Part shown: positions 1-64,000 of the stretch, in pieces
How the letters are laid out: the number at the start of each line of letters is the position of its first letter
Position numbering within the stretch: the first letter of the stretch is position 1
Origin: Selaginella moellendorffii
Taxonomy: Eukaryota; Plantae; Lycopodiophyta
Direction: 5' to 3'
Length of the DNA: 64,000 nt
Assembly (NCBI RefSeq): GCF_000143415.4
Contig: NW_003314279.1
Coordinates: 916,091 to 980,090 of the forward strand
Translations under genes and position numbers: made by a program
The notes under the pieces: model-generated
Databases searched by the model: none
What the model saw: the letters and a program-made list of their open reading frames with translations, nothing else
Told to the model about the DNA's origin: nothing

Positions 1-3000
1 TGAAGTGCTATACCATTTTGTCTAGGCTTGCTATTGAAAGACTTGGGTTGCAATGCTCAATTCTTTTCCGGGGAACCTTGCTATTGCTCCTTGAGTAGCT
101 TGGTGTTGGATTAGTGTTGAGTTTGGTCGGAAAGAGAGTGGCATGAGCTTGTCTGTGTTGTGAACAAAAGTTAGCGATGTTGGGTGTTGTAAATCTCTAT
201 TGGTGGAGTGTGGCATTTATGTTGCATTTTGTCGAATTGAGTTGGCACTTGATACTCACATAAACCTTTGAAGTAATGACATTGGCATTGCTCGTGGTGT
301 TGCTCAATCGATGATCAAGTCATTGTGATTTCTATATCATATCCATGTGATAATGAGCAATGTGTTTACGAAGTTGCTTGGTTAAATGATGATCAACCCC
401 AAAGTGGTTGATGGAGAAGCTAGTCTACTTGCACGAAGTAGCATTGTAGTAGCTTTGACTGAATTCTCGGAGATGGTCCATTATGCTAAGCTTAAGTTGG
501 TACCTTGTTTCCTTGAGTTTGCCCATTAGGTGTTGGAAAAGGGTTATAGCATTCACTTGCTATGACTTGTCGGTTGAACCGTTAGCATTTGGAGTAGATT
601 GTTGGATGGAGAAGATGTGTAGTTGGGGCATTGACATCACTAACACTTGTGTTAGTGGAAGTGGCATTGTTATTTCAAGTGATGAGGAATTTTCCTTGGA
701 CCTTGATTTTCCATGTCATTTTTCTTGTTAATGTTTCGGCTTCACATTAGATCTTAAAGGCGATTGAAGAAGAGTGTTAGTGCAATGTGGATATCCAAAG
801 ATGTGGTCTTCGTGATCAAGCCTTGGATGTTCATTTTGCACTTTGCGGATGTCAGTGTTGGATGTCGGTTATATGGGCAAAGATGTTCGATGCTTAAGCA
901 TGTTGTTCGATCATGAGAATTTGTGTTGAGGTGAGCCTATGTGAAGTTGTTGGTAGGAGGAAGTTGGTTGAGTCTTGAAAATTTGCAATCCTGGACTGAG
1001 AGTCATTCTTTCTCTAGGATGGGAAATTTTCCACAAATTTTCTTAGACTTTTCCAATGGCTGATCTATTGATCATTTTGTCTGAAAACCATTCCGTTTTT
1101 GAAGGCCAGTACAAACTAGTGAAGAGGTTGGAGTTGACTTTGGTTGGCTTGAACCTTAGTAAATAGTTTGTATGATGTGGCCTGAAAGGGATGCTGACTT
1201 TTGGGGCTAAGGCAATTGAGTTGGATAGAGTCTAGAGTTGGTGTAGAAAAGTGGCCGTTGCACTTTTCTCAGAAATGTGACCCTTGTACCTTTCTTTTGT
1301 AGCGTTATGCTTGGTGGCAGGTTGCACCTTGCATTACGTTAGACTCTATGAGAGTAGTGAGCTCTCACTGATCTTGACTTGGTCTTGGTGGCCCTGCGCC
1401 TTGGCTAAGGATGGTGATGTCCAACTTAGTTGTTTGAGGTTGAGATGTTGGTACCCGTACTATAGCTTTGTCTATGAGGAGGTTGTGTACCAATATGAGT
1501 CCATCTCATGGTCTTCACTTTAGTTTCGACTGAGTGTTGATCATGCATAGCTAGCCTCTTCAAGGCATGCTCAGAGCTATTGACTAAATGCATTAGTGAG
1601 CTTATTGCGGTTAAGTTGGATTCGAGTGGTCATTTAGTTTGTGCTTGTCTATGAACTTTTATCTCGTACCTGAGGTATTACGTTCATATTGGATGAGTAT
1701 ATGACTCGATGATATGAGTTTAGTGTTGAGTTTTGTGAACGCAAGTTGAGGAGTGATTGTTAGTTCTCTTTTGTGACTAGTGATTACTTGTAGACTTTAT
1801 CAAGGACCGTTGACACTTGCTTTGCTCGATGATGATTTAGCAGTGGTGGGCTTGCTTTACCGGATGGTGTTGCGGAGGATCATGTCATTAGGCTGGCATG
1901 GTTTTTCCATGTTGGCATGTCAATTCCTTTGTCGATATCATTTGGTTACGTTTGGTCTATAATGTTGGATTTCATTGAGTCTTGGAGGTGGTGATTCACT
2001 CCTTGAGGAAGTGTTATCCGTGACTGAGTATTGTTGAGAAATTGGTCTTGGATACTGAGTAAAGTATCTCCGACTTTAGTTAGCTTGGTTGCTAGAGAGT
2101 TTTGAGTGGTGATTCACTCTTGCTTTCTGCTAGTTTTGTTCTGTTGTTGATGGCATTGAAGTGATGCCTTGTCATTGACATTATTGAGGTTGAGATTCAA
2201 AGTGAAATGAGATGTCTCTCCTTAGGATTGATATTGAGTTTCATTAATCTTAATGAAGATAGTGTTGATGATTTGGCTATGGCTTTGTGTTGTTGGCATT
2301 CATGCATTTGCTAGTTAGCAACTGTGTTGACGTTCAAATGAACTGAGTGGCAAGTTGAGTTAGTTGTGTTCTAGACGAGATTATTTAGTAGGGGTTGAGC
2401 TTTGAGCTTTTCCTTGAAAAGTGGTTTAGTCATGGACTATGCTAACTCTACAAGTGGGAGAGTTAGTGATCGATGTTGGAATATTTTGAATCCTTATGGG
2501 ATTTTAGTTGAAATATATCAATCATTGATGATTCTTCTTGTGCTTGCTATGAAGTGAGTTACGTCTTGCTATAGATGGATTCATGGAGAATCATTTAGTG
2601 ATCACTTGTTGAGCATAGCTCCATTGTGCTTAGCTTTTGGATTGATGCAGAAATGTTCTTCATTAGCTTTGGTATTATGAAGTTTGGCTTATGGATGTGT
2701 TGAAGAAGACATTGTGGGTTGCACTATGATTTCTTCTTTAGCATTGAAGTTAGCTTCTATGAGACTCGTGATCATTATTAGGCAAGACTTAGCTATAGGC
2801 TTCTTCAAGCTTTTGGTTCTTTGAGTTTTATGCTCATTATTCCATTTGTTAGAAGTTGTTGGGGAAGGCATTTTGGCTTGTTAGCTTTGATGTTGAAGTT
2901 AGTATTTGCATCTAGCAATCATTAGTAATGATTGACTATCATTTAGGATGATTGATTCTCATTGTCAAAGGTTTTGCTTGATTATCGTTGATCTAGAATG

Positions 3001-4780
3001 ATTTGCTATTCTTCGGGATGGTGGATTCCTTCTTAGACGATGATTCTGCATATCTCTTTTTTTGATAGGATGATCAATGATCTTTTATGATGGTTAGTTG
3101 TTCTCTTTGATGGCTTTTGGCTTTTTGCAATACCACATGTTCTTTGTGGTTTGCTTTGGATTGGTCTCTTGGGTTTGAGACGTCAGTAGGATGTTGCTAA
3201 CACTTGCTTAGGCAAACTTGAGTTCCTTGGTATTGTTGGCTGGGATCTATTCCGATTAGCTTTTGTGATAGTTGGCAGGCATGAGTGTTTGTTGGTCTTA
3301 CCACATTCATTCTCTTCTGTTGATTGTTGCTCGAGTTAATTTTGATAGATTTAGATGTTATTTCCTTTGGGTGATACATTCGCGAGCATTGTGCTTGTTA
3401 GTCAATGATACTTTGTGTTCTTTGAGTTCTCTCTAGTAAGTTGTTGGCTTACTGTCTACTATCTTCGGTAGTTAAGTTTCATCATTGAGTATCCTTGATG
3501 ATATACTAGCTATTGAATTTTGTTGGATGGTCATTCCTATGTTTGCCAAATTATGATGATCTTGGTGGTTCCTATACTATAATACTAGTTTATCGGATGA
3601 TAACTTATTTGGAATACATTTGTGTTCTCATCTAAGCTTTATTCACTGATAATTAAATCTCTAAGATATCATTGTTTATGACTTTGATATAGTCCCTATC
3701 TATTGATCTTTGAGTTTGGGCCAGTATAGGCAGACTGGCTTCGGCACTTCGTGTGCATGTTGAAATCTCTAGTCATGGGGTAGCTACTGTCGACTGGTCA
3801 CATCACCCGCCTCTTTGTCGATGTTCCTTATTTTGTTGAAAGGGCGTGACCGTGTAAACAACTCTAACTGCCTGTTTACAGTAGTCTATCTAAACCTTAC
3901 CGACGGGTTTGGTTTCTTTGCTCAGGAGGGTTGGGGCCTCTGGCTTCTCTCTCTATGTCCCTGCGGGCAGGGCGTATCACACTTTTGTAGCTGGGTGACA
4001 CCTAGAGCAGCAAGGGTGGCTGACTCCGTTGGTCATTTCCTTGTCGGTGACGGCCGGAAGGTGTCTGAGCTGGTAGCGCATCCGCGTTAAACAAAGAGGT
4101 TGCTCCCTAACTCATTTAAGTTGATGCATTTCTCACATAGTGTGAGTACCGTGAACTTTTTCGAGAGTTGTTTCCTTGGCGGTATTCTGGACTGGAGTAT
4201 GCATCGACGAGGACGTCGATCTTCCCCAAGGGGGGGAGAGTGTCGCGAATGTGACTTCGGGTATCGAAAGTTATCTGTCGACCAGTCCTTACGGACACTC
4301 TTTCCTTACTGCCACGATGGCAGGAGGTCGGTATTGCTGGACCCTTTATCAGCCCCTCTTGTTCAAGTGTTAGTAAACTGGACTTAGCATCTGTACTTGG
4401 CCGGATGAGCATAAGGACGGAATTCCTAAGTGTCTATTTGGCCAAGCATACTTGGCCCGGCTTTTTAGTTCTCTTTTGCTCTGTCTTGCACTGGCTTGAC
4501 AAGAACCCTCGCGCATTGAGATTGGTCCCTCAATATCGCTACATGATAGCTTACCGTGTCTGCCAAACACCCTCGCTATCATGCCCTTTGTGTTAGTCTC
4601 ATTTTGGTCCCAAATGCTATTTATGGAAAGTGTCCAGATTTGCTTATTTGGCATATTTACGGAATGTAGAGATTGGCCTGAACACAATGGTGTTCGTCCC
4701 ATGTCCAAATTCGCAATCTAAGGACATTCCATATTTAGTAAGTTTCGAGTTTGTCCCAGAGACTAACTCCTGATACTAAG
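1..4780 (-). mobile_element. Highly degenerate LTR-retrotransposon internal region (probably Ty3/Gypsy-like)
   Basis: No long ORF; strong T/G skew on the + strand, consistent with decayed minus-strand coding DNA. Only faint RT-like traces at ~0.5-1.3 kb. Degenerate tRNA-iMet PBS-like motif ctcctgatacta at 4767-4778 (canonical reverse complement gctctgatacca). Confidence 0.5.
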
Positions 4781-5388
4781 GGAGGCTTGGGGTGAAAGCC
4801 CAAAGCGTGTGTTCCTCAAGGGGGGGGGGGCCTATGGGGGGTTCCAAATGTATAGTAGGGATAGTGGGTAGGTCGGGCATGGCCGACCAACCTGAGGCAT
4901 AGTCTAGCTCCCGCTTGCATGCCTGTCCTTGTTCTGCGTCCGGCTTGGGTCTAAGCCCAAGTTCCATTCCATGCTAACTGGTGGAGTACCCATGTCCTCA
5001 CGTTAGACCACCGGTATGCCGAAATAGCGCCAGACTCCGTTTGGCTCCGTTTTGTGTGCTGGTCCTGGCATTGGGATGCTGGTTGCTTCAGGACTGTTCC
5101 AAGTCGCTCCAGGCCCCTGTCCCTTCGCTCCTTGGGCTTTATGCTCGGGAGTTGCTCCGTGGTCCGGTTCCATCACTCCTTGGCTCCACGCTTGGGAGTT
5201 TGGCACCGTTCCTTCGTTCAGTGGCCCAAGGCCCTAAACCTCGGGTTCCTATGGACACGTGGCATGGACACGTGGCATGTGACACGTGGCATTTGTCACG
5301 TGGCACAAAGAGGGTTTAGATTCCGCTTCGTGGTGTTATCCTATGGTAAATCACCATAGGATAAAGGGTCAAAACCACGTGCGCTACA
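4779..5388. repeat. Putative LTR of the decayed retroelement
   Basis: GC-richer block next to the PBS-like motif, ending in ...GCTACA at 5388 before an abrupt switch to AT-rich DNA. Contains degenerate sub-repeats at 5110-5220 and a G-run at 4819-4830. Left boundary and orientation are ambiguous. Confidence 0.4.
5251..5306. repeat. Tandem GACACGTGGCAT-type array (4 G-box/ABRE cores)
   Basis: atggacacgtggcatggacacgtggcatgtgacacgtggcatttgtcacgtggcac seen directly. Confidence 0.85.
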
Positions 5389-6568
5389 TTTTTGACAAGA
5401 AATTAAAAATAGTAAAGTTATTAAATCTCTTGAAGCTGACAACAATTCAAGAGGCAACACACACACACACACACACAGATTGTAGCAACTAGATTGTAGC
5501 AAATTATGGCTTTGGGCTACATTAATACTCATCCCTACTTCCCTTTATATTTTCTTATTCCTCATACTAACTCATGGTTTTGATTTAAACACTAGGTGTC
5601 TTTGTAATTGCATTTTTTGATGGATTATAAATTTAGTGATAGCTTGCAAACAATCCCTCTCAATAGCTTTCTTAATAGAATTTTAGATATTAATATTAAA
5701 TGTTGTATAAACGAGTTTAAAGACAAAAGATCACAAGCATCGGATTAAAGAATATTTTAGAACATACTTGGATACTTCAGGTATATTCTTTATACTCTAC
5801 AAGTTTTCTAATAAACACTAATTTAGTTAACTCTAAATTTTTGGTTTGCTTAAGCAAACCTGTAGGTAATGGATGCTTGAATATTCAAGGATATTCTACC
5901 ATCGAACGCCTATTATTTATTTAGATTAATCCTGTATTTATAATCACTAGTTTATTTTACCATATTCAAAAAGATTATTCTTGTGTTTATAAATTATAAT
6001 TTTTTAAATAATTTTTGATATATTAGATTATTAAATAGAAATAACATTACCATTAAGTAAACTAAGTGTTGCTTCATAAAATTGTTTTTTATAACTTTTT
6101 TATAGTAAATATATATAAATGTCCACTTTTGGATTCTGGTGTAATGTGTTGATTACTATATCTGCACATTATCACATTTTTCGCACTTAATAAAATCTAA
6201 ATATATGTAAGAAGAAACAATTATATAACTTTTTGTACTGAAAGCACACTAATGGAGAAAATCACACTGATCTTCTTTTTGGAGAAACTCTTGCACTAAA
6301 GGGTATGAGCCAAGGTTATCATAAGCTGACATACATTTGAAATGCAATGAGTCAAGTTTTACAATCTAGTTTTGGCCGTGATCGCGCGAGCCCTATGCCT
6401 GTCCAACGCCGCGGATTGCCGCCGCCGGGGCTGCTGGTGTGGATTGACGCCCTGGCGATAGATTCTACACTGCTGCTGTTGCTGTTGGACGCGAGCTGAG
6501 ATCGCAATGCGGATGAATTGGTCACCAGCAGCCCTAGACGAAGAACCCTAAAAATGCAGTGGTGAGCC

Positions 6569-8326
6569 ATGGCGCTATCTGGATTGGCTTCGCCGCTGCC
6601 GAGATTCCACCGGAGCAGGAGCCCATACATCGAGGTACTCACTCCTCGCATTCTTCCTTGCGCGCGCATTCTTTTTGTTCGTTCTTCCACGCCTGTAGTT
6701 TGTTGCTTGTCCTCATTAGTTTAGCCTTTCTAGCTCCAGAGCTCTCGTCAGTTCTTCCATCACTTCCTGGACGTGAGGTCTACGAGGGCGAGACTTCCTC
6801 GATTGGGACACCAACAGCACAGGCTCCAGGTTCTCGGTATGCATGCCTTCTTCGTAGAAAACATTTCATTTGTGTATGAGTTTCTTACATTTTCGTCCCT
6901 GGCAGCTGCTGTGGATCCTGAGCTCCATACTGTTCTTGAGTTAGCTAGCGATGTGGAGCTTTCTGAGCTCTCGAGCATTCTCTATGGCAAGAGGTACGAA
7001 TCTAGAAACGCTCTTTTCGGAGGGAGCTGACTAGCTTGAAAAAAATCACAGCTTCTTTAGTCCTGTCTTTAAGTCCGTAGCACAGGGCGATGGCTCTAGT
7101 CCTCGGCATTCCGAGGACGGGGAAGAAAAACGAGATGATTTACTGGAACGGTTGGAATCGAGGCTTTTGTTTCTAGCCGCGGATGCCAAATCTACTGTGA
7201 CGTAAGTGCATTGCTTTGGAGCAAGTGTTTCTTTTTTAATTGTTGTACTACCGTTTAGTGGTCGGAGGCCCAGATACAGGGACGTTCTTTTACAAGTTCG
7301 ACAGAAACTCAAAATCCCGTGCTCCCTAAAACTTCCTACGGAGGACTTAGAAGCCGAGATATTTCTTTTCCTCCTCCAACAATCTTCAAGGCAAGCAATG
7401 ATGCTATTCTTGCCGCTCTTGACTTTTTTTTTCCAGTCCATCGGAGCCTCTGAGGATTGATGATGATCCGAGTGACGCTGAAACTTCCCAGTCTGGGTCA
7501 TGGCGCAAAAATCTCGCGGCAGCTCTCAAACTTGGGGGCCGTGAGCTCGTGTCCGCCGTGTTTAAAGTTTGTGTTTTTCCTTTCTTGGATTATCTGTCTA
7601 ACCTTACGCCAACGCGACAGGGTGGAAGCGCTCTCACAATGTCCACGCTCCAAAGATTGGTATGATCCTGTGATGTTTTCGGATATAAATTAGCCTGTCT
7701 TCAGGTGGCGAAGGAGCTTTCTGGAAAAATGCTGATGGAAGCTGCTCGTTACCAACTTGCTAGAGAGGCTCTAAAAAAGGTACTGTAATCGACCATGATT
7801 TCGTGGTAGTGTTCTTAAATAGTCGCAGCTCTTGTAGGGTGGTCAGCTGGTTGCTACAAAACTCGAGTCTCGCGTGACAATGCTTGCAGCAAGACAGGTA
7901 ACTCACCACAGCTTCTAACAAAGCTAGGAAGTGTTTACATTGTTTTGCAGTTACTTGCTGGGGCCGCTGCGAGATACATCACCATTCGGAGCACTATGAT
8001 GCTGCTTGGGCCCATGTAAGATGAGATGTTTAGCGCTTCCATTCTCATGTGAAATCTATGTTTTTGCAGTTTATGGGGAACGTTTATAGCTGATGTTGTA
8101 GTGACCGCTCTGGGACCGGATTACCTTCGTGTGGTCCGGGCAATCTATGCACTAGCGCAGGTAAATACGTTTCTTAACTTGATAGAGCTTGCTAAATGCA
8201 GATACACTGGAACTTAGATACGTCTGACGAGAACTTATGGATGGAAGCGAGGATCTCTTCTATGTCAAGGTACTCTAAAAGTTTTCTAAAAGTACTTAAG
8301 CTGCTATCGATTTCCCAGGTGATTAA
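6569..8326 (+). CDS. Multi-exon uncharacterised plastid-type protein of a conserved cyanobacterial/plant family (YaaW/UPF0174-like)
   Basis: ATG 6569 with a transit-peptide-like start. GT-AG exons encode ELHTVLELASDVELSELSSILYG, LESRLLFLAADAKST, YRDVLLQVRQKLKIPCSLKLPTEDLEAEIFL and AIYALAQIRLTRTYGW. Stop is 8289, or 8326 if the last intron is spliced. Confidence 0.7.
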
Positions 8327-8479
8327 AGATGGAGGAACCTCTCTGAGTTGCCGGTGTACAGAGATAGTTGGAAGCTTGTATAACTTGAATGCGTTTTTTT
8401 ATTCCTTGTTCTTGTTACTAAAGTAGAGACGTTGTGAAGTTCTCGTGGTGATTTTTTCTATATGGTACTCTTGGAGTGA

Positions 8480-9200
8480 GTCTAATAAGCTAAATTCTAT
8501 TAATGTATAGGAGTTTGCAATGGATCTGGGAGTGCCATGAGTCCTGTTTATTGAGGCCATATGTCACCAGCATTGCTTGGCAAGCATCAGGAATCCAGTA
8601 GATTACATTCTTGTGAATGTTTATGGAAGCTGTGAAGAAACGTTCTGGAGAGGTGTCCTCTGGTGCCCGGCTTATCATAACTGCGTCCTCCCCTCTTAGT
8701 CGAAGAGCTCAAACACGCCGGTGCTGCTCTGTCCAAGCAAGTACAGCTTGCCTTCCCAACCCATGAGCTTAAAGTTCCCTTAAAGTACTTCATTGACGTG
8801 GTGGAGTGAAAGGAACTCGCCATTGTCCGCGCGACCTCGCCTTTCTCTCCCATCCAAAGAATGGATGATGTTGTCACAAACCGGGGAAGAGGTTGTGACA
8901 AACTCCGCGAAATCCTCGTTGATATCCTCATGATGGTCGTGCTCTGTGACCAGCCACTCAGACTTCCATGAAACTACGCAACGGAAATACTACTCGATGA
9001 TCCGTAAATGGCAGCCTTAAGATGTGCCACTGCTTGACCTTTTCTCCACAGCGGGGCAAGAATTCTGGATGGTGGAAGTGGGTTTCCCACCCAAAAGGCT
9101 CTCTCCCGGAGCTTCAACTGGAATCACTTACCCAGACCCAAATGAGCAAAATATGTAACAAGGATAGCTTATTCCAAACATCGTTCCTCTCGACGGCATG
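8480..9200 (-). pseudogene. F-box gene pseudogene, inverted paralog of 10375-11379
   Basis: Minus strand reads LISRAPEDTS...QAMLVTYGLNKQDSW versus LISRAPKSIS...QAMLVTYNLSQQGSW in the intact gene. DNA match ttgggtctgggtaagtg at ~9125-9142. Frames are broken by stops and shifts. Confidence 0.75.
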
Positions 9201-10374
9201 GTTTGTTGTAGTGGCAGTTCTGCGTTCAGTGACCTCAGATTCGTGAGAGGAAGATTTATTTGAACTGGCGATTGGCTGATACTATGCTTGCTATATGTAT
9301 TTCTTTTTGTTAGTAAATTATATTCCAATCGGTCACATTCTTTTCATTTGTCCTGTTTGTTCTTAACACTTTGTTTTTGGATGTTACGTCCTGCATCCTG
9401 GATGACTTGGCTCCCTTGGCAATGAGTAGCAGGTGGGAGGCATCTGCAGTGAAAGAAAATAGAAGAAATTTTTTTAAAAAAAGAAAAAAAGAAAAAAAAG
9501 AAAGAAAAAAAAGAAAAGAGAATATTCTTTTTCTAATAGTAAATAGCTGGTCAATGTATCTATTTATCTATTTATATGCTATTTTAATAGTCTCATTTTG
9601 ATTAATGGATGCAAGAATGCAATTTGGATTATCTTTGCAATGGAGATTTTTGTCAGTCTTTAGCCTTCTTTAGTTACATTAGCTTTCTTTGGCCAAATTG
9701 ATTCCATTAAAGTCCTCCCCTTACTACATGCTCCTTCTCACTCACAATCTGATTTATTGTGGGAACAAGAATTTCTCAATCCAGACAGCTGTCCTATTTC
9801 ATAAATGAGGTCAAGCTTCTCACAGTTTGATAAACTTTTGTTTTTCTATTCCCCAAGGATAATAAAAAATACCCCTCACCTCTATCAATATGAGTGTATG
9901 AAATATAGAAATAAAATGTAGAAATGTGTAACTTTAATTAGCCCTAAAACCATAAGTTATATACAAGAGTGAGTGGTTTGGATTGAAACCAATATAATAA
10001 CTACCAAAATTCCATTATACTAATACTAATATATAACATCATAATTATACATTTAGACCTCATATTGGTATAACCCTCTAAAATACTATTGTGGTTTATA
10101 ACTACCACATCATAACTTTATACATGGCATTCCAAGATGTAAGGGGATGGATGGTTATCCTTTGCAGGATCTCTTTTGCTGGTCTCTTGGGCTCAAAGCG
10201 CAGGCAAGAAAACCTCCTTACCCAGGCCCATTACAGAGATGCAGATTGGAAAGTGGAAAAAACTATTAAACAATTTAAACACTTTAAAGGTAAAATGAAT
10301 GTGATGTAGTAATAACTATCTAAAAGGTAACAAAATAAAGTCACAAATTACATTTCCTCTGGTTAGGGCTGGTG

Positions 10375-11379
10375 ATGGAGCATGTAGATATCCTTTTGAG
10401 GCTTCCTGGGCCGAGTCTGTTGAGAGCAAGAGCTGTTTGCAAGGCGTGGAAAGAAATAATTGACTCTCCATGGTTTTCAGTCCGCTACAGGGATCCATCG
10501 CCCTACATCTTATTGCCAGCATCAAAAGAAGAGGGCTGGCCTTTCTGTAACATATGCCACTTGGGTCTGGGTAAGTGGTTCCAGCTGGAATTTCCATCCA
10601 AATTTATCCAGGCGGTCTCCCAGTCTGGGCTGGTGCTGGTCCGGGAAGGCAGAGGCTTTTGGGTGGGGAACCCATTCTTCAATAAGTGGAAAGCACATGG
10701 ATTAGAACTGCCATATGCAAAGTTTGATCCAGAGATTGCAACTCTAGTGGATCATGAACAGGGCTATCGAGTAGTATTTCGGGTGCGGAGATTCGTGCAA
10801 ACGGCAGTCCTCTGCTCCTGGAAGTCAGAATGGCTGCTCTGTAACCACCTTGAGGAGGATCTCAAGAAGGATTTTGTGGAGTTTGTCACATCCTCCTCCA
10901 CTGTTTGTGACAACATCATCCATTCCATTGGATCCAAAAGCAAGGTGGCACTGCTGAGTTATTGTGCAGACAATGGCGAGGTTCTTTCACTCCGTTACTT
11001 GAAGCTGGGGTCTGAAGTACTTGAAGGGTGTTTTAAGCTCTTTGGTAGGGATGGCAAGCTCTATTTGCTTGGAAAAAATGGCACTCACTTATTTGGACTC
11101 TTTGAAATAAGAGGTGAGAATGTAGTTCTGATAAGCCGGGCACCAAAAAGCATTTCTGCAAGATTCCCCTTTATAAAGTCTGCAAGCATCGACAACAATA
11201 TTATCTACTGCATTTCTCATGTTAAGCAAGCGATGCTAGTGACTTATAACCTCAGTCAACAGGGTTCATGGCAAATGGTACCACTTCCAGAACCATTGCC
11301 TTCATGCATTGGAATCTTAAATATTGTAAAGTTTAGTTTAGATTTACCATTTGGCTTAGACTTGTGTAGTGCCTTCTGA
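10375..11379 (+). CDS. F-box protein (single exon)
   Basis: N-terminal F-box ILLRLPGPSLLRARAVCKAWKEIIDSPWF followed by an F-box-associated region (GLVLV...WVGNPF). Confidence 0.85.
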   Translation: MEHVDILLRLPGPSLLRARAVCKAWKEIIDSPWFSVRYRDPSPYILLPASKEEGWPFCNICHLGLGKWFQLEFPSKFIQAVSQSGLVLVREGRGFWVGNPFFNKWKAHGLELPYAKFDPEIATLVDHEQGYRVVFRVRRFVQTAVLCSWKSEWLLCNHLEEDLKKDFVEFVTSSSTVCDNIIHSIGSKSKVALLSYCADNGEVLSLRYLKLGSEVLEGCFKLFGRDGKLYLLGKNGTHLFGLFEIRGENVVLISRAPKSISARFPFIKSASIDNNIIYCISHVKQAMLVTYNLSQQGSWQMVPLPEPLPSCIGILNIVKFSLDLPFGLDLCSAF

Positions 11380-12826
11380 TTTTAAACGTGGACAAAAGCA
11401 ACTCACTTTGAAGCCAATAATTAGCCAAGATCTAGCCAAGATTATTGCCAATTTAAGCTATGGAGCAAAGAGAGGCCAAGAACTCCAGCCCACTGAATCT
11501 AAGAAGAGCTAGGAAAACCAAGAGCAAGGTGAAGTCTACAACTTCTGAAGAGCTTGGAGCTTGAAGATTGCATACTGGAGTTTAAAGATTGTATGAAGCA
11601 TAGAGCATGAAGCGTGGAACATCATCAGCAAAGCTCACAAACTTGCATTTTGCATCCATCAGTCTCATGCTTGGCAACATGCATGAGACTTGATCATGGT
11701 TACTGTTCTGATTCTGCACTCGTGTGTCCTTTATATTTACTACGGTGAAAGTTTGTTTGCAAGCGAATACACCAAAACGAGAGGAATTGCTACTATGAGC
11801 AGACGTAAGGCCTCCGCAAGAAACAAAACTCGATTCCATGCTTTAGGAATGTTTTTGTGTAAATAAACCATAAACATTGCTAAGCAATTCTAATATTACT
11901 TCCAGTAGAAAACTTGCTCTAGGACGAGCTCTCCACCAAAGCGGAGATCCACCCGAGAGTAGCCAAGGAAGTACTGCCGCCAAAAGGTTCTTCAAAGCTG
12001 TGGTCGAAGAAACAAAACGCTAAGAAAGCGCCACTCGAAGAACATGGAGCTCGGGAAGGACGTACGGAATAAAAAACAGAAAAATGAAAGGACGCATACC
12101 GAGAAACCGAGAAGCTTGAGCCTAGCAGCTTTCTGGATTGAGAAATTTTCATTCCTGCTATAAATCTCATCCAAGACTGGAAACGAAGCAAACAGGACAA
12201 GGAAAGAATGAGAGCGATAGCCTGGATCATCCTGTGGTCAATCCTGGCTCCCTTGGCATGAGAGCGATGAATAAATAGCAGCTGGAATTGTCTACGAAGA
12301 CTATGGCACTTGGAAGGTTACAATTGCCGATGATGTAACAGGAAAAGAGTGTGTAAGCACACATACGCTGAAAGGCATGTCATGAACCTATCAACAGTTT
12401 GGTTGGGGCCTGCTCAAAGCCGACAGTTAAAGAGTTTTTCATATGCAAAGAGTAAGCGTATACCAAAGGGCAATGAAAGCTTCGAAGCTGCTACGTTGGC
12501 CTGTTCGAAAGCGTTATAAGAAACTAAACCAAAGGAGCAAGCATACATGACGAGGGAGAACAAACCAGCTGTCCACAAAAAATAGAAAGACCAATCTTCT
12601 AGAGTATAGATCTCGCATTCGATCCCCTCTCTCTCTCTTCAAAGCACGAAGCATTCGGGGGAGAAGGTTACAAATGGGGCCACGATATCAAGGAAGAAAG
12701 AATGATACCTGAGCTCTCAAGCTCGCCATAGCCCTTCCGCGACCTAAAAACTAATGCGAGGAAGAATGTTAAATATCAAATCTAAAAACACTCTATCCAA
12801 TAAAGCGGTACTCTTAAAGATGAAAT

Positions 12827-14124
12827 CTAAAACAGTCTATCCAACAAAGGGCTCGCGTCCTTGTCGTAGCGTCCAGCCGCCTCCTTGACTGCTGTCTCAA
12901 ACTCCCTCCATATTTCTCGCTCCTCTACACTCAAACGTTTTTTTAGCCGTTCTTTTCCTAGAGATTCCCTACCTCGCGGTGGAGATATTGGAGGTCCGCT
13001 GCTATCGCCTGGGCGGGCACAATCGCCTTGAACGCGCCGGCATCTCGAAGATCCATGTCCAAAGGAGAGCAGAACCCGAAATCCAGGATCCATATGCTCC
13101 TCCCGGAGAGATGCAGCTGGACGTCGCGGAATCTCCAGCCCTCTCCAAACACGACGCGAGCAAACAGCTCCCCGACGCTCCGAGCGACGCTGCTGGCTTC
13201 CAGGTGTGGAAAACTCCTGCACATCACAACGCACACACAATTAGGCGATAGCAGCGGACCTCCAATATCTCCAGAACTATCTCCCGCGAGGCAGGGAATC
13301 TCTAGGAAAAGAACGGCTAAAAAAGCGTCGTGTTTGGAGAGGGCTGGAGATTCCGCGACGTCCAGCTGCATCTCTCCGGGAGGAGCATATGGATCCTGGA
13401 TTTCGGGTTCTGCTCTCCTTTGGACATGGATCTTCGAGATGCCGGCGCGTTCAAGGCGATTGTGCCCGCCCAGGCGATAGCAGCGGACCTCCAATATCTC
13501 CACGGCGGAGTTTGTCGCGCTCATGCTCCGTGAACGTGTAGAGCCAAGCCCGGTCCCCAAGATCGTCACTGTCGGATCTTGTAGGTCCTCTGGAAGAGGG
13601 ACTCCGCCGCCTCCTCCTCGATGGGTGGCAACCTCTGCATGACAATGACGGGAGCGTTAATGCGCTTGAGATGCTTGAGCACGAGAGGCCTTATCTCTTC
13701 GTCCACGCGCTGGAGCAGTGCCTGTCCGTTTGGGGCGAAGGCGATCACCTCCGGCACGCGAAGCGACGAACCGATCTCCTTGCAAGCCCTGGCAACAGCC
13801 CTCTGCGCCTCCACCTCTCTTGATCGCGTCGTACGGGATGTCTTTCCGCTTGGCAACTTTGATGGCGATCTCTCCCTCGCATATCACCAGCCCCTGCATT
13901 CCTCCATCCCAACTCGTTGCCGGTTCCTGCTTGACCGCGCTCGTGCCCGCTCCGACTTGCCGGCGCTCCACTAGGTTTCCTCCGCCGTGCTTGCCGCGAT
14001 CCTTGCCGCCGCCAGTCGCCGCCACCTTGCCGCGCTCGTCCGTGCCAGGATCGCGATCGGCCGCTCCACCTTGGCGTGCCGCTCTGCCACCGTGATCCCG
14101 ACGCTTGGGCTGCCCTGGCGCCAT
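12827..14124 (-). pseudogene. Protein-kinase-like gene (resembles fungal DUF3669-annotated kinase-like proteins), frameshifted and rearranged
   Basis: Spread over several frames: GGMQGLV...IAIKVAK, AIKR/EVEAQ...LRVPEVIAF...IVMQRLPPI, GWRFRDVQLHLSGRSIWILDFGFC, NYLPRG, EIWREFETAV. Frameshifts near 13815 and 13570, plus an inverted duplication. Confidence 0.6.
12979..13503. repeat. Perfect 179-bp inverted repeat (12979-13157 / 13325-13503) with nested shorter inversions
   Basis: Arm coordinates sum to 26482 at both ends (no net indel) and both arms translate identically. In addition, 13243-13273 is the reverse complement of 12980-13010 and 13285-13328 of 12934-12977. Confidence 0.95.
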
Positions 14125-14207
14125 AGAGCTCTTCACCTCGCCCTAAACAAACACACTGGATGGCCTCACACTGGATGGGACCTTTATACCGTGGTTCGCG
14201 GGATCAA

Positions 14208-14322
14208 CATCTCTGCCGTCGAAACGGACGGCTGCGATTACCTTCCATAGAGAATCTGTAGTGTTACCTTTACGCTACTTTATACTAATCATCATCTCTG
14301 CCGTCGAAACGGACGGCTGCGA
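14208..14322. repeat. 30-bp direct repeat with internal hairpin in a divergent intergenic region
   Basis: catctctgccgtcgaaacggacggctgcga at 14208-14237 and 14293-14322. Confidence 0.85.
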
Positions 14323-14424
14323 CCAATACATGTTACCTACTTGATTAAAAGGTTATTAACGCACGTAGCGATCTTGCCTTTTAAAATTCAATCACAGTGA
14401 AACGTTTTAGGGTATCAAGTAGCG

Positions 14425-15486
14425 ATGAAGAAGGCGCAGAAGGGCAAGAAGGCACCGCCACCTTGTCCAGCAGCAGCGGCACCATCGCCCAGCCCGCTGG
14501 ACATGTTCAAGGACTGGAAGAGCGATCGCGTCCACAAGGTAGTCATGGAGAACTCTAGGATCAGGGTGGGAGCAGTGGCGACTCAAGGTCCCAGGCCCAA
14601 AATGGAGGACGCCTACGCCTGCGTCCCCGACCTGGACGCCTCCTCCTCCTTCGTCGCCCTCTACGACGGCCACGGCGGCTGCGCGGCAGCGCGCTACTGC
14701 GCCGAGCACCTCCACCGGCGCCTCGTCTCCGACCCACACTACAAGAAGCGCGAGTTTGGCCGCGGCCTCCGGGAGGTGTTCGCGAAGATGGACAGGGTCA
14801 TGCAGAGCCCGGCCGGCGCGGAGGAGCTCCGCAAGCTCGCGGAGGAGAACAAGGAGGTGGAGGGCGCTGGCAATTGCGGCACTACCGCGGCTGCCGTTTT
14901 GATCCTGGACGACAGGCTCTTCGTGGCGCATGTCGGGGACAGCCACTGCACGCTGTGGCGGGGAAACGAGGCCGTGGCGGTGACGAGGGATCACAAGCCC
15001 GAGACGATGCCCGGGGACTGCGAGAGGGCGGTCAGGGCCGGGGCGACGGTGGTGAAGAACAAGTGGCTCGAGATTGGCAGCGTGAACTCTCGTGGCGAGA
15101 AGGGCCAGTTTGGGCTGCAAATGACGCGGGCCTTGGGTGATTTCATGTGGAAGAGCAACGCGGAGCTGGAGCCCGAGGAGCAGGCCGTGGTGGCTGTTCC
15201 CGAGGTTGTGGAGATTGATCTCCGCGATGGTGGATGCGAGTTCCTGGTGCTGGCGTCGGACGGGGTGCCGCGGGAGTGCGTGGAGAGCATCTGTCCCAGC
15301 GTGCATGACTGGCTGCTCGAGGAGGAGGAGCACCGGGGGAGGCATGGAGGTGGTGGAGCGTACCAGTACCAGCAGGGGAGCATGGAGCTCGCCTTTTTTT
15401 GCGACAGGATGCAGAGCATGAGCTTGGAGGTTGACAACAAGACTGTGGTTCTCGTCCACCTCAAGCGCTTCAAGCCCCTGGCTTGA
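14425..15486 (+). CDS. Protein phosphatase 2C (intronless)
   Basis: Motifs RPKMEDA, YDGHGG, AHVGDS, TRDHKP, TRALGD, LASDG and DNKTVVLV. Confidence 0.92.
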   Translation: MKKAQKGKKAPPPCPAAAAPSPSPLDMFKDWKSDRVHKVVMENSRIRVGAVATQGPRPKMEDAYACVPDLDASSSFVALYDGHGGCAAARYCAEHLHRRLVSDPHYKKREFGRGLREVFAKMDRVMQSPAGAEELRKLAEENKEVEGAGNCGTTAAAVLILDDRLFVAHVGDSHCTLWRGNEAVAVTRDHKPETMPGDCERAVRAGATVVKNKWLEIGSVNSRGEKGQFGLQMTRALGDFMWKSNAELEPEEQAVVAVPEVVEIDLRDGGCEFLVLASDGVPRECVESICPSVHDWLLEEEEHRGRHGGGGAYQYQQGSMELAFFCDRMQSMSLEVDNKTVVLVHLKRFKPLA

Positions 15487-15732
15487 GGATTCTAGAGCTG
15501 TTATTAGGTGTTGCAATCTATAACAAATTTTAACATATATCCTGGAATCTATGTTTGGTGAAACTTGAAAGTCTAGAACCTTAGACATCTAGACTTCCAG
15601 AATCGCAAGGTTCTAGATTTTCAACTTTCACTATGTAGGATAAAATGAGGCAATATATGTTTTAACTTGCATGGATCTTTAGCTGGTAAGAATCATGTTT
15701 TAGGATAGTCTAAAGCTTTTGGAACCGAGGCC

Positions 15733-16307
15733 ATGGCGGCGTGCATCCAAGCGTTGGCAATTAGAGCAACGCTTCCATCTACGTTTCTGGGTACGTCGCA
15801 GGTGTCATGGAGGCGGCAACAGCGCCTGGTTCTCGCCAATCCATCCAGCTCCCGGGTCTCGGCGTGGTTTAAATTCGGGAACCGGGGATTGGATTCGCAA
15901 GGAGCTGGAATCTATGGCAGCCAGAAGAGGGACGATTTCAACAAGGACGACGTCGAACAGGTCAGAGATTTTCCTGGAATGTTTGTTCTCATGGTTCTTT
16001 CTCTCTCTCTCTTTTTTTTCTTGGTTTTGATCCTCTCTTTGAGCAGTACTTCAACTACATGGGAATGCTGGCGACCGAGGGATCCTACGATAAGATGGAC
16101 GCGCTGCTCAACGAGGGTCTCCATCCGGTGGACATTCTATTGCTCATGGCTTCTTCCGAGGGAGATAAGCCCAAAATCGAGGAGCTTCTTCGCGCTGGAG
16201 CTAGCTACACGGTGAAAGACGGCGAGGGAAGAACAGCATTGGACAGGGCTAAAGACGACGAGATCAGAGATCTCATCCAGAACTTCCAGACCGTCCCTTC
16301 CCCGTGA
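15733..16307 (+). CDS. LTD: LHCP TRANSLOCATION DEFECT / GDC1 chloroplast ankyrin protein (exons 15733-15960, 16047-16307)
   Basis: WFKFGNRGLDSQGAGIYGSQKRDDFNKDDVEQ|YFNYMGMLATEGSYDKM...HPVDILLLMASSEGDKPKIEELLRAGA, with one GT-AG intron. Confidence 0.93.
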
Positions 16308-16360
16308 AAATCTGTCCATCGTATAGGATCAATCCAAGTTTCCCTCCAAGGTTTTGTTGG

Positions 16361-17851
16361 ATGCGATGGGTCACACAATGGCGATCTTCTTCGTCGTCGA
16401 GTTATGGGCGACGCTCGATCCATTCCTCCTCGCTGCTTGGTGGGCGGTTTTCTTTCCCTCTGGGCAGCGATCAGCAGCGCCTCCAGGCCCAATTCGCCTC
16501 ACAGCTCCAGGCATGCCGAGATCTGGCCACCGCGCGGCGGCTCCACGCCCGGATCCTCGCCACCGCTCTTCGATCCGACACCTTCACCGCGAATCTCCTC
16601 GTCCAGATGTACGGACGATGTGGCTGCCCGGAGACCGCACGCCAGACGTTCGATGGCATTCTCGCAAGGAACTCCTTCTCCTGGAACATACTCATGGCGG
16701 CAAATGCCCACAATGGGCATCTTGAGAACGCGAAGAGCGTCTTTGACAAGATGCCGGAGCGCGACGTGGTGACATGGACGGCTATGATGGCGTCATTTGC
16801 CGAGAGGGAAGATCTCTTTCGTCCAAAACAGTTGTTTGATTCCATGCCGGAAAGGAATGTGGTGTCCTGGAACGTCCTCGTTGGAGCATATGCGCAGCAA
16901 GAACAACTTGAGTCTAGCAAAGGAGCTTTCTTTCGAATGCCCTGCCACAGCATCGTTTCCTGGAACTCTAAGCTTACAGCTTACGCGCAAGGGCAGCAAA
17001 TCGATCGCGCAAGCGAGTTCTTTGAATCGATGCCACAGCGCGACGCGATTTCCTGGAACATCGCAATCTCAACACTTTCCCAAACAGGAGATTTGGTAAA
17101 AGCAAAGAAGCTGCTTGATTTGATGCCGGCGGTGGGGATCGTGTGCTGGACGGCAATGGTGGTGGCAAACGGGCAGCTCTGTCAACTAGAAGAAGCGAAG
17201 AAAATCTTTGATTCTATGCCGGATCGTGATGATCTTGCTGGGACGGCTATGGTGACCGCATTTGCGCAGAATGGAGAAGTGGACTCTGCCAAGGCTGTGT
17301 TTGATGCGATGCCAGAGCACAGCGTCTACGCCTGGAATGCTCTCCTCGCGGCCTACGCTCTAAATTCCCGCCCGGGTCGCGCTATGGAGATCTTCGCAAC
17401 CATGCCCGAGAAGGACGTGGTCTCTTGGAACGTCGTCCTCGCCATGCTCTCCCAGCGCGATCAAGACGGGCGCGGCAGCGCGATCCAGCTCTTTCAATCG
17501 ATGTTGCTCGAGGGATTCCTCCCAAACGACGTCTCGCATCTCTGCGTGCTCATCGCTTGCAGCCGGGTTGGATCAATCCACGCCGGGCGCGACTGCTTCG
17601 CGGCGATGAGCTCGGATCACGGATCCACGCCTGAGCGCGTCCACTACTCGTGCATGGTCGATCTCCTGGCCCGCACGGGACAGGTCCTCCTCGCCCAAGA
17701 TCTCATCGAGACGATGCCTTTCTTTCCCGACGACGTGGAGTGGCTGACGCTCACGGTGAGCGGAGCTCCCGCTGGACCGAGGCTCATGGATCTCCGGCCT
17801 GGCCGATCCGGTCCCTACGTAGTGCTCTCGAATTCCATGCTAGCGCCGTAA
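16361..17851 (+). CDS. PLS-class pentatricopeptide repeat protein (S-motif run, shortened E domain, no DYW)
   Basis: Eight tandem ~31-aa MPERDVVSW-type motifs, then HYSCMVDLLAR and PYVVLSN. First ATG is 16361 (the ORF track starts at a GTG). Confidence 0.9.
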   Translation: MRWVTQWRSSSSSSYGRRSIHSSSLLGGRFSFPLGSDQQRLQAQFASQLQACRDLATARRLHARILATALRSDTFTANLLVQMYGRCGCPETARQTFDGILARNSFSWNILMAANAHNGHLENAKSVFDKMPERDVVTWTAMMASFAEREDLFRPKQLFDSMPERNVVSWNVLVGAYAQQEQLESSKGAFFRMPCHSIVSWNSKLTAYAQGQQIDRASEFFESMPQRDAISWNIAISTLSQTGDLVKAKKLLDLMPAVGIVCWTAMVVANGQLCQLEEAKKIFDSMPDRDDLAGTAMVTAFAQNGEVDSAKAVFDAMPEHSVYAWNALLAAYALNSRPGRAMEIFATMPEKDVVSWNVVLAMLSQRDQDGRGSAIQLFQSMLLEGFLPNDVSHLCVLIACSRVGSIHAGRDCFAAMSSDHGSTPERVHYSCMVDLLARTGQVLLAQDLIETMPFFPDDVEWLTLTVSGAPAGPRLMDLRPGRSGPYVVLSNSMLAP

Positions 17852-18596
17852 AGGATCTGTTGAGATCGATCCATCTGGGAAGTTTCGTGAGACGGAAGAA
17901 GTTCGTGAACACTGTGAACATCACAACGCGTTTTCTTGTTTCGGGTGCCATTCAAAGACTTGGGCAGGTCAATCTTAGCAACCCAGACGGGTTTCTCCTT
18001 GAATCACAGAGGGTTTCTCCAAGGTCATGGGAAGCATATGGTCACAAAGTGTGGGGAGAAGTTTTTTGTATTGTTCTTGGACAACGCACGCCAAATCTTT
18101 TTTTGTATTCTTCAACGCTCTTGTTCCCAAACCTTCAGTTTTTCTTCCATCACGCAGCTGCCAAATGCGACGAAGTGAACGAGGAGCAAACCCTAGCTGG
18201 TGTTTGAAATTTTAAAAACTTTGGCGCGAGACCCCCTGCCAATGCCGCCCTGCCACTTGGCGCAACACCCGTGGTGACTGTCTACCAACGCACATGTGGA
18301 TAGACGCGAAGCTTTGCAGCAACAACAGTCTGGTGCCGTACGCACCAGCGTGGCGGTGGCTGTCACTCGTCTTCCCGTCCGTCGGGCTGTGGGCCACAAA
18401 TAGTTTGGGCCACAGTGTGAAGCCGTCGTACACGCTTTAGCTAACTGGCATATATAATAAAACAGCTTGGCTTCATATTTTTGCTCGCTCTCTTGCATAG
18501 ATAGGAAGAGAGGGGAGGATCGTTGCCCTAGAGGCGCTGGGCGATCGTCCGGGCGGGCGATCATCCGTTGCTATAGCTAGGACGAGCGCGCGAGCG

Positions 18597-19220
18597 ATGG
18601 GATTTGGGAATAGCTACAAGGTTCTTTCTCCTCTCTCCTGGGAGACGACAGCCGCGAAGCAGGGGGGATCGCCGGGTAACGGCAGCAGCGGCAGCAGCGC
18701 CGCGCGATCCCAGAGAGTGGTGGATTTCGTGAAGAAATGGCTGCTCTGCGGCTGGAATCTCAACGCATCGGAGTATTCGCAGGTCGTGTCCCCAGGTAAT
18801 CCTCTCAAGAGCAGCGGTGGCAGCGGTGGCGCTCCGGGGCGGGGGGCGGAGTGCTACGTGAGGCCGCCGCGTTGGAAGCAGTTCTTGCGGCGAGTGAGGG
18901 CGAGATCGAGGAAGGTCCGCGAGGGCTTGTGCTTCCACCCCCAGCAGCAGCCGCTCAACTATTGCAGCACCGATAGCTACGAGAGGAACTTCGATCGGGG
19001 GCGGGAGTTTTGGAGCGACGAGTTCGGCGCTCCGGACAGGAATCCGAGCCTTGCGGCTCCGCCAAGCTACGCGGCGGCGACGCTGCATCCCACGAGTTCT
19101 TCCACCCCGATCCTGTGGGAGGAGAAGCCGCTCCAGGATAGACTCCTGGCGGCTCCTCCCATTTGGCAGAGGAGGATGGTAGGCGATCACCTCACACCGA
19201 TCGCCGTCGGCGCTGCTTAA
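18597..19220 (+). CDS. Small conserved plant protein of unknown function (PRWKxFxRR / SYxxNFD family)
   Basis: PRWKQFLRRVR and NYCSTDSYERNFDRG motifs in an intronless ATG-started ORF. Confidence 0.7.
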   Translation: MGFGNSYKVLSPLSWETTAAKQGGSPGNGSSGSSAARSQRVVDFVKKWLLCGWNLNASEYSQVVSPGNPLKSSGGSGGAPGRGAECYVRPPRWKQFLRRVRARSRKVREGLCFHPQQQPLNYCSTDSYERNFDRGREFWSDEFGAPDRNPSLAAPPSYAAATLHPTSSSTPILWEEKPLQDRLLAAPPIWQRRMVGDHLTPIAVGAA

Positions 19221-20289
19221 AGGTTCTTTGTGATCTCTATCGTCTCTAGCTCCATCTCATTGATTCATGCGATCGATTCGTCAAGAGGATTCCACAAACT
19301 GCTGCTGATCGAGCTCAAGCCACCGAAAAAAACGATTTTTATCTCTTCCACTTAGTAGAGGAAAACGATCCACGGTCGATGGCAGCCTTGCAAAACTCCT
19401 TTTTTTGTGGCGGTGGTGGTGGTACCGATTATCATGTCCTCAATCAATGTCCTCTATATTATCAAAGTGGGCCTCTGCGAAATTGGAATAACCACACAAG
19501 AGAACAGATGTACATGTACCATGAAAAAAAGAGAGGGAGGAGCACAAATAAATATATACAAAATAATGTTCATCGAATCAAATCGTTCGTTGGTGTCTGT
19601 CTCGTCTCGCCAATCTCATCTCTCTCACACACTCAAACACACACACACAAAAAAGAGAGGAGCACGGTTGGATTGGATGATCCGTTCTTTCTTTCCAGCG
19701 CGGAGGATCACGTCGTCTTTCGCGGGGTCACATCCTTCCATTTGAATCGACTAAAATTCCCAAGATCCAGAGGACTTTGCGATGCAGCTAGTATGTAGCT
19801 CGCCCTTGATTTGTCTGCGCCTGGAAGTTGGAAGCATCTTCTTTTCGCCACAGCAAATGGTCAAAAAGTTTGCCCTGGACCAAAGCTGACCGTTGACATA
19901 GATCGGTACGGTCTCTGTGCCGCTGACCACGTACGGACGAGCCCAGGTTTACTTTACCCTTTCCAGCCCTAAATCGCCTGTCAGCAGGAAAAGGAATGGG
20001 CCGTCAGATGGTTTTAGGGTAGTGATTTCGTTCGTCGATCGTCTGAGATGATCAGCGCGCTCGTCAGCCTGTTGCTCGAGGGCATGATCTGGTGCTCCGC
20101 GTATGGCCTCGTCGGGGCGCTGGCCCTCTGCCCGCATGTACACTGGACATTGATTCTTCTCTTTGGATGATCGATTGCGAGGAATCCACCGGTGGATCGA
20201 ATGATCGCGGTGATGTAGCGCTCAAATAAAAAATCGCCCATTCTTTCTGATTGATTGGCTCGTTTATCTAGCGAAAAAATCTTCTCGTG

Positions 20290-22200
20290 TTAGAGCCCTA
20301 AGTGCTCGCAGCGCGCTTCCATCGCTGCTCTGGCGGCAGGGCAGCGATCGCAGGTGAGGCGATTTCCCTGGTTGGCTGCGAATGCCTCGCGTCCGGCGCC
20401 AGTGAAGCCGGATTTCTTTGACGACGATGACGAGGAGGAGGAGGAGGAGGATCAGGGGCAGCGGCGCAAGGCGGGCGAGCTGGATTGGGCGACTAGAGCT
20501 CGGGAGCTTGTGATTCAGGATATGAGCTTCCGGAAGTTCACCGACGAGGATTTCCAGGGCCTACTGCCCCCGCATTTGCGAATCTCTAAGAAGAAGGCCA
20601 AGAAGAAGAAGAAGAAGACCAGGGCCAAGCAGGAAGGTGCCGAGGCTGCATTGCAGCTGGCGCAGCGCGATTAACACCAAAAAGAAGAAAGACAAGGACG
20701 ATGATGCGAGCAGCCTCCAGGCTGTGAATGACACCACACCGGTCGATCCAAAGAAGCTCAAAGCGCTGGCCAAGAGGCTTAACGCTCACAGGGAGCGCTA
20801 CATGAACATCGAGCAAAGCTACAGCGACAGCGAAGGTGACGAGGGCGAGGAGGAGCTCACGACCGAGTTGACAGTGGTTTATGAGGAGCGTCGAGAGGAA
20901 GGAGGTGGTGAAGAGTCGGATGATGGCGAGGAGCTTCCAGCGGCCTTGAAAGATCCAAGGCTGCTGGAAATTCGTCTCAACCAGGACTTGGTCGACTCGA
21001 GGGACGTGGAAGAAGTTTTGGAGACGATCGAGAGGGTCAAAGGAAGGTTTGGATTGAGCGCCATCAACGTCGCCACTGCTCTTCACAGGATCGCCAAGCA
21101 TATGGTGACGCTGTCCATGTCCGAGAGAAGAAGGCTCAAGTACGCCAAGCAGTGTGACGTGTTGCTCGTTGCTTCGGCTATGGAGCTTCTTCCGGAATGC
21201 AACGCACAGGGCGTCTCCAACATTGCCTATCTCCAAGATTGGAGGCCACCTTCTTTACCGCGGAGAGATGGAGATAATCGCTCGAGCAGCACTGGCGAAG
21301 GTTGACGAGTTCAATCCCCAGAACATTGCCGGAGCCTTTGCTTCCCATGCAGCACAGCTCGCCCGCACTCTTTGAGAAGCTCATGGACGCTGCGAGCAGA
21401 GTTTCCAAGGAGTTTCGAGCACAGGAACTGGCCCAGCTTCTTTGGTCGTTCGGGTCCATGGCTCGGCCTCTGGATTCTTTCCTGGACTCATCGGCTTTTC
21501 AGCAAGAACAAGGTTCTCCAGAGCTCGGTGAAGAACAGTTCCAAGAGAATCTTTCTCCGGGAAGCTATCGATCGAGCAGCTCTCGAGCATCGTGTGGTCT
21601 TATGCTGTTCTCGGCCAACTCCAGGGTCCATTCTTCGCTCACGTTTGCAAGGAGATACGCGCGTTTGAGCAGCTGGAACAGCACAAGCATATACACAGCT
21701 ATACCAGGTTGTGCTGGCCTCGAAGAGGGAAGGGAAGGATTTGCAGCTTGGCGGGATAGAGAAACGGGCTGCGGGTGCCTGGGAAAAGGAGAGAAGCTCT
21801 CGCAAGTCCACTTCCTTCTTGCAAAAGGATATTGAGAGGTTCTTGGTGTGCACTGGAAGGCAGTGGATCCTCGAGTACGTTGATGCGGATTACTCCCATG
21901 AAGGGCGGTAAAGTTGCGATCTAGGTTAACGGGCCATTCAAAAGGTTTTTTCTTTTTGTGATAGGAGAACTTCTGGGACACACTGTTTTGAAGCATAGAT
22001 TGCTGGGGGCTGCTGGATGGAAGATTATCTCTGCTTCCTATGCTGCGGTGAATTTTTTTTTTCTTTGTTGTAGTGGAGAAAAATGTGTGTTTTGATACAG
22101 TGGGAGAACTTACAAGGAGAGTCGGAGCACGTTGACTTCCTACACAAGCTTCTGGCTCCTCACATCCGTCAAATAGAGCGAGTGAGCGAGCAGTGTGACC
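20290..22200 (+). pseudogene. RAP-domain gene copy A (near full length, ATG deleted, frameshifted)
   Basis: Near-identical DNA to 39360-41471 with multiple deletions; ORF pieces 20354-20674 and 20637-21305. Confidence 0.92.
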
Positions 22201-22299
22201 ACTTTCACCTACCAGTTTCGAGCCAGAAGTAACTCGTGATTTATAAACCAGGAAATTTCCCACACCAGAAAAGCTAAGAACGCCTGGACCGGAATTCCA

Positions 22300-23120
22300 T
22301 CGGGAATTACTGGAACCAGGTTTAGTTTCCTATCATAAAAGTTCTTGACGCCGATGTGACCTTTGAGAAACTTGGTCTTGTAGTATCGGCTCGTAATGTT
22401 GTTGCTGGCGCCTGCCACTAAATCCCGTCCTACCTCTGCTTGATTGGCTAGAGACACCCGGGAGACGAACTAGGCAAGGAGAGTGAGAAAACAACTGCGG
22501 CTGCCACCACTCCCAGGTGCTTTCAATCCATCCTTGAAAGTCGTGTTTCATGATCACAATATCAGGATCATAGAATATATATGCTGGAGAATAATCTACC
22601 CTCTGGGAGCAAGATCTTGGTGCTCCTGCTCCACGTACTCATCCCTTACTTGGTCAGGAGGTCCATCTGGCGAGTGAGGTACTGCGTGGAGCTCACAGAC
22701 CTCTTGAGCATGGCGTGCATTCTCTTGTAGAGCTCGCCGTGGTGGAAGACCATTGCGTGCTCTCCCAGCACGTCCTTGAGCGATCGAGGGTGGCCAGACT
22801 CAAACAGCACCCCCTCGTTGTGCAGCACAAACTTGACGCCCTCCACGTCCGTGACCCGTGAGCAAGCTCGTCTTGAACACCGTCCCATACCTCTCCACAA
22901 AAAGATCATAATAAAGATCATATCAGAGCAACAAGATCATTGTATAGGTACTTCTTTCCCAAGACGTAAGGAGCCTTGGAGCGAGCAATCGTCACGTAAG
23001 GAATGAGCTCCCCAGTGAGAGGCCATCCCATGCTGAGCCTTTCCAGCTTCCGGAACCTCCATGGTCGCCAGTAAGCAAGTGCCACGAGCCTGAGCTCCGG
23101 CGATCCTTGCTACCTGCGCG
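22300..23120 (-). pseudogene. Cytochrome P450 (CYP85 clan, CYP90-like) 5' fragment 1
   Basis: SMGWPLTGELIPY...DVEGVKFVLHNEGVLFESGHPRSLKDVLGEHAMVFHHGELYKRMH; frameshifted, no heme motif. Confidence 0.8.
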
Positions 23121-23646
23121 GAAAGAGAGAGAGAGAGAGAGAGAGGACATTAGTTGGAAAAACTTTTGTGTCGCTATGTGCCAGACTTATTTACCCAGGT
23201 CGGTTGACCCACAAACTCGGTGGCTTTTCGATCTGTCGTGATGCTGTTGCTAGCACCTGCCGCCTCCAGAAGATTCCTTGTAATAGGGAAACAGATGACG
23301 ATTTTGGGCCGGGAAATAATGATGGCGATTCGCTCGATTAGTTTGTATCTAGCAGCATCGCGGGGAACCAAATACAGACAAGAGCATCAAGAGCCGCGGC
23401 TGCGTAGCACGGGGTCGGGAGATGCATCGTGCGGCCTCCAAGACATCGCCAGCGCTCTCGTGGCCATGTACGCGAAACTGCAACCAATTTCCGCTTCGGT
23501 CCTTACGAGGAATTGACGCACGACACGAGCACGACGATGCCGGTTGCAAGGGAAGAGCTGCTCTACAAGCTCTTTGGCCAAATGATTCAAAGGAAGAGGT
23601 GAAACGAGATGTCGAATTATAAAGAATAGATGTACAGGAAACAAAA

Positions 23647-24722
23647 CTAGCACGAGGCTCGAATTTCACCATGTCCTCCCGTGAGAGGCGAGAGCCTACC
23701 CATTTTGATCATGCCATTGGCGAAGGCAGTGAAAAATGCCTTCTGATTGTCCGCAAACTCCCTGACAAAGCCCGCCAGATCACTCTGCAACAGCTGCTGG
23801 TCTGAGAAGAGGAGCGACTGATTCGCTTGGACAGCTCGAAAGTACAAGTTGTCGAACGTGGTGGGGGAGGGATCCAAATTGTTCAATCTGTTTAGGGCTG
23901 TTGGAGGGCAAGTCTTCTCGAGTCGGGACTTGAGGGCCGGATCGATGCTATCCCCTGCGGTTCCGTTGAAGAGGCGGGCGCTGAATGTGGAGCACTGGGC
24001 CTGGCCGATGGAATGGCCTCCTGAGAGCGCTACGAGATCACGCTTGGAAAGGCCCCGCTTTTGGAAGCTCTCAATCAGCTGCGTTGCGGTGAGATTTGGG
24101 CTGGGAATGGCGTCCACCGCGGCAGCGACGCTCGCGGAGCTGGGATTGTCCCGTCGGCCAAACTCTACTGTCCATGACGGGCCACCAAGCTGCAAATTTC
24201 GAAAGAGAAGAAAGCATTTGTAACTCAAATCAATGGAGACCTCACTTACGGCTATGACGGATTCCCGGGCGCTCAGAGCAAGAATGTCCGCGCATGATAC
24301 AGTTTCCGGGCATGAAGTCTCCACGGCGCGTTTGATATTGTTGATGATTTTGAGTCCCTTGGTGGAGCGTCCGTCTCCTCGCTCCTTCCCGACCTGGGGG
24401 AGCAGCGATCCGTCACAGCCCTGAGCGACAGCCAAATAAATGACAAACGAGGACTTATTATTAGAGTACTTACTTGAGCAAAGCAATCGCGGAAGTGGAG
24501 CTTGAGGATGGATGCAGAGGATCGGCTGTCATTGGCAACTTCAAAGCGAATCACGCTTCTAGCGATCTGGGGGAAGTCGGGGCAAGTATTAGCGTAGAAA
24601 GAAGTGGAGAGCTCCGAGGGCGTTGTTGGTGATTCCTGGTGAATTGCATAGCGCCGCAGCAGCGTTAACGCGAGGAGTAATGCTGCTGAGGTGAGTGGAG
24701 CTAGATATTTAAATTGCTGCAT
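23647..24722 (-). CDS. Class III peroxidase-like protein copy 1 (3 exons; distal motif KLHFRDC)
   Basis: Signal/anchor peptide, LSTSFYANTCP, GCDGSLL, VSCADILAL, GRRD, LSGGHSIG, FDNLYF, GEIRASC; two GT-AG introns. Confidence 0.9.
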
Positions 24723-25004
24723 TGTGATCTTTCTTTCACGAGGGAGTGAAGGTGTGAAGAGAAGCTTGGCCTCTTGGCCCAGAACAAGAACAAGCTTCTC
24801 TGGATGGCTTTCAAGAAACAGCAAGAAAACTAGAACCCTAAACTAGACATTGGATTGTCGGGATTTAAGGATTCTCCAACGCGTTCAAATCTCCTTCGTC
24901 GAAGATATGCGAAAGGCCACGATCGATTGGCGTGACGCGAAAAACCGGGGTGTGCGGTTTTTCGCGGAGAATTTTCGCGTTATTTTGGGACCCTTTTTAC
25001 TATG

Positions 25005-25050
25005 CGCCACGTGTTTCCAACAATTGGAAACACGTGGCGAAACACGTGTT
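25005..25050. promoter_or_regulatory. 16-bp perfect palindromic stem carrying G-boxes, plus a third G-box
   Basis: cgccacgtgtttccaa-caa-ttggaaacacgtggcg followed by aacacgtgtt. Confidence 0.6.
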
Positions 25051-25399
25051 CTCTTCCGCATATCAAAAAAGCTAGCGGTCAAACCGACCCGTTTTCATTC
25101 ATGGACTCATGCGCTCACAGCCACAAAGCCTCAAAGAAAAAACACACCTTTCTAGTCGTAGCGTCTGCCTAACACCCCGCGCGCTCAGTCTCTGCTCCAC
25201 GCCTCCGAGGAATCAATCTCGCTCCGCCCCCAACCTCGCAAGAACCCTCTCCCAAGATGTCCCGCCACGTCAGCCTGTTCGCCACGTAAGCTGTTCGCCA
25301 AGAAGCGCCGCCCGTTATGTGATAGAACCAAAAAATAGAAAAAGTTAGGGTTAGGGTTCGACAGAGGATTCAGTTAGGGCTTCGCTAACTGGTCATTGA

Positions 25400-25812
25400 T
25401 TCAAACGGGACACCTTAGCCCGCTACGGTGTAGCGGTCACTCCCCCGTTTTCATTGCTAGTGCCAGCACCGAGCTCCAATCCGCCGCGACCCAGAATGGC
25501 AGCCTCGTCGATGACCTTGCTGCCGTGCCGAGCTGCCCCACTCCCGATTTCTCCCGGGGTGTGGGAACTCACGTCACTTTGCTCAACCCGCTAAAGGTGC
25601 TGGTGCCACCCAGCGCTCGCGTTCCACACAGAAGATCTCTCCTCGTTTACGTTCCAGGAATGGATTGCACGGGCCAGGGGATTCGACCGCAGTTGCCATC
25701 TCTCGTCGCTGCCGGGTACGTGTAGCCTTTGTGTTTAGAATCACGACTAGACTAAAGTTTCGCCATTGCAGCCACGACATAAGATGTGTATACATCCCGA
25801 GCAGCAACAGAG
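25400..25812 (+). pseudogene. Esterase/lipase/thioesterase (PES/ELT acyltransferase-like) 5' fragment
   Basis: LLVYVPGMDCTGQGIRPQLPSLVAAG|HDIRCVYIPSSNR resembles the ELT-family LLYLPGIDGTG...FDIWCLHIP block; truncated at the peroxidase repeat arm. Confidence 0.6.
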
Positions 25813-25999
25813 TTTGAGGGAAGTGTGAAGAGAAGCTTACTCTAAAGAAAGAGAACACGGGAACACGGGAACTCTACTACATATGTGTTCTATTTTCTTG
25901 CTGTTTCTTGAAAGCCATCCAGAGAAGCTTGTTCTTGTTCTGGGCCAAGAGGCCAAGCTTCTCTTCACACCTTCACTCCCTCGTGAAAGAAAGATCACA

Positions 26000-27075
26000 A
26001 TGCAGCAATTTAAATATCTAGCTCCACTCACCTCAGCAGCATTACTCCTCGCGTTAACGCTGCTGCGGCGCTATGCAATTCACCAGGAATCACCAACAAC
26101 GCCCTCGGAGCTCTCCACTTCTTTCTACGCTAATACTTGTCCCAACTTCCCCCAGATCGCTAGAAGCGTGATTCGCTTTGAAGTTGCCAATGACAGCCGA
26201 TCCTCTGCATCCATCCTCAAGCTCCACTTCCGCGATTGCTTTGCTCAAGTAAGTACTCTAATAATAAGTCCTCGTTTGTCATTTATTTGGCTGTCGCTCA
26301 GGGCTGTGACGGATCGCTGCTCCCCCAGGTCGGGAAGGAGCGAGGAGACGGACGCTCCACCAAGGGACTCAAAATCATCAACAATATCAAACGCGCCGTG
26401 GAGACCTCATGCCCGGAAACTGTATCATGCGCGGACATTCTTGCTCTGAGCGCCCGGGAATCCGTCATAGCCGTAAGTGAGGTCTCCATTGATTTGAGTT
26501 ACAAATGCTTTCTTCTCTTTCGAAATTTGCAGCTTGGTGGCCCGTCATGGACAGTAGAGTTTGGCCGACGGGACAATCCCAGCTCCGCGAGCGTCGCTGC
26601 CGCGGTGGACGCCATTCCCAGCCCAAATCTCACCGCAACGCAGCTGATTGAGAGCTTCCAAAAGCGGGGCCTTTCCAAGCGTGATCTCGTAGCGCTCTCA
26701 GGAGGCCATTCCATCGGCCAGGCCCAGTGCTCCACATTTAGCGCCCGCCTCTTCAACGGAACCGCAGGGGATAGCATCGATCCGGCCCTCAAGTCCCGAC
26801 TCGAGAAGACTTGCCCTCCAACAGCCCTAAACAGATTGAACAATTTGGATCCCTCCCCCACCACGTTCGACAACTTATACTTTCGAGCCGTCCAAGCGAA
26901 TCAGTCACTCCTCTTCTCAGACCAGCAGCTCTTGCAGAGTGATCTGGCGGGCTTTGTCAAGGAGTTTGCGAACAACCAGAAGGCATTTTTTACCGCCTTC
27001 GCCAATGCCATGATCAAAATTGGTAAGCTCTCGCCTCTCACGGGAGGACATGGTGAAATTCGAGCGTCGTGCTAG
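26000..27075 (+). CDS. Class III peroxidase-like protein copy 2 (exons 26000-26248, 26302-26472, 26533-27075)
   Basis: Mirror image of 23647-24722 (coordinates sum to 50722 at start and stop); same motifs. Confidence 0.9.
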
Positions 27076-27478
27076 TTCCTATACGTCTATCCTTTTTCAC
27101 TATACTCCATTACAACAAAGAAAAAGAAACTTCACCTCAGTTCCATCCGCAATCTATGCTTCAAAACAGTGTGTCCTAGAAGATCTCCTGTAACAAACAC
27201 ACAAAACGAATCACAAAAAGAAAAAACATCCTAAGAGCTTTGAGTACTGACCTGTGTTCCGAGCAAAATGGCTCCTCGATCACAACTTTACTGCCCTTCA
27301 TGGCAAAATCCAGAGAGTAATCCGCATCAACGTTCTCGGGATCCACTGCCTTCCACTGCACCCCCGGATATCCTTTTGCAAGAAAGCGGTGGACTTGCGA
27401 GAGCTTCTCTCCTTTTCCCAGGCACCCGCAGCCCGCTTCAAGCTCCAAATCCTTCCCTTCCCTCTTCAAGGCCAGCAC

Positions 27479-27566
27479 TGAGACAAATCGGGATCAAAGC
27501 GCACCGCACTAGCGGACAGAACAGGAAAACCCTAATGGACGCGTGGCGAGGGTGTGTCGTGTAACA
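27479..27566 (-). repeat. Copia 3' LTR (88 bp)
   Basis: 86/88 identical to 31700-31787. Confidence 0.97.
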
Positions 27567-30500
27567 CTCCCCCCCAAACCGAAGCCACTCACCAAACCAA
27601 ATCTGTCACGTAGGAGCTGAAACTGGTGTGGCCCCAACGGCTTAGTGAGAAGATCAGCTGGCATATCCTGTGTCCCGAGATGTTGGACGGCGAGGGTGCC
27701 ACTGTCAACCAACTCACGTATGTAGTGAAATTGGACTTCAATGTGCTTCGAGCGGGCATGGTGGACGGGGTTCTTGGACATGGCAATGCTGCTTCGGTTG
27801 TCACACCAAGAAGTAGTGGGGCCAGCTTGTACGCATCCCAGCTCAGCAAGTAACCCTCGAGCCCAAACCACGTCCCTACTACCAGTAGTGAGTGCGATGT
27901 ACTCTGCTTCTGCACTAGAAAGGGCCACCACAGATTGTCGCTTGGAGGCCCACGTGATGGCACCTCCTGAGAAGGAAAGGCAAATGCCAGAAGTCGAGCG
28001 ATGACCTTTGTTGTTGGCAAAACTAGCATCCGTGTAGCATGCTAATGATGCATGACCCCCTGAATAAGCAATGCCATAGTCCATAGTGCCCCGGAGGTAT
28101 CTCACGATATGCTTGGCGGCTTGCCAATGTATGGTGGTTGGTGATGTGTTGTACTGACTCAAGGCAATAGTCGCATATGTGATGTCAGGGCGAGTCATCA
28201 GGGCCAAATATGTGAGGCAACCAATGAGATGCCGATAGGGAGTCCCAGTGGGTAGAGGCTCACCAGACTGCTCAAGTGTGAGGTCGATAGCACCAACGAC
28301 CATCGGGGTCTTGACAGGGTGGCAATCACGCATACCAAACCGATCCAGCAAGACTTCGACTTTACGTCGTTGGCTAAGCATGTAGCCACCAGAATCAGGA
28401 TCACGTGCGACTTCAAAGCCAAGAAAGTAGGAGACTTGGCCAAGGTCCTTCATCTGGAATTGCTGGCTGAGAGCATCTTTCAGAGCATCAATGGCATCGT
28501 TGTCATCACCCATGATGAGCAAATCATCAACGTAGAGGGCCACAATAACCATGCACTCAGCATGACCATTGACATACACATTGTGATCAGCATGACAGCG
28601 ACGAAAGCCTTGAGCACGTAGGGTGGCATCAAATTTTTGATACCAAATACGGGAGCTCTGTTTTAAGCCATACAAAGCTTTTCACAATTGCCATATAGGG
28701 CCACCAGGGGTAACATCATCCTCAAAACCAGGAGGTATATGCATATAGATGTCCTCTTGCAAATCCCCATTCAGAAATGCAGTTTTGACGTCCATATGGT
28801 GGACTTGCCATTTGCGAGCAGCCGCAAGGGCAAAAAGAGTACGGAGGCTGGCCATTTTTACAACCGGTGAGAATGTTTCATCGTAGTCAAGGCCATGGAC
28901 TTGGCGAAAACTGCGAACAACCAACCGTGCCTTATAACGTACAACCTGGCCATCTTTCCCATACTTTTTGGAAAAAATCCATTTTGGATCCAAAACACGT
29001 CGTCCCGGTGGCGCTGAATCAACTGGAACATAAGTTCCGTTAACCCGAATGGAAGAAACTTCTTCCGCAATAGCTTCCATCCAAGATGAAGCCTCAGGTC
29101 CTGAGATGGCCTCATCATAAGTCATGGGAATGCCGACGTCAACAAGGCCACAAAAGTCATCAAGCTCTGCAGCATCTGCTTCAGCATTTTCCCGGACTTT
29201 TAACGAGGGCCGACGTTCCCGGGGGTGATCAAGAACTGGCATCGGATCAGGCATGCCACGACGTCGACAAGGTGGTGGAGGTGTCGGAGGCCTGTCCTCG
29301 ACTGGAGGAGCATCAGCTGGTTCAAGCATGTCCAGAAGTGGAGGATTCCCCAATGGAATCTCTGGTGGCAACTCATGAATAGGATCTTGAGGTGGAGGCA
29401 AGGGTGGACCATCTCCCATAAGTGGGATCAAAGGAACAAGTCGAGTCTCAGCAATAAAGGAAGGATCTTGAAGAGCCTCTGTAGGCATGGGAAAGTCATC
29501 TTCATTGAACATGACATCAGTGCTTACAATAGCCTTATGAAATGCAAGATCCCACAACTTGTAAGCTTTCCTCCCGATAGTGTCGTCCTGTGCATATCCC
29601 ACGAAGATGAATTTTTTACTCTTGGGATCTAGCTTTTTCCGAAGTTGATCAGGGGTATGTGCGTATGCTGCACAACCGAAGACCCGAAAGTGGGACACAT
29701 CAGGAGTAGAACCTGTCCAAAATGCCTCAGGGGTTTTTCCATCCAAAGCAGCCGTGGCAAGGCGATTTTGTACATGCATTGCTATGGCTATGGCCTCTTG
29801 CCAAAACATCTTGTTAAGATGTGCATCAGCTAACAAAGCACGAGTAGCATTGACAAGAGCACGATTCTTCCTTTCTGCAACACCATTTTGCTGGGGGGTG
29901 TAGCGGGCTGTAGCTTGCAAGCGTATGCCTACATCACGACAAATGCCCCGAAGCTCATTGTTGAGGTATTCACCACCACCATCAACTCAAAGAGCTTTTA
30001 TCTTTCGACCAAGGAGGTTTTCAACGTACGCCTTGTACGTTTGAAAGGCAGCAACTGCATCACTCTTACGCATCAAGAAGTGGATGCATGTTCGACGGCT
30101 ATAGTCATCAATGAATGTGATGAAATATCTTGCGCCATCGTGACTTGGCACGTCCATAGGGCCGCAAAGATCAGAATGGACTAAGTCCAGAAGTCCAAGT
30201 GCTCGATGCTTACTTGGTGAGAAATTCCGGCGGTGATGCTTGCCTAAAACACAAGCTTCACAGAATGTAGATGGGATACGTCGGAAATCCAAGCCAGTAA
30301 CAATATCTTGGGACTTCATCCGTTGAAGAGATTGATAATGAACATGACCGAGTCTTTTATGCCAAAGCTCCGCACGAGAATCTGCCTCCACAGTCTGAAA
30401 GGCCTGAACTGGGTCGACAGCAGTAATCTCATACAAGTCCCCAATGCGTGACCCACGAAGCAACTGTGTACCAAGCATATGAAAGTCACTAGAGTCAACT

Positions 30501-31675
30501 AAAGAGACTCCCTTTGCATCAAAGACTACCACCGCATTTTGATCACATATCTTGGCGACGGATATTAAGTTTCGTCGCAAGGTGGAAACATGCATGGCAC
30601 CATCAAAGGCCATGGTCCTTCCATGATCGAGTGAGAGCCGGAATTGCCCAATGCCGTCCACAGGGATGGTGGTATTGTCACCTAAATGAACACCACGTTT
30701 TCCAATGCTCGGCTGATAACACTCAAAAAGACTCTGCTTATGACTCATAAGATTAGTACAACCAGAGTCTAAGAGCCACCGGCTTGGTGCGGCAAGTGCC
30801 TCTGCGTTGTAGAGCTCCCCAACAGCCTCATTTGCAGTAGCAATTCCATCACGCTCAAGCAAATTGGCTTTCGCCAACGTAGCTAGTCGCTTGACAGGCT
30901 TGGGAGCAAGGCAATCTCGAGCCCAGTGGCCCATCTCCAAGCAGCGAGCACACTGATTCTTCGCAAGTCTAGGCTTGGCACGCCCAGATGCCACGGAATT
31001 TTGCCCTTTCTGGGCATTTGCAGCTGCATGCGGTTTTGCCACCTGGGCATCACCAGAAGCCTGCGAAGCATACATAGCCTGTGGCATTTCAGCTCTCTCA
31101 CTTCGCATGGCCTCAATGTTGCGAAGACTCCTCACGGCATCTGCCCAAGTCATCCCTGGTTGGAGAAGCAGGCTCTCAACTGCATTCTTCCAGCTCGCTG
31201 GCAAGGACCTGTAGAGCCGCAGCCTCTACTGCTCATCCGTGAGACAGTGCTTCGCCCCAACAGCCGCAAGTTGTGTGAAGAAGCCCTGGAGCTTGGCAGT
31301 GTGAGGCTGGATACTGCCATTTTCCTCTAGCCTCAAGGAATCCATTTGTGAATGGATGTTGAAGACATCCATTTCACTCTTGGTGCCATAAGTGTCACTC
31401 AGCCACTTCCAAAGCTCTGCCGTAGTGGACTTTGGAATCGATGGGGCAGCAAAGAGGACATTTGAAGACAAGCACATCACAATACTCCCTCTAGCCTTGG
31501 AATCCCGAAGGTTCCAATCACGCACCTCAGCAGCGCTAGAGCCTGGAGCCGGCGATGACTCTGTCCCATCTACAATCCCCAACAAACCATGAAACAAGAG
31601 ATAGGATTCAAGATGGATCTTGAATCCCTCAAACCCTTCTCCATCAAACTCGCGGATGGATGGCTTTCCTTCCAT
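27509..31675 (-). pseudogene. Copia gag-pol polyprotein, single frame with three premature stops
   Basis: Zn knuckle CARCLEMGHWARDC, protease WLLDSG, integrase LWHKRLGH...TPQQNGVAER, RT HMDVKTAFLNG and YVDDLL, RNase H TDAS...SSAEAEY. Stops at 31226, 29987 and 28682, all in the same frame. Confidence 0.95.
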
Positions 31676-31699
31676 AGCGCTATCCCAGCTCCGATACCA

Positions 31700-31787
31700 T
31701 GAGACAAATCGGGATCAAAGCGCACCGCGCTAGCGGACAGAACAGGAAAACCCTAATGGACGCGTGGAGAGGGTGTGTCGTGTAACA
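31700..31787 (-). repeat. Copia 5' LTR (88 bp)
   Basis: Directly abuts the PBS; 86/88 identical to 27479-27566. Confidence 0.97.
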
Positions 31788-33359
31788 AGCACAACCTGGT
31801 ATAGCATGCTTGTGCTATGTCAAACGCGTGTACCTCCTTGCAAACGAATGGACGCTGGAGTTGGCCGAGAATAGCATAAGACCACGCGATGCTCGAGAGC
31901 TGCTCGATCGATTCTTGGAACTGTTCTTCACCGAGCTCTGGAGAACCTTGTTTTGCTGAAGAGCCGCGTCCAATGACTCCAGGAAAGAATCCAGAGGTTG
32001 AGCCATGCCTAAAGAAGCTGGGCCAGTGCCTGTGCTTGAAACTCCTCTACTCGCAGCGTCCAAGAGCTTCTCAAAGAGTGCGGGCGAGCTATGCTGCATG
32101 GAAGCAAAAGTTCCGGCTACGTTGGCAATGTTCTGGGGATTGAACTCGTCAACCTTCGCCACTGCTGCTCGAGCGATTATCTCCATCTCTCCGTGGTAAA
32201 GAAGGTGGCCTCCAATCTTGGAGATGGCCCAGGCAATGTTGGAGACGCCCTGTGCGTTGCATTCCGGAAGAAGCTCCATAGCCGAAGCAACGAGCTCGGC
32301 GACGTCACACTGCATGGCGTACTTGAGCCTTCTCGCCTCGGACATGGACAGCGTCACGATCTTGTGAAGAGCAGTGGCGACGTTGATGGAGCTCAATCGA
32401 AACCTTCCTTTCACTCTCTCGATCGTCTCCAAAACTCCTTCCACGTCCCTCGAGTCGACCAAGTCCTGGTTGAGACGAATTTCCAGCAGCCTTGGATCTT
32501 TCAAGGCCGCTCGCCATCATCTGACTCTTCACCACCTCCTTCCTCTCGACGCTCCCCATAAACCACTGTCAACTCGGTCGTGAGCTCATCTTCGCCCTCG
32601 TCACCTTCGCTGCTCGCATCATCGTCCTTGTCTTTCTTCTTTTTGGTCTTAATCGCGCTGCGCGATTCCTCCACCTGCAATGCAGCCTCGGCACCTTCCT
32701 GCTTGGCCCTGGTCTTCTTCTTCTTCTTGGCCTTCTTGGAGATTCGCAAATGCGGGGGCAGTAGGGCCTGGAAATCCTCGTCGGTGAAGTTCCGGAAGCT
32801 CATATCCTGAATCGCAAGCTCCCGAGCTCTAGTCGCCCAATCCAGCTCGCCCGCCTTGCGCCGCTGCCTCTGATCTTCCTCCTCCTCCTCCTCCGAATCA
32901 TCGTCGTCAAAGAAATCCGGCTTCACTGGCGCCGGACGCGATGGCGCCGCGGCATTCGCACCCAACCAGGGAAATCGCCTCACCTGCGATCGCTGCCCCT
33001 GCCGCCAGTGCAGCGAAGAAAGCGCGCTACGTACAGCGCCGAGGAATGTAGGAGCTCCATGGCGAGCACTTAGGGCTGGGTAACACACGAAAAGATTTTC
33101 TCGCTAATCAATCAGAAAGAATGGGCGATTTTTTAGTTGAGCGCTACATCACCGCGATCATTCGATGATCTTTTCCATCTTTTCTTGGTTTTTTTTGTTG
33201 TTCATCACCTTTTCGTGAGTCGTCCTAGAATAAAGAATAGGATCTCATCCGCCATACTTTCACGTACCTCGGACTTGATCTTTTCGTTTCAAGCACTCGT
33301 TTCATTAAAGTGCCACTTTATAATTCTTCCGAGCAGCGCGGCTTCGAAAACTCCAGCTA

Positions 33360-33745
33360 TGGTGGTGGAAGTAAGGCGGCACGCAATGGAGCTGTTTTGC
33401 CTGCTGCGCAAGGAATCCAGCCAGGAAGCGTCCGTGGCGATGCGAGAGGAGCCCGGGATCATAGCCGAGCTCGTGAAGAACCTGTCCGAGGCGGAGAGAA
33501 CGTCCATGCTGGGGATCATCGCGAAGGGGGATGGAGTCGTGAGGAGCGCTCTGGATCATCACCACCAAGATGGAGACAAGGGGCTACTTCACGTAGTGGC
33601 GGCGCTGGTGGTGGACGCCTCCCAGGACGCTGCGACGATCGAGGCGGCGGTGGGCATCGTTCTAAAGTTCGCGAAGCTTGGGGTGGAGACGCAGAAGATG
33701 ATCGAGCGGCTGGTGCAGCTGCTGGAGCCCGGGAGGTCTCTAGCC
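33360..33745 (+). pseudogene. ARM-repeat fragment (SAUL1/PUB43-44-like U-box protein C-terminal part)
   Basis: TIEAAVGIVLKFAKLGVETQKMIERLVQLLEPG resembles ARM repeats of SAUL1-type ligases; isolated fragment with abrupt junctions. Confidence 0.5.
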
Positions 33746-34050
33746 TCAGAGTAATCTGACACGGTCCCTGAGTCGCAATCCCAGGCCCTGAGAGTTCCAT
33801 CGGTAGTACCAGTGAAGAGCCCTGCCGAGTCTGGAACCATAGCTATTCCCGTGATGCTCTCCTCGTGCTCTTTGAGCGTGGTGACGAGCGCCAACGGTGG
33901 AACTCTCAGGTGACGGTGGTAACAGCGTGGAGGACCTTGCACATCTCCCCATATCTACACGACCCTTCCAGCCAATCCGCACAAGCCCTTTGCGTGTGAG
34001 GGCTTCTTTGACCCCAATATCAGTGCCTCTGTAGGCGGCGGAAGAGCTGC
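33745..34050 (-). pseudogene. CCCH zinc finger-WD40 (ZFWD-like) fragment 1
   Basis: CADWLEGSCRYGEMCKVLH followed by TTLKEHEESITGIA...LFTGTTDGTLRAWDCDSG. Confidence 0.8.
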
Positions 34051-34057
34051 TGGGTAA

Positions 34058-34920
34058 ATAGCACAGCTCGCCCGCAGTCTTTGAGAAGCTCATGGCGTTC
34101 CCAGGGAGTTTCGAGCACAGGAACTGGACCAGCTTCTTTGGTCGTTCGGGTGCATGGCTCAACCTCTGGATTCTTTCCTGGTTCTCCAGAGCTCGGTGAA
34201 GAACACTTCCAAGAAGAACCTTTCCCCGGGAAGCTATCGATCGAGCAGCTCTGGAGCATCGCGTGGTCTTATGCTGTTCTCGGCTAACTCCAGGGTCCAT
34301 TCTTCGCTCACGTTTGCAAGGAGATACGCGCGTTTGAGCCCCTGGGACAGCACAAGCATATGTTGCAGCTGACACAGCTATACCGGCCTTGAAGTGGGAA
34401 GGGAAGCATTTGCAGCTTGGCAGGATAGAGAAGCTGGGAAAAGGAGAGAAGCTCTCGCAAGTCCACTTCTTTCTTGCAAAAGGATACCGAGAGGTTCTTG
34501 GTGTGCACTGGAAGGCAGTGGATCCCCGAGTACGTTGATGCGGATTACTCTCTGGATTTTGCCATGAAGGGCGGTAAAGTTGCGATCGAGGTCAACCAGC
34601 CATTTTGCTCGGAACACAGGTCAGTACTCAAAGCTCTTAGGATGTTTTTTCTTTTTGTGATTCGTTTTGTGTGTTTGTTATAGGAGATCTTCTGGGACAC
34701 ACTGTTTTGAAGCATAGGTTGCTAGAGGCTGCTGGATGGAAGATTATCTCTGCTTCCTATGCTGAGGTGAAATTTTTTTTCTTTGTTGTAGTGGAGAAAA
34801 ATGTGTGTTTTGATGCAGTGGGAGAACTTACAAGGAGAGTCGGAGCACGTTGACTTCATACAAAAGCTTGTGACTCCTCACATCTTTCAATTAGAGCAAG
34901 CGAGTGAGCAAGCAGTGTGA
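34058..34920 (+). pseudogene. RAP-domain gene copy C (3' half)
   Basis: Matches 40520-41471 including both introns, with deletions. Confidence 0.9.
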
Positions 34921-35039
34921 CCACTTTCACCTACCAGTTTCGGGGTTACATATTTTGGATTGCAACCAGAAGTAACTCGTGATTGAAAGCTCGGAATTCC
35001 ATCGGGAATTACTGGGAGACCAGGTTTAGTTGCCTTTGG

Positions 35040-35370
35040 GAAACTTCGTTGTGGAGCACAAACTTGATGCCCTCCACGTCCGTGACCCGTGAGCAAGCTT
35101 GTCTTGAACACCGTCCCATACCTTTGATCATACCCAGCAACAAGATCATTGTATAGATACTTCTTTTCCCTCTCCTTTGGGAAGACCTAAGGAGCCTCGG
35201 AGCAAGCAATCGTCACGTAAGGAATGAGCTCCCCAATGAGAGGCCATCCAATGCTTCCTGGGGGGAGCCTCTCCAGCTTCCGAAACCTCCATGATCGCCA
35301 GTAACGAGCCAGAGAGCTCTGGCGATCCCTGCTACCTAAATTCTGAAATCCACCATAGCACTTTGCGGCT
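35040..35370 (-). pseudogene. Cytochrome P450 (CYP85 clan) 5' fragment 2
   Basis: RLPPGSIGWPLIGELIPY and DVEGIKFVLHNE. Confidence 0.8.
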
Positions 35371-36066
35371 CGATGGAGAGAGAGAGAGAGAGAGAGAGAG
35401 GAAACGTAAAGAGAGAAAGAAAGAAAGGCTTTCGCTAACGTGATCTTCGCAAGATCTTCTCGCAAAATAAAAGCTTAGTTATTCGCTCTAAGTTACCACT
35501 TGTATCCATACTCTGGCTCGTAAAAATCCTGTTCTTGCAGCTCTTTCTCTTTTTTGTCGTAGGAAAACTCCATCTCCTTCATGGCGTTGGATTTCACGTA
35601 GCTTCCCTGGCTCACCAGCGAGTAGTGAGACGAGGAGGAGCTCTTGTTCTTCAGAGCTCGCTGCCTCAGCTGGTTTTCAATGCTGACATTGGTTGGAAGA
35701 ACTTTCGTCGCTATCTGTGAGAATTATTTGCCCTTTTGCTTAACCCTGGCTTGAGAATTCTGGAGCTGTTATTAGTTGTTGCAATCTGGGTTTGTGAAAG
35801 TCTATTCCAGAGATCTTCCAGAATAACAAGGTTCTAAATTTCAACTTTCACTACTCGTAGGGGCAATACCAGATTCTGTGTTTGCATAGCCGAAACTTTT
35901 CAAGTTTCTCTCTAGCTAGGTTTTGCTCCATATTCCAGTCTTCCTGCTATGCTTCCTAACAGCAGAATATAATCATTCCATTTCATTTCTGTAAAGAAGA
36001 ATCATTGAAACTAAAAGCTCTCGATTTTAGTTTCTTGCAATTTTTACCGATGAGACTGAATACTGC

Positions 36067-36765
36067 CTATTTGTAATTTATTCCAAACCGAGCCAACCTG
36101 ATGGTGTCGAGCCACACCATGCAGTGCCTGGCAAATGCAGTACGAGTTATTTGGGCGATTCTGGCTTGCAAGCGACACTGGAAAACCCTAGTGCTGTGAA
36201 CCTTCTTGCCAGATATCTGAACAAGCTTCCTGTTGTCACGCTCTCGTGCTATGTCCTGTGGCGCTCTTGCGGAGGAATATGCACAAGTCCCGCAGCGCCT
36301 CGCCAAATTCAAGCACACGATGAACAGCGACGGAATGCAGCAAAAGGTGAGTCCCAAGACGTTGGGGCTGGATGCTCCATAAGACCACTCCATCTTGTCG
36401 TCCCGGGATCTCTTTTGCCCCGTGCCCCGGTCTAAAGAGAGCGTAGAGACGAGCAATCCTTGCAAGCAAATTTGGGCGCTTGATCCGCTAGAACCTCCCC
36501 AAGAAGATTCGAAAAAACTGGTCAATGAATCGCTGGTGAGCCGGAGCTCGCCGATCCGGCGTCCCTTTGGAACACTCGGTGCCAGGACGGTGGCCGGGAG
36601 GAAGCGGCCCCACAAAGGTTTGTCCCTTGAACAGAGCATGGCAGTCTGGACTCTGGATGGAACGCTCCAAAAACGCTCGGAGATGGTGATCTCATACTCC
36701 GTACCTTGATCGCAGAACCTTGGGATCCGCGGGGACCTCGGGCGCAACCAGAACCACGACGCCAT
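36067..36765 (-). other. Unassigned 232-codon ORF in the spacer of the second inverted repeat
   Basis: ATG-started, GC-rich in its 5' half; no motif recognised. Confidence 0.25.
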
Positions 36766-36854
36766 AGCTCGGATCTTTAGCTGGTAAGAATCATGTTTTA
36801 GGATAGTCTCGGCGTGCAGATGCCAAGGACCTCTTTCTTTCTCTCGATCGAGCT

Positions 36855-37620
36855 ATGGTGGATTCGAGAATTTAGGTAGCAGGGATCTGGCTCGTTACTG
36901 GCGATCATGGAGGTTTCGGAAGCTGGAGAGGTTCCCCCTGAGAATCATGGGATGGCCTCTCACTGGGGAGCTCATTCCTTACATGACGATTGCTCGCTCC
37001 GAGGCTCCTTACGTCCCAATGGAGAGGGAAAAGAAGTATCTATACAATGATCTTGTTGCTGGATTGTGACTTTAGTATGATCTTTGTGTGGAAAGGTATG
37101 GGACGGTGAGCTTGCTCACGGGTCACGGACATAGGGCATCAAGTTTGTGCTCCACAACGAGGGGGTGCTGTTTGAGTCTGGCTACACTCGATCGTGCTGG
37201 GAGAGGACAGCGAGCTCTATAAGAGAATGCACGCCATGCTCAACAGGTCTGTGGGCTCCACGCCTCTCAAGAAGTACCTCACACCAAGTAAGGGATGAGT
37301 ACGTGGAGCAGGAGCACCAAGATCTCGCTCCCAGAGGGTAAATTATTCTCCAGCATATATATTCTATGATCCTGATATGGTGATCTTGTAATACGACTTT
37401 CGAGGATGGATTGAAAGCACCTGGGAGTGGTGGCAGCCGCAGTTGTTTTCTCGCTCTCCTTGCCTAGTTCGTCTCCCTCGGCGCTGGAAATCGATCGGCT
37501 GTCTCTAGCCCATCAAGCAAAGGTAGGACGGGATTTAGTATCTGGTGCAAGGCTTGAAAGTGGCAGGCACGAGCCGATACTACAAGATCAAGTTTCCCAA
37601 AGGCAACTAAACCTGGTCTC
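36855..37620 (+). pseudogene. Cytochrome P450 (CYP85 clan) 5' fragment 3
   Basis: Reverse complement of fragments 1 and 2 (MGWPLTGELIPY; IKFVLHNEGVLFESGY). Confidence 0.8.
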
Positions 37621-37714
37621 CCAGTAATTCCCGATGGAATTCCGAGCTTTCAATCACGAGTTACTTCTGGTTGCAATCCAAAATATGTAAACCCGAAACT
37701 GGTAGGTGAAAGTG

Positions 37715-38547
37715 GTCACACTGCTTGCTCGCTCGCTTGCTCTATTTGACGGATGTGAGGAGCCACAATCTTTTGTATGAAGTCAAGTGCCCCGACTCTC
37801 CTTGTAAGTTCTCCCACTGCATGAAAACACACATTTTTCTCCACTACAACAAGAAAAAAAATTTCACCTCAGCATAGGAAGCAGAGATAATCTTCCATTC
37901 AGCAGCCTCCACCAACCTATGCTTCAAAACAGTGTGTCCCAGAAGATCTCCTATAACAAACACACAAAACGAATCACAAAAAGAAAAAACATCCTAAGAG
38001 CTTTGAGTACTGACCTGTGTTCCGAGCAAAATGGCTCGGCCGGTTGACCTCGATCACAACTTTACCGCCCTTCATGGCAAAATCCAGAGAGTAATCCGCA
38101 TCAACGTACTCGGGGATCCACTGCCTTCCAGTGCACACCAAGAACCTCTCGGTATCCTTTTGCAAGAAAGAAGTGGACTTGCGAGAGCTTCTCTCCTTTT
38201 CCCAGCTTCTCTATCCTGCCAAGCTGCAAATGCTTCCCTTCCCACTTGAAGGCCAGAACAACCTGGTATAGCTTGGGGTTGGCCGAGAACAGCATACGAC
38301 CACGCGATGCTCGAGAGCTGCTCGATCGATAGCTTCCCCGGGAAAGATTCTTCTCGGAACTGTTCTTCACCGAGCTCTGGAGAACCTTGTTCTTGCTGAA
38401 GAGCCGATGAGTCCAGGACAGAATCCAGAGGTTGAGCCATGACCCGAACGACCAAAGAAGCTGGGCCAGTTCCTGTGCTCGAAACTCCTTGGGAACTCCG
38501 CTCGCAGCGTCCATGAGCTTCTCAAAGAGTGCGGGCGAGCTGTGCTA
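37715..38547 (-). pseudogene. RAP-domain gene copy D (3' half)
   Basis: Mirror of copy C; shares its derived changes (KDTERFL, gaagctgggaaaagg deletion). Confidence 0.9.
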
Positions 38548-38815
38548 AGCTCTTCCGCCGCCTTCAGAGGCACTGATATTGGGTCAAAGAAGCCCTCACA
38601 CCCAAAGGGATATGGGGAGAGGTGTAAGTTCCTCCACGCTGTTACCACCGTCACCGGGTTGGCGCTCGTCACCACGCTCAAAGAACACGAGGAGAGCATC
38701 ACGGGAATAGCTATGGTTCCAGACTCGGCAGTGCTCTTCACTGGTTCTACCGATGGAACTCTCAGGGCCTGGGATTGCGACTCAGGGACCGTGTCAGATT
38801 ACTCTGAGGCTAGAG
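38548..38815 (+). pseudogene. CCCH zinc finger-WD40 (ZFWD-like) fragment 2
   Basis: YGERCKFLH...TTLKEHEESITGIA...FTGSTDGTLRAWDCDSG; mirror of 33745-34050. Confidence 0.8.
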
Positions 38816-39381
38816 GACAAACTTCGTCTCCTATCTCTGTCACGCGTATATGAGGCGGGACTCCTTGGATCAGTCGTACATGGCTGGAACTCTGGAACTC
38901 TGAAGTCTAGAGGATTCATGCGTAGGGGAACGACTTGGTACGAGATCAAATCTGATCAAAGCAATGCAAGTCAAGAAGATTAACGTGACAATGCATGAAA
39001 CGAACAAGTCGGTAAGAATTATAAAGTGGCACTTTAATGAAACGAGTGCTTGAAACGAAATGATCAAGTCCGAGGTACGTGAAAGTAGATCCTATTCTTT
39101 ATTCTAGGAACGAAAAGGTGATGAGCGAGAGGACACACAACAAAAAAACCATGCAGTTCTTCCAAGAAAAAATCGAAAAGATTTATTATGAAAACTCGAC
39201 GTAGAGAGGATGGTACCCTCGTTGTCAAACTGGGACTTCCCCTGGGCATTCCAAGGATCGTGGAATCCATCGAATGATCGCGGTGATGTAGCGCTCAACT
39301 AAAAAATCGCCCATTCTTTCTGATTGATTAGCGAGATAATCTTTTCGTGTTAGATGTGTTACCTAGCCCTAAGTGCTCGCC

Positions 39382-41471
39382 ATGGAGCTCCTACATTCCT
39401 CGGCGCTGTGCGTAGCGCGCTTCCATCGCTGCTCTGGCGGCAGGGGCCAGGATTTTGGATTCTTCCAGCAGCGGCAGCGATCGCAGGTGAGGCAATTTCC
39501 CTGGTTGGCTGCGAATGCCGCGGCGCCATCGCGTCCGGCGCCTGTGAAGCCGGATTTCTTTGACGACGATGACTCGGAGGAGGACGAGGAGGATCAGAGG
39601 CAGCGGCGCAAGGCGGGGGAGCTGGATTGGGCGACTAGAGCTCGGGAGCTTGCGATTCAGGATATGAGCTTCCGGAACTTCACCGACGAGGATTTCCAGG
39701 CCCTACTGCCCCCGCATCTGCGAATCTCCAAGAAGAAGGCCAAGAAGAAGAAGAAGAAGACCAGGGCCAAGCAGGAAGGTGCCGAGGCTGCATTGCAGCT
39801 GGAGGAATCGCGCAGCGCGATTAAGACCAAAAAGAAGAAAGACAAGGACGATGATGCGAGCAGCCTCCAGGCTGCGAATGACACCACTCCAGTCAATCCA
39901 AAGAAGCTCAAAGCGCTGGCCAAGAGGTTTAACGCTCACAGGGAGCGCTACATGAACATCGAGCAAAGCTACAGCGACAGCGAAGGTGACGAGGGCGAAG
40001 AGGAGCTTACGACCGAGTTGACAGTGGTTTATGGGGAGCGTCGAGAGGAAGGAGGTGGTGAAGAGTCGGATGATGGCGAGGAGCTTCCAGCGGCCTTGAA
40101 AGATCCAAGGCTGCTGGAAATTCGTCTCAACCAGGACTTGGTCGACTCGAGGGACGTGGAAGAAGTTTTGGAGACGATCGAGAGAGTGAAAGGAAGGTTT
40201 CGATTGAGCTCCATCAACGTCGCCACTGCTCTTCACAGGATCGCCAAGCATATGGTGACGCTGTCCATGTCCGAGACGAGAAGGCTCAAGTACGCCAGGC
40301 AGTGTGACGTGGCCGAGCTCGTTGCTTCGGCTATGGAGCTTCTTCCGGAATGCAACGCACAGGGCGTCTCCAATATTGCCTGGGCCATCTCCAAGATTGG
40401 AGGCCACCTTCTTTACCGGGGAGAGATGGAGATAATCGCTCGAGCAGCACTGGCAAAGGTTGACGAGTTCAATCCACAGAACATTGCCAACGTAGCCGGA
40501 GCGTTTGCTTCCATGCAGCACAGCTCGCCCGCACTCTTTGAGAAGCTCATGGACGCTGCGAGTAGAGTTCCCAAGGAGTTTCGAGCACAGGAACTGGCCC
40601 AGCTTCTTTGGTCTTTCGCGTGCATGGCTCAGCCTCTGGATTCTTTTCTGGACTCGTTGGACGCGGCTCTTCAGCAAGAACAAGGTTCTCTGGAGCTCGG
40701 TGAAGAACAGTTCCAGGAAGAATCTTTCCCCGGGAAGCTATCGATCGAGCAGCTCTCGAGTATCGCGTGGTCTTATGCTGTTCTCGGCCAACTCCAGCGT
40801 TCATTCTTCGCTCACGTTTGCAAGGAGATACTCGCGTTTGAGCAGGACGCGTCCCTGGGACAGCACAAGCATATGTTGCAGCTGACACAGCTATACCAGG
40901 TTGTTCTGGCCTTGAAGTGGGAAGGGAATCATTTGGAGCTGGCTCTTGGTGACAGGATAGAGAAGCTGGCTGCAGGTGCCTGGGAAAAGGAGAGAAGCTC
41001 TCGCAAGTCCACCTCTTTCTTGCAAAAAGATATCGAGAGGTTCTTGGTGTGCACTGGAAGGCAGTGGATCCCCGAGTACGTTGATGCGGATTACTCTCTG
41101 GATTTTGCCATGAAGGGCGGTAAAGTTGCGATCGAGGTCAACGGGCCGAGCCATTTTGCCCGGAACACAGGTCAGTACTCAAAGCTCCTAGAATGTTTTT
41201 TCTTTTTGTGATTCGTTTTGTGTGTTTGTTACAGGAGATCTTCTGGGACACACTGTATTGAAGCATAGATTGCTGGAGGCTGCTGGATGGAAGATTATCT
41301 CTGCTTCCTATGCTGAGGTGAAGTTTTTTTTCTTTGTTGTAGTGGAGAAAAATGTGTGTTTTGATGCAGTGGGAGAACTTACAAGGAGAGTCGGAGCACG
41401 TTGACTTCATACAAAAGCTTGTGGCTCCTCACATCCGTCAAATAGAGCAAGCGAGTGAGCGAGCAGTGTGA
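39382..41471 (+). CDS. RAP: RAP-domain / octotricopeptide-repeat chloroplast RNA-binding protein, intact copy (exons 39382-41170, 41235-41317, 41370-41471)
   Basis: INVATALHRIAK, AQGVSNIAWAISKIGG, FNPQNIANVAGAFA, and RAP domain YSLDFA...VAIEVNGPSHFARN|GDLLGHTVLKHRLLEAAGWKII...|WENL; open spliced frame. Confidence 0.92.
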
Positions 41472-41806
41472 CCTCTTTCACCTACCAGTTTCGGGTCAAA
41501 ACTTGTGAATGAACGGTCGGCCGGCTTGTGGTAAGCTATGGCGGAAGAAGAGAGAGAAGAGGAGCCACTCGGCTTGTCTGTGAACGTAAAGAAAGGACGG
41601 TAACATTGGTTGAATCGTCGGAGCCACAGACAGCGCGATCAAACAGCTGTTTACCGAGAGTAAGCTAGGAGCACTAGTATCCTCTGCTTTTTTTGTGTAG
41701 GGTTATCAGTGCATGGTTCTACTTGCTTAAATTCGCCTCTCCTGCATTGATATAACGCCCCCAGATCTTTGGTTTTGCAGCGGCAGCAGCAGCGAGAACG
41801 AGCAAA

Positions 41807-43687
41807 ATGGCGGCTTGCGGCACTCGTCTTCTTCCAAAGTCCTCCTTCCTGTCTTCGGCCAATTCGTCCTCCTTTCTGGGTGGTTCGTCGGTTCCTTGCG
41901 CCTCTTCTCCTTCCTCGTCATCGTCCAAGCTCGGCAGCAGCAGGTGCATCACGGTCCGAGCCGTCGTTGCATCGCCCACTAAAGTTCATGCGGAGCCGGC
42001 CACCAAGATCAAGTCGATCAAGGCAAGGCAGATAATTGACAGCCGGGGCAACCCAACAGTGGAAGTGGATCTGGTGACTGACCGGGTGTATAGATCAGCA
42101 GTTCCCAGCGGGGCCTCCACCGGAATCTACGAGGCTCTTGAGCTCAGAGATGGTGATAAGACCGTCTTTGGAGGCAAGGGAGTGCTCCAAGCTATTGCCA
42201 ACATCAACGATGTCATCGCACCAAAGCTCGTTGGCGTGGATACCAGGTAGCTTTTCTCTAAAAGCTTACAGTTTTTCTTTGTTCTCCTGCCAATCAACTT
42301 ATGTGCGAGCTTTCAGGAACCAGAAGGATGTGGACAACATTATGCTGGAGCTGGATGGGACGCCAAACAAGTCGAAGCTTGGAGCGAATGCCATACTTGG
42401 TGTCTCCCTGAGCGTGTGCCGAGCCGGGGCCGGAGCTAATGGCGTTCCTCTCTACAAGCACATTCAGTCCATTGCTGGGATCAAGGAACTAGTGATGCCA
42501 GTTCCTGCTTTGAACGTTATCAACGGCGGCAGCCATGCAGGAAACAAGCTTGCAATGCAGGAGTTTATGATCCTCCCGGTTGGTGCTAGCTCGTTTGCCG
42601 AGGCCATGCAGATGGGATGTGAAGGTTCGTTTCTTCGTTTCTCTTGATTTTACAGGGACTTTTGTTTGTGTTTCAGTTTACCACGTTCTGAAGGGAATCA
42701 TAAAGAAAAAGTACGGCCAAGACGCATGCAATGTTGGTGACGAGGGAGGTTTCGCTCCAAACATTCAAGACAACAGGGAAGGTCTTGTTCTTCTGGTTGA
42801 CGCCATTGAAAAGGCGGGATACACTGGCAAGGTCCGTATACGTAAGACTGTTTCTCAACGTCTTTTACATGTTTTCATATCAGGTGAAGCTGGGTATGGA
42901 TGTCGCTGCATCCGAGTTCTATAAGTCTGGAAAGTACGACCTGGACTTTAAAGACCAGTCCAGCAGTGGGAAGAACATATACACGGGCGAGGAGCTGGGA
43001 AATCTTTACATGGAGTTCGTGAGGGACTTCCCGATTGTGTCCATTGAGGATCCGTTCGATCAGGACGACTGGAGCTCGTGGAAGAACTTGCAGTCTCAGT
43101 GCGACGTCCAGCTCGTCGGAGATGATTTACTGGTGACGAATCCCAAGCGGATAGCCGAGGGAATCAGCAAGAACGCTTGCAACGCATTGTTGCTAAAGGT
43201 AAGCACGGTGTCGCCTTCCATCATTTCTCATGGAATAGAATCCTTTTTTTTTTCTTTTCTTTCGCTTTTTGCAGGTGAATCAGGTCGGCTCCGTGACTGA
43301 ATCCATCCAAGCAGCTTTGGATTCAAAAGCTGCTGGATGGGGTGTTATGGTGAGCCACAGAAGTGGAGAGACCGAGGACACATTTATTGCGGACCTGGCT
43401 GTTGGACTCGCTAGTGGACAGGTACCAATTCTTCGACTTTTTAAAGTTTGCTTGTAGAATAGCTCTTTTTGTCTTGATTCGTTTCGATCCTTTTCTCATC
43501 GTTTCATGTTCTCGTTTCAGATCAAAACAGGAGCTCCGTGCAGGAGCGAGCGCCTTGCAAAGTATAATCAGGTAAGGTTGAAAGCTTTCTGGTCTGAGAT
43601 TTGAATATTTGCTACGAGCAGTTGCTGCGCATCGAGGAAGAGCTTGGAAGCGTTGGCTACGCAGGAGAGAACTTCAGGAAACCATGA
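41807..43687 (+). CDS. ENO1: Enolase, plastid-targeted (multi-exon)
   Basis: Ser-rich transit peptide; [67 protein letters not shown]. Confidence 0.97.
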
Positions 43688-45542
43688 CCGAGGCCAAGAC
43701 TTTCTTTTTGTCCGACGGCGAGCTAAGAAACTTTTCCTGCTAATGAAAATAAACCATGCAACTTGCGAGACTTGCAAAACCATGGAGTGCTTTGCGTGTC
43801 TTGACTTCTCGCCTTCGAAATAATTGTTCCAGGCAAGGAATTTGGATCGTCCTTGGGAACAGCATTGGATCTCTCGTACAGACTGTGTACGGAGAGAACT
43901 TTTGATTCTCGTCCAATTCTCGTCCCAAGGTTTAGGTAGGATGACCAACGAATTTGGTGGGCCAAAACTTTTCTTTCTTTTCGCAACCAAACGTTTCACG
44001 GAGCGAGGGGTATTTTTTGGGGAGGCACACGTCTTGGGAGGCATTGTTTATCTCCATAACAAGATCTCTCTCTCAAGTCAGCCTTGCGAGGAATTCTTTT
44101 TCAGCCTCATAATTTCTACAAATGAATCACGACTTTGTGTACTCCTTGAGTTCTGCGCCTGAGCTAACAATCTGATACGATGTGGTACTCCATTTTCTTT
44201 TCTTTTGGTACGGCAACGTTGAAACACAGTGAATGCCGCGAAAGTTTTTGTTATAGTGGCAGCAGCAGCGTTTATAGTATGTACTTCAGGATTGTGACCA
44301 CCAGATTGACGAAGAAGAAGAAGATCATCGTTGATGTGGAGATATCGTGAAGGATTGAATCAAGCATAAGCGGTTTGAATGCATGCGTCCCGAGGCCTTT
44401 GAGGCGTAAAAGAGATCAAAAGGAGAAGGGTCACTTTCGCTTCTGGGTATTGCTGGTCTGTGTGCGAGTTGAGTTTTGACAGTGAGGCTTGTGTAAGTAA
44501 GAACAGTCTATACCTGCATTCATTTCCGAAACATGGGTTTGGTAAGGAAGGATCAAACACAGTTCTGCAACAAGATCGTACAATTAAGAACAAAAAAAAA
44601 TTTCAAAAAAAATCTCGCAAAGCTGCACAAGAAAAGATAAAGAGCAGAAAAGAATTCTGAAACGGCAACAAACAGACAAAGCGAGAAGAAGCAACACGAA
44701 AGCAGCGTACAAATGATATTCTTCAAGGTTGGTGGCGCGAGTGAATTCATGGAAATGAAACGAAGGGTGGTGGTGGTGAAATGTGAGTGAGTGTTCAAAG
44801 CAACATGCATCGCGGAAGAACATGAGAGAGTTTGCTCGTCCGTCAATATCGACATCGCCCTCTTCCTTTCTTTGGCTCGAAGGAGAGAATTCTACCACTG
44901 AAAGAGGAGGAAAACCAACCAGGCGACGCAAAACAAGGTGGTGGCGCTAACTACCTCTGCTGCAACCGCAAAACAAGAAAAGACTAAAAAAGAGAGAAAA
45001 GAATGCTTGTCAAATTTCTTGTTTTTCACTGGGACCTTCCAACAAAACTTTCCAGTCCAGCAAAGAAAGACAGTTTGTTTGGAGCTGCTGCCACGCTGCT
45101 ACTGCTGCACTCTGCAATCTGCAACTAAGTGCAGAAGCTGATCAGCATCAGCTCCTGCCTGCCTGCCTGCTGCTGCTGCTGCTGCTGCTGCTTGCTTGCT
45201 TTCTTGCTTCTGTTGGATGGATGATTTAAACTGGTGAAAATGAAAACTTGAGAAGTGGGAGGCATTGAAAGCAACAGCAACGCGAGGCCTTTGTGTTTCT
45301 GGGGGAGGGGTTTCGCTGGCGCATCCACCGGTCCATCGGAAATCAAATCGAAACGATCACAGTTTCTTCAACCAATCTTTCCAAGAAAAGAACTCGCGTA
45401 CGGAAAAGAGCGGGAAAAGCCGCCGGATAAACCCTAGACCTCGCGCGGGAAGAGAAAGATCTGCAGATGCCGCCTTAATGGGCGATCGTAACGTGAGGAG
45501 AGATCGCATCGCAGTGAAGGTAAGATGGTTTTAGTGTAGATT

Positions 45543-45574
<32 letters not shown>

Positions 45575-46682
45575 AGATCGAGAATAGAAGGGACGAATTA
45601 GATGGGTTGCGAATGAATGCGAGCGTTAGAGCGGCCCAATGGGAGGCAAGTTTTTCCGCTCCCTGGCAGGCAGGCCAAGAAGGCATACTGGCGTTCTCTC
45701 GCTGTGTTCTTCTGGTATGCGTGTTCTTGCTGCTTATAAAGGATGGGAAGGTCAAAAACTTTAGATTTATTTTTCTCCCTTGAGTTGAAGCGAGCAGCCA
45801 AGGTCAAGAAGACTCAAGAACAGCTTTTTCGCTGCTCTGCTCAGTGTGGGAAGCTTTTTTTTTTTGCGTGTGTTTTCTTTCGTGCCCGGTTTGTTTTTTT
45901 CCTCTTGGTGCCTGGAGTTTTGGTTCCCTCTTTATCCGTGCTGCTGCGCCTCTGGCTGGGCTGGCTGGCTTTAAATTTTCGTTTCTCTCTTTTTCCACCC
46001 TTGCATTTTTCCCCAGGTAGCTATGCGTAGTTAATGGCTTTAGCTACAGGTTGAAAGAATCATGGAAGCAAACTTCTTCGTTTCGTCCTCGTGAGAGAGA
46101 GAAAGCGAGAGAGAGAGAGAGAGAGAGGGACGAATCGAGACTCGAGTCGAACAAGCTGAGCTTTAGTTCTTCGGTCCCTCCGTGTCGGCTGCTGGACGAG
46201 CATTTCCCAGGAGTGGGCGGTGGAGGGGAAGGAGCGGAGTAAAGATACTGTGAAGATTCAGTGAGAAGGAAGAAGAGTAGGGAGATACCTCGTCGGGCGC
46301 TTTCCAGCGTTTTGGAGAGGGATTTCCAGCAGGATCATCCGTAGAGCTCCAGCGGACGAGATTAAACTCCGGCTCACCAGTCGCCTTGACAGGTAAAACA
46401 ACTTTCTGGTTCTTTTCTCTTGCTTCGCTCTGCCTCTTTTCTTTTTTTCTCTTTCCTACTTAGAGGGTGGTGGTGGTGTGCAGCTTGTGACGCTTCACAA
46501 GGTGGGAGAGAAGAGAACGGTGGCACGAAGAAGAGGCAAAGCAGCGTTTTGCTACTAGGCGTGGTGACTTGCGTAGTTGGCAAGGCTGGCTGATAAACAA
46601 AGAGGAAAAAATTGGCACCAAAGTACAAGTGGTCGGGGGCGGGGAGGAGTTTCGCGAGTGTTTTGTGGGATATGATTGTCGA

Positions 46683-48839
46683 ATGGCGAGGATGAAGAAG
46701 GATGTCTGCACTGGCACCAGCAGTAGCAGTAGCAATAGCAGCAGCGGCAGAAGTAGCAGCAGTTTCAGTCACAGCGGCAGAAGTATCATCAAGAACAACA
46801 CGAGCAAGAGTTGCAAGGATGTCCCGCACCACCAGGGGCAGCAGCAAGGAAAAGACGGGGGGGAGGAGGAAGATCAGCGGGAGCAGCAGCCATTCTCGTT
46901 TCCCAGGCTATTCAAGATCGAGGACGAAGACGAGGGGGAGCGCGACGATCCAGTGACGAAGAAGGGAATGTACATCGACATGGATATCGCCTTGCCGTGC
47001 GCGTGGGAGAGCATGAAGCGCCAGGGGTCGTCAAAGTCCTCGTCGGTGGACTCGCAGGAGTTTGATTTCGGCAAGTGCTTGCGGGGCTTGGATCCCGCGG
47101 TTGACACTCCGGCCGACGAGCTCTTCTACAAGGGACAGCTTCTTCCACTCCATCGCAAACTCAGGGACGAGGACGAGGACGAGGAGGATGTGGATGACGA
47201 ACAGGACGACGAAGAACAAGCTATGGTGAGAGAGGAGGACGCAAAGGCGGATTCTTTCTCGTTCAAGGCCCAAGGTGGTCTTTTGAAAGACTTGGGATGC
47301 TTGAGCCCGGACAGGTTCCCGACGCGCGAGGAGGCCACCGCTTGCGGCCTGATCGATTCCAGAAGCTCCAGCTTCCGCTCCAGCAGCAGCTACTGGGATT
47401 CCGGGGACAAGGACAGCGGCGACAGCAGTAGCAGCTGCCGTGACTCCAACGGGAGTTCTCAAGACTCTTGCTTCGAAGCTCCGGCACAAGGTACGAGTTC
47501 TACTGCCGCTGCTGCTTCTTCTACTTGTATTAGCGGCGCTCCAGTCGTCCATCCAAAGAACGAGGAAGAGAAGAAGAAGCAGAGCAAGTTCTCGTCCTCG
47601 TCTCCCTTGAGTTGGAAGAGGAGTGCGTTCAAATGGAAGGTTCTGCTGGGAGGCGCCTCCTCGCCCTCCTCCTCCAAGAGGGCCTCCCTGTCCGCCTCCT
47701 CGTCCTGCTCTTCCACCTCGTCGGCCTCGTCCGCATCGAGAGGTGTCCACTTGAGCGACCGGAGGAGGAATCACTCCTTCACTTACGGCTCCTCGGCACC
47801 AACGTCGTCGTCAAACTCGGGCCCGTTGCTCGGCTCGTTCTTCACGGGCAGTGACAGACCGAGGCAGCAGCAGCAGCAGCAGCAGCAGTACAGGCACTCG
47901 GTGTTGTCCTCCTCGGCTGGGAAGAACTTGCAGCAACTGAGTTCCTCCTCGTCTCACCACAGCAGCTTTAGAGACGTGAGCAGCAGCAGCAGTAGCGGTG
48001 GTGGCAATGCCGCATCGTCGAGCAAAGCCACCGAAGTCCTCCAAAAGTACTTGAAGTTCATCAAGGAGAAGGTCTCGTCCGCCAACAACACCATCCCAGC
48101 GGGCGGCTCGATCTCCACGCCGCCGTACTACCTCTACCCGTACTCGTCGTCGTCATCGTCGCAGAGGAAGCACGAGTGTGGAGCTTTCCTGCCAGCGTCG
48201 TCGTCGTCCTCGAGGGCAGGAACTCCGAGGCCGGGTGGTGGCGGTGGTGGCGGAGGTGGTGGCGGCGGAGGCGGCGCTCACCAGCGCTCTTTCGAAGAGT
48301 GGCGGGCCGCCATGACGTACTACGAGCAGCAGCGCGAGCAGCACGACAAGGAGCTCATTACGTGCCCGTCGTTCCTCCCGGGGAGCCTCCGGGTGTCGTC
48401 CTTCTCGTCCCGGAGATCTAGCACGCATGCCAGCTGCGTCACCTCGTCGCGCTCCTCGCCAAACCACAGCGGCGTGCTCAAGCAGCAGTGCGTCGTGGAT
48501 GGCGGTGGCGCTAGCGCTGCCAGTGGAAACGGTGGAAACGGTGGAAATGGTGGCAGCGCCAGCAGCAGCAGCAGCAGCAGCACCGCCAGTGCCGGCAGCA
48601 GTGGCAGCAGCAGCATGAGCGACTTGCAGAGCGCTATCCAGGGCGCCATTGCTCACTGCAAAAAGTCTCAAACGTCCAGTACGCTGCTCCACCACCATCT
48701 TCGTCAATCACACCACCACCAGAGCCAGCACCAATCCGGTCCTCTCTTGCTCGTGGAGCCAACCAGATCATCGCCACCCTCGTCTCAGACCCCAGCAGGA
48801 GCGATCGAGCAGCAAATCTTTCTCAAGCAAAACAACTGA
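46683..48839 (+). CDS. BKI1 / membrane-associated kinase regulator (MAKR)-like protein
   Basis: PADELFYKGQLLPLH and C-terminal SMSDLQSAIQGAIAHCKKS motifs in a Ser/Gly/Gln low-complexity background; first ATG 46683. Confidence 0.85.
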   Translation: MARMKKDVCTGTSSSSSNSSSGRSSSSFSHSGRSIIKNNTSKSCKDVPHHQGQQQGKDGGEEEDQREQQPFSFPRLFKIEDEDEGERDDPVTKKGMYIDMDIALPCAWESMKRQGSSKSSSVDSQEFDFGKCLRGLDPAVDTPADELFYKGQLLPLHRKLRDEDEDEEDVDDEQDDEEQAMVREEDAKADSFSFKAQGGLLKDLGCLSPDRFPTREEATACGLIDSRSSSFRSSSSYWDSGDKDSGDSSSSCRDSNGSSQDSCFEAPAQGTSSTAAAASSTCISGAPVVHPKNEEEKKKQSKFSSSSPLSWKRSAFKWKVLLGGASSPSSSKRASLSASSSCSSTSSASSASRGVHLSDRRRNHSFTYGSSAPTSSSNSGPLLGSFFTGSDRPRQQQQQQQQYRHSVLSSSAGKNLQQLSSSSSHHSSFRDVSSSSSSGGGNAASSSKATEVLQKYLKFIKEKVSSANNTIPAGGSISTPPYYLYPYSSSSSSQRKHECGAFLPASSSSSRAGTPRPGGGGGGGGGGGGGGAHQRSFEEWRAAMTYYEQQREQHDKELITCPSFLPGSLRVSSFSSRRSSTHASCVTSSRSSPNHSGVLKQQCVVDGGGASAASGNGGNGGNGGSASSSSSSSTASAGSSGSSSMSDLQSAIQGAIAHCKKSQTSSTLLHHHLRQSHHHQSQHQSGPLLLVEPTRSSPPSSQTPAGAIEQQIFLKQNN

Positions 48840-49310
48840 CTACACGAAAAAAAGAAAGAAATCTAGAGATTTGTAGGTACGTACATATGAATGGGATTGA
48901 ATGAATATATTAAAGAGTCTGGCTATGGATCTTTTGTATATGGAGAAAAGCTGTGATTGTCTGAAGCTATATAGAAATAAAAAGCCCACCTTGGGAGACA
49001 CTCAGATCGTTTGCTTTCTTTCGCTGGGTCCACTCCTCTCGCAGCACCAGACCACTTTGCTCATCACCTTCACCGTCATCGCCATCTTTCTAGCTGGCCG
49101 ATGGATCGAAAGCTCTTCTGGCGAGGATCTGACACAAAGAAGATGCACTAGAACAACCTCAGCACTTGTTATTTACACAGCAGCGCTCCAATTTGTCTCT
49201 CTCACTCAATCGTCTCTTGCTCTCTCTCTCTTTCTTTTCACTCCCTCGCTGGTACAAAATTGATGTACTAACCTCCCCGGTGTTTTTCCTCCGTGTTGTT
49301 TGTTTGCTTC

Positions 49311-52300
49311 CTAGTCCTCCATGAAGATATCTCCCGCCCCACCACGTCCCTTTCGCAGGTCCTCGCGAATTTCCTCCTCTCTCTCCTTTAACTCCTTTAC
49401 CATTGCCTGGATTTGCAGCAGTTCCCGCTCCAGCCTCTTAAACTTGGACGGGTCAGCTTGCTGCTGCTGCTGCTGCTTCTTTGTTGCAACGCCGTTGACG
49501 TGAATCTCAGCGGTGCCGTTTGCGACGCAGTCGAAAGAATGCCCGTTGTCCATCGTCGTCACCATCGTCCCTGCGTTTTTCCCGCTGGCCAGATAGCTAT
49601 CCAGTTGCTTGGACGCGGCCAGTATCAGCCCTGGCAATATTCGAGGCGCATTGACAAGGTGGATGGAAACGTAACGCCAACTTACCCAGGAAAACGGGGG
49701 ATGGCTTCCCCGGTCGCGACTTAAACTCGGGATGAAACTGCACACCCACAAAGTACTTGTGTTCTGGCAGCTCGACAATCTGGAAAGCGGTGGGGTGTGA
49801 GTTATGAACAAACTGGAGAGCAGGACTGACTCACTGACTCACCTCCATGCGCCTGCCAGTCTCGTCTTTGCCGACGAACGTGAGGCCGGCTTCCTCGAGC
49901 CTGTCAACAAGCTCCGGGTTTACCTGTACAGATTGGAAGCAATGGTACAAAGAGACAGATGGTTAAAGCTTACCTCGTAACGATGTCGATGTCGCTCATC
50001 CACAAAAGACTCGTTACCGTACCTGGACAAAGAAAGTTTAGCATGCTGTTACGAACGAGTAAACAATTGGCTTACAGCTTAGATGTAAGACAGTTTGGCG
50101 TCTGAAAGAATGTCCTCCTCACACCCAGCCTCATCGTTCCACCTTTGTGAGTCCTAGATATCTACAGGAAGTATTTAAATCGCATGCTAATGAGAGAAAT
50201 AATATATATACCTCAGGCATGTACAGAACACATGGATGCGGTGTTGCAGGATCAAACTCAGTGCTATTCGCGCCGTCGAGGCCAAGGACCTAGTGGACCA
50301 GTGAAAAAACAACAATTAGAAGATTAAAAAATTACTTGTAACTTACTGAGCGTGCAAACTCAATCACTGCAATTTGCATGCCGAGGCAAACTCCAAGGTA
50401 AGGAACATTGTTTTCTCGAGCATATTTTGCAGCCAAAACCTTCCCTTGTGTTCCTCGATCTCCAAATCCTCCAGGAACCAGAATACCATCAACACTCTAA
50501 GAAAACACTATCAAGACCAAAAAATACTCAAGACAAACAACGACACAAACTTTTAACGCGGCCCATGCGGCATCATGTAAGTCTCTGGGCGAACCATCCT
50601 CCAAGTCCGTTGACGCAACCCACTCAATCACTAATTTTCTCCCACAGGCAAGCGACGCATGTGTAAGAGCCTGCAATGCTTTGATGAGATTAGATAGATG
50701 ATCAACAAATACCTTTAGAACAGAAAGATAGGAGTCAGATAATCCAGTGTACTTGCCAACCATACCAATCTTGACCTACAAAAATCACATCTTTTAGCTT
50801 ACAAGCTAGCATCTGGCGACAAAGATAGTTAACAGGTATCGATAGGGCGTCTGATCGCTCGGCTCTCTGTGTCCACTCAGACAGCTCAGGCTGCGGTGCA
50901 GAACTGGGATAAAGTAAAGACAAATTAGCCACGAATGATCTAACAATCACACGTCCAAACCTCAGGTTCAGCTTTTTCAAAATAGCTAGATGAACATTTT
51001 GATCCTACAACAGAACGTAGTTAGCATTCCTGAAATGAAGAAAGCAATCCTTACTCTTAGTAGTAAAGGCACATGCCAGATATTTGACACGTCGTGGATA
51101 CTGAGTATATGTCCGGCCTGAAAGAAACAAAGAAAGGGAGAAAAAGTTTTTAGAAAGCTGGACAAGACAGTGAACATAAAAAGACGCACCGGAACGTGGC
51201 AAAATTGCGAAAGCTTTTCCCTTGTGCACTGCTCCAGTGGCTACAGAGAAACTTTTAAACCGTTTGAATAAAGCTGACCCATGCTAAGGCTGAAGTTTGT
51301 TACCTTCGCGCTTCTACACCCAAGTAAATCGGGCGTCAGTCCTAAAGCTCGAAGAGCCTGGACGCTATGCTGTGTCGGTTTGGTTTTCTGAAAGCGATCA
51401 AAATATTTTTCTTCAGCGATAGCTTTCAGAAGACAACATCGTTACCTGTTCTCCAACAACACCGAGGACAGGGATAAGACTGACGTGAACGAGGCAGAAA
51501 TTCTCCTGTCCTGTTGAAACAGCAAAACGTAGAAACTGCGTAAAAAGCAATCCCGTCTTGCAGAAAGCCGACTTACCAACACGAAATTGGAACTGCCTTA
51601 ACGCCTCAACAAATGGCGACGACTCGATGTCACCTGTACACGCGAGTCACAACACGAGAAATCATGAGAAAGGCCGAACTCACCAATTGTTCCCCCTAGC
51701 TCGATCACGCACACGTCCGCTGCACCTTCTTTCCCATCGACAGGCACAACCGCGACACGTTCGATCCACTCTTGGATCTCGACAGTTATATGCGGGACAA
51801 CCTTGCAAAACAATCCATTGGCCACTTGAAAAGGAATGCAAACTTACAAAGTCACGCTCACCTGAACGGTCTTCCCAAGGTAATCGCCCCTCCTTTCGGC
51901 ATCGATGACGGACTGCCAGACGCAGCCAAGTTTCGTGAAAAACCAAAAGCAATAGACTTTGATACCTGGTAGATTTTTCCAGTGGTGATGTTGTTGTTCT
52001 TCGTCAGAGTCACGTCCAAGAAGCGCTCGTAGTTCCCGAGGTCCAAATCCACCTGCATGTCACGAGGATTACATGGAAGGAGAGACCGAAATCTCATAGT
52101 GTGAAAGCAAGGACAACAAACGAACCTCTCCTCCATCGTCCAAAACGAAAACTTCCCCATGCTCGAACGGAGACATCGTCCCGGCATCGGTATTGAGATA
52201 AGGGTCTAGAAAGCATCGATGAGAAAGCCGCAATGAGATGAAACAACGATCCAAGAAGCGAGAATACGCACCGATTTTGATGGAAGTCACGCGCAGGCCG

Positions 52301-52389
52301 CAGGATTGGAGGACAACGCCAATGCTGCTGGCAGTGACGCCCTTGCCCAGGCCGCTGACAACACCGCCGGTGACGATCACGTATTTCAT
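49311..52389 (-). CDS. CTP synthase (many short exons)
   Basis: [75 protein letters not shown]. Confidence 0.97.
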
Positions 52390-53114
52390 CCTCGCAGCCG
52401 CCCTCCAAAAACCCTGCTTTTCGGCTATAGAACCCTAAATCAAAGAATGCGGTCCCTCCTCCCGGCAAAACCCCCTCTTTCAAACAAATATCTCTCTCTT
52501 TCAATCCTTTTTCTTTATTTTTTTTCTGTTTTTATTTCTTTCCAAGCTTGCCTCTTCGAGAACATCGATTCCGAATCGTCTCTTGTTTTTTCTGTCCCGT
52601 GCGATCGTTTTGTTTTAGGTGTGTTGACTGGCGACGACTTATTCTAACCTCGTCAGATAGTATAATGAAAAGAGATTAGTATTAGGCTTTTAAGCCAGCC
52701 TTTGTTCATAGGCCTTGCGACGTTCTTGTCTTGGGCCCTTCGCTCCAAAATGGACCTCCTCCTTAGATTTTCTCTCCGTCTCAGCGCGCTCCAGCTGCTC
52801 TAGAATCCATGCCTCTCTTCTTCTTTTTTTCTCTCGGCGAGTTCGGCCGTCTCTGCCTCGATCATCGCTTCAAATGCTGCTCTAGAGACGAATTAAAGAA
52901 CCTTCCTTCGAAAATAGTGTGACGATGGATCTCTCTCTGATCGCCTTCGTACAGTCTCCCGCATTGATCTCTCCTGATCCTGATCAGCACAAAATAAGTT
53001 TGATCGGTATTCTTTTCTCGTTTCCACCTTGCTCTTGTCCCTGCTCTTGCCAGGCAGGCTACGCTCGTCCTCAGAGACAGCTGCGAACTAAAAATCAAGA
53101 TCACGCTTCCGGAA

Positions 53115-53203
53115 AAAAGCTATAGACCTTGATACCTGGTAGATGTTCGTCACGTCTAAGAAGCGCTCGTCCGGATGTCCAAATCCACCTGCACATCACG
53201 AGG
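53115..53203 (-). pseudogene. Degenerate duplicate of a CTP synthase exon with flanking intron sequence
   Basis: Matches 51945-52068 (gatacctggtagat...aagcgctcgt...gtccaaatccacctgca...cacgagga) with deletions. Confidence 0.85.
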
Positions 53204-53381
53204 AGGATAGAAACGAAAACAAAAATTTATTGGTGTAGAGAAACAAACGTAAATACATTTATATAGAAAACCACACAACACAAACATGTATAGAAACCAT
53301 AGTAGTAAGGTGGACGCGGCTTATTTCTCGTTGCGCATGGATGGATTGTTTGCTAGATAGCGCAGTAGAGTTGACGATCCA

Positions 53382-54396
53382 CTAGATAGCGCGGGAGCGG
53401 TAGACCTGCTGGGGCACGATCTCGAACTTTCGCGCTTGATCCTGACCATTCTGCCGGAGCACGTAGCAATGGCAAGTGCCTCCGGTACAAGCATCCTGCC
53501 ATCCCGCATGTTGCATCATGAGCTTAATAATAGCGCCAATGTGGAAGCTCCAGCGGCTTGTAGAAGAGGCGATCAAGGTTGACGCGCTCATTCATCTCCC
53601 TCTGTGAGATGCAGTAGGCTGGAACAGCTCCACTTCCCATGGCACAGACATTCCTCTTCTCGATTTTGATGTCGTCTCCCAGTCCCACAATCGTCAGGAT
53701 TTCCTCGCTGCTGATGATGACTCCACCGTGCTGTGCAAGGTATTGTCGACGAGCACGGCGTGGCTCGTCGGCGGAGTTGGAGGCCGCAAGCATCTTCTCC
53801 ACCACCCTAACCTTGGCGACGTGGCCTCCAAAGACGGCCCAGAGCGTCCCGTTCGCGATCGGGATCGCCTTCGCCCTTTTGTCGTCGATCACTGGCGGGA
53901 GAAGATCTTCCCAGGACCTCACTCCAAGGAACTGCAGAAACCCGGCGATGCTTTCGATCTGGTTGAGCTCGGCCACAGCGGCAAGACCGGCTGCGAGACG
54001 CTGGAGCAGCGTGAAGGGAAGAAGGCCTTTCGAATTCGAGACCACGGTGGCGAACCATTTCTGGCCAAGGATGACGCTGGGATCGCTTCCAAGATAAACA
54101 CCCCACAAGGGAGGCGAGCGAGTGGCGCGGCCATCGACAAACAGCATCGGTCCTCCGAGGAACCGGCGAGCCAAGATCGTGGTGCCCGTCGTCCGCAAAG
54201 CAACTCCTCCTCCAGCGCTCACCTCGCTCACGAATCCGCTGGCGCTGCCGTTGCCGTCGGCCGCGATCCCCCGATCACATCCTCCCTGCGCTGCGAGGAG
54301 AGGCGAAAGAGGGAAATCGAGGACGTGAGGAACGAACATGCGAGGCGCTGCGCAGCGCCGGTGCCGGATCGCTGTGGGGAAGGAGAGAACCGCCAT
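53382..54396 (-). CDS. Divergent intronless proteasome beta-subunit-like (Ntn hydrolase) gene with one frameshift near 53550
   Basis: TG|TTILARRFLGGPMLFVDGRAT, CAMGSG and, in a shifted frame, QHAGWQDACTGGTCHCYVLRQNG. Confidence 0.65.
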
Positions 54397-54711
54397 GGAG
54401 AGATGAAAAGAAGGAAGATTTCTCGCGCTGGAGAGCAAGAGAGAAGACGAAAACCCTAGCTAGAGCTCGCTGGAGCGCAAGACGCAAAGATGTGGCCTAG
54501 GATTCATGAACCTGGAACTTCAAACGTGAGAATATTCGCTCATTCCTACGCCCGTTCTGTACCAACGACTATTTCGTACATATCCTGGATAGTTAGTTAT
54601 GCCTTTTCTGACAAAATATTCTAAGAATATGTGTACCTAATTTAGGTCTATTAAACCTAATTTGACCATGACCGGGAATATACAAGACTTTGACGGTAGT
54701 CAACGTAGGCG

Positions 54712-55968
54712 ATGGCTCACTTGAGCAGCCCCGGCGCCTTCGCTTCAGTGGATTCAATCCACAAGGATCTTGACACCTGCAGGGCGGCCATCCTGCGCCT
54801 CCGCCGCGTCAAGGGATTTGGAAAGTATAGGTTGGCGGACGACGAGCGCCTGCAGGCTTGGTTTCCCGCAACACAATCGCATCTGGAGCTTCAGGCCGAT
54901 GCGGGCAGCCGCCTCGGCGTCTCCCGTCCCGTCTCCTACATCGGCGGCTTCCTGCTCCTGGAGATGGAGCGCGAGAACGAGATACGCCTGGCGCTGAAAC
55001 CCATGGACAGTCAAGGATCCGGAAAGCTGGTCTCGTTGCTGCCACCACTTCACGCACCTCCCAGGCTCCAGCACGCGGCCACCAGTGCTGCTTACAGAAT
55101 GCATGTCGATGCCACGTTCCCGTTCTGGCGTATCTCGGCCATGGAGAGGATCGATGCATTGTTCAGCATCAGCAGCAGTCTTCCATGGGTGGCAACCATC
55201 GACGGCCTCGCCGAGACGTGGGCTGTCCACGAGGGGATCCAGGCGGATATGGTTCCCAGGCACGTCCCCGGCTACGCAGGCCTGAGCCTGGATTCGTGCG
55301 CCTACTTCTCGAGGCGAACCGGCGACGACGAGGTCAGCCTCTTCATCTACGACATGATCAATTGTCCGAGATGGTCAGTGCTCACGGTTCCGGCTCCCGA
55401 ACGCCACATGGAACAGGCCCAGCAGACAACATCGCACAAGTTCTTCTCGTACAAGGGGCGCCTGCTCTTGGCATGCGTTTCGTGCAGCTGCTTCTGGGCG
55501 TCGCCTTTGCTGGAGGTGTGGGAGTTCTGCCCCGTGAAGAGGCACTGGTACAGGAGGAGCACGCCGTTTGCGATGGCTGGATGCAAGGCCGCCCGTCGCC
55601 ACCGGGGTCTTGCTAAAACCAGGAGCAGTCGAGTGAAGAGCTCGAGCGATGTCTTCCTTGAAAGGCATCCCGATGGTATCGAGTCGTATGGCATCGAGTC
55701 GTGGAGAGCCGTGCATGGCCGGAACGCCGCGGTCTTCAAGCTGGATGGCAACTTCCTCATTGCGTTTCCTCACAGGACTAGCGCGCGGCCCATACAGGAC
55801 GCGAATTCTCGCGAGAGGGTGAGGGTGGACCGGGACTTTGTGGATCCGGACTCTTATATAAGACATGACAAAGCGGCTTTTCTTCCAGTGGCATACAACT
55901 TGGACACGGACGAATGGATCAAGATGGCTGGCTATGACAGTGATTTTGTCTATGAGCTCGTCTGTTAA
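54712..55968 (+). CDS. Lineage-specific intronless protein with F-box-associated/kelch-like repeats
   Basis: 418-aa GC-rich ORF with FFSYKGRLLL...LEVWEF...W and LPVAYNLDTDEW; no clear F-box. Confidence 0.6.
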   Translation: MAHLSSPGAFASVDSIHKDLDTCRAAILRLRRVKGFGKYRLADDERLQAWFPATQSHLELQADAGSRLGVSRPVSYIGGFLLLEMERENEIRLALKPMDSQGSGKLVSLLPPLHAPPRLQHAATSAAYRMHVDATFPFWRISAMERIDALFSISSSLPWVATIDGLAETWAVHEGIQADMVPRHVPGYAGLSLDSCAYFSRRTGDDEVSLFIYDMINCPRWSVLTVPAPERHMEQAQQTTSHKFFSYKGRLLLACVSCSCFWASPLLEVWEFCPVKRHWYRRSTPFAMAGCKAARRHRGLAKTRSSRVKSSSDVFLERHPDGIESYGIESWRAVHGRNAAVFKLDGNFLIAFPHRTSARPIQDANSRERVRVDRDFVDPDSYIRHDKAAFLPVAYNLDTDEWIKMAGYDSDFVYELVC

Positions 55969-56025
55969 TCAAAGAAAATTCTCACTCTTCCTTGATACTA
56001 CGTAATATGTCGCTTTGATCGATCG

Positions 56026-57915
56026 TCAAAGAGCCGGGAGATTGAGAGACGGTGGCAGCAGCATCGCGATGGAGAACGTAAACAGCGCGATGATGGAGAT
56101 GGCCAGCCACGCCAGGAACTGGTGGAGTGGGAACGTCTGCCTCACAGCATACGACCAGATTGTGCCGCCAAAGGCCGGGCCGACGGCGCGGAAGAAGCTG
56201 CACAGGCTGTGGCTCAGCCCCATCACTGCTCCCATGTTCCCGGAGCTCGCCGAGTTGCTGATAAGGACCAAGACTCCGGTGAAAGTCGTGCACGCGATGG
56301 CGCTGCGAGCGGCCATTGCGACGGTGAGGAGCGTCCACTGCGCTGGCCGGGCGTGGGAGAGGAGCGATGCCGCCGGGAAGACGAGCCAGAGAGGGACCGA
56401 GGTGATCAGTCCCAGCAGGAAGCAGTTGAGAGGCCCGAGCTTCTGGGAGACGAGCGGATAGAGGAGGAGAGTGTAGAGGAAGAGGACGACTCCTCCCTCC
56501 CCGAGGATCAGTCCCAGGGAGGAGGAGCTCAGTCCCAGTCCTCCCACTCGCTCCGAGGCGGCTCCAAAGATCGGGAAGAGCTCATCTGGATAGAGAAGAA
56601 CCTTGAGATAGAACAACTCGAGAAAGTTGACGAACCTGTTGTGATGAATATCAGCCCTGTTAGCGAGTAGCAGAAGGACGTCAAGAGCACGTTCCGGTCT
56701 CTTAGCAGTGGCACAGTTCTGTTTTTGTCGTCGCTGGTTCCGTCCGGGATCACGACGAACTTTGTGCTCTCCTCTTCGTCGCCGGATTCAGTCACCTTGA
56801 TGCTCGGATCCGTGCCCATTTCGAGAACACACTGGTGGCAGTCTTCCTTGGGCTTTGAACCGTTCACCTGGACGTAAGGTACTCGGTTGGGCCTCGTCTC
56901 TCGCAAACTCAGGGAGGCAAAAACCGCAGCTGTCGAGAAGATAGCCGCAGCAACACAAGGGAGAAGGAAGGGGTAGCTTGTAAGGATACGAGGACAGCTC
57001 CGGATTCCATATTGTGAGCAAGGCTGAGCTAGGAGCCCGGATAAAACTGGGCCAGCGACCGAGCCAATTCCCCATGCCAAGTTCAATATGCCAAACCCCT
57101 TGGCTTTGTTCGACCTGTTGAGACGGAGCTGCGTGAGGACGCTGACTGTGACAACCAAAACTTTACTTACGTTACAACACGATGCTTACCCATCACAGAT
57201 TTCTCCAAGAACCGATTTTGTAATGGTCATTGTACCGTTGAGGAGACCGCCAACAAATCTTACAATACAGGCAGACGTGTATCGCTGGCATAAACCCAGC
57301 AACAGTGCGGAAACTGCAGAGACAATGTTTCCAAACGCAAGCCATGGCTGGAAAACAAAATCGTCAGTACATGAAAACTTTCCAGTTGAAGCCAACCTTT
57401 CTCCCTGTAGAATCCGACACGGTACCCCACAATATGGAGGTGCAAAACTGTGCCAGTGGGAAAAGAGAGGCCTAAAAAGAAATGAGACATCAGACATATC
57501 TTTACATGAGGCAGCAGCTACCAGGATCCCAGCATATTGCCCGGCTGTGTGAGAGGAGCGACTACCGACGTGATAGTGCTCGACCATGAAAACCAGCTGC
57601 ATAGAGCTCAAAGTAAGCACCGGAACCGTGTTTCAGTAAAAGCCTTACCATCGGGAACAACATGGTCGTCTGGAAAGCCTGACTTGCATGAATAATCCTA
57701 AAACCAAGAACAAGCACGAAAAGCAAGCTTCAGGAGCAGAACAGAACAGAAGATTTTCAGATGAAATTACCAGATCATGAAAAGCTCCCATCTGGAAGGA
57801 GACGGTTTAGCATCATGAACATCTTGACTAGAATCAAGAGGACAAACCTGGGAAGGGGTGTAGCCAGCTTGAAGCTAGACTTTTCGTTCGAGTGCTCAAG
57901 CTCCAAGTCCCCCAT
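56026..57915 (-). CDS. MFS transporter, ZINC-INDUCED-FACILITATOR-LIKE family
   Basis: TPLP|RWELFMIW, AGQYAGILVAA, RFVGGLLNGT...KSVLGEICD, AWGIGSVAGPVLSGLLAQP, YPFLLPC, GGLGLS, FFRAVGPAFGG. Confidence 0.9.
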
Positions 57916-58283
57916 CGATCAAGCCTCAATGAAGCTGCTAGAAGAAGCAGGCGCCACCTCCAAAGCGGACGATCATCACTGGCAAACAGAAGGACGCCAG
58001 ATGCGATGCATGCATGCAACCGGAGGCGGATGCTCTGGAGCAACCAAGCCAGCGCCAACCGCTTTGGGGAAGAAGACTGTTACTCTGTTTTGCAGTTTAC
58101 CATCTGCATTCACATGCGTAAAAAAGGAGACGTCGCATCGGTTAGGTCAATACCTTTGCGGTCACTCACGGGACGCCGCCATGCATTTCCCACGCCTCAA
58201 CAGGAAGACGTCAGCACACATACGTGAAAGTCTATTTACCGGGAGTTTTTTTTAAAGCGGGACACAGGCAACTCGCTCTTCTT

Positions 58284-61200
58284 CTAGGAGTGCCGCAGCG
58301 GTTCTACGTTCCATATTTCCTCTGCATACTCGCGGATGGTTCTGTCAGTGCTGAACTGTCCACAACCGGCGGTGCTTAGAATGCTCATCTCGGCCCACCG
58401 CTTCTTGTCGACAAATGCTTTGTCAACAGCAGCCTGCGCAGAAGCACCGAGTGTTTAAGGCACGAGAGTTGTCAAACAGAAGAGCGTACCTGAGCTTCCA
58501 AGTAAGATGGAAAATCATGGCCTAGCAAGTAATAGTCGTCCCCAGCTCCGTCAATGGTGTCACATAACGGTTGGAAGTACTCTGCATTGCCAAATACTCC
58601 TTTGCGAATCATGCTGAGCAGCAGCAAAATATCATGCTTAATTCGAATATAGAGAAAAGAAATAAGATACTGTACCCGACCACACGGCGAAACTCCAATA
58701 CAGGTTGAAAATCTTTTTGCTCGGTTCGCAGCTCTGGGATATCCTCTGCGCTGGGACCAAAGAGGAACTAGCCAGAGTGCAAAGTTAAGAGCCATGCAAA
58801 ATGATAAAACATTTTTAGAGTGACAAACCATATTTTCGCTTCCTAATTCTTCTTGAATTTCAACATTGGAGCCATCCTTGGTCCCTACAATGAGACAGCC
58901 GTTCATCGCAAACTTCATGTTTCCTGTGCCACATGCCTCACTCCCAGCAGTGCTGCCAGCCAAAGAAAATTGAACTGTCCGAGGCATTTCTCTAGAAAAA
59001 AAAAGCTTACCTGAGGTGCTGGGATATATCACTTGCAGGTATTACAAGTTCTGCCATTGAGACATTATAGTCTGGAATGAAAATCTGCGTGTGCCAAAAG
59101 TGATGATCGATCGAACTTTTGGATTTCATACTTACTAGCTTCAATAGGTCTCCCACATCGGGGTCATTATTTAGCTTGTCGCCAACAGCATGGATCAATT
59201 TTATTATCCTTTTCGCATTTTCATAGCCAGGGGGCGCTTTTCCTCCAAGTATGCAAACGCGAGGCACAACCTTTTTTCTGTCTTCTGCTGTCATATTCTA
59301 CAGCATAAAAGAGTAAGAATGTGCAAAATGGTGAACTAAAAACAATGCACCTTAATGCAATCGTAGCGATGGATGATGCCGATAACATTCAAAAATTGCC
59401 TCTTGTACTCGTGAATGCGTTTGATTTGAACGTCAAACATTGCATCGACATTCACCTGCAGCCGAGATGAGAGTCAATGGAAAGTAAAGTATCACCCACC
59501 TTTGCACCGCTGATTATTTGTATATAGGCTGCTAGCCTTGACTTATTTGATCTTCTCACCTACAAACCATGAGATAAGCCTTTACGAGAGGAGCTACCAA
59601 AAGATACCTTCATCCACTGCTCTTGAAGATTATAATCATTAGCGTGGAGACGAAGGCCCAAGAGCAAGTCCAGCTCTTTAAGCCAAGCTTCTGTTCCTAG
59701 CCACTTAGTGATCAACTGACTTAGATCCGGATTGCTGCATGCCATCCATCTCCTCTGTTTTACAGTAAACGTCAACGGCAGGGCAAAACCAATGCGGAAT
59801 TTACCTGGGTAACACCATTTGTTTTGCACTGAAATTTGTGTGGCCACATATCATGAAAGTCCTGATAACACTCCTCGTCATAGATAATTCGGAGATCCAA
59901 GGAATGTACCTTAAATAGTGACGATTTAATGAACTCGAAGTGGCTTTTTGACACTCCGTTCACGGTATGACAGCTTACAAGCGCCAAATTTGCCATACGC
60001 ACATTCTGCAAGTGGAACACTTGATCAAAGTTTGTTGAAGACAGCGACGCTTACTTTCTTCTCGCCTTCCTCAATAATAGATAATCTAGACAGACGAACA
60101 AGATCATCGCCAAATTTTTTCTTCATTTCCTCCATAAAATAGAAATTGATGCGATAGATTATCTGCAACACGCACAATGAGAAAACTCAACAAAGATTCC
60201 AAAGAAAGACCTGCAAATGGCGTGGCAGAAGGTTCTCTAAAAGCTCTAAAGGCCACTTTTCCAATGCTTCGGGGAGGATTGCGTGATTTGTAAAAGAGAA
60301 AACTTTAGTGGTTATTTCCCATGACTTCACCCAATCTAGCTTCTCCTCATCCAAAAGTATCCTCATCAGTTCTGCCACGCCAATGATTGGATGTGTATCA
60401 TTTAGCTGAAAGGCAACCTGACATTTGTACAATTTGTAAGTTAATCGTTCATTTTACCAAGATACTAACCTTTTGAGGAAAAGCCGCAAAATCGGAATGA
60501 AAATCTTTATATCTTCGTACTACATCTTGTAAAGAAGCTGATACCAGGAAAACTTGCTGTTTCAACCGGAGCTCTTTGCCCTGTAGCATGCGTTGAGTTT
60601 ACGAAAGAAAAGCATAAAAAATACAACCTGATATGTCCTATCGTCTGGGTAAAGAATACTGCTGATCGTCTCAGCTCGCTGCTTACTAAGCACTGCATTC
60701 ACATAGTCGCCAGTACTAAAAGAGTCCTGAAACGGCAAGAAATTAAAGATTAAAATGATAAAGTTAATATAGCCACCTACTAGTTCAAGTTCGCCACTTG
60801 GTTTTGCAGCCCAGAGCCGCAGATTTATGGTATTTTTTGTACCATAACCGGGGATTGGATTGTCGTAGGCAACAGCTTCAACCTGTTAATCTAGTTAGTC
60901 TCATCGGAGAGAAATCAATATCTGTTTACCGTTTCCCCAGGTGTCCAAATATATGTTTTCTTATTGTTCTCTTGTATTTCGTCCACATGACCATAGAACT
61001 GCCGGAATTCGTCAGATTAGAGCCTCCGCTAAGCAGCACTTCGACTAACCTTTACAGGATATGTTGTATGAACTCGCTGAATTTCCCATGGATTGCCAAA
61101 ATTTAACCAGTAATCGGGATGCTCGAGTTGGAACCCATCCTGTATAGTCTGCCTAAACATACCATATTCATATCTTAAACCGTAACTGCCAGAAAAAACA

Positions 61201-62427
61201 GTACGCTGTTTCGCAGTTCTTGAAACTAATACGTGCTTACCCCCAAGCAGGATAGTCTAGAGTCGCAAGCGAGTCTAAAAAACAAGCAGCAAGCCGGCCG
61301 AGTCCACCATTTCCAAGAGCAGCATCTCTCTCCTGCAAAAGAAGAACAAAAGACAGAGAAAACCTGAGAAACTCTGTAAAACACACACACACTATATACC
61401 TGCTCGACCAAAATTTCTAAATCGAACCCGAGCTGTTTCAAAGCATCCGCATACTGTCCCTTGACCCCGATGTTGACGATACTGTTTAGCAACGAACGAC
61501 CTGATTGCATGCAAAGGTTGAGTCATAACGCTCAAGAAGGCGACCTTGAAGAGAATGCTCACCCATGAGGAACTCCATTGAAAGATAATATATCCTTTTG
61601 GGGTCCTTTTCTCTCATAAGTGAATGCGTATCGTTCCATCTCTCGATCAGCCGGTCCCGCACGCTATAGGCAGTGGCCTACACATGGAGACACGCGTCAG
61701 TCACAAGGATAGGCACGAAAAATCGACAAAAACCAATATCACTTACCTGGTATGCTTCGAAGTCATCAAACCGGAATCGTGATCTCGCCAGAGTATACTC
61801 GGAGTGATCCACGATGTTTTTCTGGATGCTAAACGTGTCGTTCTTCAAGTACTGATCCATGAGCTTGTACATTCGCTCCACCTTGTGCCTAAACCCCGGA
61901 TCCGAGCTAGGAGCGCCTGGAACGTACGACCTGACGATGAAATCCATGAGCGATGTTGCAAGGTTGCTCTTCTCCGCGGCATCCAGCTTCTTGTCCCTGG
62001 CATTCTTTACCAAAATCTTGAGCAACTGCACAGAAACCCCGTCGTCCATGGCATTCTCTTCCAGCTGGACCGTCGCCTCGGCAACCTTGAATCCCAGATT
62101 CTTCACAAGGGCCACTGCTCCTTGCAACACATCCAATCCCTTGTTCTTGACGCGAGCGGCGAGGAGGTAATCGCTCTCCCAGAAAACCGCCACTTCTCCG
62201 GCGGCATCCGACGCGATCGTCCCTACCTTGGAATCCAGAGCGGCAAATCTCCCACTGCCGCTCGCCGCAATCTGCGTCACCGATCGCTGCGCCGAGATAT
62301 TTCCATGCCGGAGCGGTGGATTCTGCCATATCCGTGGATGATCCGGCGAGGCAATGCCAGCGCGCTTGCTCCCACAGCCGTGATGCCGCCATGGAAGAAT
62401 CGCGGCGACGCTCGCCACCACCGCCAT
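58284..62427 (-). CDS. Alpha-1,4-glucan (glycogen/starch) phosphorylase with transit peptide and N-terminal extra domain
   Basis: [75 protein letters not shown]. Confidence 0.96.
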
Positions 62428-62517
62428 AGCCAGAGAGCTCCCTTTGCCACACTACCTAGACTACTCGACACACATGACACTGAGAAGCCACAAACTCCCC
62501 TAGCAAATATATGCCGC

Positions 62518-64000
62518 TCATGGCAATTGTACACGAACCATGTTTCTATCACAGCCATACGTTTTGAGGCCCGAGTCATTCTTATAGATGTTCATGAAGA
62601 GCTCCTCCTCGCCGGGATTTGGATCATCCTTGGCCTTGGCTGCGGCATCGTCAACTTCTTGCTTGATTTCCTTGTCCACTGCCTTGAATTCCTCCTCTCT
62701 CATCACATTCTCCTGTGAAAGACGAACAAACAAAGAGTGAGTGGAGATTTTCAGTGCTTGCGGGCTCAACTTACTTTGATCATAAGTTTCTTGATGCGCT
62801 CGATCGGGTCGCGCTCCTGACGAACTCCCTGTATCTCGTTTCGTGTCCTGTAAGTGCTGCCGGGATCCGACATGCTGTGGCCGTGGTATCTGTACGTGTC
62901 CGCCTCCAAAACAATGGGACCCTGGAGAGGAAGCACTAAAAGATCTCGAAGAAGAACCAAGAAGAAAAAAAAGAAAGCTCTACCTTTCCAGACAGGCAGT
63001 GCTCTTTGGCGAATCTCGTAGCTTCTTTTACAGCAAAAGCATCCATCCCGTCAACCTGCGATTCCAGTTCAGTGTTCAAGAACACAGAATCAAAGCTCCT
63101 CGGTACCTTTATCCCAGGAATGTAAGAAACACGGTCATAGAAGGTAGTCTTTTTCGAAGCTCGCCACTCGGCTGTTCCCATTCCATACTGCAAACCGGGG
63201 GAAAAGAAGAAACGCTAATGAAAAGTACGAGCTTCACTTACGTGATTGTTCTCGACGAGAAAGATAAGCGGCAAATCCCAGAGCCCGGCCATGTTCTTCG
63301 CTTCAAACAATTGTCCCTAAGCACACACTACGCTTTGAGACCAAGCAAAGAGGCAATGCTCACAAACCTGATTACCTGCACCATCACCGTAGATGGCCAT
63401 CGCAACGTTGTTCTTCTTCTCGTACTTGTTTGCAAATGCCAAACCGGCACCGAGCGGTCCCGTGGTTCCCACAATCCCCCATCCTCCATAGAAATTATTG
63501 GAAGGCTTGTAGAGATGCATAGACCCTCCTTTCCCTCGAGCACACCCGGTGGATCTTCCCATGAGCTCGGCAAAACATTCCTGGAAGAAAAAAAAAAGAA
63601 ATTTTCAGCTCCTTTCGTTGAAACCATCCTAAAACTGAGAAACTCACTTACGTGCACAGTTCCTCCTCGTCCGAGAAATGTAGCGTGATCTCTGTAAGCC
63701 GTGATCACGGTGTCCTCGTACGTCAAAGCTGCCTCCATCCCTATAGTGACCGCTTCTTGGCCATCGTAGAGATGGCAAAATCCCCGGACGAGCTGGGACT
63801 TGAAGAGCTGGCGCCGAAAAATCGATCAATCTTCTTCCCCTAGAGATACCGAAAAGAAAATCCCTATACCTTGTCCGCAGTGATCTCCATTCGCCGGATC
63901 CGAAACATATCCCGGTACATCTTGACCAGCTCCTCTCTGCTCGTGACGGACTCCCGCGCGGGGCCTTCCTGGAGGAGATGGAGCTGGAATGGCACCGGAA
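62518..64000 (-). CDS. Pyruvate dehydrogenase E1 alpha subunit, mitochondrial type (5' end beyond window)
   Basis: [55 protein letters not shown]. Confidence 0.97.

What the first reader, a model, noticed from the sequence alone, without database searches (positions are those of the whole stretch)
12934..13503. Perfect fold-back built from the kinase-like gene: candidate young hairpin-siRNA / proto-miRNA locus
The segment order is A-B-C-spacer-B'-A'-C'-B'. B+C forms a 179-bp gap-free, apparently identical inverted pair covering the RDV/WILDFG core, with a 167-nt loop that itself holds inverted copies of A and B. Such nested inversions look like multiple template switches. A transcript from the gene's own promoter would fold into long dsRNA able to target paralogs, as in the established inverted-duplication route to new plant small-RNA genes. 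Arm identity means it is recent or actively homogenised.
Basis: partly seen in the sequence, partly recalled or inferred. Interest (0 to 1): 0.75.

Follow-up and report, generated by a model that had tools for sequence, protein, structure and literature searches.

The report
Young inverted gene-fragment insertion in Selaginella
One copy of an uncharacterised, species-restricted gene in the spikemoss Selaginella moellendorffii carries a very recent 288-base insertion made of back-to-front copies of its own neighbouring exon and intron. It most likely arose during DNA break repair, it breaks the reading frame, and it would form a long RNA hairpin if transcribed, but nothing shows that it makes small RNAs.

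Summary
Positions 12979-13157 and 13325-13503 are a 179-bp, 100% identical, gap-free inverted pair with a 167-nt loop. The loop holds inverted copies of A (45 nt, 96%) and B (31 nt, 100%).

The window is Selaginella moellendorffii. The gene, on the minus strand, is hypothetical protein SELMODRAFT_412572. Its annotated protein reads straight through the antisense copy.

The only relative found is SELMODRAFT_413121 on another scaffold, a co-linear sister copy that is probably the other haplotype. That protein runs uninterrupted across the insertion point.

I therefore read the fold-back as a young 288-nt templated inverted insertion (13220-13507). It consists of two copied tracts plus three short stretches (4, 10 and 23 nt) with no simple inverted template, with at most 3 nt of microhomology at the joins. 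That pattern fits snap-back or template-switch repair.

- "Kinase-like" is not supported: no kinase family in Pfam at E <= 1, nothing significant in PDB sequences, and no relatives outside the species.
- "Paralogs to target" were not found; only the sister copy exists.
- Either strand would fold into a 179-bp perfect hairpin. At 525 nt the foldback is too long to qualify as a miRNA gene.
- Transcription and small RNAs could not be tested.

Overall: a real, recent structural mutation and only a potential hairpin-siRNA source. Modest interest.

The parts
12979..13157 (-). Arm 1: the in-situ, sense part of the exon (segments C+B), encoding VVFGEGWRFRDVQLHLSGRSIWILDFG...AIAADLQYLH
   Evidence: 100% complementary to 13325-13503. 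Co-linear with P0002 residues 202-278 at 96% identity.
13325..13503 (+). Arm 2: inverted copy of the exon part. It reads as sense on the + strand and as antisense within the minus-strand gene.
   Evidence: It carries the window-type residues V, F and R rather than P0002's G, L and G.
13220..13507 (-). The whole 288-nt insertion relative to the sister copy. In sense order: 4-nt filler, inverted exon copy (179), inverted intron copy (41), 10 extra nt, second inverted B copy (31), 23-nt filler.
   Evidence: P0002 reads ...ERDKLQEVFPHLE... with no break, while the window has AAACTC at 13508-13513 and CAGGAG at 13214-13219. The boundaries are inferred from protein, not from the sister copy's DNA.
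12935..12979 (-). Segment A: the last 7 bases of the exon plus most of a 50-nt intron (intron 12923-12972, GT..AG)
   Evidence: Direct reading. The splice is inferred from P0002 co-linearity ...REEREIW....
13284..13328 (+). A': inverted copy of the intron segment. 96% identical, with one internal A/G difference; its last 4 nt overlap arm 2 as junction microhomology CGT.
13243..13273 (+). B' in the loop: a second inverted copy of the exon end (31 nt, 100%)
13274..13283 (+). Ten extra bases between B' and A'. With them the loop copy reads ...LQYLQN, as in sister protein P0002, whereas both long arms read ...LQYLH.
13220..13242 (-). 23-nt filler with no other copy in the window. Alternatively it is the tail of an ancestral intron.
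   Evidence: no second match with up to 3 mismatches
13158..13219 (-). Single-copy in-situ exon part (..FPHLEASSVARSVGELFAR) that forms part of the hairpin loop. It lacks 2 nt relative to the P0002 reading (QEVF versus QE-F).
13505..13785 (-). Upstream coding pieces of the gene in two different frames (EIGSS...TYKI, then DSDDLGDRAWLYTFTEHERDKL). The window has 1 nt where P0002 has 21 nt (PFSQAKQ), a net 20-nt frameshifting difference at about 13574.
12827..12922 (-). Last exon in this copy (EREIWREFETAVKEAAGRYDKDA...), up to the stop
12961..14124 (-). Extent of the annotated model SELMODRAFT_412572 (P0001, 350 aa). About 97 of its residues are translated from the antisense copy and fillers.

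Best explanation
This is a real and very young structural mutation in one copy of an orphan Selaginella moellendorffii gene (SELMODRAFT_412572, minus strand).

Proposed origin (inferred): a break, or a stalled replication end, between the codons for ...DKL and QE... was repaired by error-prone synthesis that switched template several times onto the wrong strand of the sequence just downstream.
1. One tract copied the exon end and the intron start (13010 to 12935, 76 nt), stuttering at the exon/intron-side boundary.
2. A second tract copied 13157 to 12979 (179 nt).
3. Short fillers of 23 nt and 4 nt closed the joins.

Shown: the anatomy of the result, a 288-nt insertion in which the exon core lies antisense upstream of its own sense copy. 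This copy's reading frame is broken, and it also carries a 20-nt frameshifting difference and a 2-nt difference relative to the sister copy. The annotated protein is therefore an artefact of an accidental open frame through the antisense copy.

Most likely the insertion does nothing useful and is a pseudogenising lesion. If the locus is transcribed from either strand, the RNA must fold into a 179-bp perfect hairpin. That would be a substrate for the DCL4/DCL3-type Dicers this species has, and the siRNAs would match only the locus itself and the sister copy SELMODRAFT_413121. Transcription and processing are untested.
For: Structure.

Copy includes intron sequence, so the template was DNA.

Junctions: CGT microhomology at the C'/A' join; a partial CGC.G match at the outer join; none at the B'/filler join; fillers of 4, 10 and 23 nt, the 23-mer being unique in the window.

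Species and gene.

Sister copy P0002: it is co-linear from about 14035 down to 11932 and reads uninterrupted across the insertion point. The published assembly holds two haplotypes about 98.5% identical (PMC7801247).

Age: the arms show 0 differences in 179 bp, whereas P0002 differs at 3 or more codons in the same stretch, and both arms carry the window-type residues. The window's other inverted duplication has 17 mismatches in 1185 bp.

Hairpin: dG -487 and -475 kcal/mol, z = -30 and -34.

Dicer repertoire: DCL1/3/4 present, no DCL2, no 24-nt peak, no PHAS/TAS loci (PMC5569507).

Known mechanism: snap-back or fold-back templated inverted insertions at breaks are documented (PMC11724301, PMC5728401, PMC4912351).
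Against: - The sister locus was seen only as a predicted protein, not as DNA. A fold-back there that the gene caller spliced out cannot be strictly excluded, although the window's flanks offer no GT-AG pair that would give the P0002 reading.
- Documented snap-back insertions are mostly tens of bases. Tracts of 76 and 179 nt are long and fit replicative template switching (FoSTeS/MMBIR) at least as well.
- The loop copy differs from the arms exactly at the B|A boundary and resembles the sister copy there. This hints at a second template or a two-step history that a single simple event does not explain.
- No independent reads were available to rule out an assembly or cloning artefact.
Confidence: 0.7

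Rival explanations
1. Working hairpin-siRNA locus at the earliest stage of the inverted-duplication route to new small-RNA genes. The gene's promoter, or read-through from neighbours, transcribes both arms. Dicer-like enzymes then cut the 179-bp stem into siRNAs that silence the locus itself and, in trans, the intact sister copy.
For: A perfect 179-bp stem is predicted for either strand. The arms are derived from a gene that still exists as a near-identical sister copy. The annotated start of the locus lies about 300 bp from a divergent PP2C gene, so some transcription is plausible. The species has DCL1/3/4. The inverted-duplication model is established for plants (PMC3237417).
Against: There is no expression or small-RNA evidence of any kind. 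No paralogs exist beyond the sister copy. Rfam finds nothing. At 525 nt the foldback exceeds the 300-nt limit for miRNA annotation. Both gene models are patchy and orphan, so there may be no functional target to regulate.
Confidence: 0.15
2. Assembly or cloning artefact. The inverted segments come from chimeric clones or from mis-joined reads of the two haplotypes in a low-coverage heterozygous shotgun assembly.
For: The assembly contains both haplotypes. The loop copy carries a sister-copy-like variant (LQYLQN), which could mean reads from the other haplotype were mixed in. No independent assembly holds any ORF with this exon.
Against: Four distinct junctions with fillers and microhomology form a repair signature, not a collapse or a simple mis-join. 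Haplotype mis-joins normally give direct duplications, not inverted ones. Cloning in bacteria tends to delete long inverted repeats rather than create them (general knowledge). The arms carry this haplotype's variants.
Confidence: 0.1
3. An older inverted duplication, possibly built in two steps with the B'A' loop copy first, whose long arms are kept identical by gene conversion between them.
For: The loop copy differs from its source by one internal substitution and 10 extra bases, and it preserves a CAGAAC variant that the in-situ copy lacks. The long arms are perfect.
Against: The sister copy's protein shows no interruption. A single internal substitution in 41 nt is within the divergence expected if the template was simply the other haplotype. 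Nothing requires conversion when recency explains the identity.
Confidence: 0.05

Closest known systems
Templated inverted insertions from snap-back / fold-back synthesis at DNA breaks (SD-MMEJ, polymerase-theta end joining) and replicative template switching (FoSTeS/MMBIR)
   Same: The inserted DNA is an inverted copy of sequence within 300 bp of the join. There are several tracts, short microhomologies and untemplated fillers at the junctions (PMC11724301, PMC5728401, PMC4912351).
   Different: The tracts here are 76 and 179 nt, whereas described snap-back insertions are mostly 5-34 nt. One tract may have used a second template. The enzyme responsible cannot be inferred from sequence.
Inverted-duplication model for the birth of plant MIRNA and hairpin-siRNA genes (Allen et al. 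2004, as cited in 10.1101/213314 and PMC3237417)
   Same: A gene fragment duplicated in inverted orientation gives a long, perfectly paired foldback that is complementary to the founder gene.
   Different: The foldback sits inside the founder gene itself. No small RNAs or transcript are known. No gene family exists to regulate, only a sister copy. The foldback is too long for a MIRNA.
Natural inverted-repeat alleles that silence homologous copies in trans (for example soybean I-locus CHS repeats, rice LGC-1, Arabidopsis PAI1-PAI4; recalled from general knowledge, not checked here)
   Same: A structural allele carrying an inverted repeat of coding sequence, which could act dominantly on an intact homologous copy.
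   Different: Those cases have genetic and small-RNA proof and arms of kilobase scale. Here there is only sequence, and the arms are 179 bp.

Membership tests
Hairpin-derived siRNA locus / proto-MIRNA (inverted-duplication model) | Inverted duplication of founder-gene sequence that forms a long, near-perfect intramolecular stem | tested here: met
   179-bp perfect stem with a 167-nt loop; z = -30 and -34
Hairpin-derived siRNA locus / proto-MIRNA (inverted-duplication model) | Both arms transcribed on a single RNA | not testable with these tools
Hairpin-derived siRNA locus / proto-MIRNA (inverted-duplication model) | 21-24-nt small RNAs mapping to both arms from one strand | not testable with these tools
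   No small-RNA read data are available. Rfam has no match.
Hairpin-derived siRNA locus / proto-MIRNA (inverted-duplication model) | Complementary target genes in trans | tested here: inconclusive
   Only one relative exists, the sister copy P0002 (94-96% identical in the exon). There are no other paralogs.
Plant MIRNA gene (2018 annotation criteria) | Foldback no longer than 300 nt that yields one precise miRNA/miRNA* duplex | tested here: not met
   The foldback is 2 x 179 + 167 = 525 nt. Duplex precision is untestable.
Protein kinase-like superfamily | Significant match to a kinase or PK-like family or to a solved kinase | tested here: not met
   Pfam gives no kinase family at E <= 1 for the pieces, P0001 or P0002. 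PDB phmmer best E is 0.19, to non-kinases. The HMMER scan finds no kinases.
Protein kinase-like superfamily | Catalytic-loop D..N together with DFG, a VAIK lysine and a glycine loop in one reading frame | tested here: not met
   DFG is present. 'FRDVQLHL' has no Asn. The IAIKV-like string lies in a different frame from the rest. This rests on direct reading only.
Protein kinase-like superfamily | Kinase fold | tested here: inconclusive
   The single-sequence AlphaFold model of P0002 has mean pLDDT 34.4 and pTM 0.20. It is too poor to search with.
Templated inverted insertion (snap-back / template switching) | Insert matches nearby flanking DNA in inverted orientation | tested here: met
   Of the 288 nt, 251 lie in copied tracts: 179 nt at 100%, 41 nt with one internal substitution, and 31 nt at 100%.
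Templated inverted insertion (snap-back / template switching) | Multiple tracts joined by short microhomology or fillers | tested here: met
   Two copied tracts, the first interrupted by 10 extra bases; CGT microhomology at one join; fillers of 4 and 23 nt.
Templated inverted insertion (snap-back / template switching) | An uninterrupted ancestral state exists | tested here: inconclusive
   Sister protein P0002 is continuous across the site, but its DNA could not be fetched.
MITE / transposon with terminal inverted repeats | Terminal inverted repeats flanked by a target-site duplication, in multiple copies and unrelated to host exons | tested here: not met
   The arms are the host gene's own exon. 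No other copy exists in the window. No relatives appear in protein space.

The most novel reading that the evidence does not exclude
The sequenced plant carries the fold-back copy alongside the intact sister copy, so it would be heterozygous if the two are alleles. On this reading the fold-back copy is transcribed and diced, and its siRNAs silence the intact sister copy in trans. That would be a 'generation-zero' snapshot of small-RNA gene birth with founder and derivative still side by side, in a lycophyte that lacks DCL2, tasiRNAs and a 24-nt siRNA peak. A sub-reading is that part of the insert (the loop copy with the sister-like LQYLQN variant) was templated from the homologous chromosome, which would record an inter-homologue template switch.
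Probability: 0.1. Interest if true: 0.6.

Novelty: new member of a known kind. Interest (0 to 1): 0.3.

Why it matters
If real, this is a clean natural example of the first step in the inverted-duplication model: a perfect foldback made from a gene, with the uninterrupted sister copy still available for comparison. Its junctions record how such foldbacks arise, namely by iterative template switching with tracts far longer than those usually reported for snap-back repair. Practically, it shows that the database protein SELMODRAFT_412572 is partly translated from an antisense copy and should not be treated as a real protein sequence. It also shows that the 'kinase-like' label rests on a short motif resemblance only. 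Without transcript or small-RNA data the locus remains a structural curiosity in an orphan, probably decaying gene.

Tried and rejected
- Kinase identity. I ran Pfam on all ORF pieces and on both database proteins, PDB sequence searches on two pieces and an AlphaFold model of P0002 (pLDDT 34, so no fold search was run). None supports a kinase. I first recalled DUF3669 as a fungal kinase-like family. The literature shows it is a vertebrate KRAB-zinc-finger oligomerisation domain, so the sub-threshold hit (E 0.0042, 17.4 bits, below the cut-off of 22) is treated as noise.
- Paralogs. Three word searches at different length ranges and the full HMMER scan were run. Hits P0003-P0006 are repeat proteins (P0003 is a bacterial RTX protein) and were rejected as spurious.
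- Independent support for the junctions. The 85-aa exon was searched for short ORFs from other assemblies and found nothing.
- Known RNA families. Rfam at gathering thresholds on the whole window and in E-value mode on 12700-13700 gave nothing. No tRNAs were found.
- The bacterial promoter/terminator scan is irrelevant to a plant and was ignored.
- Transposon reading. Rejected because the arms are the gene's own exon and intron.
- Splicing out the insert. The GT at 13503 and the AG at 13217 would give a 287-nt intron, but the downstream exon is then out of frame, so this does not rescue the copy.
- Source of the 23-nt filler. No other copy exists in the window.
- The Selaginella genome paper could not be read under the id I recalled. 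Haplotype facts are taken from PMC7801247 instead.

Full report
**Observation.** The region was read directly and scanned for repeats.
- The arms 12975-13157 and 13325-13507 are 183 nt long with one mismatch, at 12978. The perfect, gap-free inverted pair is therefore 12979-13157 versus 13325-13503 (179 bp), with 167 nt between the arms.
- The loop holds B' (13243-13273, 31 nt, 100% to 12980-13010) and A' (13284-13328, 45 nt, 96% to 12935-12979). They are separated by ten extra bases (13274-13283).
- Apart from this cluster, only two other inverted pairs with arms within 1.5 kb turn up in the 64-kb window: a peroxidase gene pair and one 30-nt, 90% match.

**Organism and gene.**
- The window carries an F-box gene, a PP2C gene, an intron-less PPR gene, a Copia element and class III peroxidases.
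- A word search with the sense part of the exon returns hypothetical protein SELMODRAFT_412572 of Selaginella moellendorffii (P0001, 350 aa) at 100% identity. Nothing suggests a human contig.
- The gene lies on the minus strand.
- Reading that strand, arm 1 is the in-situ sense exon. It is preceded by a single-copy exon part (..FPHLEASSVARSVGELFAR) and followed by a 50-nt GT..AG intron (12923-12972) and a last exon (EREIWREFETAVKEAAGRYDKDA..).
- Segment A is mostly that intron, so the copied material came from genomic DNA and not from mRNA.
- The database model P0001 simply follows an accidental open frame through arm 2, A', B' and the fillers. About 97 of its residues are translated from antisense or filler sequence.

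**Relatives.**
- Pfam gives no kinase family for any piece or for either database protein. PDB sequence searches give nothing significant.
- The word search left the protein open, so I used the full HMMER scan of 1.84 billion representatives with the 85-aa exon.
- That scan's only genuine relatives are P0001 itself and P0002. P0002 is SELMODRAFT_413121, 385 aa, on a different scaffold (2,302,610 bp versus 2,350,400 bp).
- The other four hits are internally repetitive proteins; one is a bacterial RTX protein.
- Word searches over the ranges 47-149, 112-355 and 212-674 aa add nothing.
- P0002 has a sub-threshold DUF3669 match (E 0.0042, 17.4 bits against a cut-off of 22). That domain is a vertebrate KRAB-zinc-finger oligomerisation module (PMC6923878), so I regard the match as noise.
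- A single-sequence AlphaFold model of P0002 is unusable (pLDDT 34).
- 'Kinase-like' therefore rests only on a DFG string and an RD dipeptide. The gene is an orphan with no annotated paralogs.

**The sister copy as the 'before' state.**
- tblastn of P0002 on the window is co-linear from about 14035 to 11932, including stretches that look non-coding. P0002 is therefore an allelic or very recent sister copy.
- The published assembly is reported to contain two haplotypes of about 106 Mb at about 98.5% identity. One study reads part of this duplication as a 13-15-My-old polyploidy (PMC7801247).
- P0002 reads ...TFTEHERDKLQEVFPHLEASS...WILDFGLCSPLDMDLGDAG...LQYLQNREEREIW... without interruption.
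- In the window, the codons for DKL (ending at 13508) and the CAGGAG that matches QE (13219-13214) are separated by 288 nt (13507 down to 13220).
- In sense order the insert is: a 4-nt filler, the 179-nt inverted exon copy, the 41-nt inverted intron copy, ten extra bases, the 31-nt second inverted exon-end copy, and a 23-nt filler that has no other copy in the window.
- The window's flanks offer no GT-AG pair that would give the P0002 reading. The simplest inference is that the sister locus lacks the insert.
- The window copy also has 1 nt where P0002 has 21 nt (PFSQAKQ, at about 13574), and 2 nt fewer just beside the insert (QEVF versus QE-F). Even without the insert its frame is broken.

**Age.**
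- The two arms have 0 differences in 179 bp.
- P0002 differs from the window at three codons within that stretch (V/G, F/L, R/G), and both arms carry the window's version.
- The copy was therefore made in cis, or from the sister chromatid, after the two copies diverged.
- For scale, the peroxidase inverted duplication in the same window has 17 mismatches in 1185 bp.

**How it arose (inferred).** Read along the + strand, the added DNA runs as follows.
1. After the in-situ sequence comes the 23-nt filler.
2. Next is a tract complementary to 13010 down to 12935, which is B' then A' on one continuous template, with a stutter of ten bases at the B|A boundary.
3. A jump back follows, using a CGT microhomology.
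4. A second tract, complementary to 13157 down to 12979, comes next.
5. A 4-nt filler, or a mis-copied CGCG, leads into the upstream flank.

This is the signature of iterative snap-back or template-switch synthesis at a break or a collapsed fork (PMC5728401, PMC4912351, PMC11724301). The tracts are much longer than typical snap-back insertions, so a replicative FoSTeS/MMBIR-type process is at least as likely. Sequence alone cannot separate the two.

**An unexplained detail.**
- With its ten extra bases the loop copy reads ...AIAADLQYLQN on the + strand. That is exactly the sister protein's version. Both long arms read ...LQYLH.
- Three things coincide at 12979/12980: the end of perfect arm identity, the ten extra bases, and a 3-nt difference between the two gene copies.
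- A random 10-mer would give Q-N about once in 64 trials.
- Possible explanations are templating of that tract from the homologous chromosome, a two-step history, or chance. The sister locus DNA would decide between them.

**What it does.**
- Folded as RNA, either strand forms the full 179-183-bp stem (dG -487 and -475 kcal/mol, z about -30 and -34).
- S. moellendorffii is reported to have DCL1, DCL3 and DCL4 but no DCL2, no clear 24-nt peak and no PHAS/TAS loci (PMC5569507).
- A transcript would therefore be a plausible Dicer substrate. Its siRNAs would match only the locus and the sister copy; within the window, 21-mers of the arm match nothing outside the fold-back itself.
- There is no evidence for transcription or small RNAs. 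Rfam finds nothing. At 525 nt the foldback is beyond the 300-nt limit in the plant miRNA criteria.
- My best reading is a recent, probably neutral or disabling, structural mutation in a decaying orphan gene (confidence 0.7). Rival readings and their confidences are: a working hairpin-siRNA locus (0.15), an assembly or cloning artefact (0.1), and an older homogenised repeat (0.05).

**Verdict.** This is a new example of a known kind of event, of modest interest. Its main value is as a well-resolved 'time-zero' foldback with its uninterrupted counterpart, and as a correction to a database protein.

Noticed in passing
window 23645-24829 and 25893-27077: A 1185-bp inverted duplication (17 mismatches, 98.6%) separated by 1063 bp. 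Each arm holds a class III peroxidase ORF (279 aa, Pfam peroxidase E 2e-55). The two genes point away from each other.
   Followed up: partly
window 27509-31204 (minus strand): A Copia-type retrotransposon: gag-pre-integrase, Pol beta-barrel, SH3-like and RVT_2 domains spread over three consecutive ORFs broken by stops. It is flanked by 88-nt direct repeats at 27479-27566 and 31700-31787 (98%), possibly LTR edges.
   Followed up: partly
window 20200-22300, 32000-35300, 37300-41500: Three blocks sharing many direct and inverted repeat segments at 90-99% identity, which looks like a scrambled multi-copy element. A 612-aa ORF inside one block (39373-41211 +) has no Pfam match.
   Followed up: no
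window 14203-14237 and 14288-14322: Two 35-nt direct repeats (97%), 85 nt apart, each with a small GC-rich palindrome (GCCGTC..GACGGC). They lie in the roughly 300-bp gap between the orphan gene and the divergent PP2C gene.
   Followed up: no
window 12961-14124 (minus strand); database entries SELMODRAFT_412572 and SELMODRAFT_413121: Both database protein models hop between reading frames in the N-terminal half. One uses an arginine-rich frame and the other a glycine-rich frame over the same DNA. The models are unreliable, and the gene may be decaying in both copies.
   Followed up: partly
window 1-4000: A lower-GC stretch (38-41%) with strong strand asymmetry (GC skew +0.23 to +0.29, AT skew -0.24 to -0.30), unlike the rest of the window. 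Only two short, low-scoring tandem arrays (about 50 nt each) lie in it, too little to explain it.
   Followed up: no
window 16304-17851 (+): An intron-less 515-aa pentatricopeptide-repeat ORF (PPR E 8e-52) just downstream of the PP2C gene.
   Followed up: no

Follow-up and report, generated by a model that had tools for sequence, protein, structure and literature searches.

The region between 20.2 and 41.5 kb of the window, by which we mean the whole 64,000-bp stretch of Selaginella moellendorffii DNA that was analysed, contains a RAP-domain gene five times, with the orientation alternating from copy to copy (+ - + - +); self-comparison resolves the arrangement into two palindromes with one copy in common. 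Most probably (we estimate about 0.6), this locus arose in the germline by nested inverted duplications that were local, took place at the DNA level without the help of a transposon and proceeded through closely spaced fold-back or template-switching events before the two assembled haplotypes separated. As a rearrangement, the locus clearly exemplifies a known kind and does not establish a new one. The RAP gene functions in organelle RNA processing and is normally present in a single copy. A preliminary description of the DNA had emphasised five copies of such a gene; five copies are indeed present, but the statement is overstated since copy E alone is intact, A and B being near full-length pseudogenes and C and D 3' fragments. 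Besides RAP, the region holds a head-to-head pair of intact class III peroxidase genes, three pieces from the 5' end of a CYP90D/ROT3-like P450 gene and two zinc-finger/WD40 fragments; a Copia element interrupts copy B. The features are, in the order of their coordinates:

20180..22220, plus strand: RAP pseudogene copy A, near full length, without the shared upstream region
22221..23115, minus strand: P450 5' fragment on the copy A side, residues ~1-177, tail to tail with RAP copy A, ends in a (GA)n tract
23116..23620, no strand: unique segment X between P450 fragment and left peroxidase, missing from the right arm
23621..24836, minus strand: left arm, intact class III peroxidase gene, coding 24722-23650, XP_002972085.2 / EFJ27002.1
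24837..25886, no strand: spacer 1, 1,050 bp between the two divergent peroxidase starts
25887..27095, plus strand: right arm, intact peroxidase gene, coding 26000-27072, XP_024532762.1, XP_002971880.2, EFJ26797.1
27105..27478, minus strand: 3' part of RAP copy B, cut off at the equivalent of ~41347 in copy E, where it abuts the 3' flank of the peroxidase
27479..31787, minus strand: Copia LTR retrotransposon in copy B, 88-bp LTRs, TG..CA ends, 5-bp target duplication AGCAC
31788..33332, minus strand: 5' part of RAP copy B and the upstream region common with E
33333..33737, no strand: 'ARM' segment, 405 bp, B side only
33738..34060, minus strand: zinc-finger/WD40 fragment, C side
34060..34944, plus strand: RAP 3' fragment copy C
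34945..35428, minus strand: P450 5' fragment copy C, internal deletion of 425-466 bp
35429..36829, no strand: spacer 2, unique, ~1.4 kb (about 1,400-1,490 bp)
36830..37690, plus strand: P450 5' fragment copy D
37691..38546, minus strand: RAP 3' fragment copy D
38546..38815, plus strand: zinc-finger/WD40 fragment, D side, end of a CCCH finger and one WD40 repeat
38816..39008, no strand: unique segment of the E side, 193 bp, opposite 'ARM'
39009..41496, plus strand: intact RAP-domain gene copy E with upstream region

Copy E consists of three exons (coding 39382-41172, ~41231-41317 and 41367-41468, followed by the stop codon). Its exon 1 is 100% identical to XP_024532760.1 (657 aa, PF08373), and it is the only full-length open gene with a C-terminal RAP domain, the orthologue of Arabidopsis At2g31890; frameshifts and truncations are present in copies A, B, C and D. 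An enolase gene follows downstream of copy E from 41.8 kb. Self-comparison, the check that the preliminary description had itself proposed, recovered every repeat listed there. Copy A (20196-22220, +) matches copy E at 39269-41493 (+), and copy B (-) appears in two blocks, 33166-31788 and 27478-27105, with the Copia element between them. The arms of palindrome 1 (23621-24836 and 27095-25887, 97.8%) continue through RAP copies A and B, those of palindrome 2 (33738-35359 and 38815-36852) through copies B and E; both structures thus have the two long reverse-complementary arms and the spacer of an inverted segmental duplication. The axes, which had been placed at ~25.36 kb and ~36.1 kb, were computed as (24836+25887)/2 = 25361 and (35359+36852)/2 = 36105, and the participation of copy B in both palindromes was likewise borne out. 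The stretch upstream of RAP is mirrored as well (33202-33332 versus 39124-39009). Because the duplicates retain the RAP introns and upstream sequence, the duplication was a copying of DNA.

Both peroxidase genes are supported by the Pfam peroxidase domain (E 2e-55). Homology of their arms stops ~29 bp beyond the stop codon, and segment X had no self-match in the self-comparison. The two arms show only three differences in the inner 850 bp, in which the introns are identical, versus 15 in the next 340 bp; the distal divergence of 4.4% is similar to that of the RAP copies. Judged from this distribution of differences, the inner 850 bp are homogenised by arm-to-arm gene conversion. Spacer 1 carries ACGT/G-box-like repeats and one (TTAGGG)2 motif at 25345-25356.

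The P450 fragments match CYP90B1 in the PDB (E 1e-4) and show 83-85% amino-acid identity to a CYP90D-like protein of S. moellendorffii. As the best match to any annotated gene reaches ~88% amino-acid identity, the fragment is not a fresh copy of an annotated gene. The mosaic of gene fragments was earlier described as shuffled; its P450 piece may instead be what is left of a gene that once lay next door. All three module copies (A, C and D) lose homology within one (GA)n purine tract; in copy C the ATG of the P450 fragment (35356) lies ~20 bp from (GA)12.5 at 35376-35400. The zinc-finger/WD40 fragment is joined to mid-RAP, and the 405-bp 'ARM' segment replaces the non-homologous 193 bp of the E side between identical flanks. 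Library searches supported the gene labels RAP, PRX, CYP and, for the WD40 part (Pfam WD40, E 2e-8), ZFWD, but gave no confirmation for 'ELT' or for 'ARM', which had no match in any library searched. A 232-codon open reading frame in spacer 2 was not recognised in these searches. The element inside copy B is a Copia retrotransposon by its domains (gag_pre-integrs, rve and RVT_2, in Copia order), and its LTRs differ at two positions.

Pairwise substitution divergence of the RAP copies amounts to 3-6% with 19-32 indel events per pair, so that the earlier wording 'near-identical apart from short deletions' was roughly right. In the maximum-likelihood tree, (E,B,(A,(C,D)99)39), the tips measure 0.018-0.040 and the internal branches 0.006-0.008, and parsimony patterns consist mostly of private changes. 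This near star-shaped tree suggests one burst of duplication, with C and D as a later or converted pair; it could partly reflect gene conversion among the copies instead of simultaneity. The C-D (3.2%) and B-E (4.8-5.8%) distances are unequal, where a single palindrome-forming event predicts equal ones, and this counts against the origin proposed here. In exon 1, 19 differences set copy E apart from all other copies. Since 13 of these are synonymous, most accumulated along a functional lineage, probably the one leading to E. The pseudogene copies have undergone ~0.5 deletion events per substitution and carry ~20 private short deletions each, which in copy A range from 3 to 38 bp. The copy A versions of the two haplotypes differ by at least three small indels in the first 161 codons, which indicates that erosion continued after haplotype divergence.

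We infer the mechanism from what was observed, i.e. the structure, its presence on two scaffolds, the pattern of divergence and the lack of transposon hallmarks. The repeating unit is the RAP gene followed by the opposite-strand CYP90D-like 5' fragment and ends at the (GA)n tract. Palindrome 1 mirrors the series RAP, CYP fragment, X and peroxidase about the 1.05-kb spacer, and palindrome 2 the series RAP with upstream region, ZF/WD40 fragment, inverted RAP 3' part and CYP fragment about a spacer of 1.4-1.5 kb, copy B being part of both. We assume that fold-back or template switching during repair or replication, in events in close succession, produced this arrangement; both the burst and the use of the (GA)n tract as break or switch site are inferred from the pattern. 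Subsequently, function would have been kept only in RAP copy E and in both peroxidases, gene conversion would have acted between the peroxidase arms over their inner 850 bp, ~1.5 kb would have been lost from the right arm of palindrome 1, the Copia element would have inserted into copy B and many short deletions would have eroded all pseudogene copies. A possible fold-back signature is found at the left junction of copy A, where a small templated insertion of 8 bp creates a 12-bp palindrome, TCCACCGGTGGA. The length of the spacers (1.05 and 1.4 kb) counts against a simple snap-back. Junction microhomology, readable at the minority of junctions for which both parent sequences are available, amounts to 0-2 bp and is nowhere clear, so that MMBIR-type switching is no more than a candidate.

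A more far-reaching version, which we consider rather unlikely, is a single multi-switch replication event of the chromoanasynthesis type, seeded at a (GA)n/H-DNA-forming tract in the P450 5' UTR and accompanied by a genome-wide tendency towards inverted duplication and a high rate of short deletions. If true, the latter could help to explain the very small genome of S. moellendorffii. Still less likely, in our judgement, is a slow, stepwise history of separate duplications (inverted as well as tandem), of deletions and of inversions through recombination between inverted copies, with gene conversion then evening out divergence. Conversion at the peroxidase arms, the lower divergence of C-D compared with B-E and weakly conflicting shared indels (a 6-bp deletion in A and D, and also in C; deletions common to A, B and D) agree with such a history. 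However, the terminal branches of the tree are long and similar while the internal ones are very short, and the substitutions and deletions are mostly private, which frequent conversion would have erased.

The ladder of five alternating RAP copies about two axes is also what breakage-fusion-bridge cycles would produce, in which a broken chromatid end repeatedly fuses with its sister to give head-to-head and tail-to-tail copies, and the exact (TTAGGG)2, the sole one in 64 kb, is located ~10 bp from the centre of palindrome 1. We nevertheless regard this origin as improbable: the spacers are asymmetric and 1-1.5 kb long instead of short or absent, the segments flanking the folds are not simple contiguous blocks (ZF-WD40 joined to mid-RAP; 405 bp versus 193 bp of filler) and the locus lies amid ordinary genes (PP2C, PPR, enolase). 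The plant-type repeat TTTAGGG was not found in the searched window, nor was any array, and a telo-box promoter motif accounts equally well for (TTAGGG)2.

Intron-containing fragments of at least three unrelated genes and the 3' boundary common to copies A, C and D could point to a Pack-MULE, Helitron or other gene-capturing transposon that carried and amplified the RAP/CYP/ZF-WD40 mosaic. This is very unlikely, as searches for domains, termini and Helitron ends found none of them at the module edges, in line with the preliminary description. No transposase or Rep/helicase domain was detected, the sole transposon domains being those of the Copia element; the module ends show neither terminal inverted repeats nor target duplications, and no inverted match beyond the duplications themselves. 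Three matches resembling Helitron 3' ends compare with 2.4 expected, and none is at a boundary. In addition, the 5' ends differ between copies, all copies are located within 21 kb, and in a word-based protein search within length limits RAP-like models of S. moellendorffii were confined to two allelic scaffolds.

The second of these scaffolds (2,302,610 bp) was compared through its annotated proteins, which cover RAP, copy A, the adjoining P450 fragment and both peroxidases. It encodes an intact RAP protein (XP_024533092.1), a model corresponding to copy A (EFJ26488.1) that has the same frameshifts and out-of-frame stretch and runs into the same P450 fragment, and two peroxidases with the left-arm-specific and right-arm-specific C-terminal residues, respectively. 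These matching gene models and the lack of any N in the window imply that the left palindrome, at the minimum, exists in the genome and predates the haplotype split. Mis-joined haplotypes, named earlier as a potential refutation, or chimeric clones might be suspected in a public assembly that keeps both haplotypes as separate scaffolds, and among the duplicated modules the recurrence on the second scaffold was seen for copy A, its P450 fragment and the two peroxidases. We consider an artefact highly improbable given the continuous sequence, arms that are 3-6% diverged with private indels, far beyond allelic difference, the Copia element with intact target duplication inside copy B, and the independent assembly of the second scaffold.

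The locus leaves the known picture of rearrangement mechanisms unchanged. It offers, in a vascular plant of an early-diverging lineage, a well-preserved complex inverted rearrangement that can be read base by base, and its age relative to the haplotype split indicates that such structures can be long-lived. Genes within a palindrome, here both peroxidases, can stay intact and homogenised by conversion while flanking copies decay, and the 'five copies' of an organelle RNA-processing gene come down to one working gene. Several breakpoints coincide with one purine tract, and neutral DNA at the locus is removed mainly by frequent deletions of ~10 bp. Of wider interest would be the genome-wide inverted duplications and the deletion-to-substitution ratio in S. 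moellendorffii.

Large genomic palindromes with arm-to-arm gene conversion are known, for example, from the human Y chromosome. The spikemoss locus resembles them in its inverted arms, unique spacer, intact arm genes (the peroxidases) and a tract of near-zero divergence beside the spacer, but its arms are 1-8 kb long and mostly pseudogene, and conversion covers only ~850 bp. With breakage-fusion-bridge amplification it shares the ladder of alternately oriented copies but differs in that its spacers are long and asymmetric, its joins non-contiguous and its surroundings interstitial and gene-rich, and in that a real telomere array is lacking. The chimeric cassette of gene fragments with introns is reminiscent of Pack-MULE or Helitron capture, in contrast to which the locus lacks termini, target duplications and transposase, and its copies are unequal-ended and all local. 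Inverted pieces of an expressed gene (RAP) near the parent gene are also the starting point of the inverted-duplication model for the origin of hairpin siRNA/MIRNA loci (PMC3237417); here, however, the arms are kilobases long and at least 1.4 kb apart, and an Rfam search gave no match. The short, presumably foreign pieces (ZF-WD40 and the 405-bp 'ARM') at junctions or between identical flanks are comparable to the outcome of double-strand-break repair in plants that involves filler DNA or ectopic template copying, with examples from maize and wheat (PMC2686159, PMC3445842). Complex rearrangements with inverted segments, such as FoSTeS/MMBIR, DUP-TRP/INV-DUP and fold-back inversions, have been described for human disease loci and cancers (PMC7025897). 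Unlike FoSTeS/MMBIR products, the spikemoss locus is fixed in a lycophyte germline, old (3-6%) and heavily decayed, and junction microhomology is not demonstrable; it nonetheless has in common with them the nested alternating segments, the joining of unrelated nearby sequences, a templated palindromic insertion and apparent near-simultaneity.

In this region, nested inverted duplications form a real, old complex that arose locally, and five copies of a RAP-domain gene (A to E, left to right) alternate in orientation within it. Gapped self-comparison of the window and multiple alignments recovered the block order of the preliminary description, as follows.

20180-22220, + strand: RAP pseudogene A (self-comparison, multiple alignment)
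22221-23115, - strand: P450 5' fragment, A side (self-comparison, multiple alignment)
Between P450 fragment and peroxidase L: unique segment X
23621-24836, - strand: left peroxidase, L (self-comparison)
Between peroxidases L and R: spacer 1, 1,050 bp
25887-27095, + strand: right peroxidase, R (self-comparison)
27105-27478 and 31788-33332, - strand: RAP pseudogene B, interrupted by a Copia element
Right of RAP pseudogene B: 405-bp segment (previously labelled 'ARM'), no library match
Between 'ARM' and RAP copy C, - strand: ZF-WD40 fragment, C side
34060-34944, + strand: RAP 3' fragment C
Between RAP copy C and spacer 2, - strand: P450 fragment, C side
Between the two P450 fragments: spacer 2, ~1.4 kb
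Between spacer 2 and RAP copy D, + strand: P450 fragment, D side
37691-38546, - strand: RAP 3' fragment D
Between RAP copy D and the 193-bp unique stretch, + strand: ZF-WD40 fragment, D side
Between ZF-WD40 fragment (D side) and RAP gene E: unique 193 bp
39009-41496, + strand: RAP gene E, intact

Self-comparison places the symmetry axes at 25,361 (palindrome 1: peroxidase arms and outer RAP copies A and B) and 36,105 (palindrome 2: the blocks from B to E). Copy B belongs to both: it forms the outer part of the right arm in palindrome 1 and of the left arm in palindrome 2. There is no N anywhere in the window, Rfam and tRNA scans over its whole length gave no matches, and the flanking genes are ordinary (PP2C and PPR on the left, enolase on the right). 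Two separate inverted repeats also lie in the window: a 183-bp pair at 12975-13157 / 13325-13507 (99.5% identical, self-comparison) and an old pair at 8661-8929 / 10855-11145 (73.5% identity over ~290 bp) near an F-box ORF (10372-11379).

The exon-1 ORF of copy E (612 codons), which alone served as RAP query, retrieved the S. moellendorffii 'RAP domain-containing protein, chloroplastic-like'. XP_024532760.1 is 100% identical to the window over exon 1, and the window therefore belongs to the 2,350,400-bp scaffold. Judged by sequence, E is the only working RAP gene at the locus. Both peroxidases are of class III (Pfam E 2e-55), annotated and apparently intact. Residues 1-177 of a CYP90D/ROT3-like enzyme are represented in the P450 fragment, which matches CYP90B1 in the PDB (E 1e-4); its identity is 83-85% to SELMODRAFT_182839 and 78% to ROT3B-2, two proteins encoded on other scaffolds. 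SELMODRAFT_182839, the nearest annotated P450, agrees with at least one fragment copy at only 88% of positions, which rules out recent capture from an annotated gene; the parent may be concealed by clustering or absent from the annotation. The ZF-WD40 fragment comprises the end of a CCCH finger together with a single WD40 repeat, and no intact parent of either fragment was found within the window. 'ARM' (33397-33754) and the spacer ORFs had no match in Pfam, the PDB sequence search or the ESM Atlas.

RAP introns and upstream sequence are present in the copies (multiple alignment), and copying thus took place at the DNA level. Between RAP copies, pairwise substitution divergence runs from 2.9 to 3.8% in the 5' half and from 3.2 to 6.7% in the 3' half. 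The majority of variable sites are private to a single copy, and in the maximum likelihood tree, (E,B,(A,(C,D)99)39), the tips are long and the internal branches very short. In the peroxidase arms, the distal 340 bp are 4.4% diverged and fall into the same age class. Together, these divergences, private sites, tree and peroxidase arms point to the production of all blocks in one short burst, and a slow stepwise history is less likely. Thirteen of the 19 exon-1 differences that separate E from every other copy are synonymous; they arose under selection, most simply in E's own lineage. The inner 850 bp of the peroxidase arms, both introns included, differ at three positions, and this part, adjoining spacer 1, marks a gene-conversion tract. 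Conversion, the loss of ~1.5 kb from the right arm of palindrome 1, and the Copia insertion would have followed the burst.

The junctions offer hints to the process. Copies A, C and D have in common a RAP-3'/P450 junction ~28 bp past the RAP stop codon, and the homology of all three ends inside one (GA)n purine tract, which precedes the P450 ATG by ~20 bp. This common loss of homology implies at least two independent junctions there, one setting A apart from C/D and one at the inner edge of the C|D palindrome, and would fit a fork-stalling or break-prone site. At the left junction of copy A an 8-bp insertion yields the palindrome TCCACCGGTGGA, possibly a small footprint of fold-back type. Flanked by identical sequence, 405 bp ('ARM') on the B side stand against 193 unrelated bp on the E side, a swap that looks like filler-type repair. 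Where readable, the remaining junctions have 0-2 bp of microhomology. The locus is best explained by a rapid series of fold-back or template-switch events, and breakage-fusion-bridge is less likely. The interpretation put forward in the preliminary description is partly supported: it holds for the nested inverted duplications and the lack of transposon signs, but its five RAP copies amount to one working gene.

Capture by a transposon is less likely still than either of these alternatives. Domain searches turned up neither transposase nor Rep domains beyond the Copia element, no inverted termini joining module ends were found, and Helitron-like ends are about as frequent as expected by chance and lie away from module boundaries. 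The 5' ends of the copies are unequal, and S. moellendorffii RAP-like models were retrieved, within the length limits of the protein search, only from the two allelic scaffolds. The Copia element inside copy B (27479-31787) has TG..CA ends, a target duplication AGCAC and LTRs with two mismatches; it is short (4.3 kb), its LTRs are unusually short (88 bp), and its polyprotein is split into at least four ORFs.

Mis-assembly is the least likely of all: 3-6% divergence, indels private to single copies and the target duplication of the Copia element in B argue strongly against copies B, C and D being artefacts, and protein models of the second haplotype (2,302,610-bp scaffold) support copy A, the A-P450 junction and the peroxidases. 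On that scaffold lie an intact RAP allele (XP_024533092.1), a model (EFJ26488.1) that tracks copy A with the identical out-of-frame stretch and then runs into the same P450 fragment, and two peroxidases, one with left-arm-specific and the other with right-arm-specific C-terminal residues. Copy A, its P450 junction and the peroxidase palindrome are thus present in two independently assembled haplotypes and older than their split.

In the RAP pseudogenes (A to D), short deletions are very frequent relative to substitutions. About 20 private deletions (3-117 bp, median ~10 bp) and nearly no insertions are found in each of A and B, with 32 indel events per 65 substitutions between the two; microhomology at the deletions (0-4 bp) is near chance. 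Within 161 codons, the two haplotypes' versions of copy A are set apart by three or more small indels. Error-prone copy synthesis was therefore set aside as the source of the deletions, and decay is still continuing. The high deletion ratio may bear on the small genome of S. moellendorffii.

Spacer 1 contains, at 25005-25039 and 25263-25300, two 16-bp repeats, one inverted, perfect and built around a G-box-like CACGTG, the other in tandem and with ACGT cores; this is plausibly a shared bidirectional promoter of the divergent peroxidases. The sole exact (TTAGGG)2 of the 64-kb window (25345-25356) lies ~10 bp off the geometric centre of this spacer, with a further TTAGGG ~20 bp beyond, and a telo-box, AACCCTAA, sits on the inner margin of the left arm (~24834). 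The (TTAGGG)2 may represent either a promoter motif or a scar of rearrangement; as a telomere scar the motif is too weak. Both peroxidases (23650-24722, 26000-27072) read KLHFRDC at the usual class III RLHFHDC (protein alignment), and all four allelic copies in the two haplotypes retain this motif and an open reading frame.

A literature search found no paper on this locus or on inverted duplications in Selaginella. Nested inverted duplications are an already known type of rearrangement, to which the locus adds one case.

What the first reader, a model, noticed from the sequence alone, without database searches (positions are those of the whole stretch)
23647..27075. Class III peroxidases with both distal catalytic residues replaced (KLHFRDC instead of RLHFHDC)
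Both copies keep the signal peptide, disulfide cysteines, proximal His (GGHSIG), RRD and splice sites, with open frames. However, HRP-equivalent Arg38 is Lys and the acid-base His42 is Arg, and the Asn70 region reads GDGRSTKG. Arg38 and His42 are established as needed for efficient compound I formation. Matching changes in an otherwise intact scaffold suggest a heme-binding pseudo-enzyme or different chemistry rather than decay (inference).
Basis: partly seen in the sequence, partly recalled or inferred. Interest (0 to 1): 0.75.

Follow-up and report, generated by a model that had tools for sequence, protein, structure and literature searches.

The report
Spikemoss peroxidases missing both catalytic residues
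Two head-to-head genes in the spikemoss Selaginella moellendorffii encode secreted peroxidase-type heme proteins in which the two residues that normally activate hydrogen peroxide are replaced; the gene clade carrying this change has been kept by purifying selection, so these look like working proteins with altered chemistry, not dead genes.

Summary
The window is Selaginella moellendorffii. It holds two intact, 3-exon, 320-aa class III peroxidase genes in a 1185-nt inverted repeat (A, minus strand, 23647-24722; B, plus strand, 26000-27075). Both read KLHFRDC where 109/109 close homologues and 134/140 diverse representatives read R..FHDC. The Pro-Asn (Asn70) loop is deleted or remodelled.

The scaffold is otherwise intact: signal peptide, eight Cys, both Ca sites, proximal GGHSIG, and Asp247.

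The pair is not isolated. It belongs to a monophyletic, species-restricted clade of about 10 loci at two genomic sites. The clade sits on the longest branch of the family tree, sister to a canonical Selaginella peroxidase.

After the substitutions, the clade evolved under purifying selection (between-locus dS ~0.35, dN ~0.09, omega ~0.25). Arg42 is encoded by CGC, CGT and CGA in different copies. A few sister copies are decaying (frameshifts, Cys11Tyr, Arg42Gln).

Best reading: a selected, secreted, heme- and Ca-binding peroxidase derivative whose classical H2O2/Compound I chemistry is crippled and whose all-cationic distal pocket serves different chemistry or a binding role.

Biochemistry is untested. 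The genes are already annotated as "peroxidase P7", but I found no paper describing the substitution.

The parts
23647..24722 (-). Copy A gene (= NCBI XP_002972085.2, P0003): exons 24474-24722, 24250-24420, 23647-24189 (stop included); 320 aa
   Evidence: GT..AG introns, open frame, translation identical to P0003
26000..27075 (+). Copy B gene (= XP_002971880.2 isoform X2, P0125): exons 26000-26248, 26302-26472, 26533-27075; 320 aa. Intron 2 (26473-26532, 60 nt) is in frame; NCBI isoform X1 (P0001, 340 aa) retains it
26219..26239 (+). Copy B distal motif KLHFRDC (Lys at HRP Arg38 = 26219-26221 AAG; Arg at HRP His42 = 26231-26233 CGC)
24483..24503 (-). Copy A distal motif KLHFRDC
26323..26367 (+). 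Copy B remodelled and shortened loop PQVGKERGDGRSTKG replacing the canonical ..SEK.A.PN.NS.RG block (Asn70 lost; Glu64 equivalent kept)
   Evidence: AF2 pLDDT is low here
24355..24399 (-). Copy A remodelled loop, same sequence
26701..26718 (+). Copy B proximal-histidine motif GGHSIG (His170 equivalent, residue 199)
24004..24021 (-). Copy A proximal-histidine motif GGHSIG
23645..24829 (.). Left arm of the inverted repeat (gene A plus 107 nt upstream of its ATG)
25893..27077 (.). Right arm of the inverted repeat (gene B plus 107 nt upstream of its ATG)
24830..25892 (.). 1063-nt unique spacer between the divergently oriented genes (shared upstream region). The counterpart region L003 has a ~5.4-kb gap between the two genes (4600-10001).

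Best explanation
What they are (shown): the two genes are functional members of a young, Selaginella moellendorffii-restricted clade derived from an ordinary class III (secretory plant) peroxidase.

How the clade arose (shown): on its stem, the distal 'push-pull' machinery was replaced as a set. Arg38 became Lys, His42 became Arg, the Asn70 loop was deleted or remodelled, and Val46, Leu55, Asp56 and Arg75 also changed. Everything needed to fold, be secreted, bind two Ca2+ and ligate heme through the proximal His-Asp pair was kept. After that burst, the proteins evolved under purifying selection.

Consequence for chemistry (inferred): the product is a secreted, glycosylated, heme-containing wall/apoplast protein. 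Without a distal base, its H2O2-driven Compound I formation should be slower by orders of magnitude.

Likely role (inferred): the permanently cationic Lys/Arg distal pocket suits it either to oxidants or ligands that arrive already deprotonated or anionic, or to O2/superoxide-type oxidase cycles. Alternatively it may have a non-catalytic heme/ligand- or wall-binding role. Classical guaiacol-type peroxidase turnover is unlikely.

History of the pair (shown): the head-to-head pair is an old inverted duplication, and its 5' 800 nt were recently homogenised by gene conversion.
For: Family and fold. Pfam PF00141 E 2e-54; full-length E 4e-75 to switchgrass Pvi9 and 5e-63 to HRP-C. AF2 mean pLDDT 83; Foldseek top hits are all class III peroxidases, TM 0.81-0.89.

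Substitutions. Of 120 columns that are >=90% conserved in 63 canonical relatives, 88 are kept in all six clade proteins. The losses are concentrated in the distal segment: 12/28 there versus 10/91 elsewhere, Fisher p 4e-4.

Clade. Monophyletic (support 1.0), sister to the canonical S. moellendorffii P0006, on the longest branch of the tree (0.68 versus a median of 0.066). Tajima relative-rate tests show about twice as many unique changes as in canonical paralogues, p 7e-6 to 0.05.

Selection after the change.
- Between the two loci: dS 0.34-0.38, dN 0.08-0.10, omega 0.21-0.27.
- Fisher test on 64/236 synonymous versus 58/706 nonsynonymous changes: p 3e-12.
- Codon ML omega 0.34, lnL -2276.0, versus -2318.5 with omega = 1 (kappa was also fixed in that run).
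- By segment: mature part 0.20, distal segment 0.28, proximal part 0.20.
- Copy A versus copy B: 11 synonymous and 6 conservative changes, omega 0.18.
- Arg42 is encoded by CGC, CGT and CGA in different copies.

The duplication is real and old. The counterpart region L003 carries the same pair. In the 3' 283 nt, A is closest to L003-minus (98.2%) and B to L003-plus (96.1%), while A-B identity is 93.3%. In the 5' 813 nt, A-B identity is 99.5%.

Established enzymology. HRP H42A and H42V form Compound I 1e5-1e6 times more slowly (PMC8157560). Arg38 and His42 drive heterolysis (PMC7374321). Distal-mutant HRP and APX have been crystallised (entry titles: 1kzm, 4atj, 2y6b, 2vcs); that their heme is bound is my own knowledge, not shown by the titles. 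In DyP the Asp, not the Arg, deprotonates H2O2 (PMC6153280). Chlorite dismutase has a catalytically active distal Arg and reacts with the anionic oxidants chlorite and hypochlorite (PMC9910045).
Against: - No expression evidence could be obtained (look-up of sequencing runs closed). No transcript-derived copies appear in the protein clusters.
- No orthologue exists outside S. moellendorffii, so the time under selection is limited (dS ~0.35).
- Several clade members are degenerating: L001a has a 3' frameshift and Gln42; L003-minus has a 24-nt deletion plus a 1-nt deletion that destroys the signal peptide; L002b has Cys11Tyr. Within the recent tandem array, omega rises to 0.3-0.7.
- Heme binding and any activity are inferred only.
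- The AF2 loop that replaces the Asn70 region has low confidence.
- omega < 1 averages over lineages and cannot prove that both window copies are individually needed.
Confidence: 0.6

Rival explanations
1. Decay: the clade consists of young, redundant duplicates that lost the catalytic residues and are on their way to becoming pseudogenes. Intact frames only reflect youth and gene conversion.
For: Some members are visibly broken or damaged (L001a frameshift, L003-minus signal-peptide deletion and frameshift, L002b Cys11Tyr, Arg42Gln in two array copies). The five-copy array is haplotype-specific, with omega 0.3-0.7. There is no orthologue in other species and no expression data. Other class III genes with replaced distal residues turn up only as singleton or two-member 90% clusters in angiosperm genomes (Kalanchoe, Aristida, Craigia).
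Against: Between-locus omega is ~0.25 at dS ~0.35, p 3e-12. The remodelled distal segment is itself constrained, omega 0.28. Arg42 is kept through three synonymous codons. 88/120 family-invariant columns are kept, including all heme-proximal, Ca and disulfide residues. Both window copies are intact, with only conservative replacements.
Confidence: 0.17
2. Still an ordinary peroxidase: Lys38 and Arg42, perhaps with the loop Asp/Glu, compensate well enough that the proteins perform normal H2O2-dependent phenol oxidation.
For: The scaffold is fully conserved, including Phe41, Pro139-x-Pro, the proximal His-Asp pair and the Ca sites. Purifying selection is similar in size to what I expect for ordinary enzymes (own knowledge, not tested here). 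The loop keeps acidic residues (Glu96, Asp99 in copy A/B numbering) that might approach the pocket.
Against: His42 replacement in HRP lowers Compound I formation 1e5-1e6-fold (PMC8157560). Arg (pKa ~12.5, own knowledge) cannot act as a base at apoplastic pH. In DyP the base is Asp, not Arg (PMC6153280). R38/H42 are invariant in 134/140 diverse representatives, which argues that no easy compensation exists. The array copies delete the Glu64-equivalent residues altogether.
Confidence: 0.1
3. Non-catalytic pseudo-enzyme: the fold is used as a wall-binding, Ca/pectate-binding, heme-sequestering or decoy protein, and the heme iron does no chemistry.
For: Both catalytic residues are lost together with the Asn70 network. 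There is precedent in the same superfamily: APX-L/TL29 lacks the residues essential for peroxidase activity yet is conserved (PMC8069737). Selection acts on the whole mature protein.
Against: Unlike APX-L, the proximal His, Asp247 and heme-lining residues are all retained and constrained (omega 0.20 in the proximal part). That would be unnecessary if heme were irrelevant. Arg42 itself is maintained rather than drifting.
Confidence: 0.13

Closest known systems
Canonical class III plant peroxidases (HRP-C 1ATJ, Arabidopsis A2 1PA2, switchgrass Pvi9 5TWT; nearest paralogue S. moellendorffii 'peroxidase P7' P0006)
   Same: Same Pfam family, fold (TM 0.81-0.89), signal peptide, 4 disulfides, 2 Ca sites, proximal His170-Asp247, Phe41, and phase-0 introns 1 and 2 at the family positions.
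   Different: Arg38->Lys, His42->Arg and Asn70 lost; the loop is 7 residues shorter (11 in the second locus); Val46, Leu55, Asp56 and Arg75 are changed; intron 3 is absent; identity to any canonical member is 53% or less.
Engineered distal-pocket mutants of HRP-C and APX (H42A/V/E, R38S/H42E, APX R38K, H42A)
   Same: The same positions are altered in the same fold. Several of these mutants have been crystallised (PDB titles).
   Different: Those are laboratory single or double mutants with 1e5-1e6-fold slower Compound I formation (PMC8157560). Here the changes are natural, combined (K38 + R42 + loop), and maintained by selection. I found no H42R/R38K double mutant.
APX-L / TL29 (class I pseudo-peroxidase of the thylakoid lumen)
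   Same: A member of the same peroxidase-catalase superfamily that lost the catalytic residues yet is conserved (PMC8069737).
   Different: [quoted passage not shown] It is class I, plastidial, and ancient. The Selaginella clade keeps the proximal His and heme pocket, is class III, secreted, and species-restricted.
DyP-type peroxidases and chlorite dismutases (distal Arg heme enzymes)
   Same: A distal arginine above a His-ligated heme b; the analogy is with a cationic pocket handling anionic oxidants (PMC6153280, PMC9910045).
   Different: Unrelated alpha+beta barrel fold. DyPs also have a distal Asp as base. This is a resemblance of pocket chemistry only, not homology.
Sporadic non-canonical class III sequences in angiosperm genomes (Kalanchoe E38/Q42 P0169; Aristida K38/Y42 P0246; Craigia R38/R42 P0247)
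   Same: Class III fold with replaced distal residues. Craigia also has Arg at position 42.
   Different: Their 90%-identity clusters hold only one or two sequences, and no selection analysis was done on them. They are independent events, not related to the Selaginella clade (<=41% identity).

Membership tests
Class III plant peroxidase (criteria as listed in bioRxiv 10.1101/2024.01.25.577222, after Passardi 2004) | Distal signature RLxFHDCxxxGCDxS with distal Arg and His | tested here: not met
   The sequence reads KLHFRDCFAQGCDGS. The Cys, Gly, Asp and Ser positions are kept, but Arg->Lys and His->Arg.
Class III plant peroxidase | Proximal signature LxGxHxxGxxxC with proximal His | tested here: met
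   LSGGHSIGQAQC in both copies.
Class III plant peroxidase | Eight conserved Cys (four disulfides) | tested here: met
   C47, C80, C85, C120, C126, C206, C234 and C320 are invariant columns in alignment A1.
Class III plant peroxidase | Distal and proximal Ca-binding residues | tested here: met
   Asp43, Gly48, Asp50 and Ser52 equivalents (D79, G84, D86, S88) and Ser171, Asp222, Thr225 and Asp230 equivalents are present. Val46->Ala is a backbone ligand. The Glu64 equivalent is kept in the window copies and deleted in the second locus.
Class III plant peroxidase | Conserved intron positions and phases ('001') | tested here: inconclusive
   Intron 1 lies between Cys44 and Cys49 in phase 0, and intron 2 is in phase 0, both as in the family. 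Intron 3 is absent; intron loss is common in the family according to the same preprint.
Class III plant peroxidase | N-terminal signal peptide | tested here: inconclusive
   A hydrophobic N-terminal stretch (residues ~8-22) precedes the mature start aligned to HRP residue 1 at residue 37. No signal-peptide predictor was available.
Class III plant peroxidase | Pfam PF00141 above gathering score and class III fold | tested here: met
   185 bits versus a cut-off of 27. The top 24 Foldseek hits are all class III.
Class III plant peroxidase | H2O2-dependent peroxidase activity (EC 1.11.1.7) | not testable with these tools
   Needs recombinant protein.
APX-L / TL29-type pseudo-peroxidase | All catalytic positions (Arg38, Trp/Phe41, His42, proximal His) replaced (PMC8069737) | tested here: not met
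   Phe41 and the proximal His are retained. The proteins are class III, not class I.
DyP / chlorite dismutase | Dimeric alpha+beta ferredoxin-like barrel fold | tested here: not met
   The model is an all-alpha peroxidase-catalase fold; no DyP or Cld appears among the top 50 Foldseek hits listed.

The most novel reading that the evidence does not exclude
A plant has naturally converted the class III peroxidase scaffold into a heme enzyme with a base-free, all-cationic (Lys38/Arg42, possibly Arg42-Asp salt-bridged) distal pocket. It would work like chlorite dismutase or peroxynitrite-type catalysts on anionic or pre-deprotonated oxidants (peroxynitrite, nitrite, hypohalite, organic peracids), or as an O2-dependent oxidase in the apoplast. 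That would be a new catalytic class within the peroxidase-catalase superfamily.
Probability: 0.15. Interest if true: 0.8.

Novelty: new variant of a known kind. Interest (0 to 1): 0.55.

Why it matters
Arg38 and His42 are textbook invariants of the peroxidase-catalase superfamily. They were invariant in every close homologue and in 96% of diverse representatives checked here.

A natural, multi-copy clade that replaced both residues, plus the Asn70 network, has remained under purifying selection while keeping the heme-proximal side. It is a ready-made experiment on what a class III scaffold can do without acid-base catalysis.

Either outcome would be new. It could show new heme chemistry in the plant apoplast. 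Or it could be the first class III counterpart of the APX-L/TL29 pseudo-peroxidase. It also warns that family-based annotation ("peroxidase P7") and gene counts of class III peroxidases include members that probably do not perform the namesake reaction.

The significance is limited because the clade is confined to one species, some copies are decaying, and expression is unverified.

Tried and rejected

2. Word search restricted to the distal region of P0003 (residues 62-102). It returned only the window's own proteins, so it was uninformative about other H42R proteins. The exhaustive representative search was used instead.

3. Literature. No paper holds any of six SELMODRAFT gene ids of clade members that I searched. 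No paper describes class III peroxidases lacking the distal His. The SmPrx search gave only family surveys.

4. Outgroup codon analysis of the stem branch. The DNA of the sister gene P0006 is not on record, so positive selection versus relaxation on the stem could not be separated. Only protein relative-rate tests were possible.

5. Assembly artefact or collapsed haplotypes as the source of the inverted repeat. Rejected, because the counterpart region L003 has the same pair, with position-specific orthology in the 3' ends.

6. Hairpin-RNA locus. Considered and set aside: the genes are divergently oriented, so no single gene transcript spans both arms (sequence).

7. Spliced model. The joined model was never typed or sent to a search tool. 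Exons were searched by reference. Full-length steps used the database proteins P0003 and P0125, which are identical to the models. Exons were joined only inside local scripts, for translation and codon counts.

8. Side-chain geometry of Lys38/Arg42. Model coordinates are not returned, so this could not be measured.
Full report
WHAT IS THERE

The window is from Selaginella moellendorffii. Translations of the region are 100% identical to NCBI proteins annotated "peroxidase P7".

Two genes lie head to head inside a 1185-nt inverted repeat (arms 23645-24829 and 25893-27077, 1063-nt spacer).
- Copy B (+) has exons 26000-26248, 26302-26472 and 26533-27075.
- Copy A (-) is the mirror image: 24474-24722, 24250-24420 and 23647-24189.
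- All four introns are GT..AG (53 and 60 nt), and both frames are open for 320 aa.
- Intron 2 is in frame. NCBI's isoform X1 (P0001, 340 aa) is the intron-retained form.

How the spliced model was handled. Once the word search returned P0003 (= copy A) and P0125 (= copy B), I used these stored proteins for full-length steps. I never typed the joined sequence or sent it to a search tool. Exons were joined only inside local scripts, for translation and codon counting.

Pfam PF00141 matches at E 2e-54. Full-length HMMER E-values against solved class III peroxidases run from 4e-75 (Pvi9) to 5e-63 (HRP-C).

The alignments place Lys at HRP Arg38 and Arg at HRP His42: KLHFRDCF against RLHFHDCF.

The next conserved block (..SEK.A.PN.NS.RGF) is replaced by PQVGKERGDGRSTKGL. 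HMMER deletes Pro69-Asn70-Val71, while MAFFT pairs Asn70 with an Asp. Either way there is no Asn.

The following are all present:
- the eight Cys;
- Asp43, Gly48, Asp50 and Ser52, and Ser171, Asp222, Thr225 and Asp230 (the Ca sites);
- Phe41, GRRD, GGHSIG (proximal His) and the Asp247 equivalent.

This is not a chance variation of a loose motif. All 109 motif-bearing homologues outside the clade have R...H. In the exhaustive search of 1.84 billion representatives, 134 of the 140 best hits that cover the region have R38/H42.

IT IS A CLADE, NOT A PAIR

Cluster look-ups and locus retrieval show the same KLHFRDC state at several places.
- A counterpart region, GL377584.1 (L003), is ~93% identical and colinear with the window. 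It carries the same head-to-head pair.
- A second locus on GL377615.1 holds five tandem copies interleaved with VPS13 N-terminal fragments. Its sister haplotype, GL377574.1, holds a single copy before a full-length VPS13.

In a protein tree the clade is monophyletic (support 1.0) and sister to a canonical S. moellendorffii peroxidase (P0006, RLHFHDC). It sits on the longest branch of the tree, 0.68 against a median of 0.066. Tajima relative-rate tests give about twice as many lineage-specific changes as in canonical paralogues.

Nothing outside this species is closer than about 53% identity.

WHAT CHANGED AND WHAT DID NOT

Of 120 columns that are >=90% conserved in 63 canonical relatives, 88 are unchanged in all six clade proteins examined. 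The losses are concentrated in the distal helix and loop (12 of 28 columns, against 10 of 91 elsewhere; p 4e-4).

The changed positions are Arg38Lys, His42Arg, Val46Ala/Ser, Leu55, Asp56, the Glu64-Asn70 loop and Arg75Lys. In other words, the acid-base and charge-relay apparatus was replaced as a set, while the proximal side, Ca sites and disulfides were not.

The AF2 model (mean pLDDT 83, pTM 0.82) is confident everywhere except the signal peptide and the remodelled loop. It superposes on class III structures at TM 0.81-0.89.

SELECTION

Between the window-type locus and the second locus, both already K38/R42:
- dS is 0.34-0.38, dN is 0.08-0.10 and omega is 0.21-0.27;
- the excess of synonymous change is highly significant, p 3e-12;
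- a codon model gives omega 0.34, lnL -2276.0, against -2318.5 with omega fixed at 1 (kappa was also fixed in that run, so the test is somewhat confounded);
- by segment, omega is 0.20 for the mature protein, 0.28 for the remodelled distal segment, 0.20 for the proximal part and 0.51 for the signal peptide.

Arg42 is encoded by CGC (window), CGT (L003) and CGA (second locus), so it has been kept through synonymous change.

Copies A and B differ at 17 sites, all within the CDS: 11 synonymous and 6 conservative replacements.

Thirteen of those 17 sites fall in the last 200 nt.
- In the 3' 283 nt, A is closest to L003-minus (98.2%) and B to L003-plus (96.1%), while A-B identity is 93.3%.
- In the 5' 813 nt, A-B identity is 99.5%.

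The inverted duplication therefore predates the split of the two regions, and the 5' part of the window pair was homogenised later by gene conversion.

SIGNS OF DECAY IN SOME RELATIVES

- L001a (P0004) has a 1-nt insertion that truncates the C-terminus.
- L001a and its neighbour L005 carry Arg42Gln (CGA->CAA).
- L002b has Cys11Tyr.
- L003-minus has a 24-nt deletion plus a 1-nt deletion that destroys the signal-peptide frame.
- Within the recent, haplotype-specific array, omega is 0.3-0.7.

This fits redundancy after recent amplification. It does not erase the between-locus signal. Both window copies are intact.

MECHANISM

Established knowledge:
- Arg38 and His42 drive heterolytic O-O cleavage (PMC7374321).
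- HRP H42A and H42V form Compound I 1e5-1e6 times more slowly (PMC8157560).
- Distal-pocket mutants of HRP and APX have been crystallised (entry titles 1kzm, 4atj, 2y6b, 2vcs); that their heme is bound is my own knowledge.

Inference: the Selaginella proteins still bind heme and Ca2+, but they cannot deprotonate H2O2 efficiently, because Arg and Lys are not bases at apoplastic pH.

In heme enzymes that carry a distal Arg, either a separate Asp is the base (DyP; PMC6153280) or the oxidant arrives as an anion (chlorite dismutase; PMC9910045).

I therefore favour a selected heme protein with crippled classical peroxidase turnover and a cationic pocket. That pocket would suit anionic or pre-deprotonated oxidants or ligands, or oxidase-type cycles. 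A purely non-catalytic role is the main alternative.

None of this could be tested here. That NCBI lists both a spliced and an intron-retaining isoform hints at transcript support, but this is only my inference about how such models are built.

COMPARISON AND NOVELTY

By fold, Pfam family, disulfides, Ca sites, proximal signature and intron positions, these are class III peroxidases. They fail the family's distal signature, as listed in bioRxiv 10.1101/2024.01.25.577222.

The nearest conceptual precedent is APX-L/TL29 in class I, which lacks every residue essential for peroxidase activity (PMC8069737). The present clade differs in keeping the heme-ligating side.

A few unrelated angiosperm class III sequences also have replaced distal residues: Kalanchoe E/Q, Aristida K/Y and Craigia R/R. 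So loss of the distal His is rare but recurrent.

The genes are already in the databases under routine names. I found no paper describing the substitution or any class III member lacking the distal His.

Verdict: a new variant of a known kind, of moderate-to-good interest. The decisive tests are expression and recombinant biochemistry.

Noticed in passing
window 23645-24829 vs 25893-27077: Concerted evolution inside the inverted repeat. The 5' ~813 nt of the two genes (including the 5' flank and both introns) are 99.5% identical, while the 3' ~283 nt are only 93.3% identical and instead match their positional counterparts in L003 (98.2% and 96.1%). This points to a gene-conversion tract ending ~200 nt before the stop codons.
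   Followed up: yes
L002 17155-25557, L005 9902-10945, L001 10001-18456 (GL377615.1) vs L004 9902-10945 (GL377574.1): The second K38/R42 locus is a five-copy tandem array of ~7.4-kb units (peroxidase plus a VPS13 N-terminal fragment) on one haplotype. The sister haplotype has a single peroxidase followed by a full-length VPS13 gene. This is a recent haplotype-specific amplification that also duplicated the 5' end of VPS13.
   Followed up: partly
window 26473-26532 (and 24190-24249 on the minus strand): Intron 2 is 60 nt, in frame and free of stops. Retention would insert 20 residues between helix D and the GGPSW motif. NCBI lists this as isoform X1 (P0001, 340 aa).
   Followed up: no
window 25005-25039: A perfect 15-nt inverted repeat with a 5-nt loop lies in the spacer between the divergent genes. 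Each arm contains a CACGTG (G-box-like) hexamer. It occurs once in the window and is not found in the fetched counterpart loci.
   Followed up: partly
window 27509-32504 (minus strand): A Ty1/copia-type retroelement sits directly downstream of copy B, split into several ORFs (RVT_2, SH3_retrovirus, Pol_BBD, gag_pre-integrase, zf-CCHC). The counterpart region L003 resumes colinearity only after it, so it appears to be an insertion specific to this haplotype.
   Followed up: partly
L003 3584-4660 (minus strand): The counterpart of copy A has a 24-nt deletion plus a 1-nt deletion in the signal-peptide exon and a 12-nt deletion in the loop exon. The JGI model (P0122) starts at a downstream Met and lacks a signal peptide, so this is either a pseudogene or a non-secreted variant.
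   Followed up: partly
proteins P0169, P0246, P0247: Unrelated angiosperm class III peroxidases with replaced distal residues: Kalanchoe fedtschenkoi ELQFQDC, Aristida adscensionis KLFFYDC, and Craigia yunnanensis RLQFRDC (two members). Loss of the distal His recurs sporadically in the family.
   Followed up: no
window 16304-17848 (+): A PPR-repeat protein ORF (Pfam PPR E 8e-52) lies upstream of the peroxidase pair.
   Followed up: no
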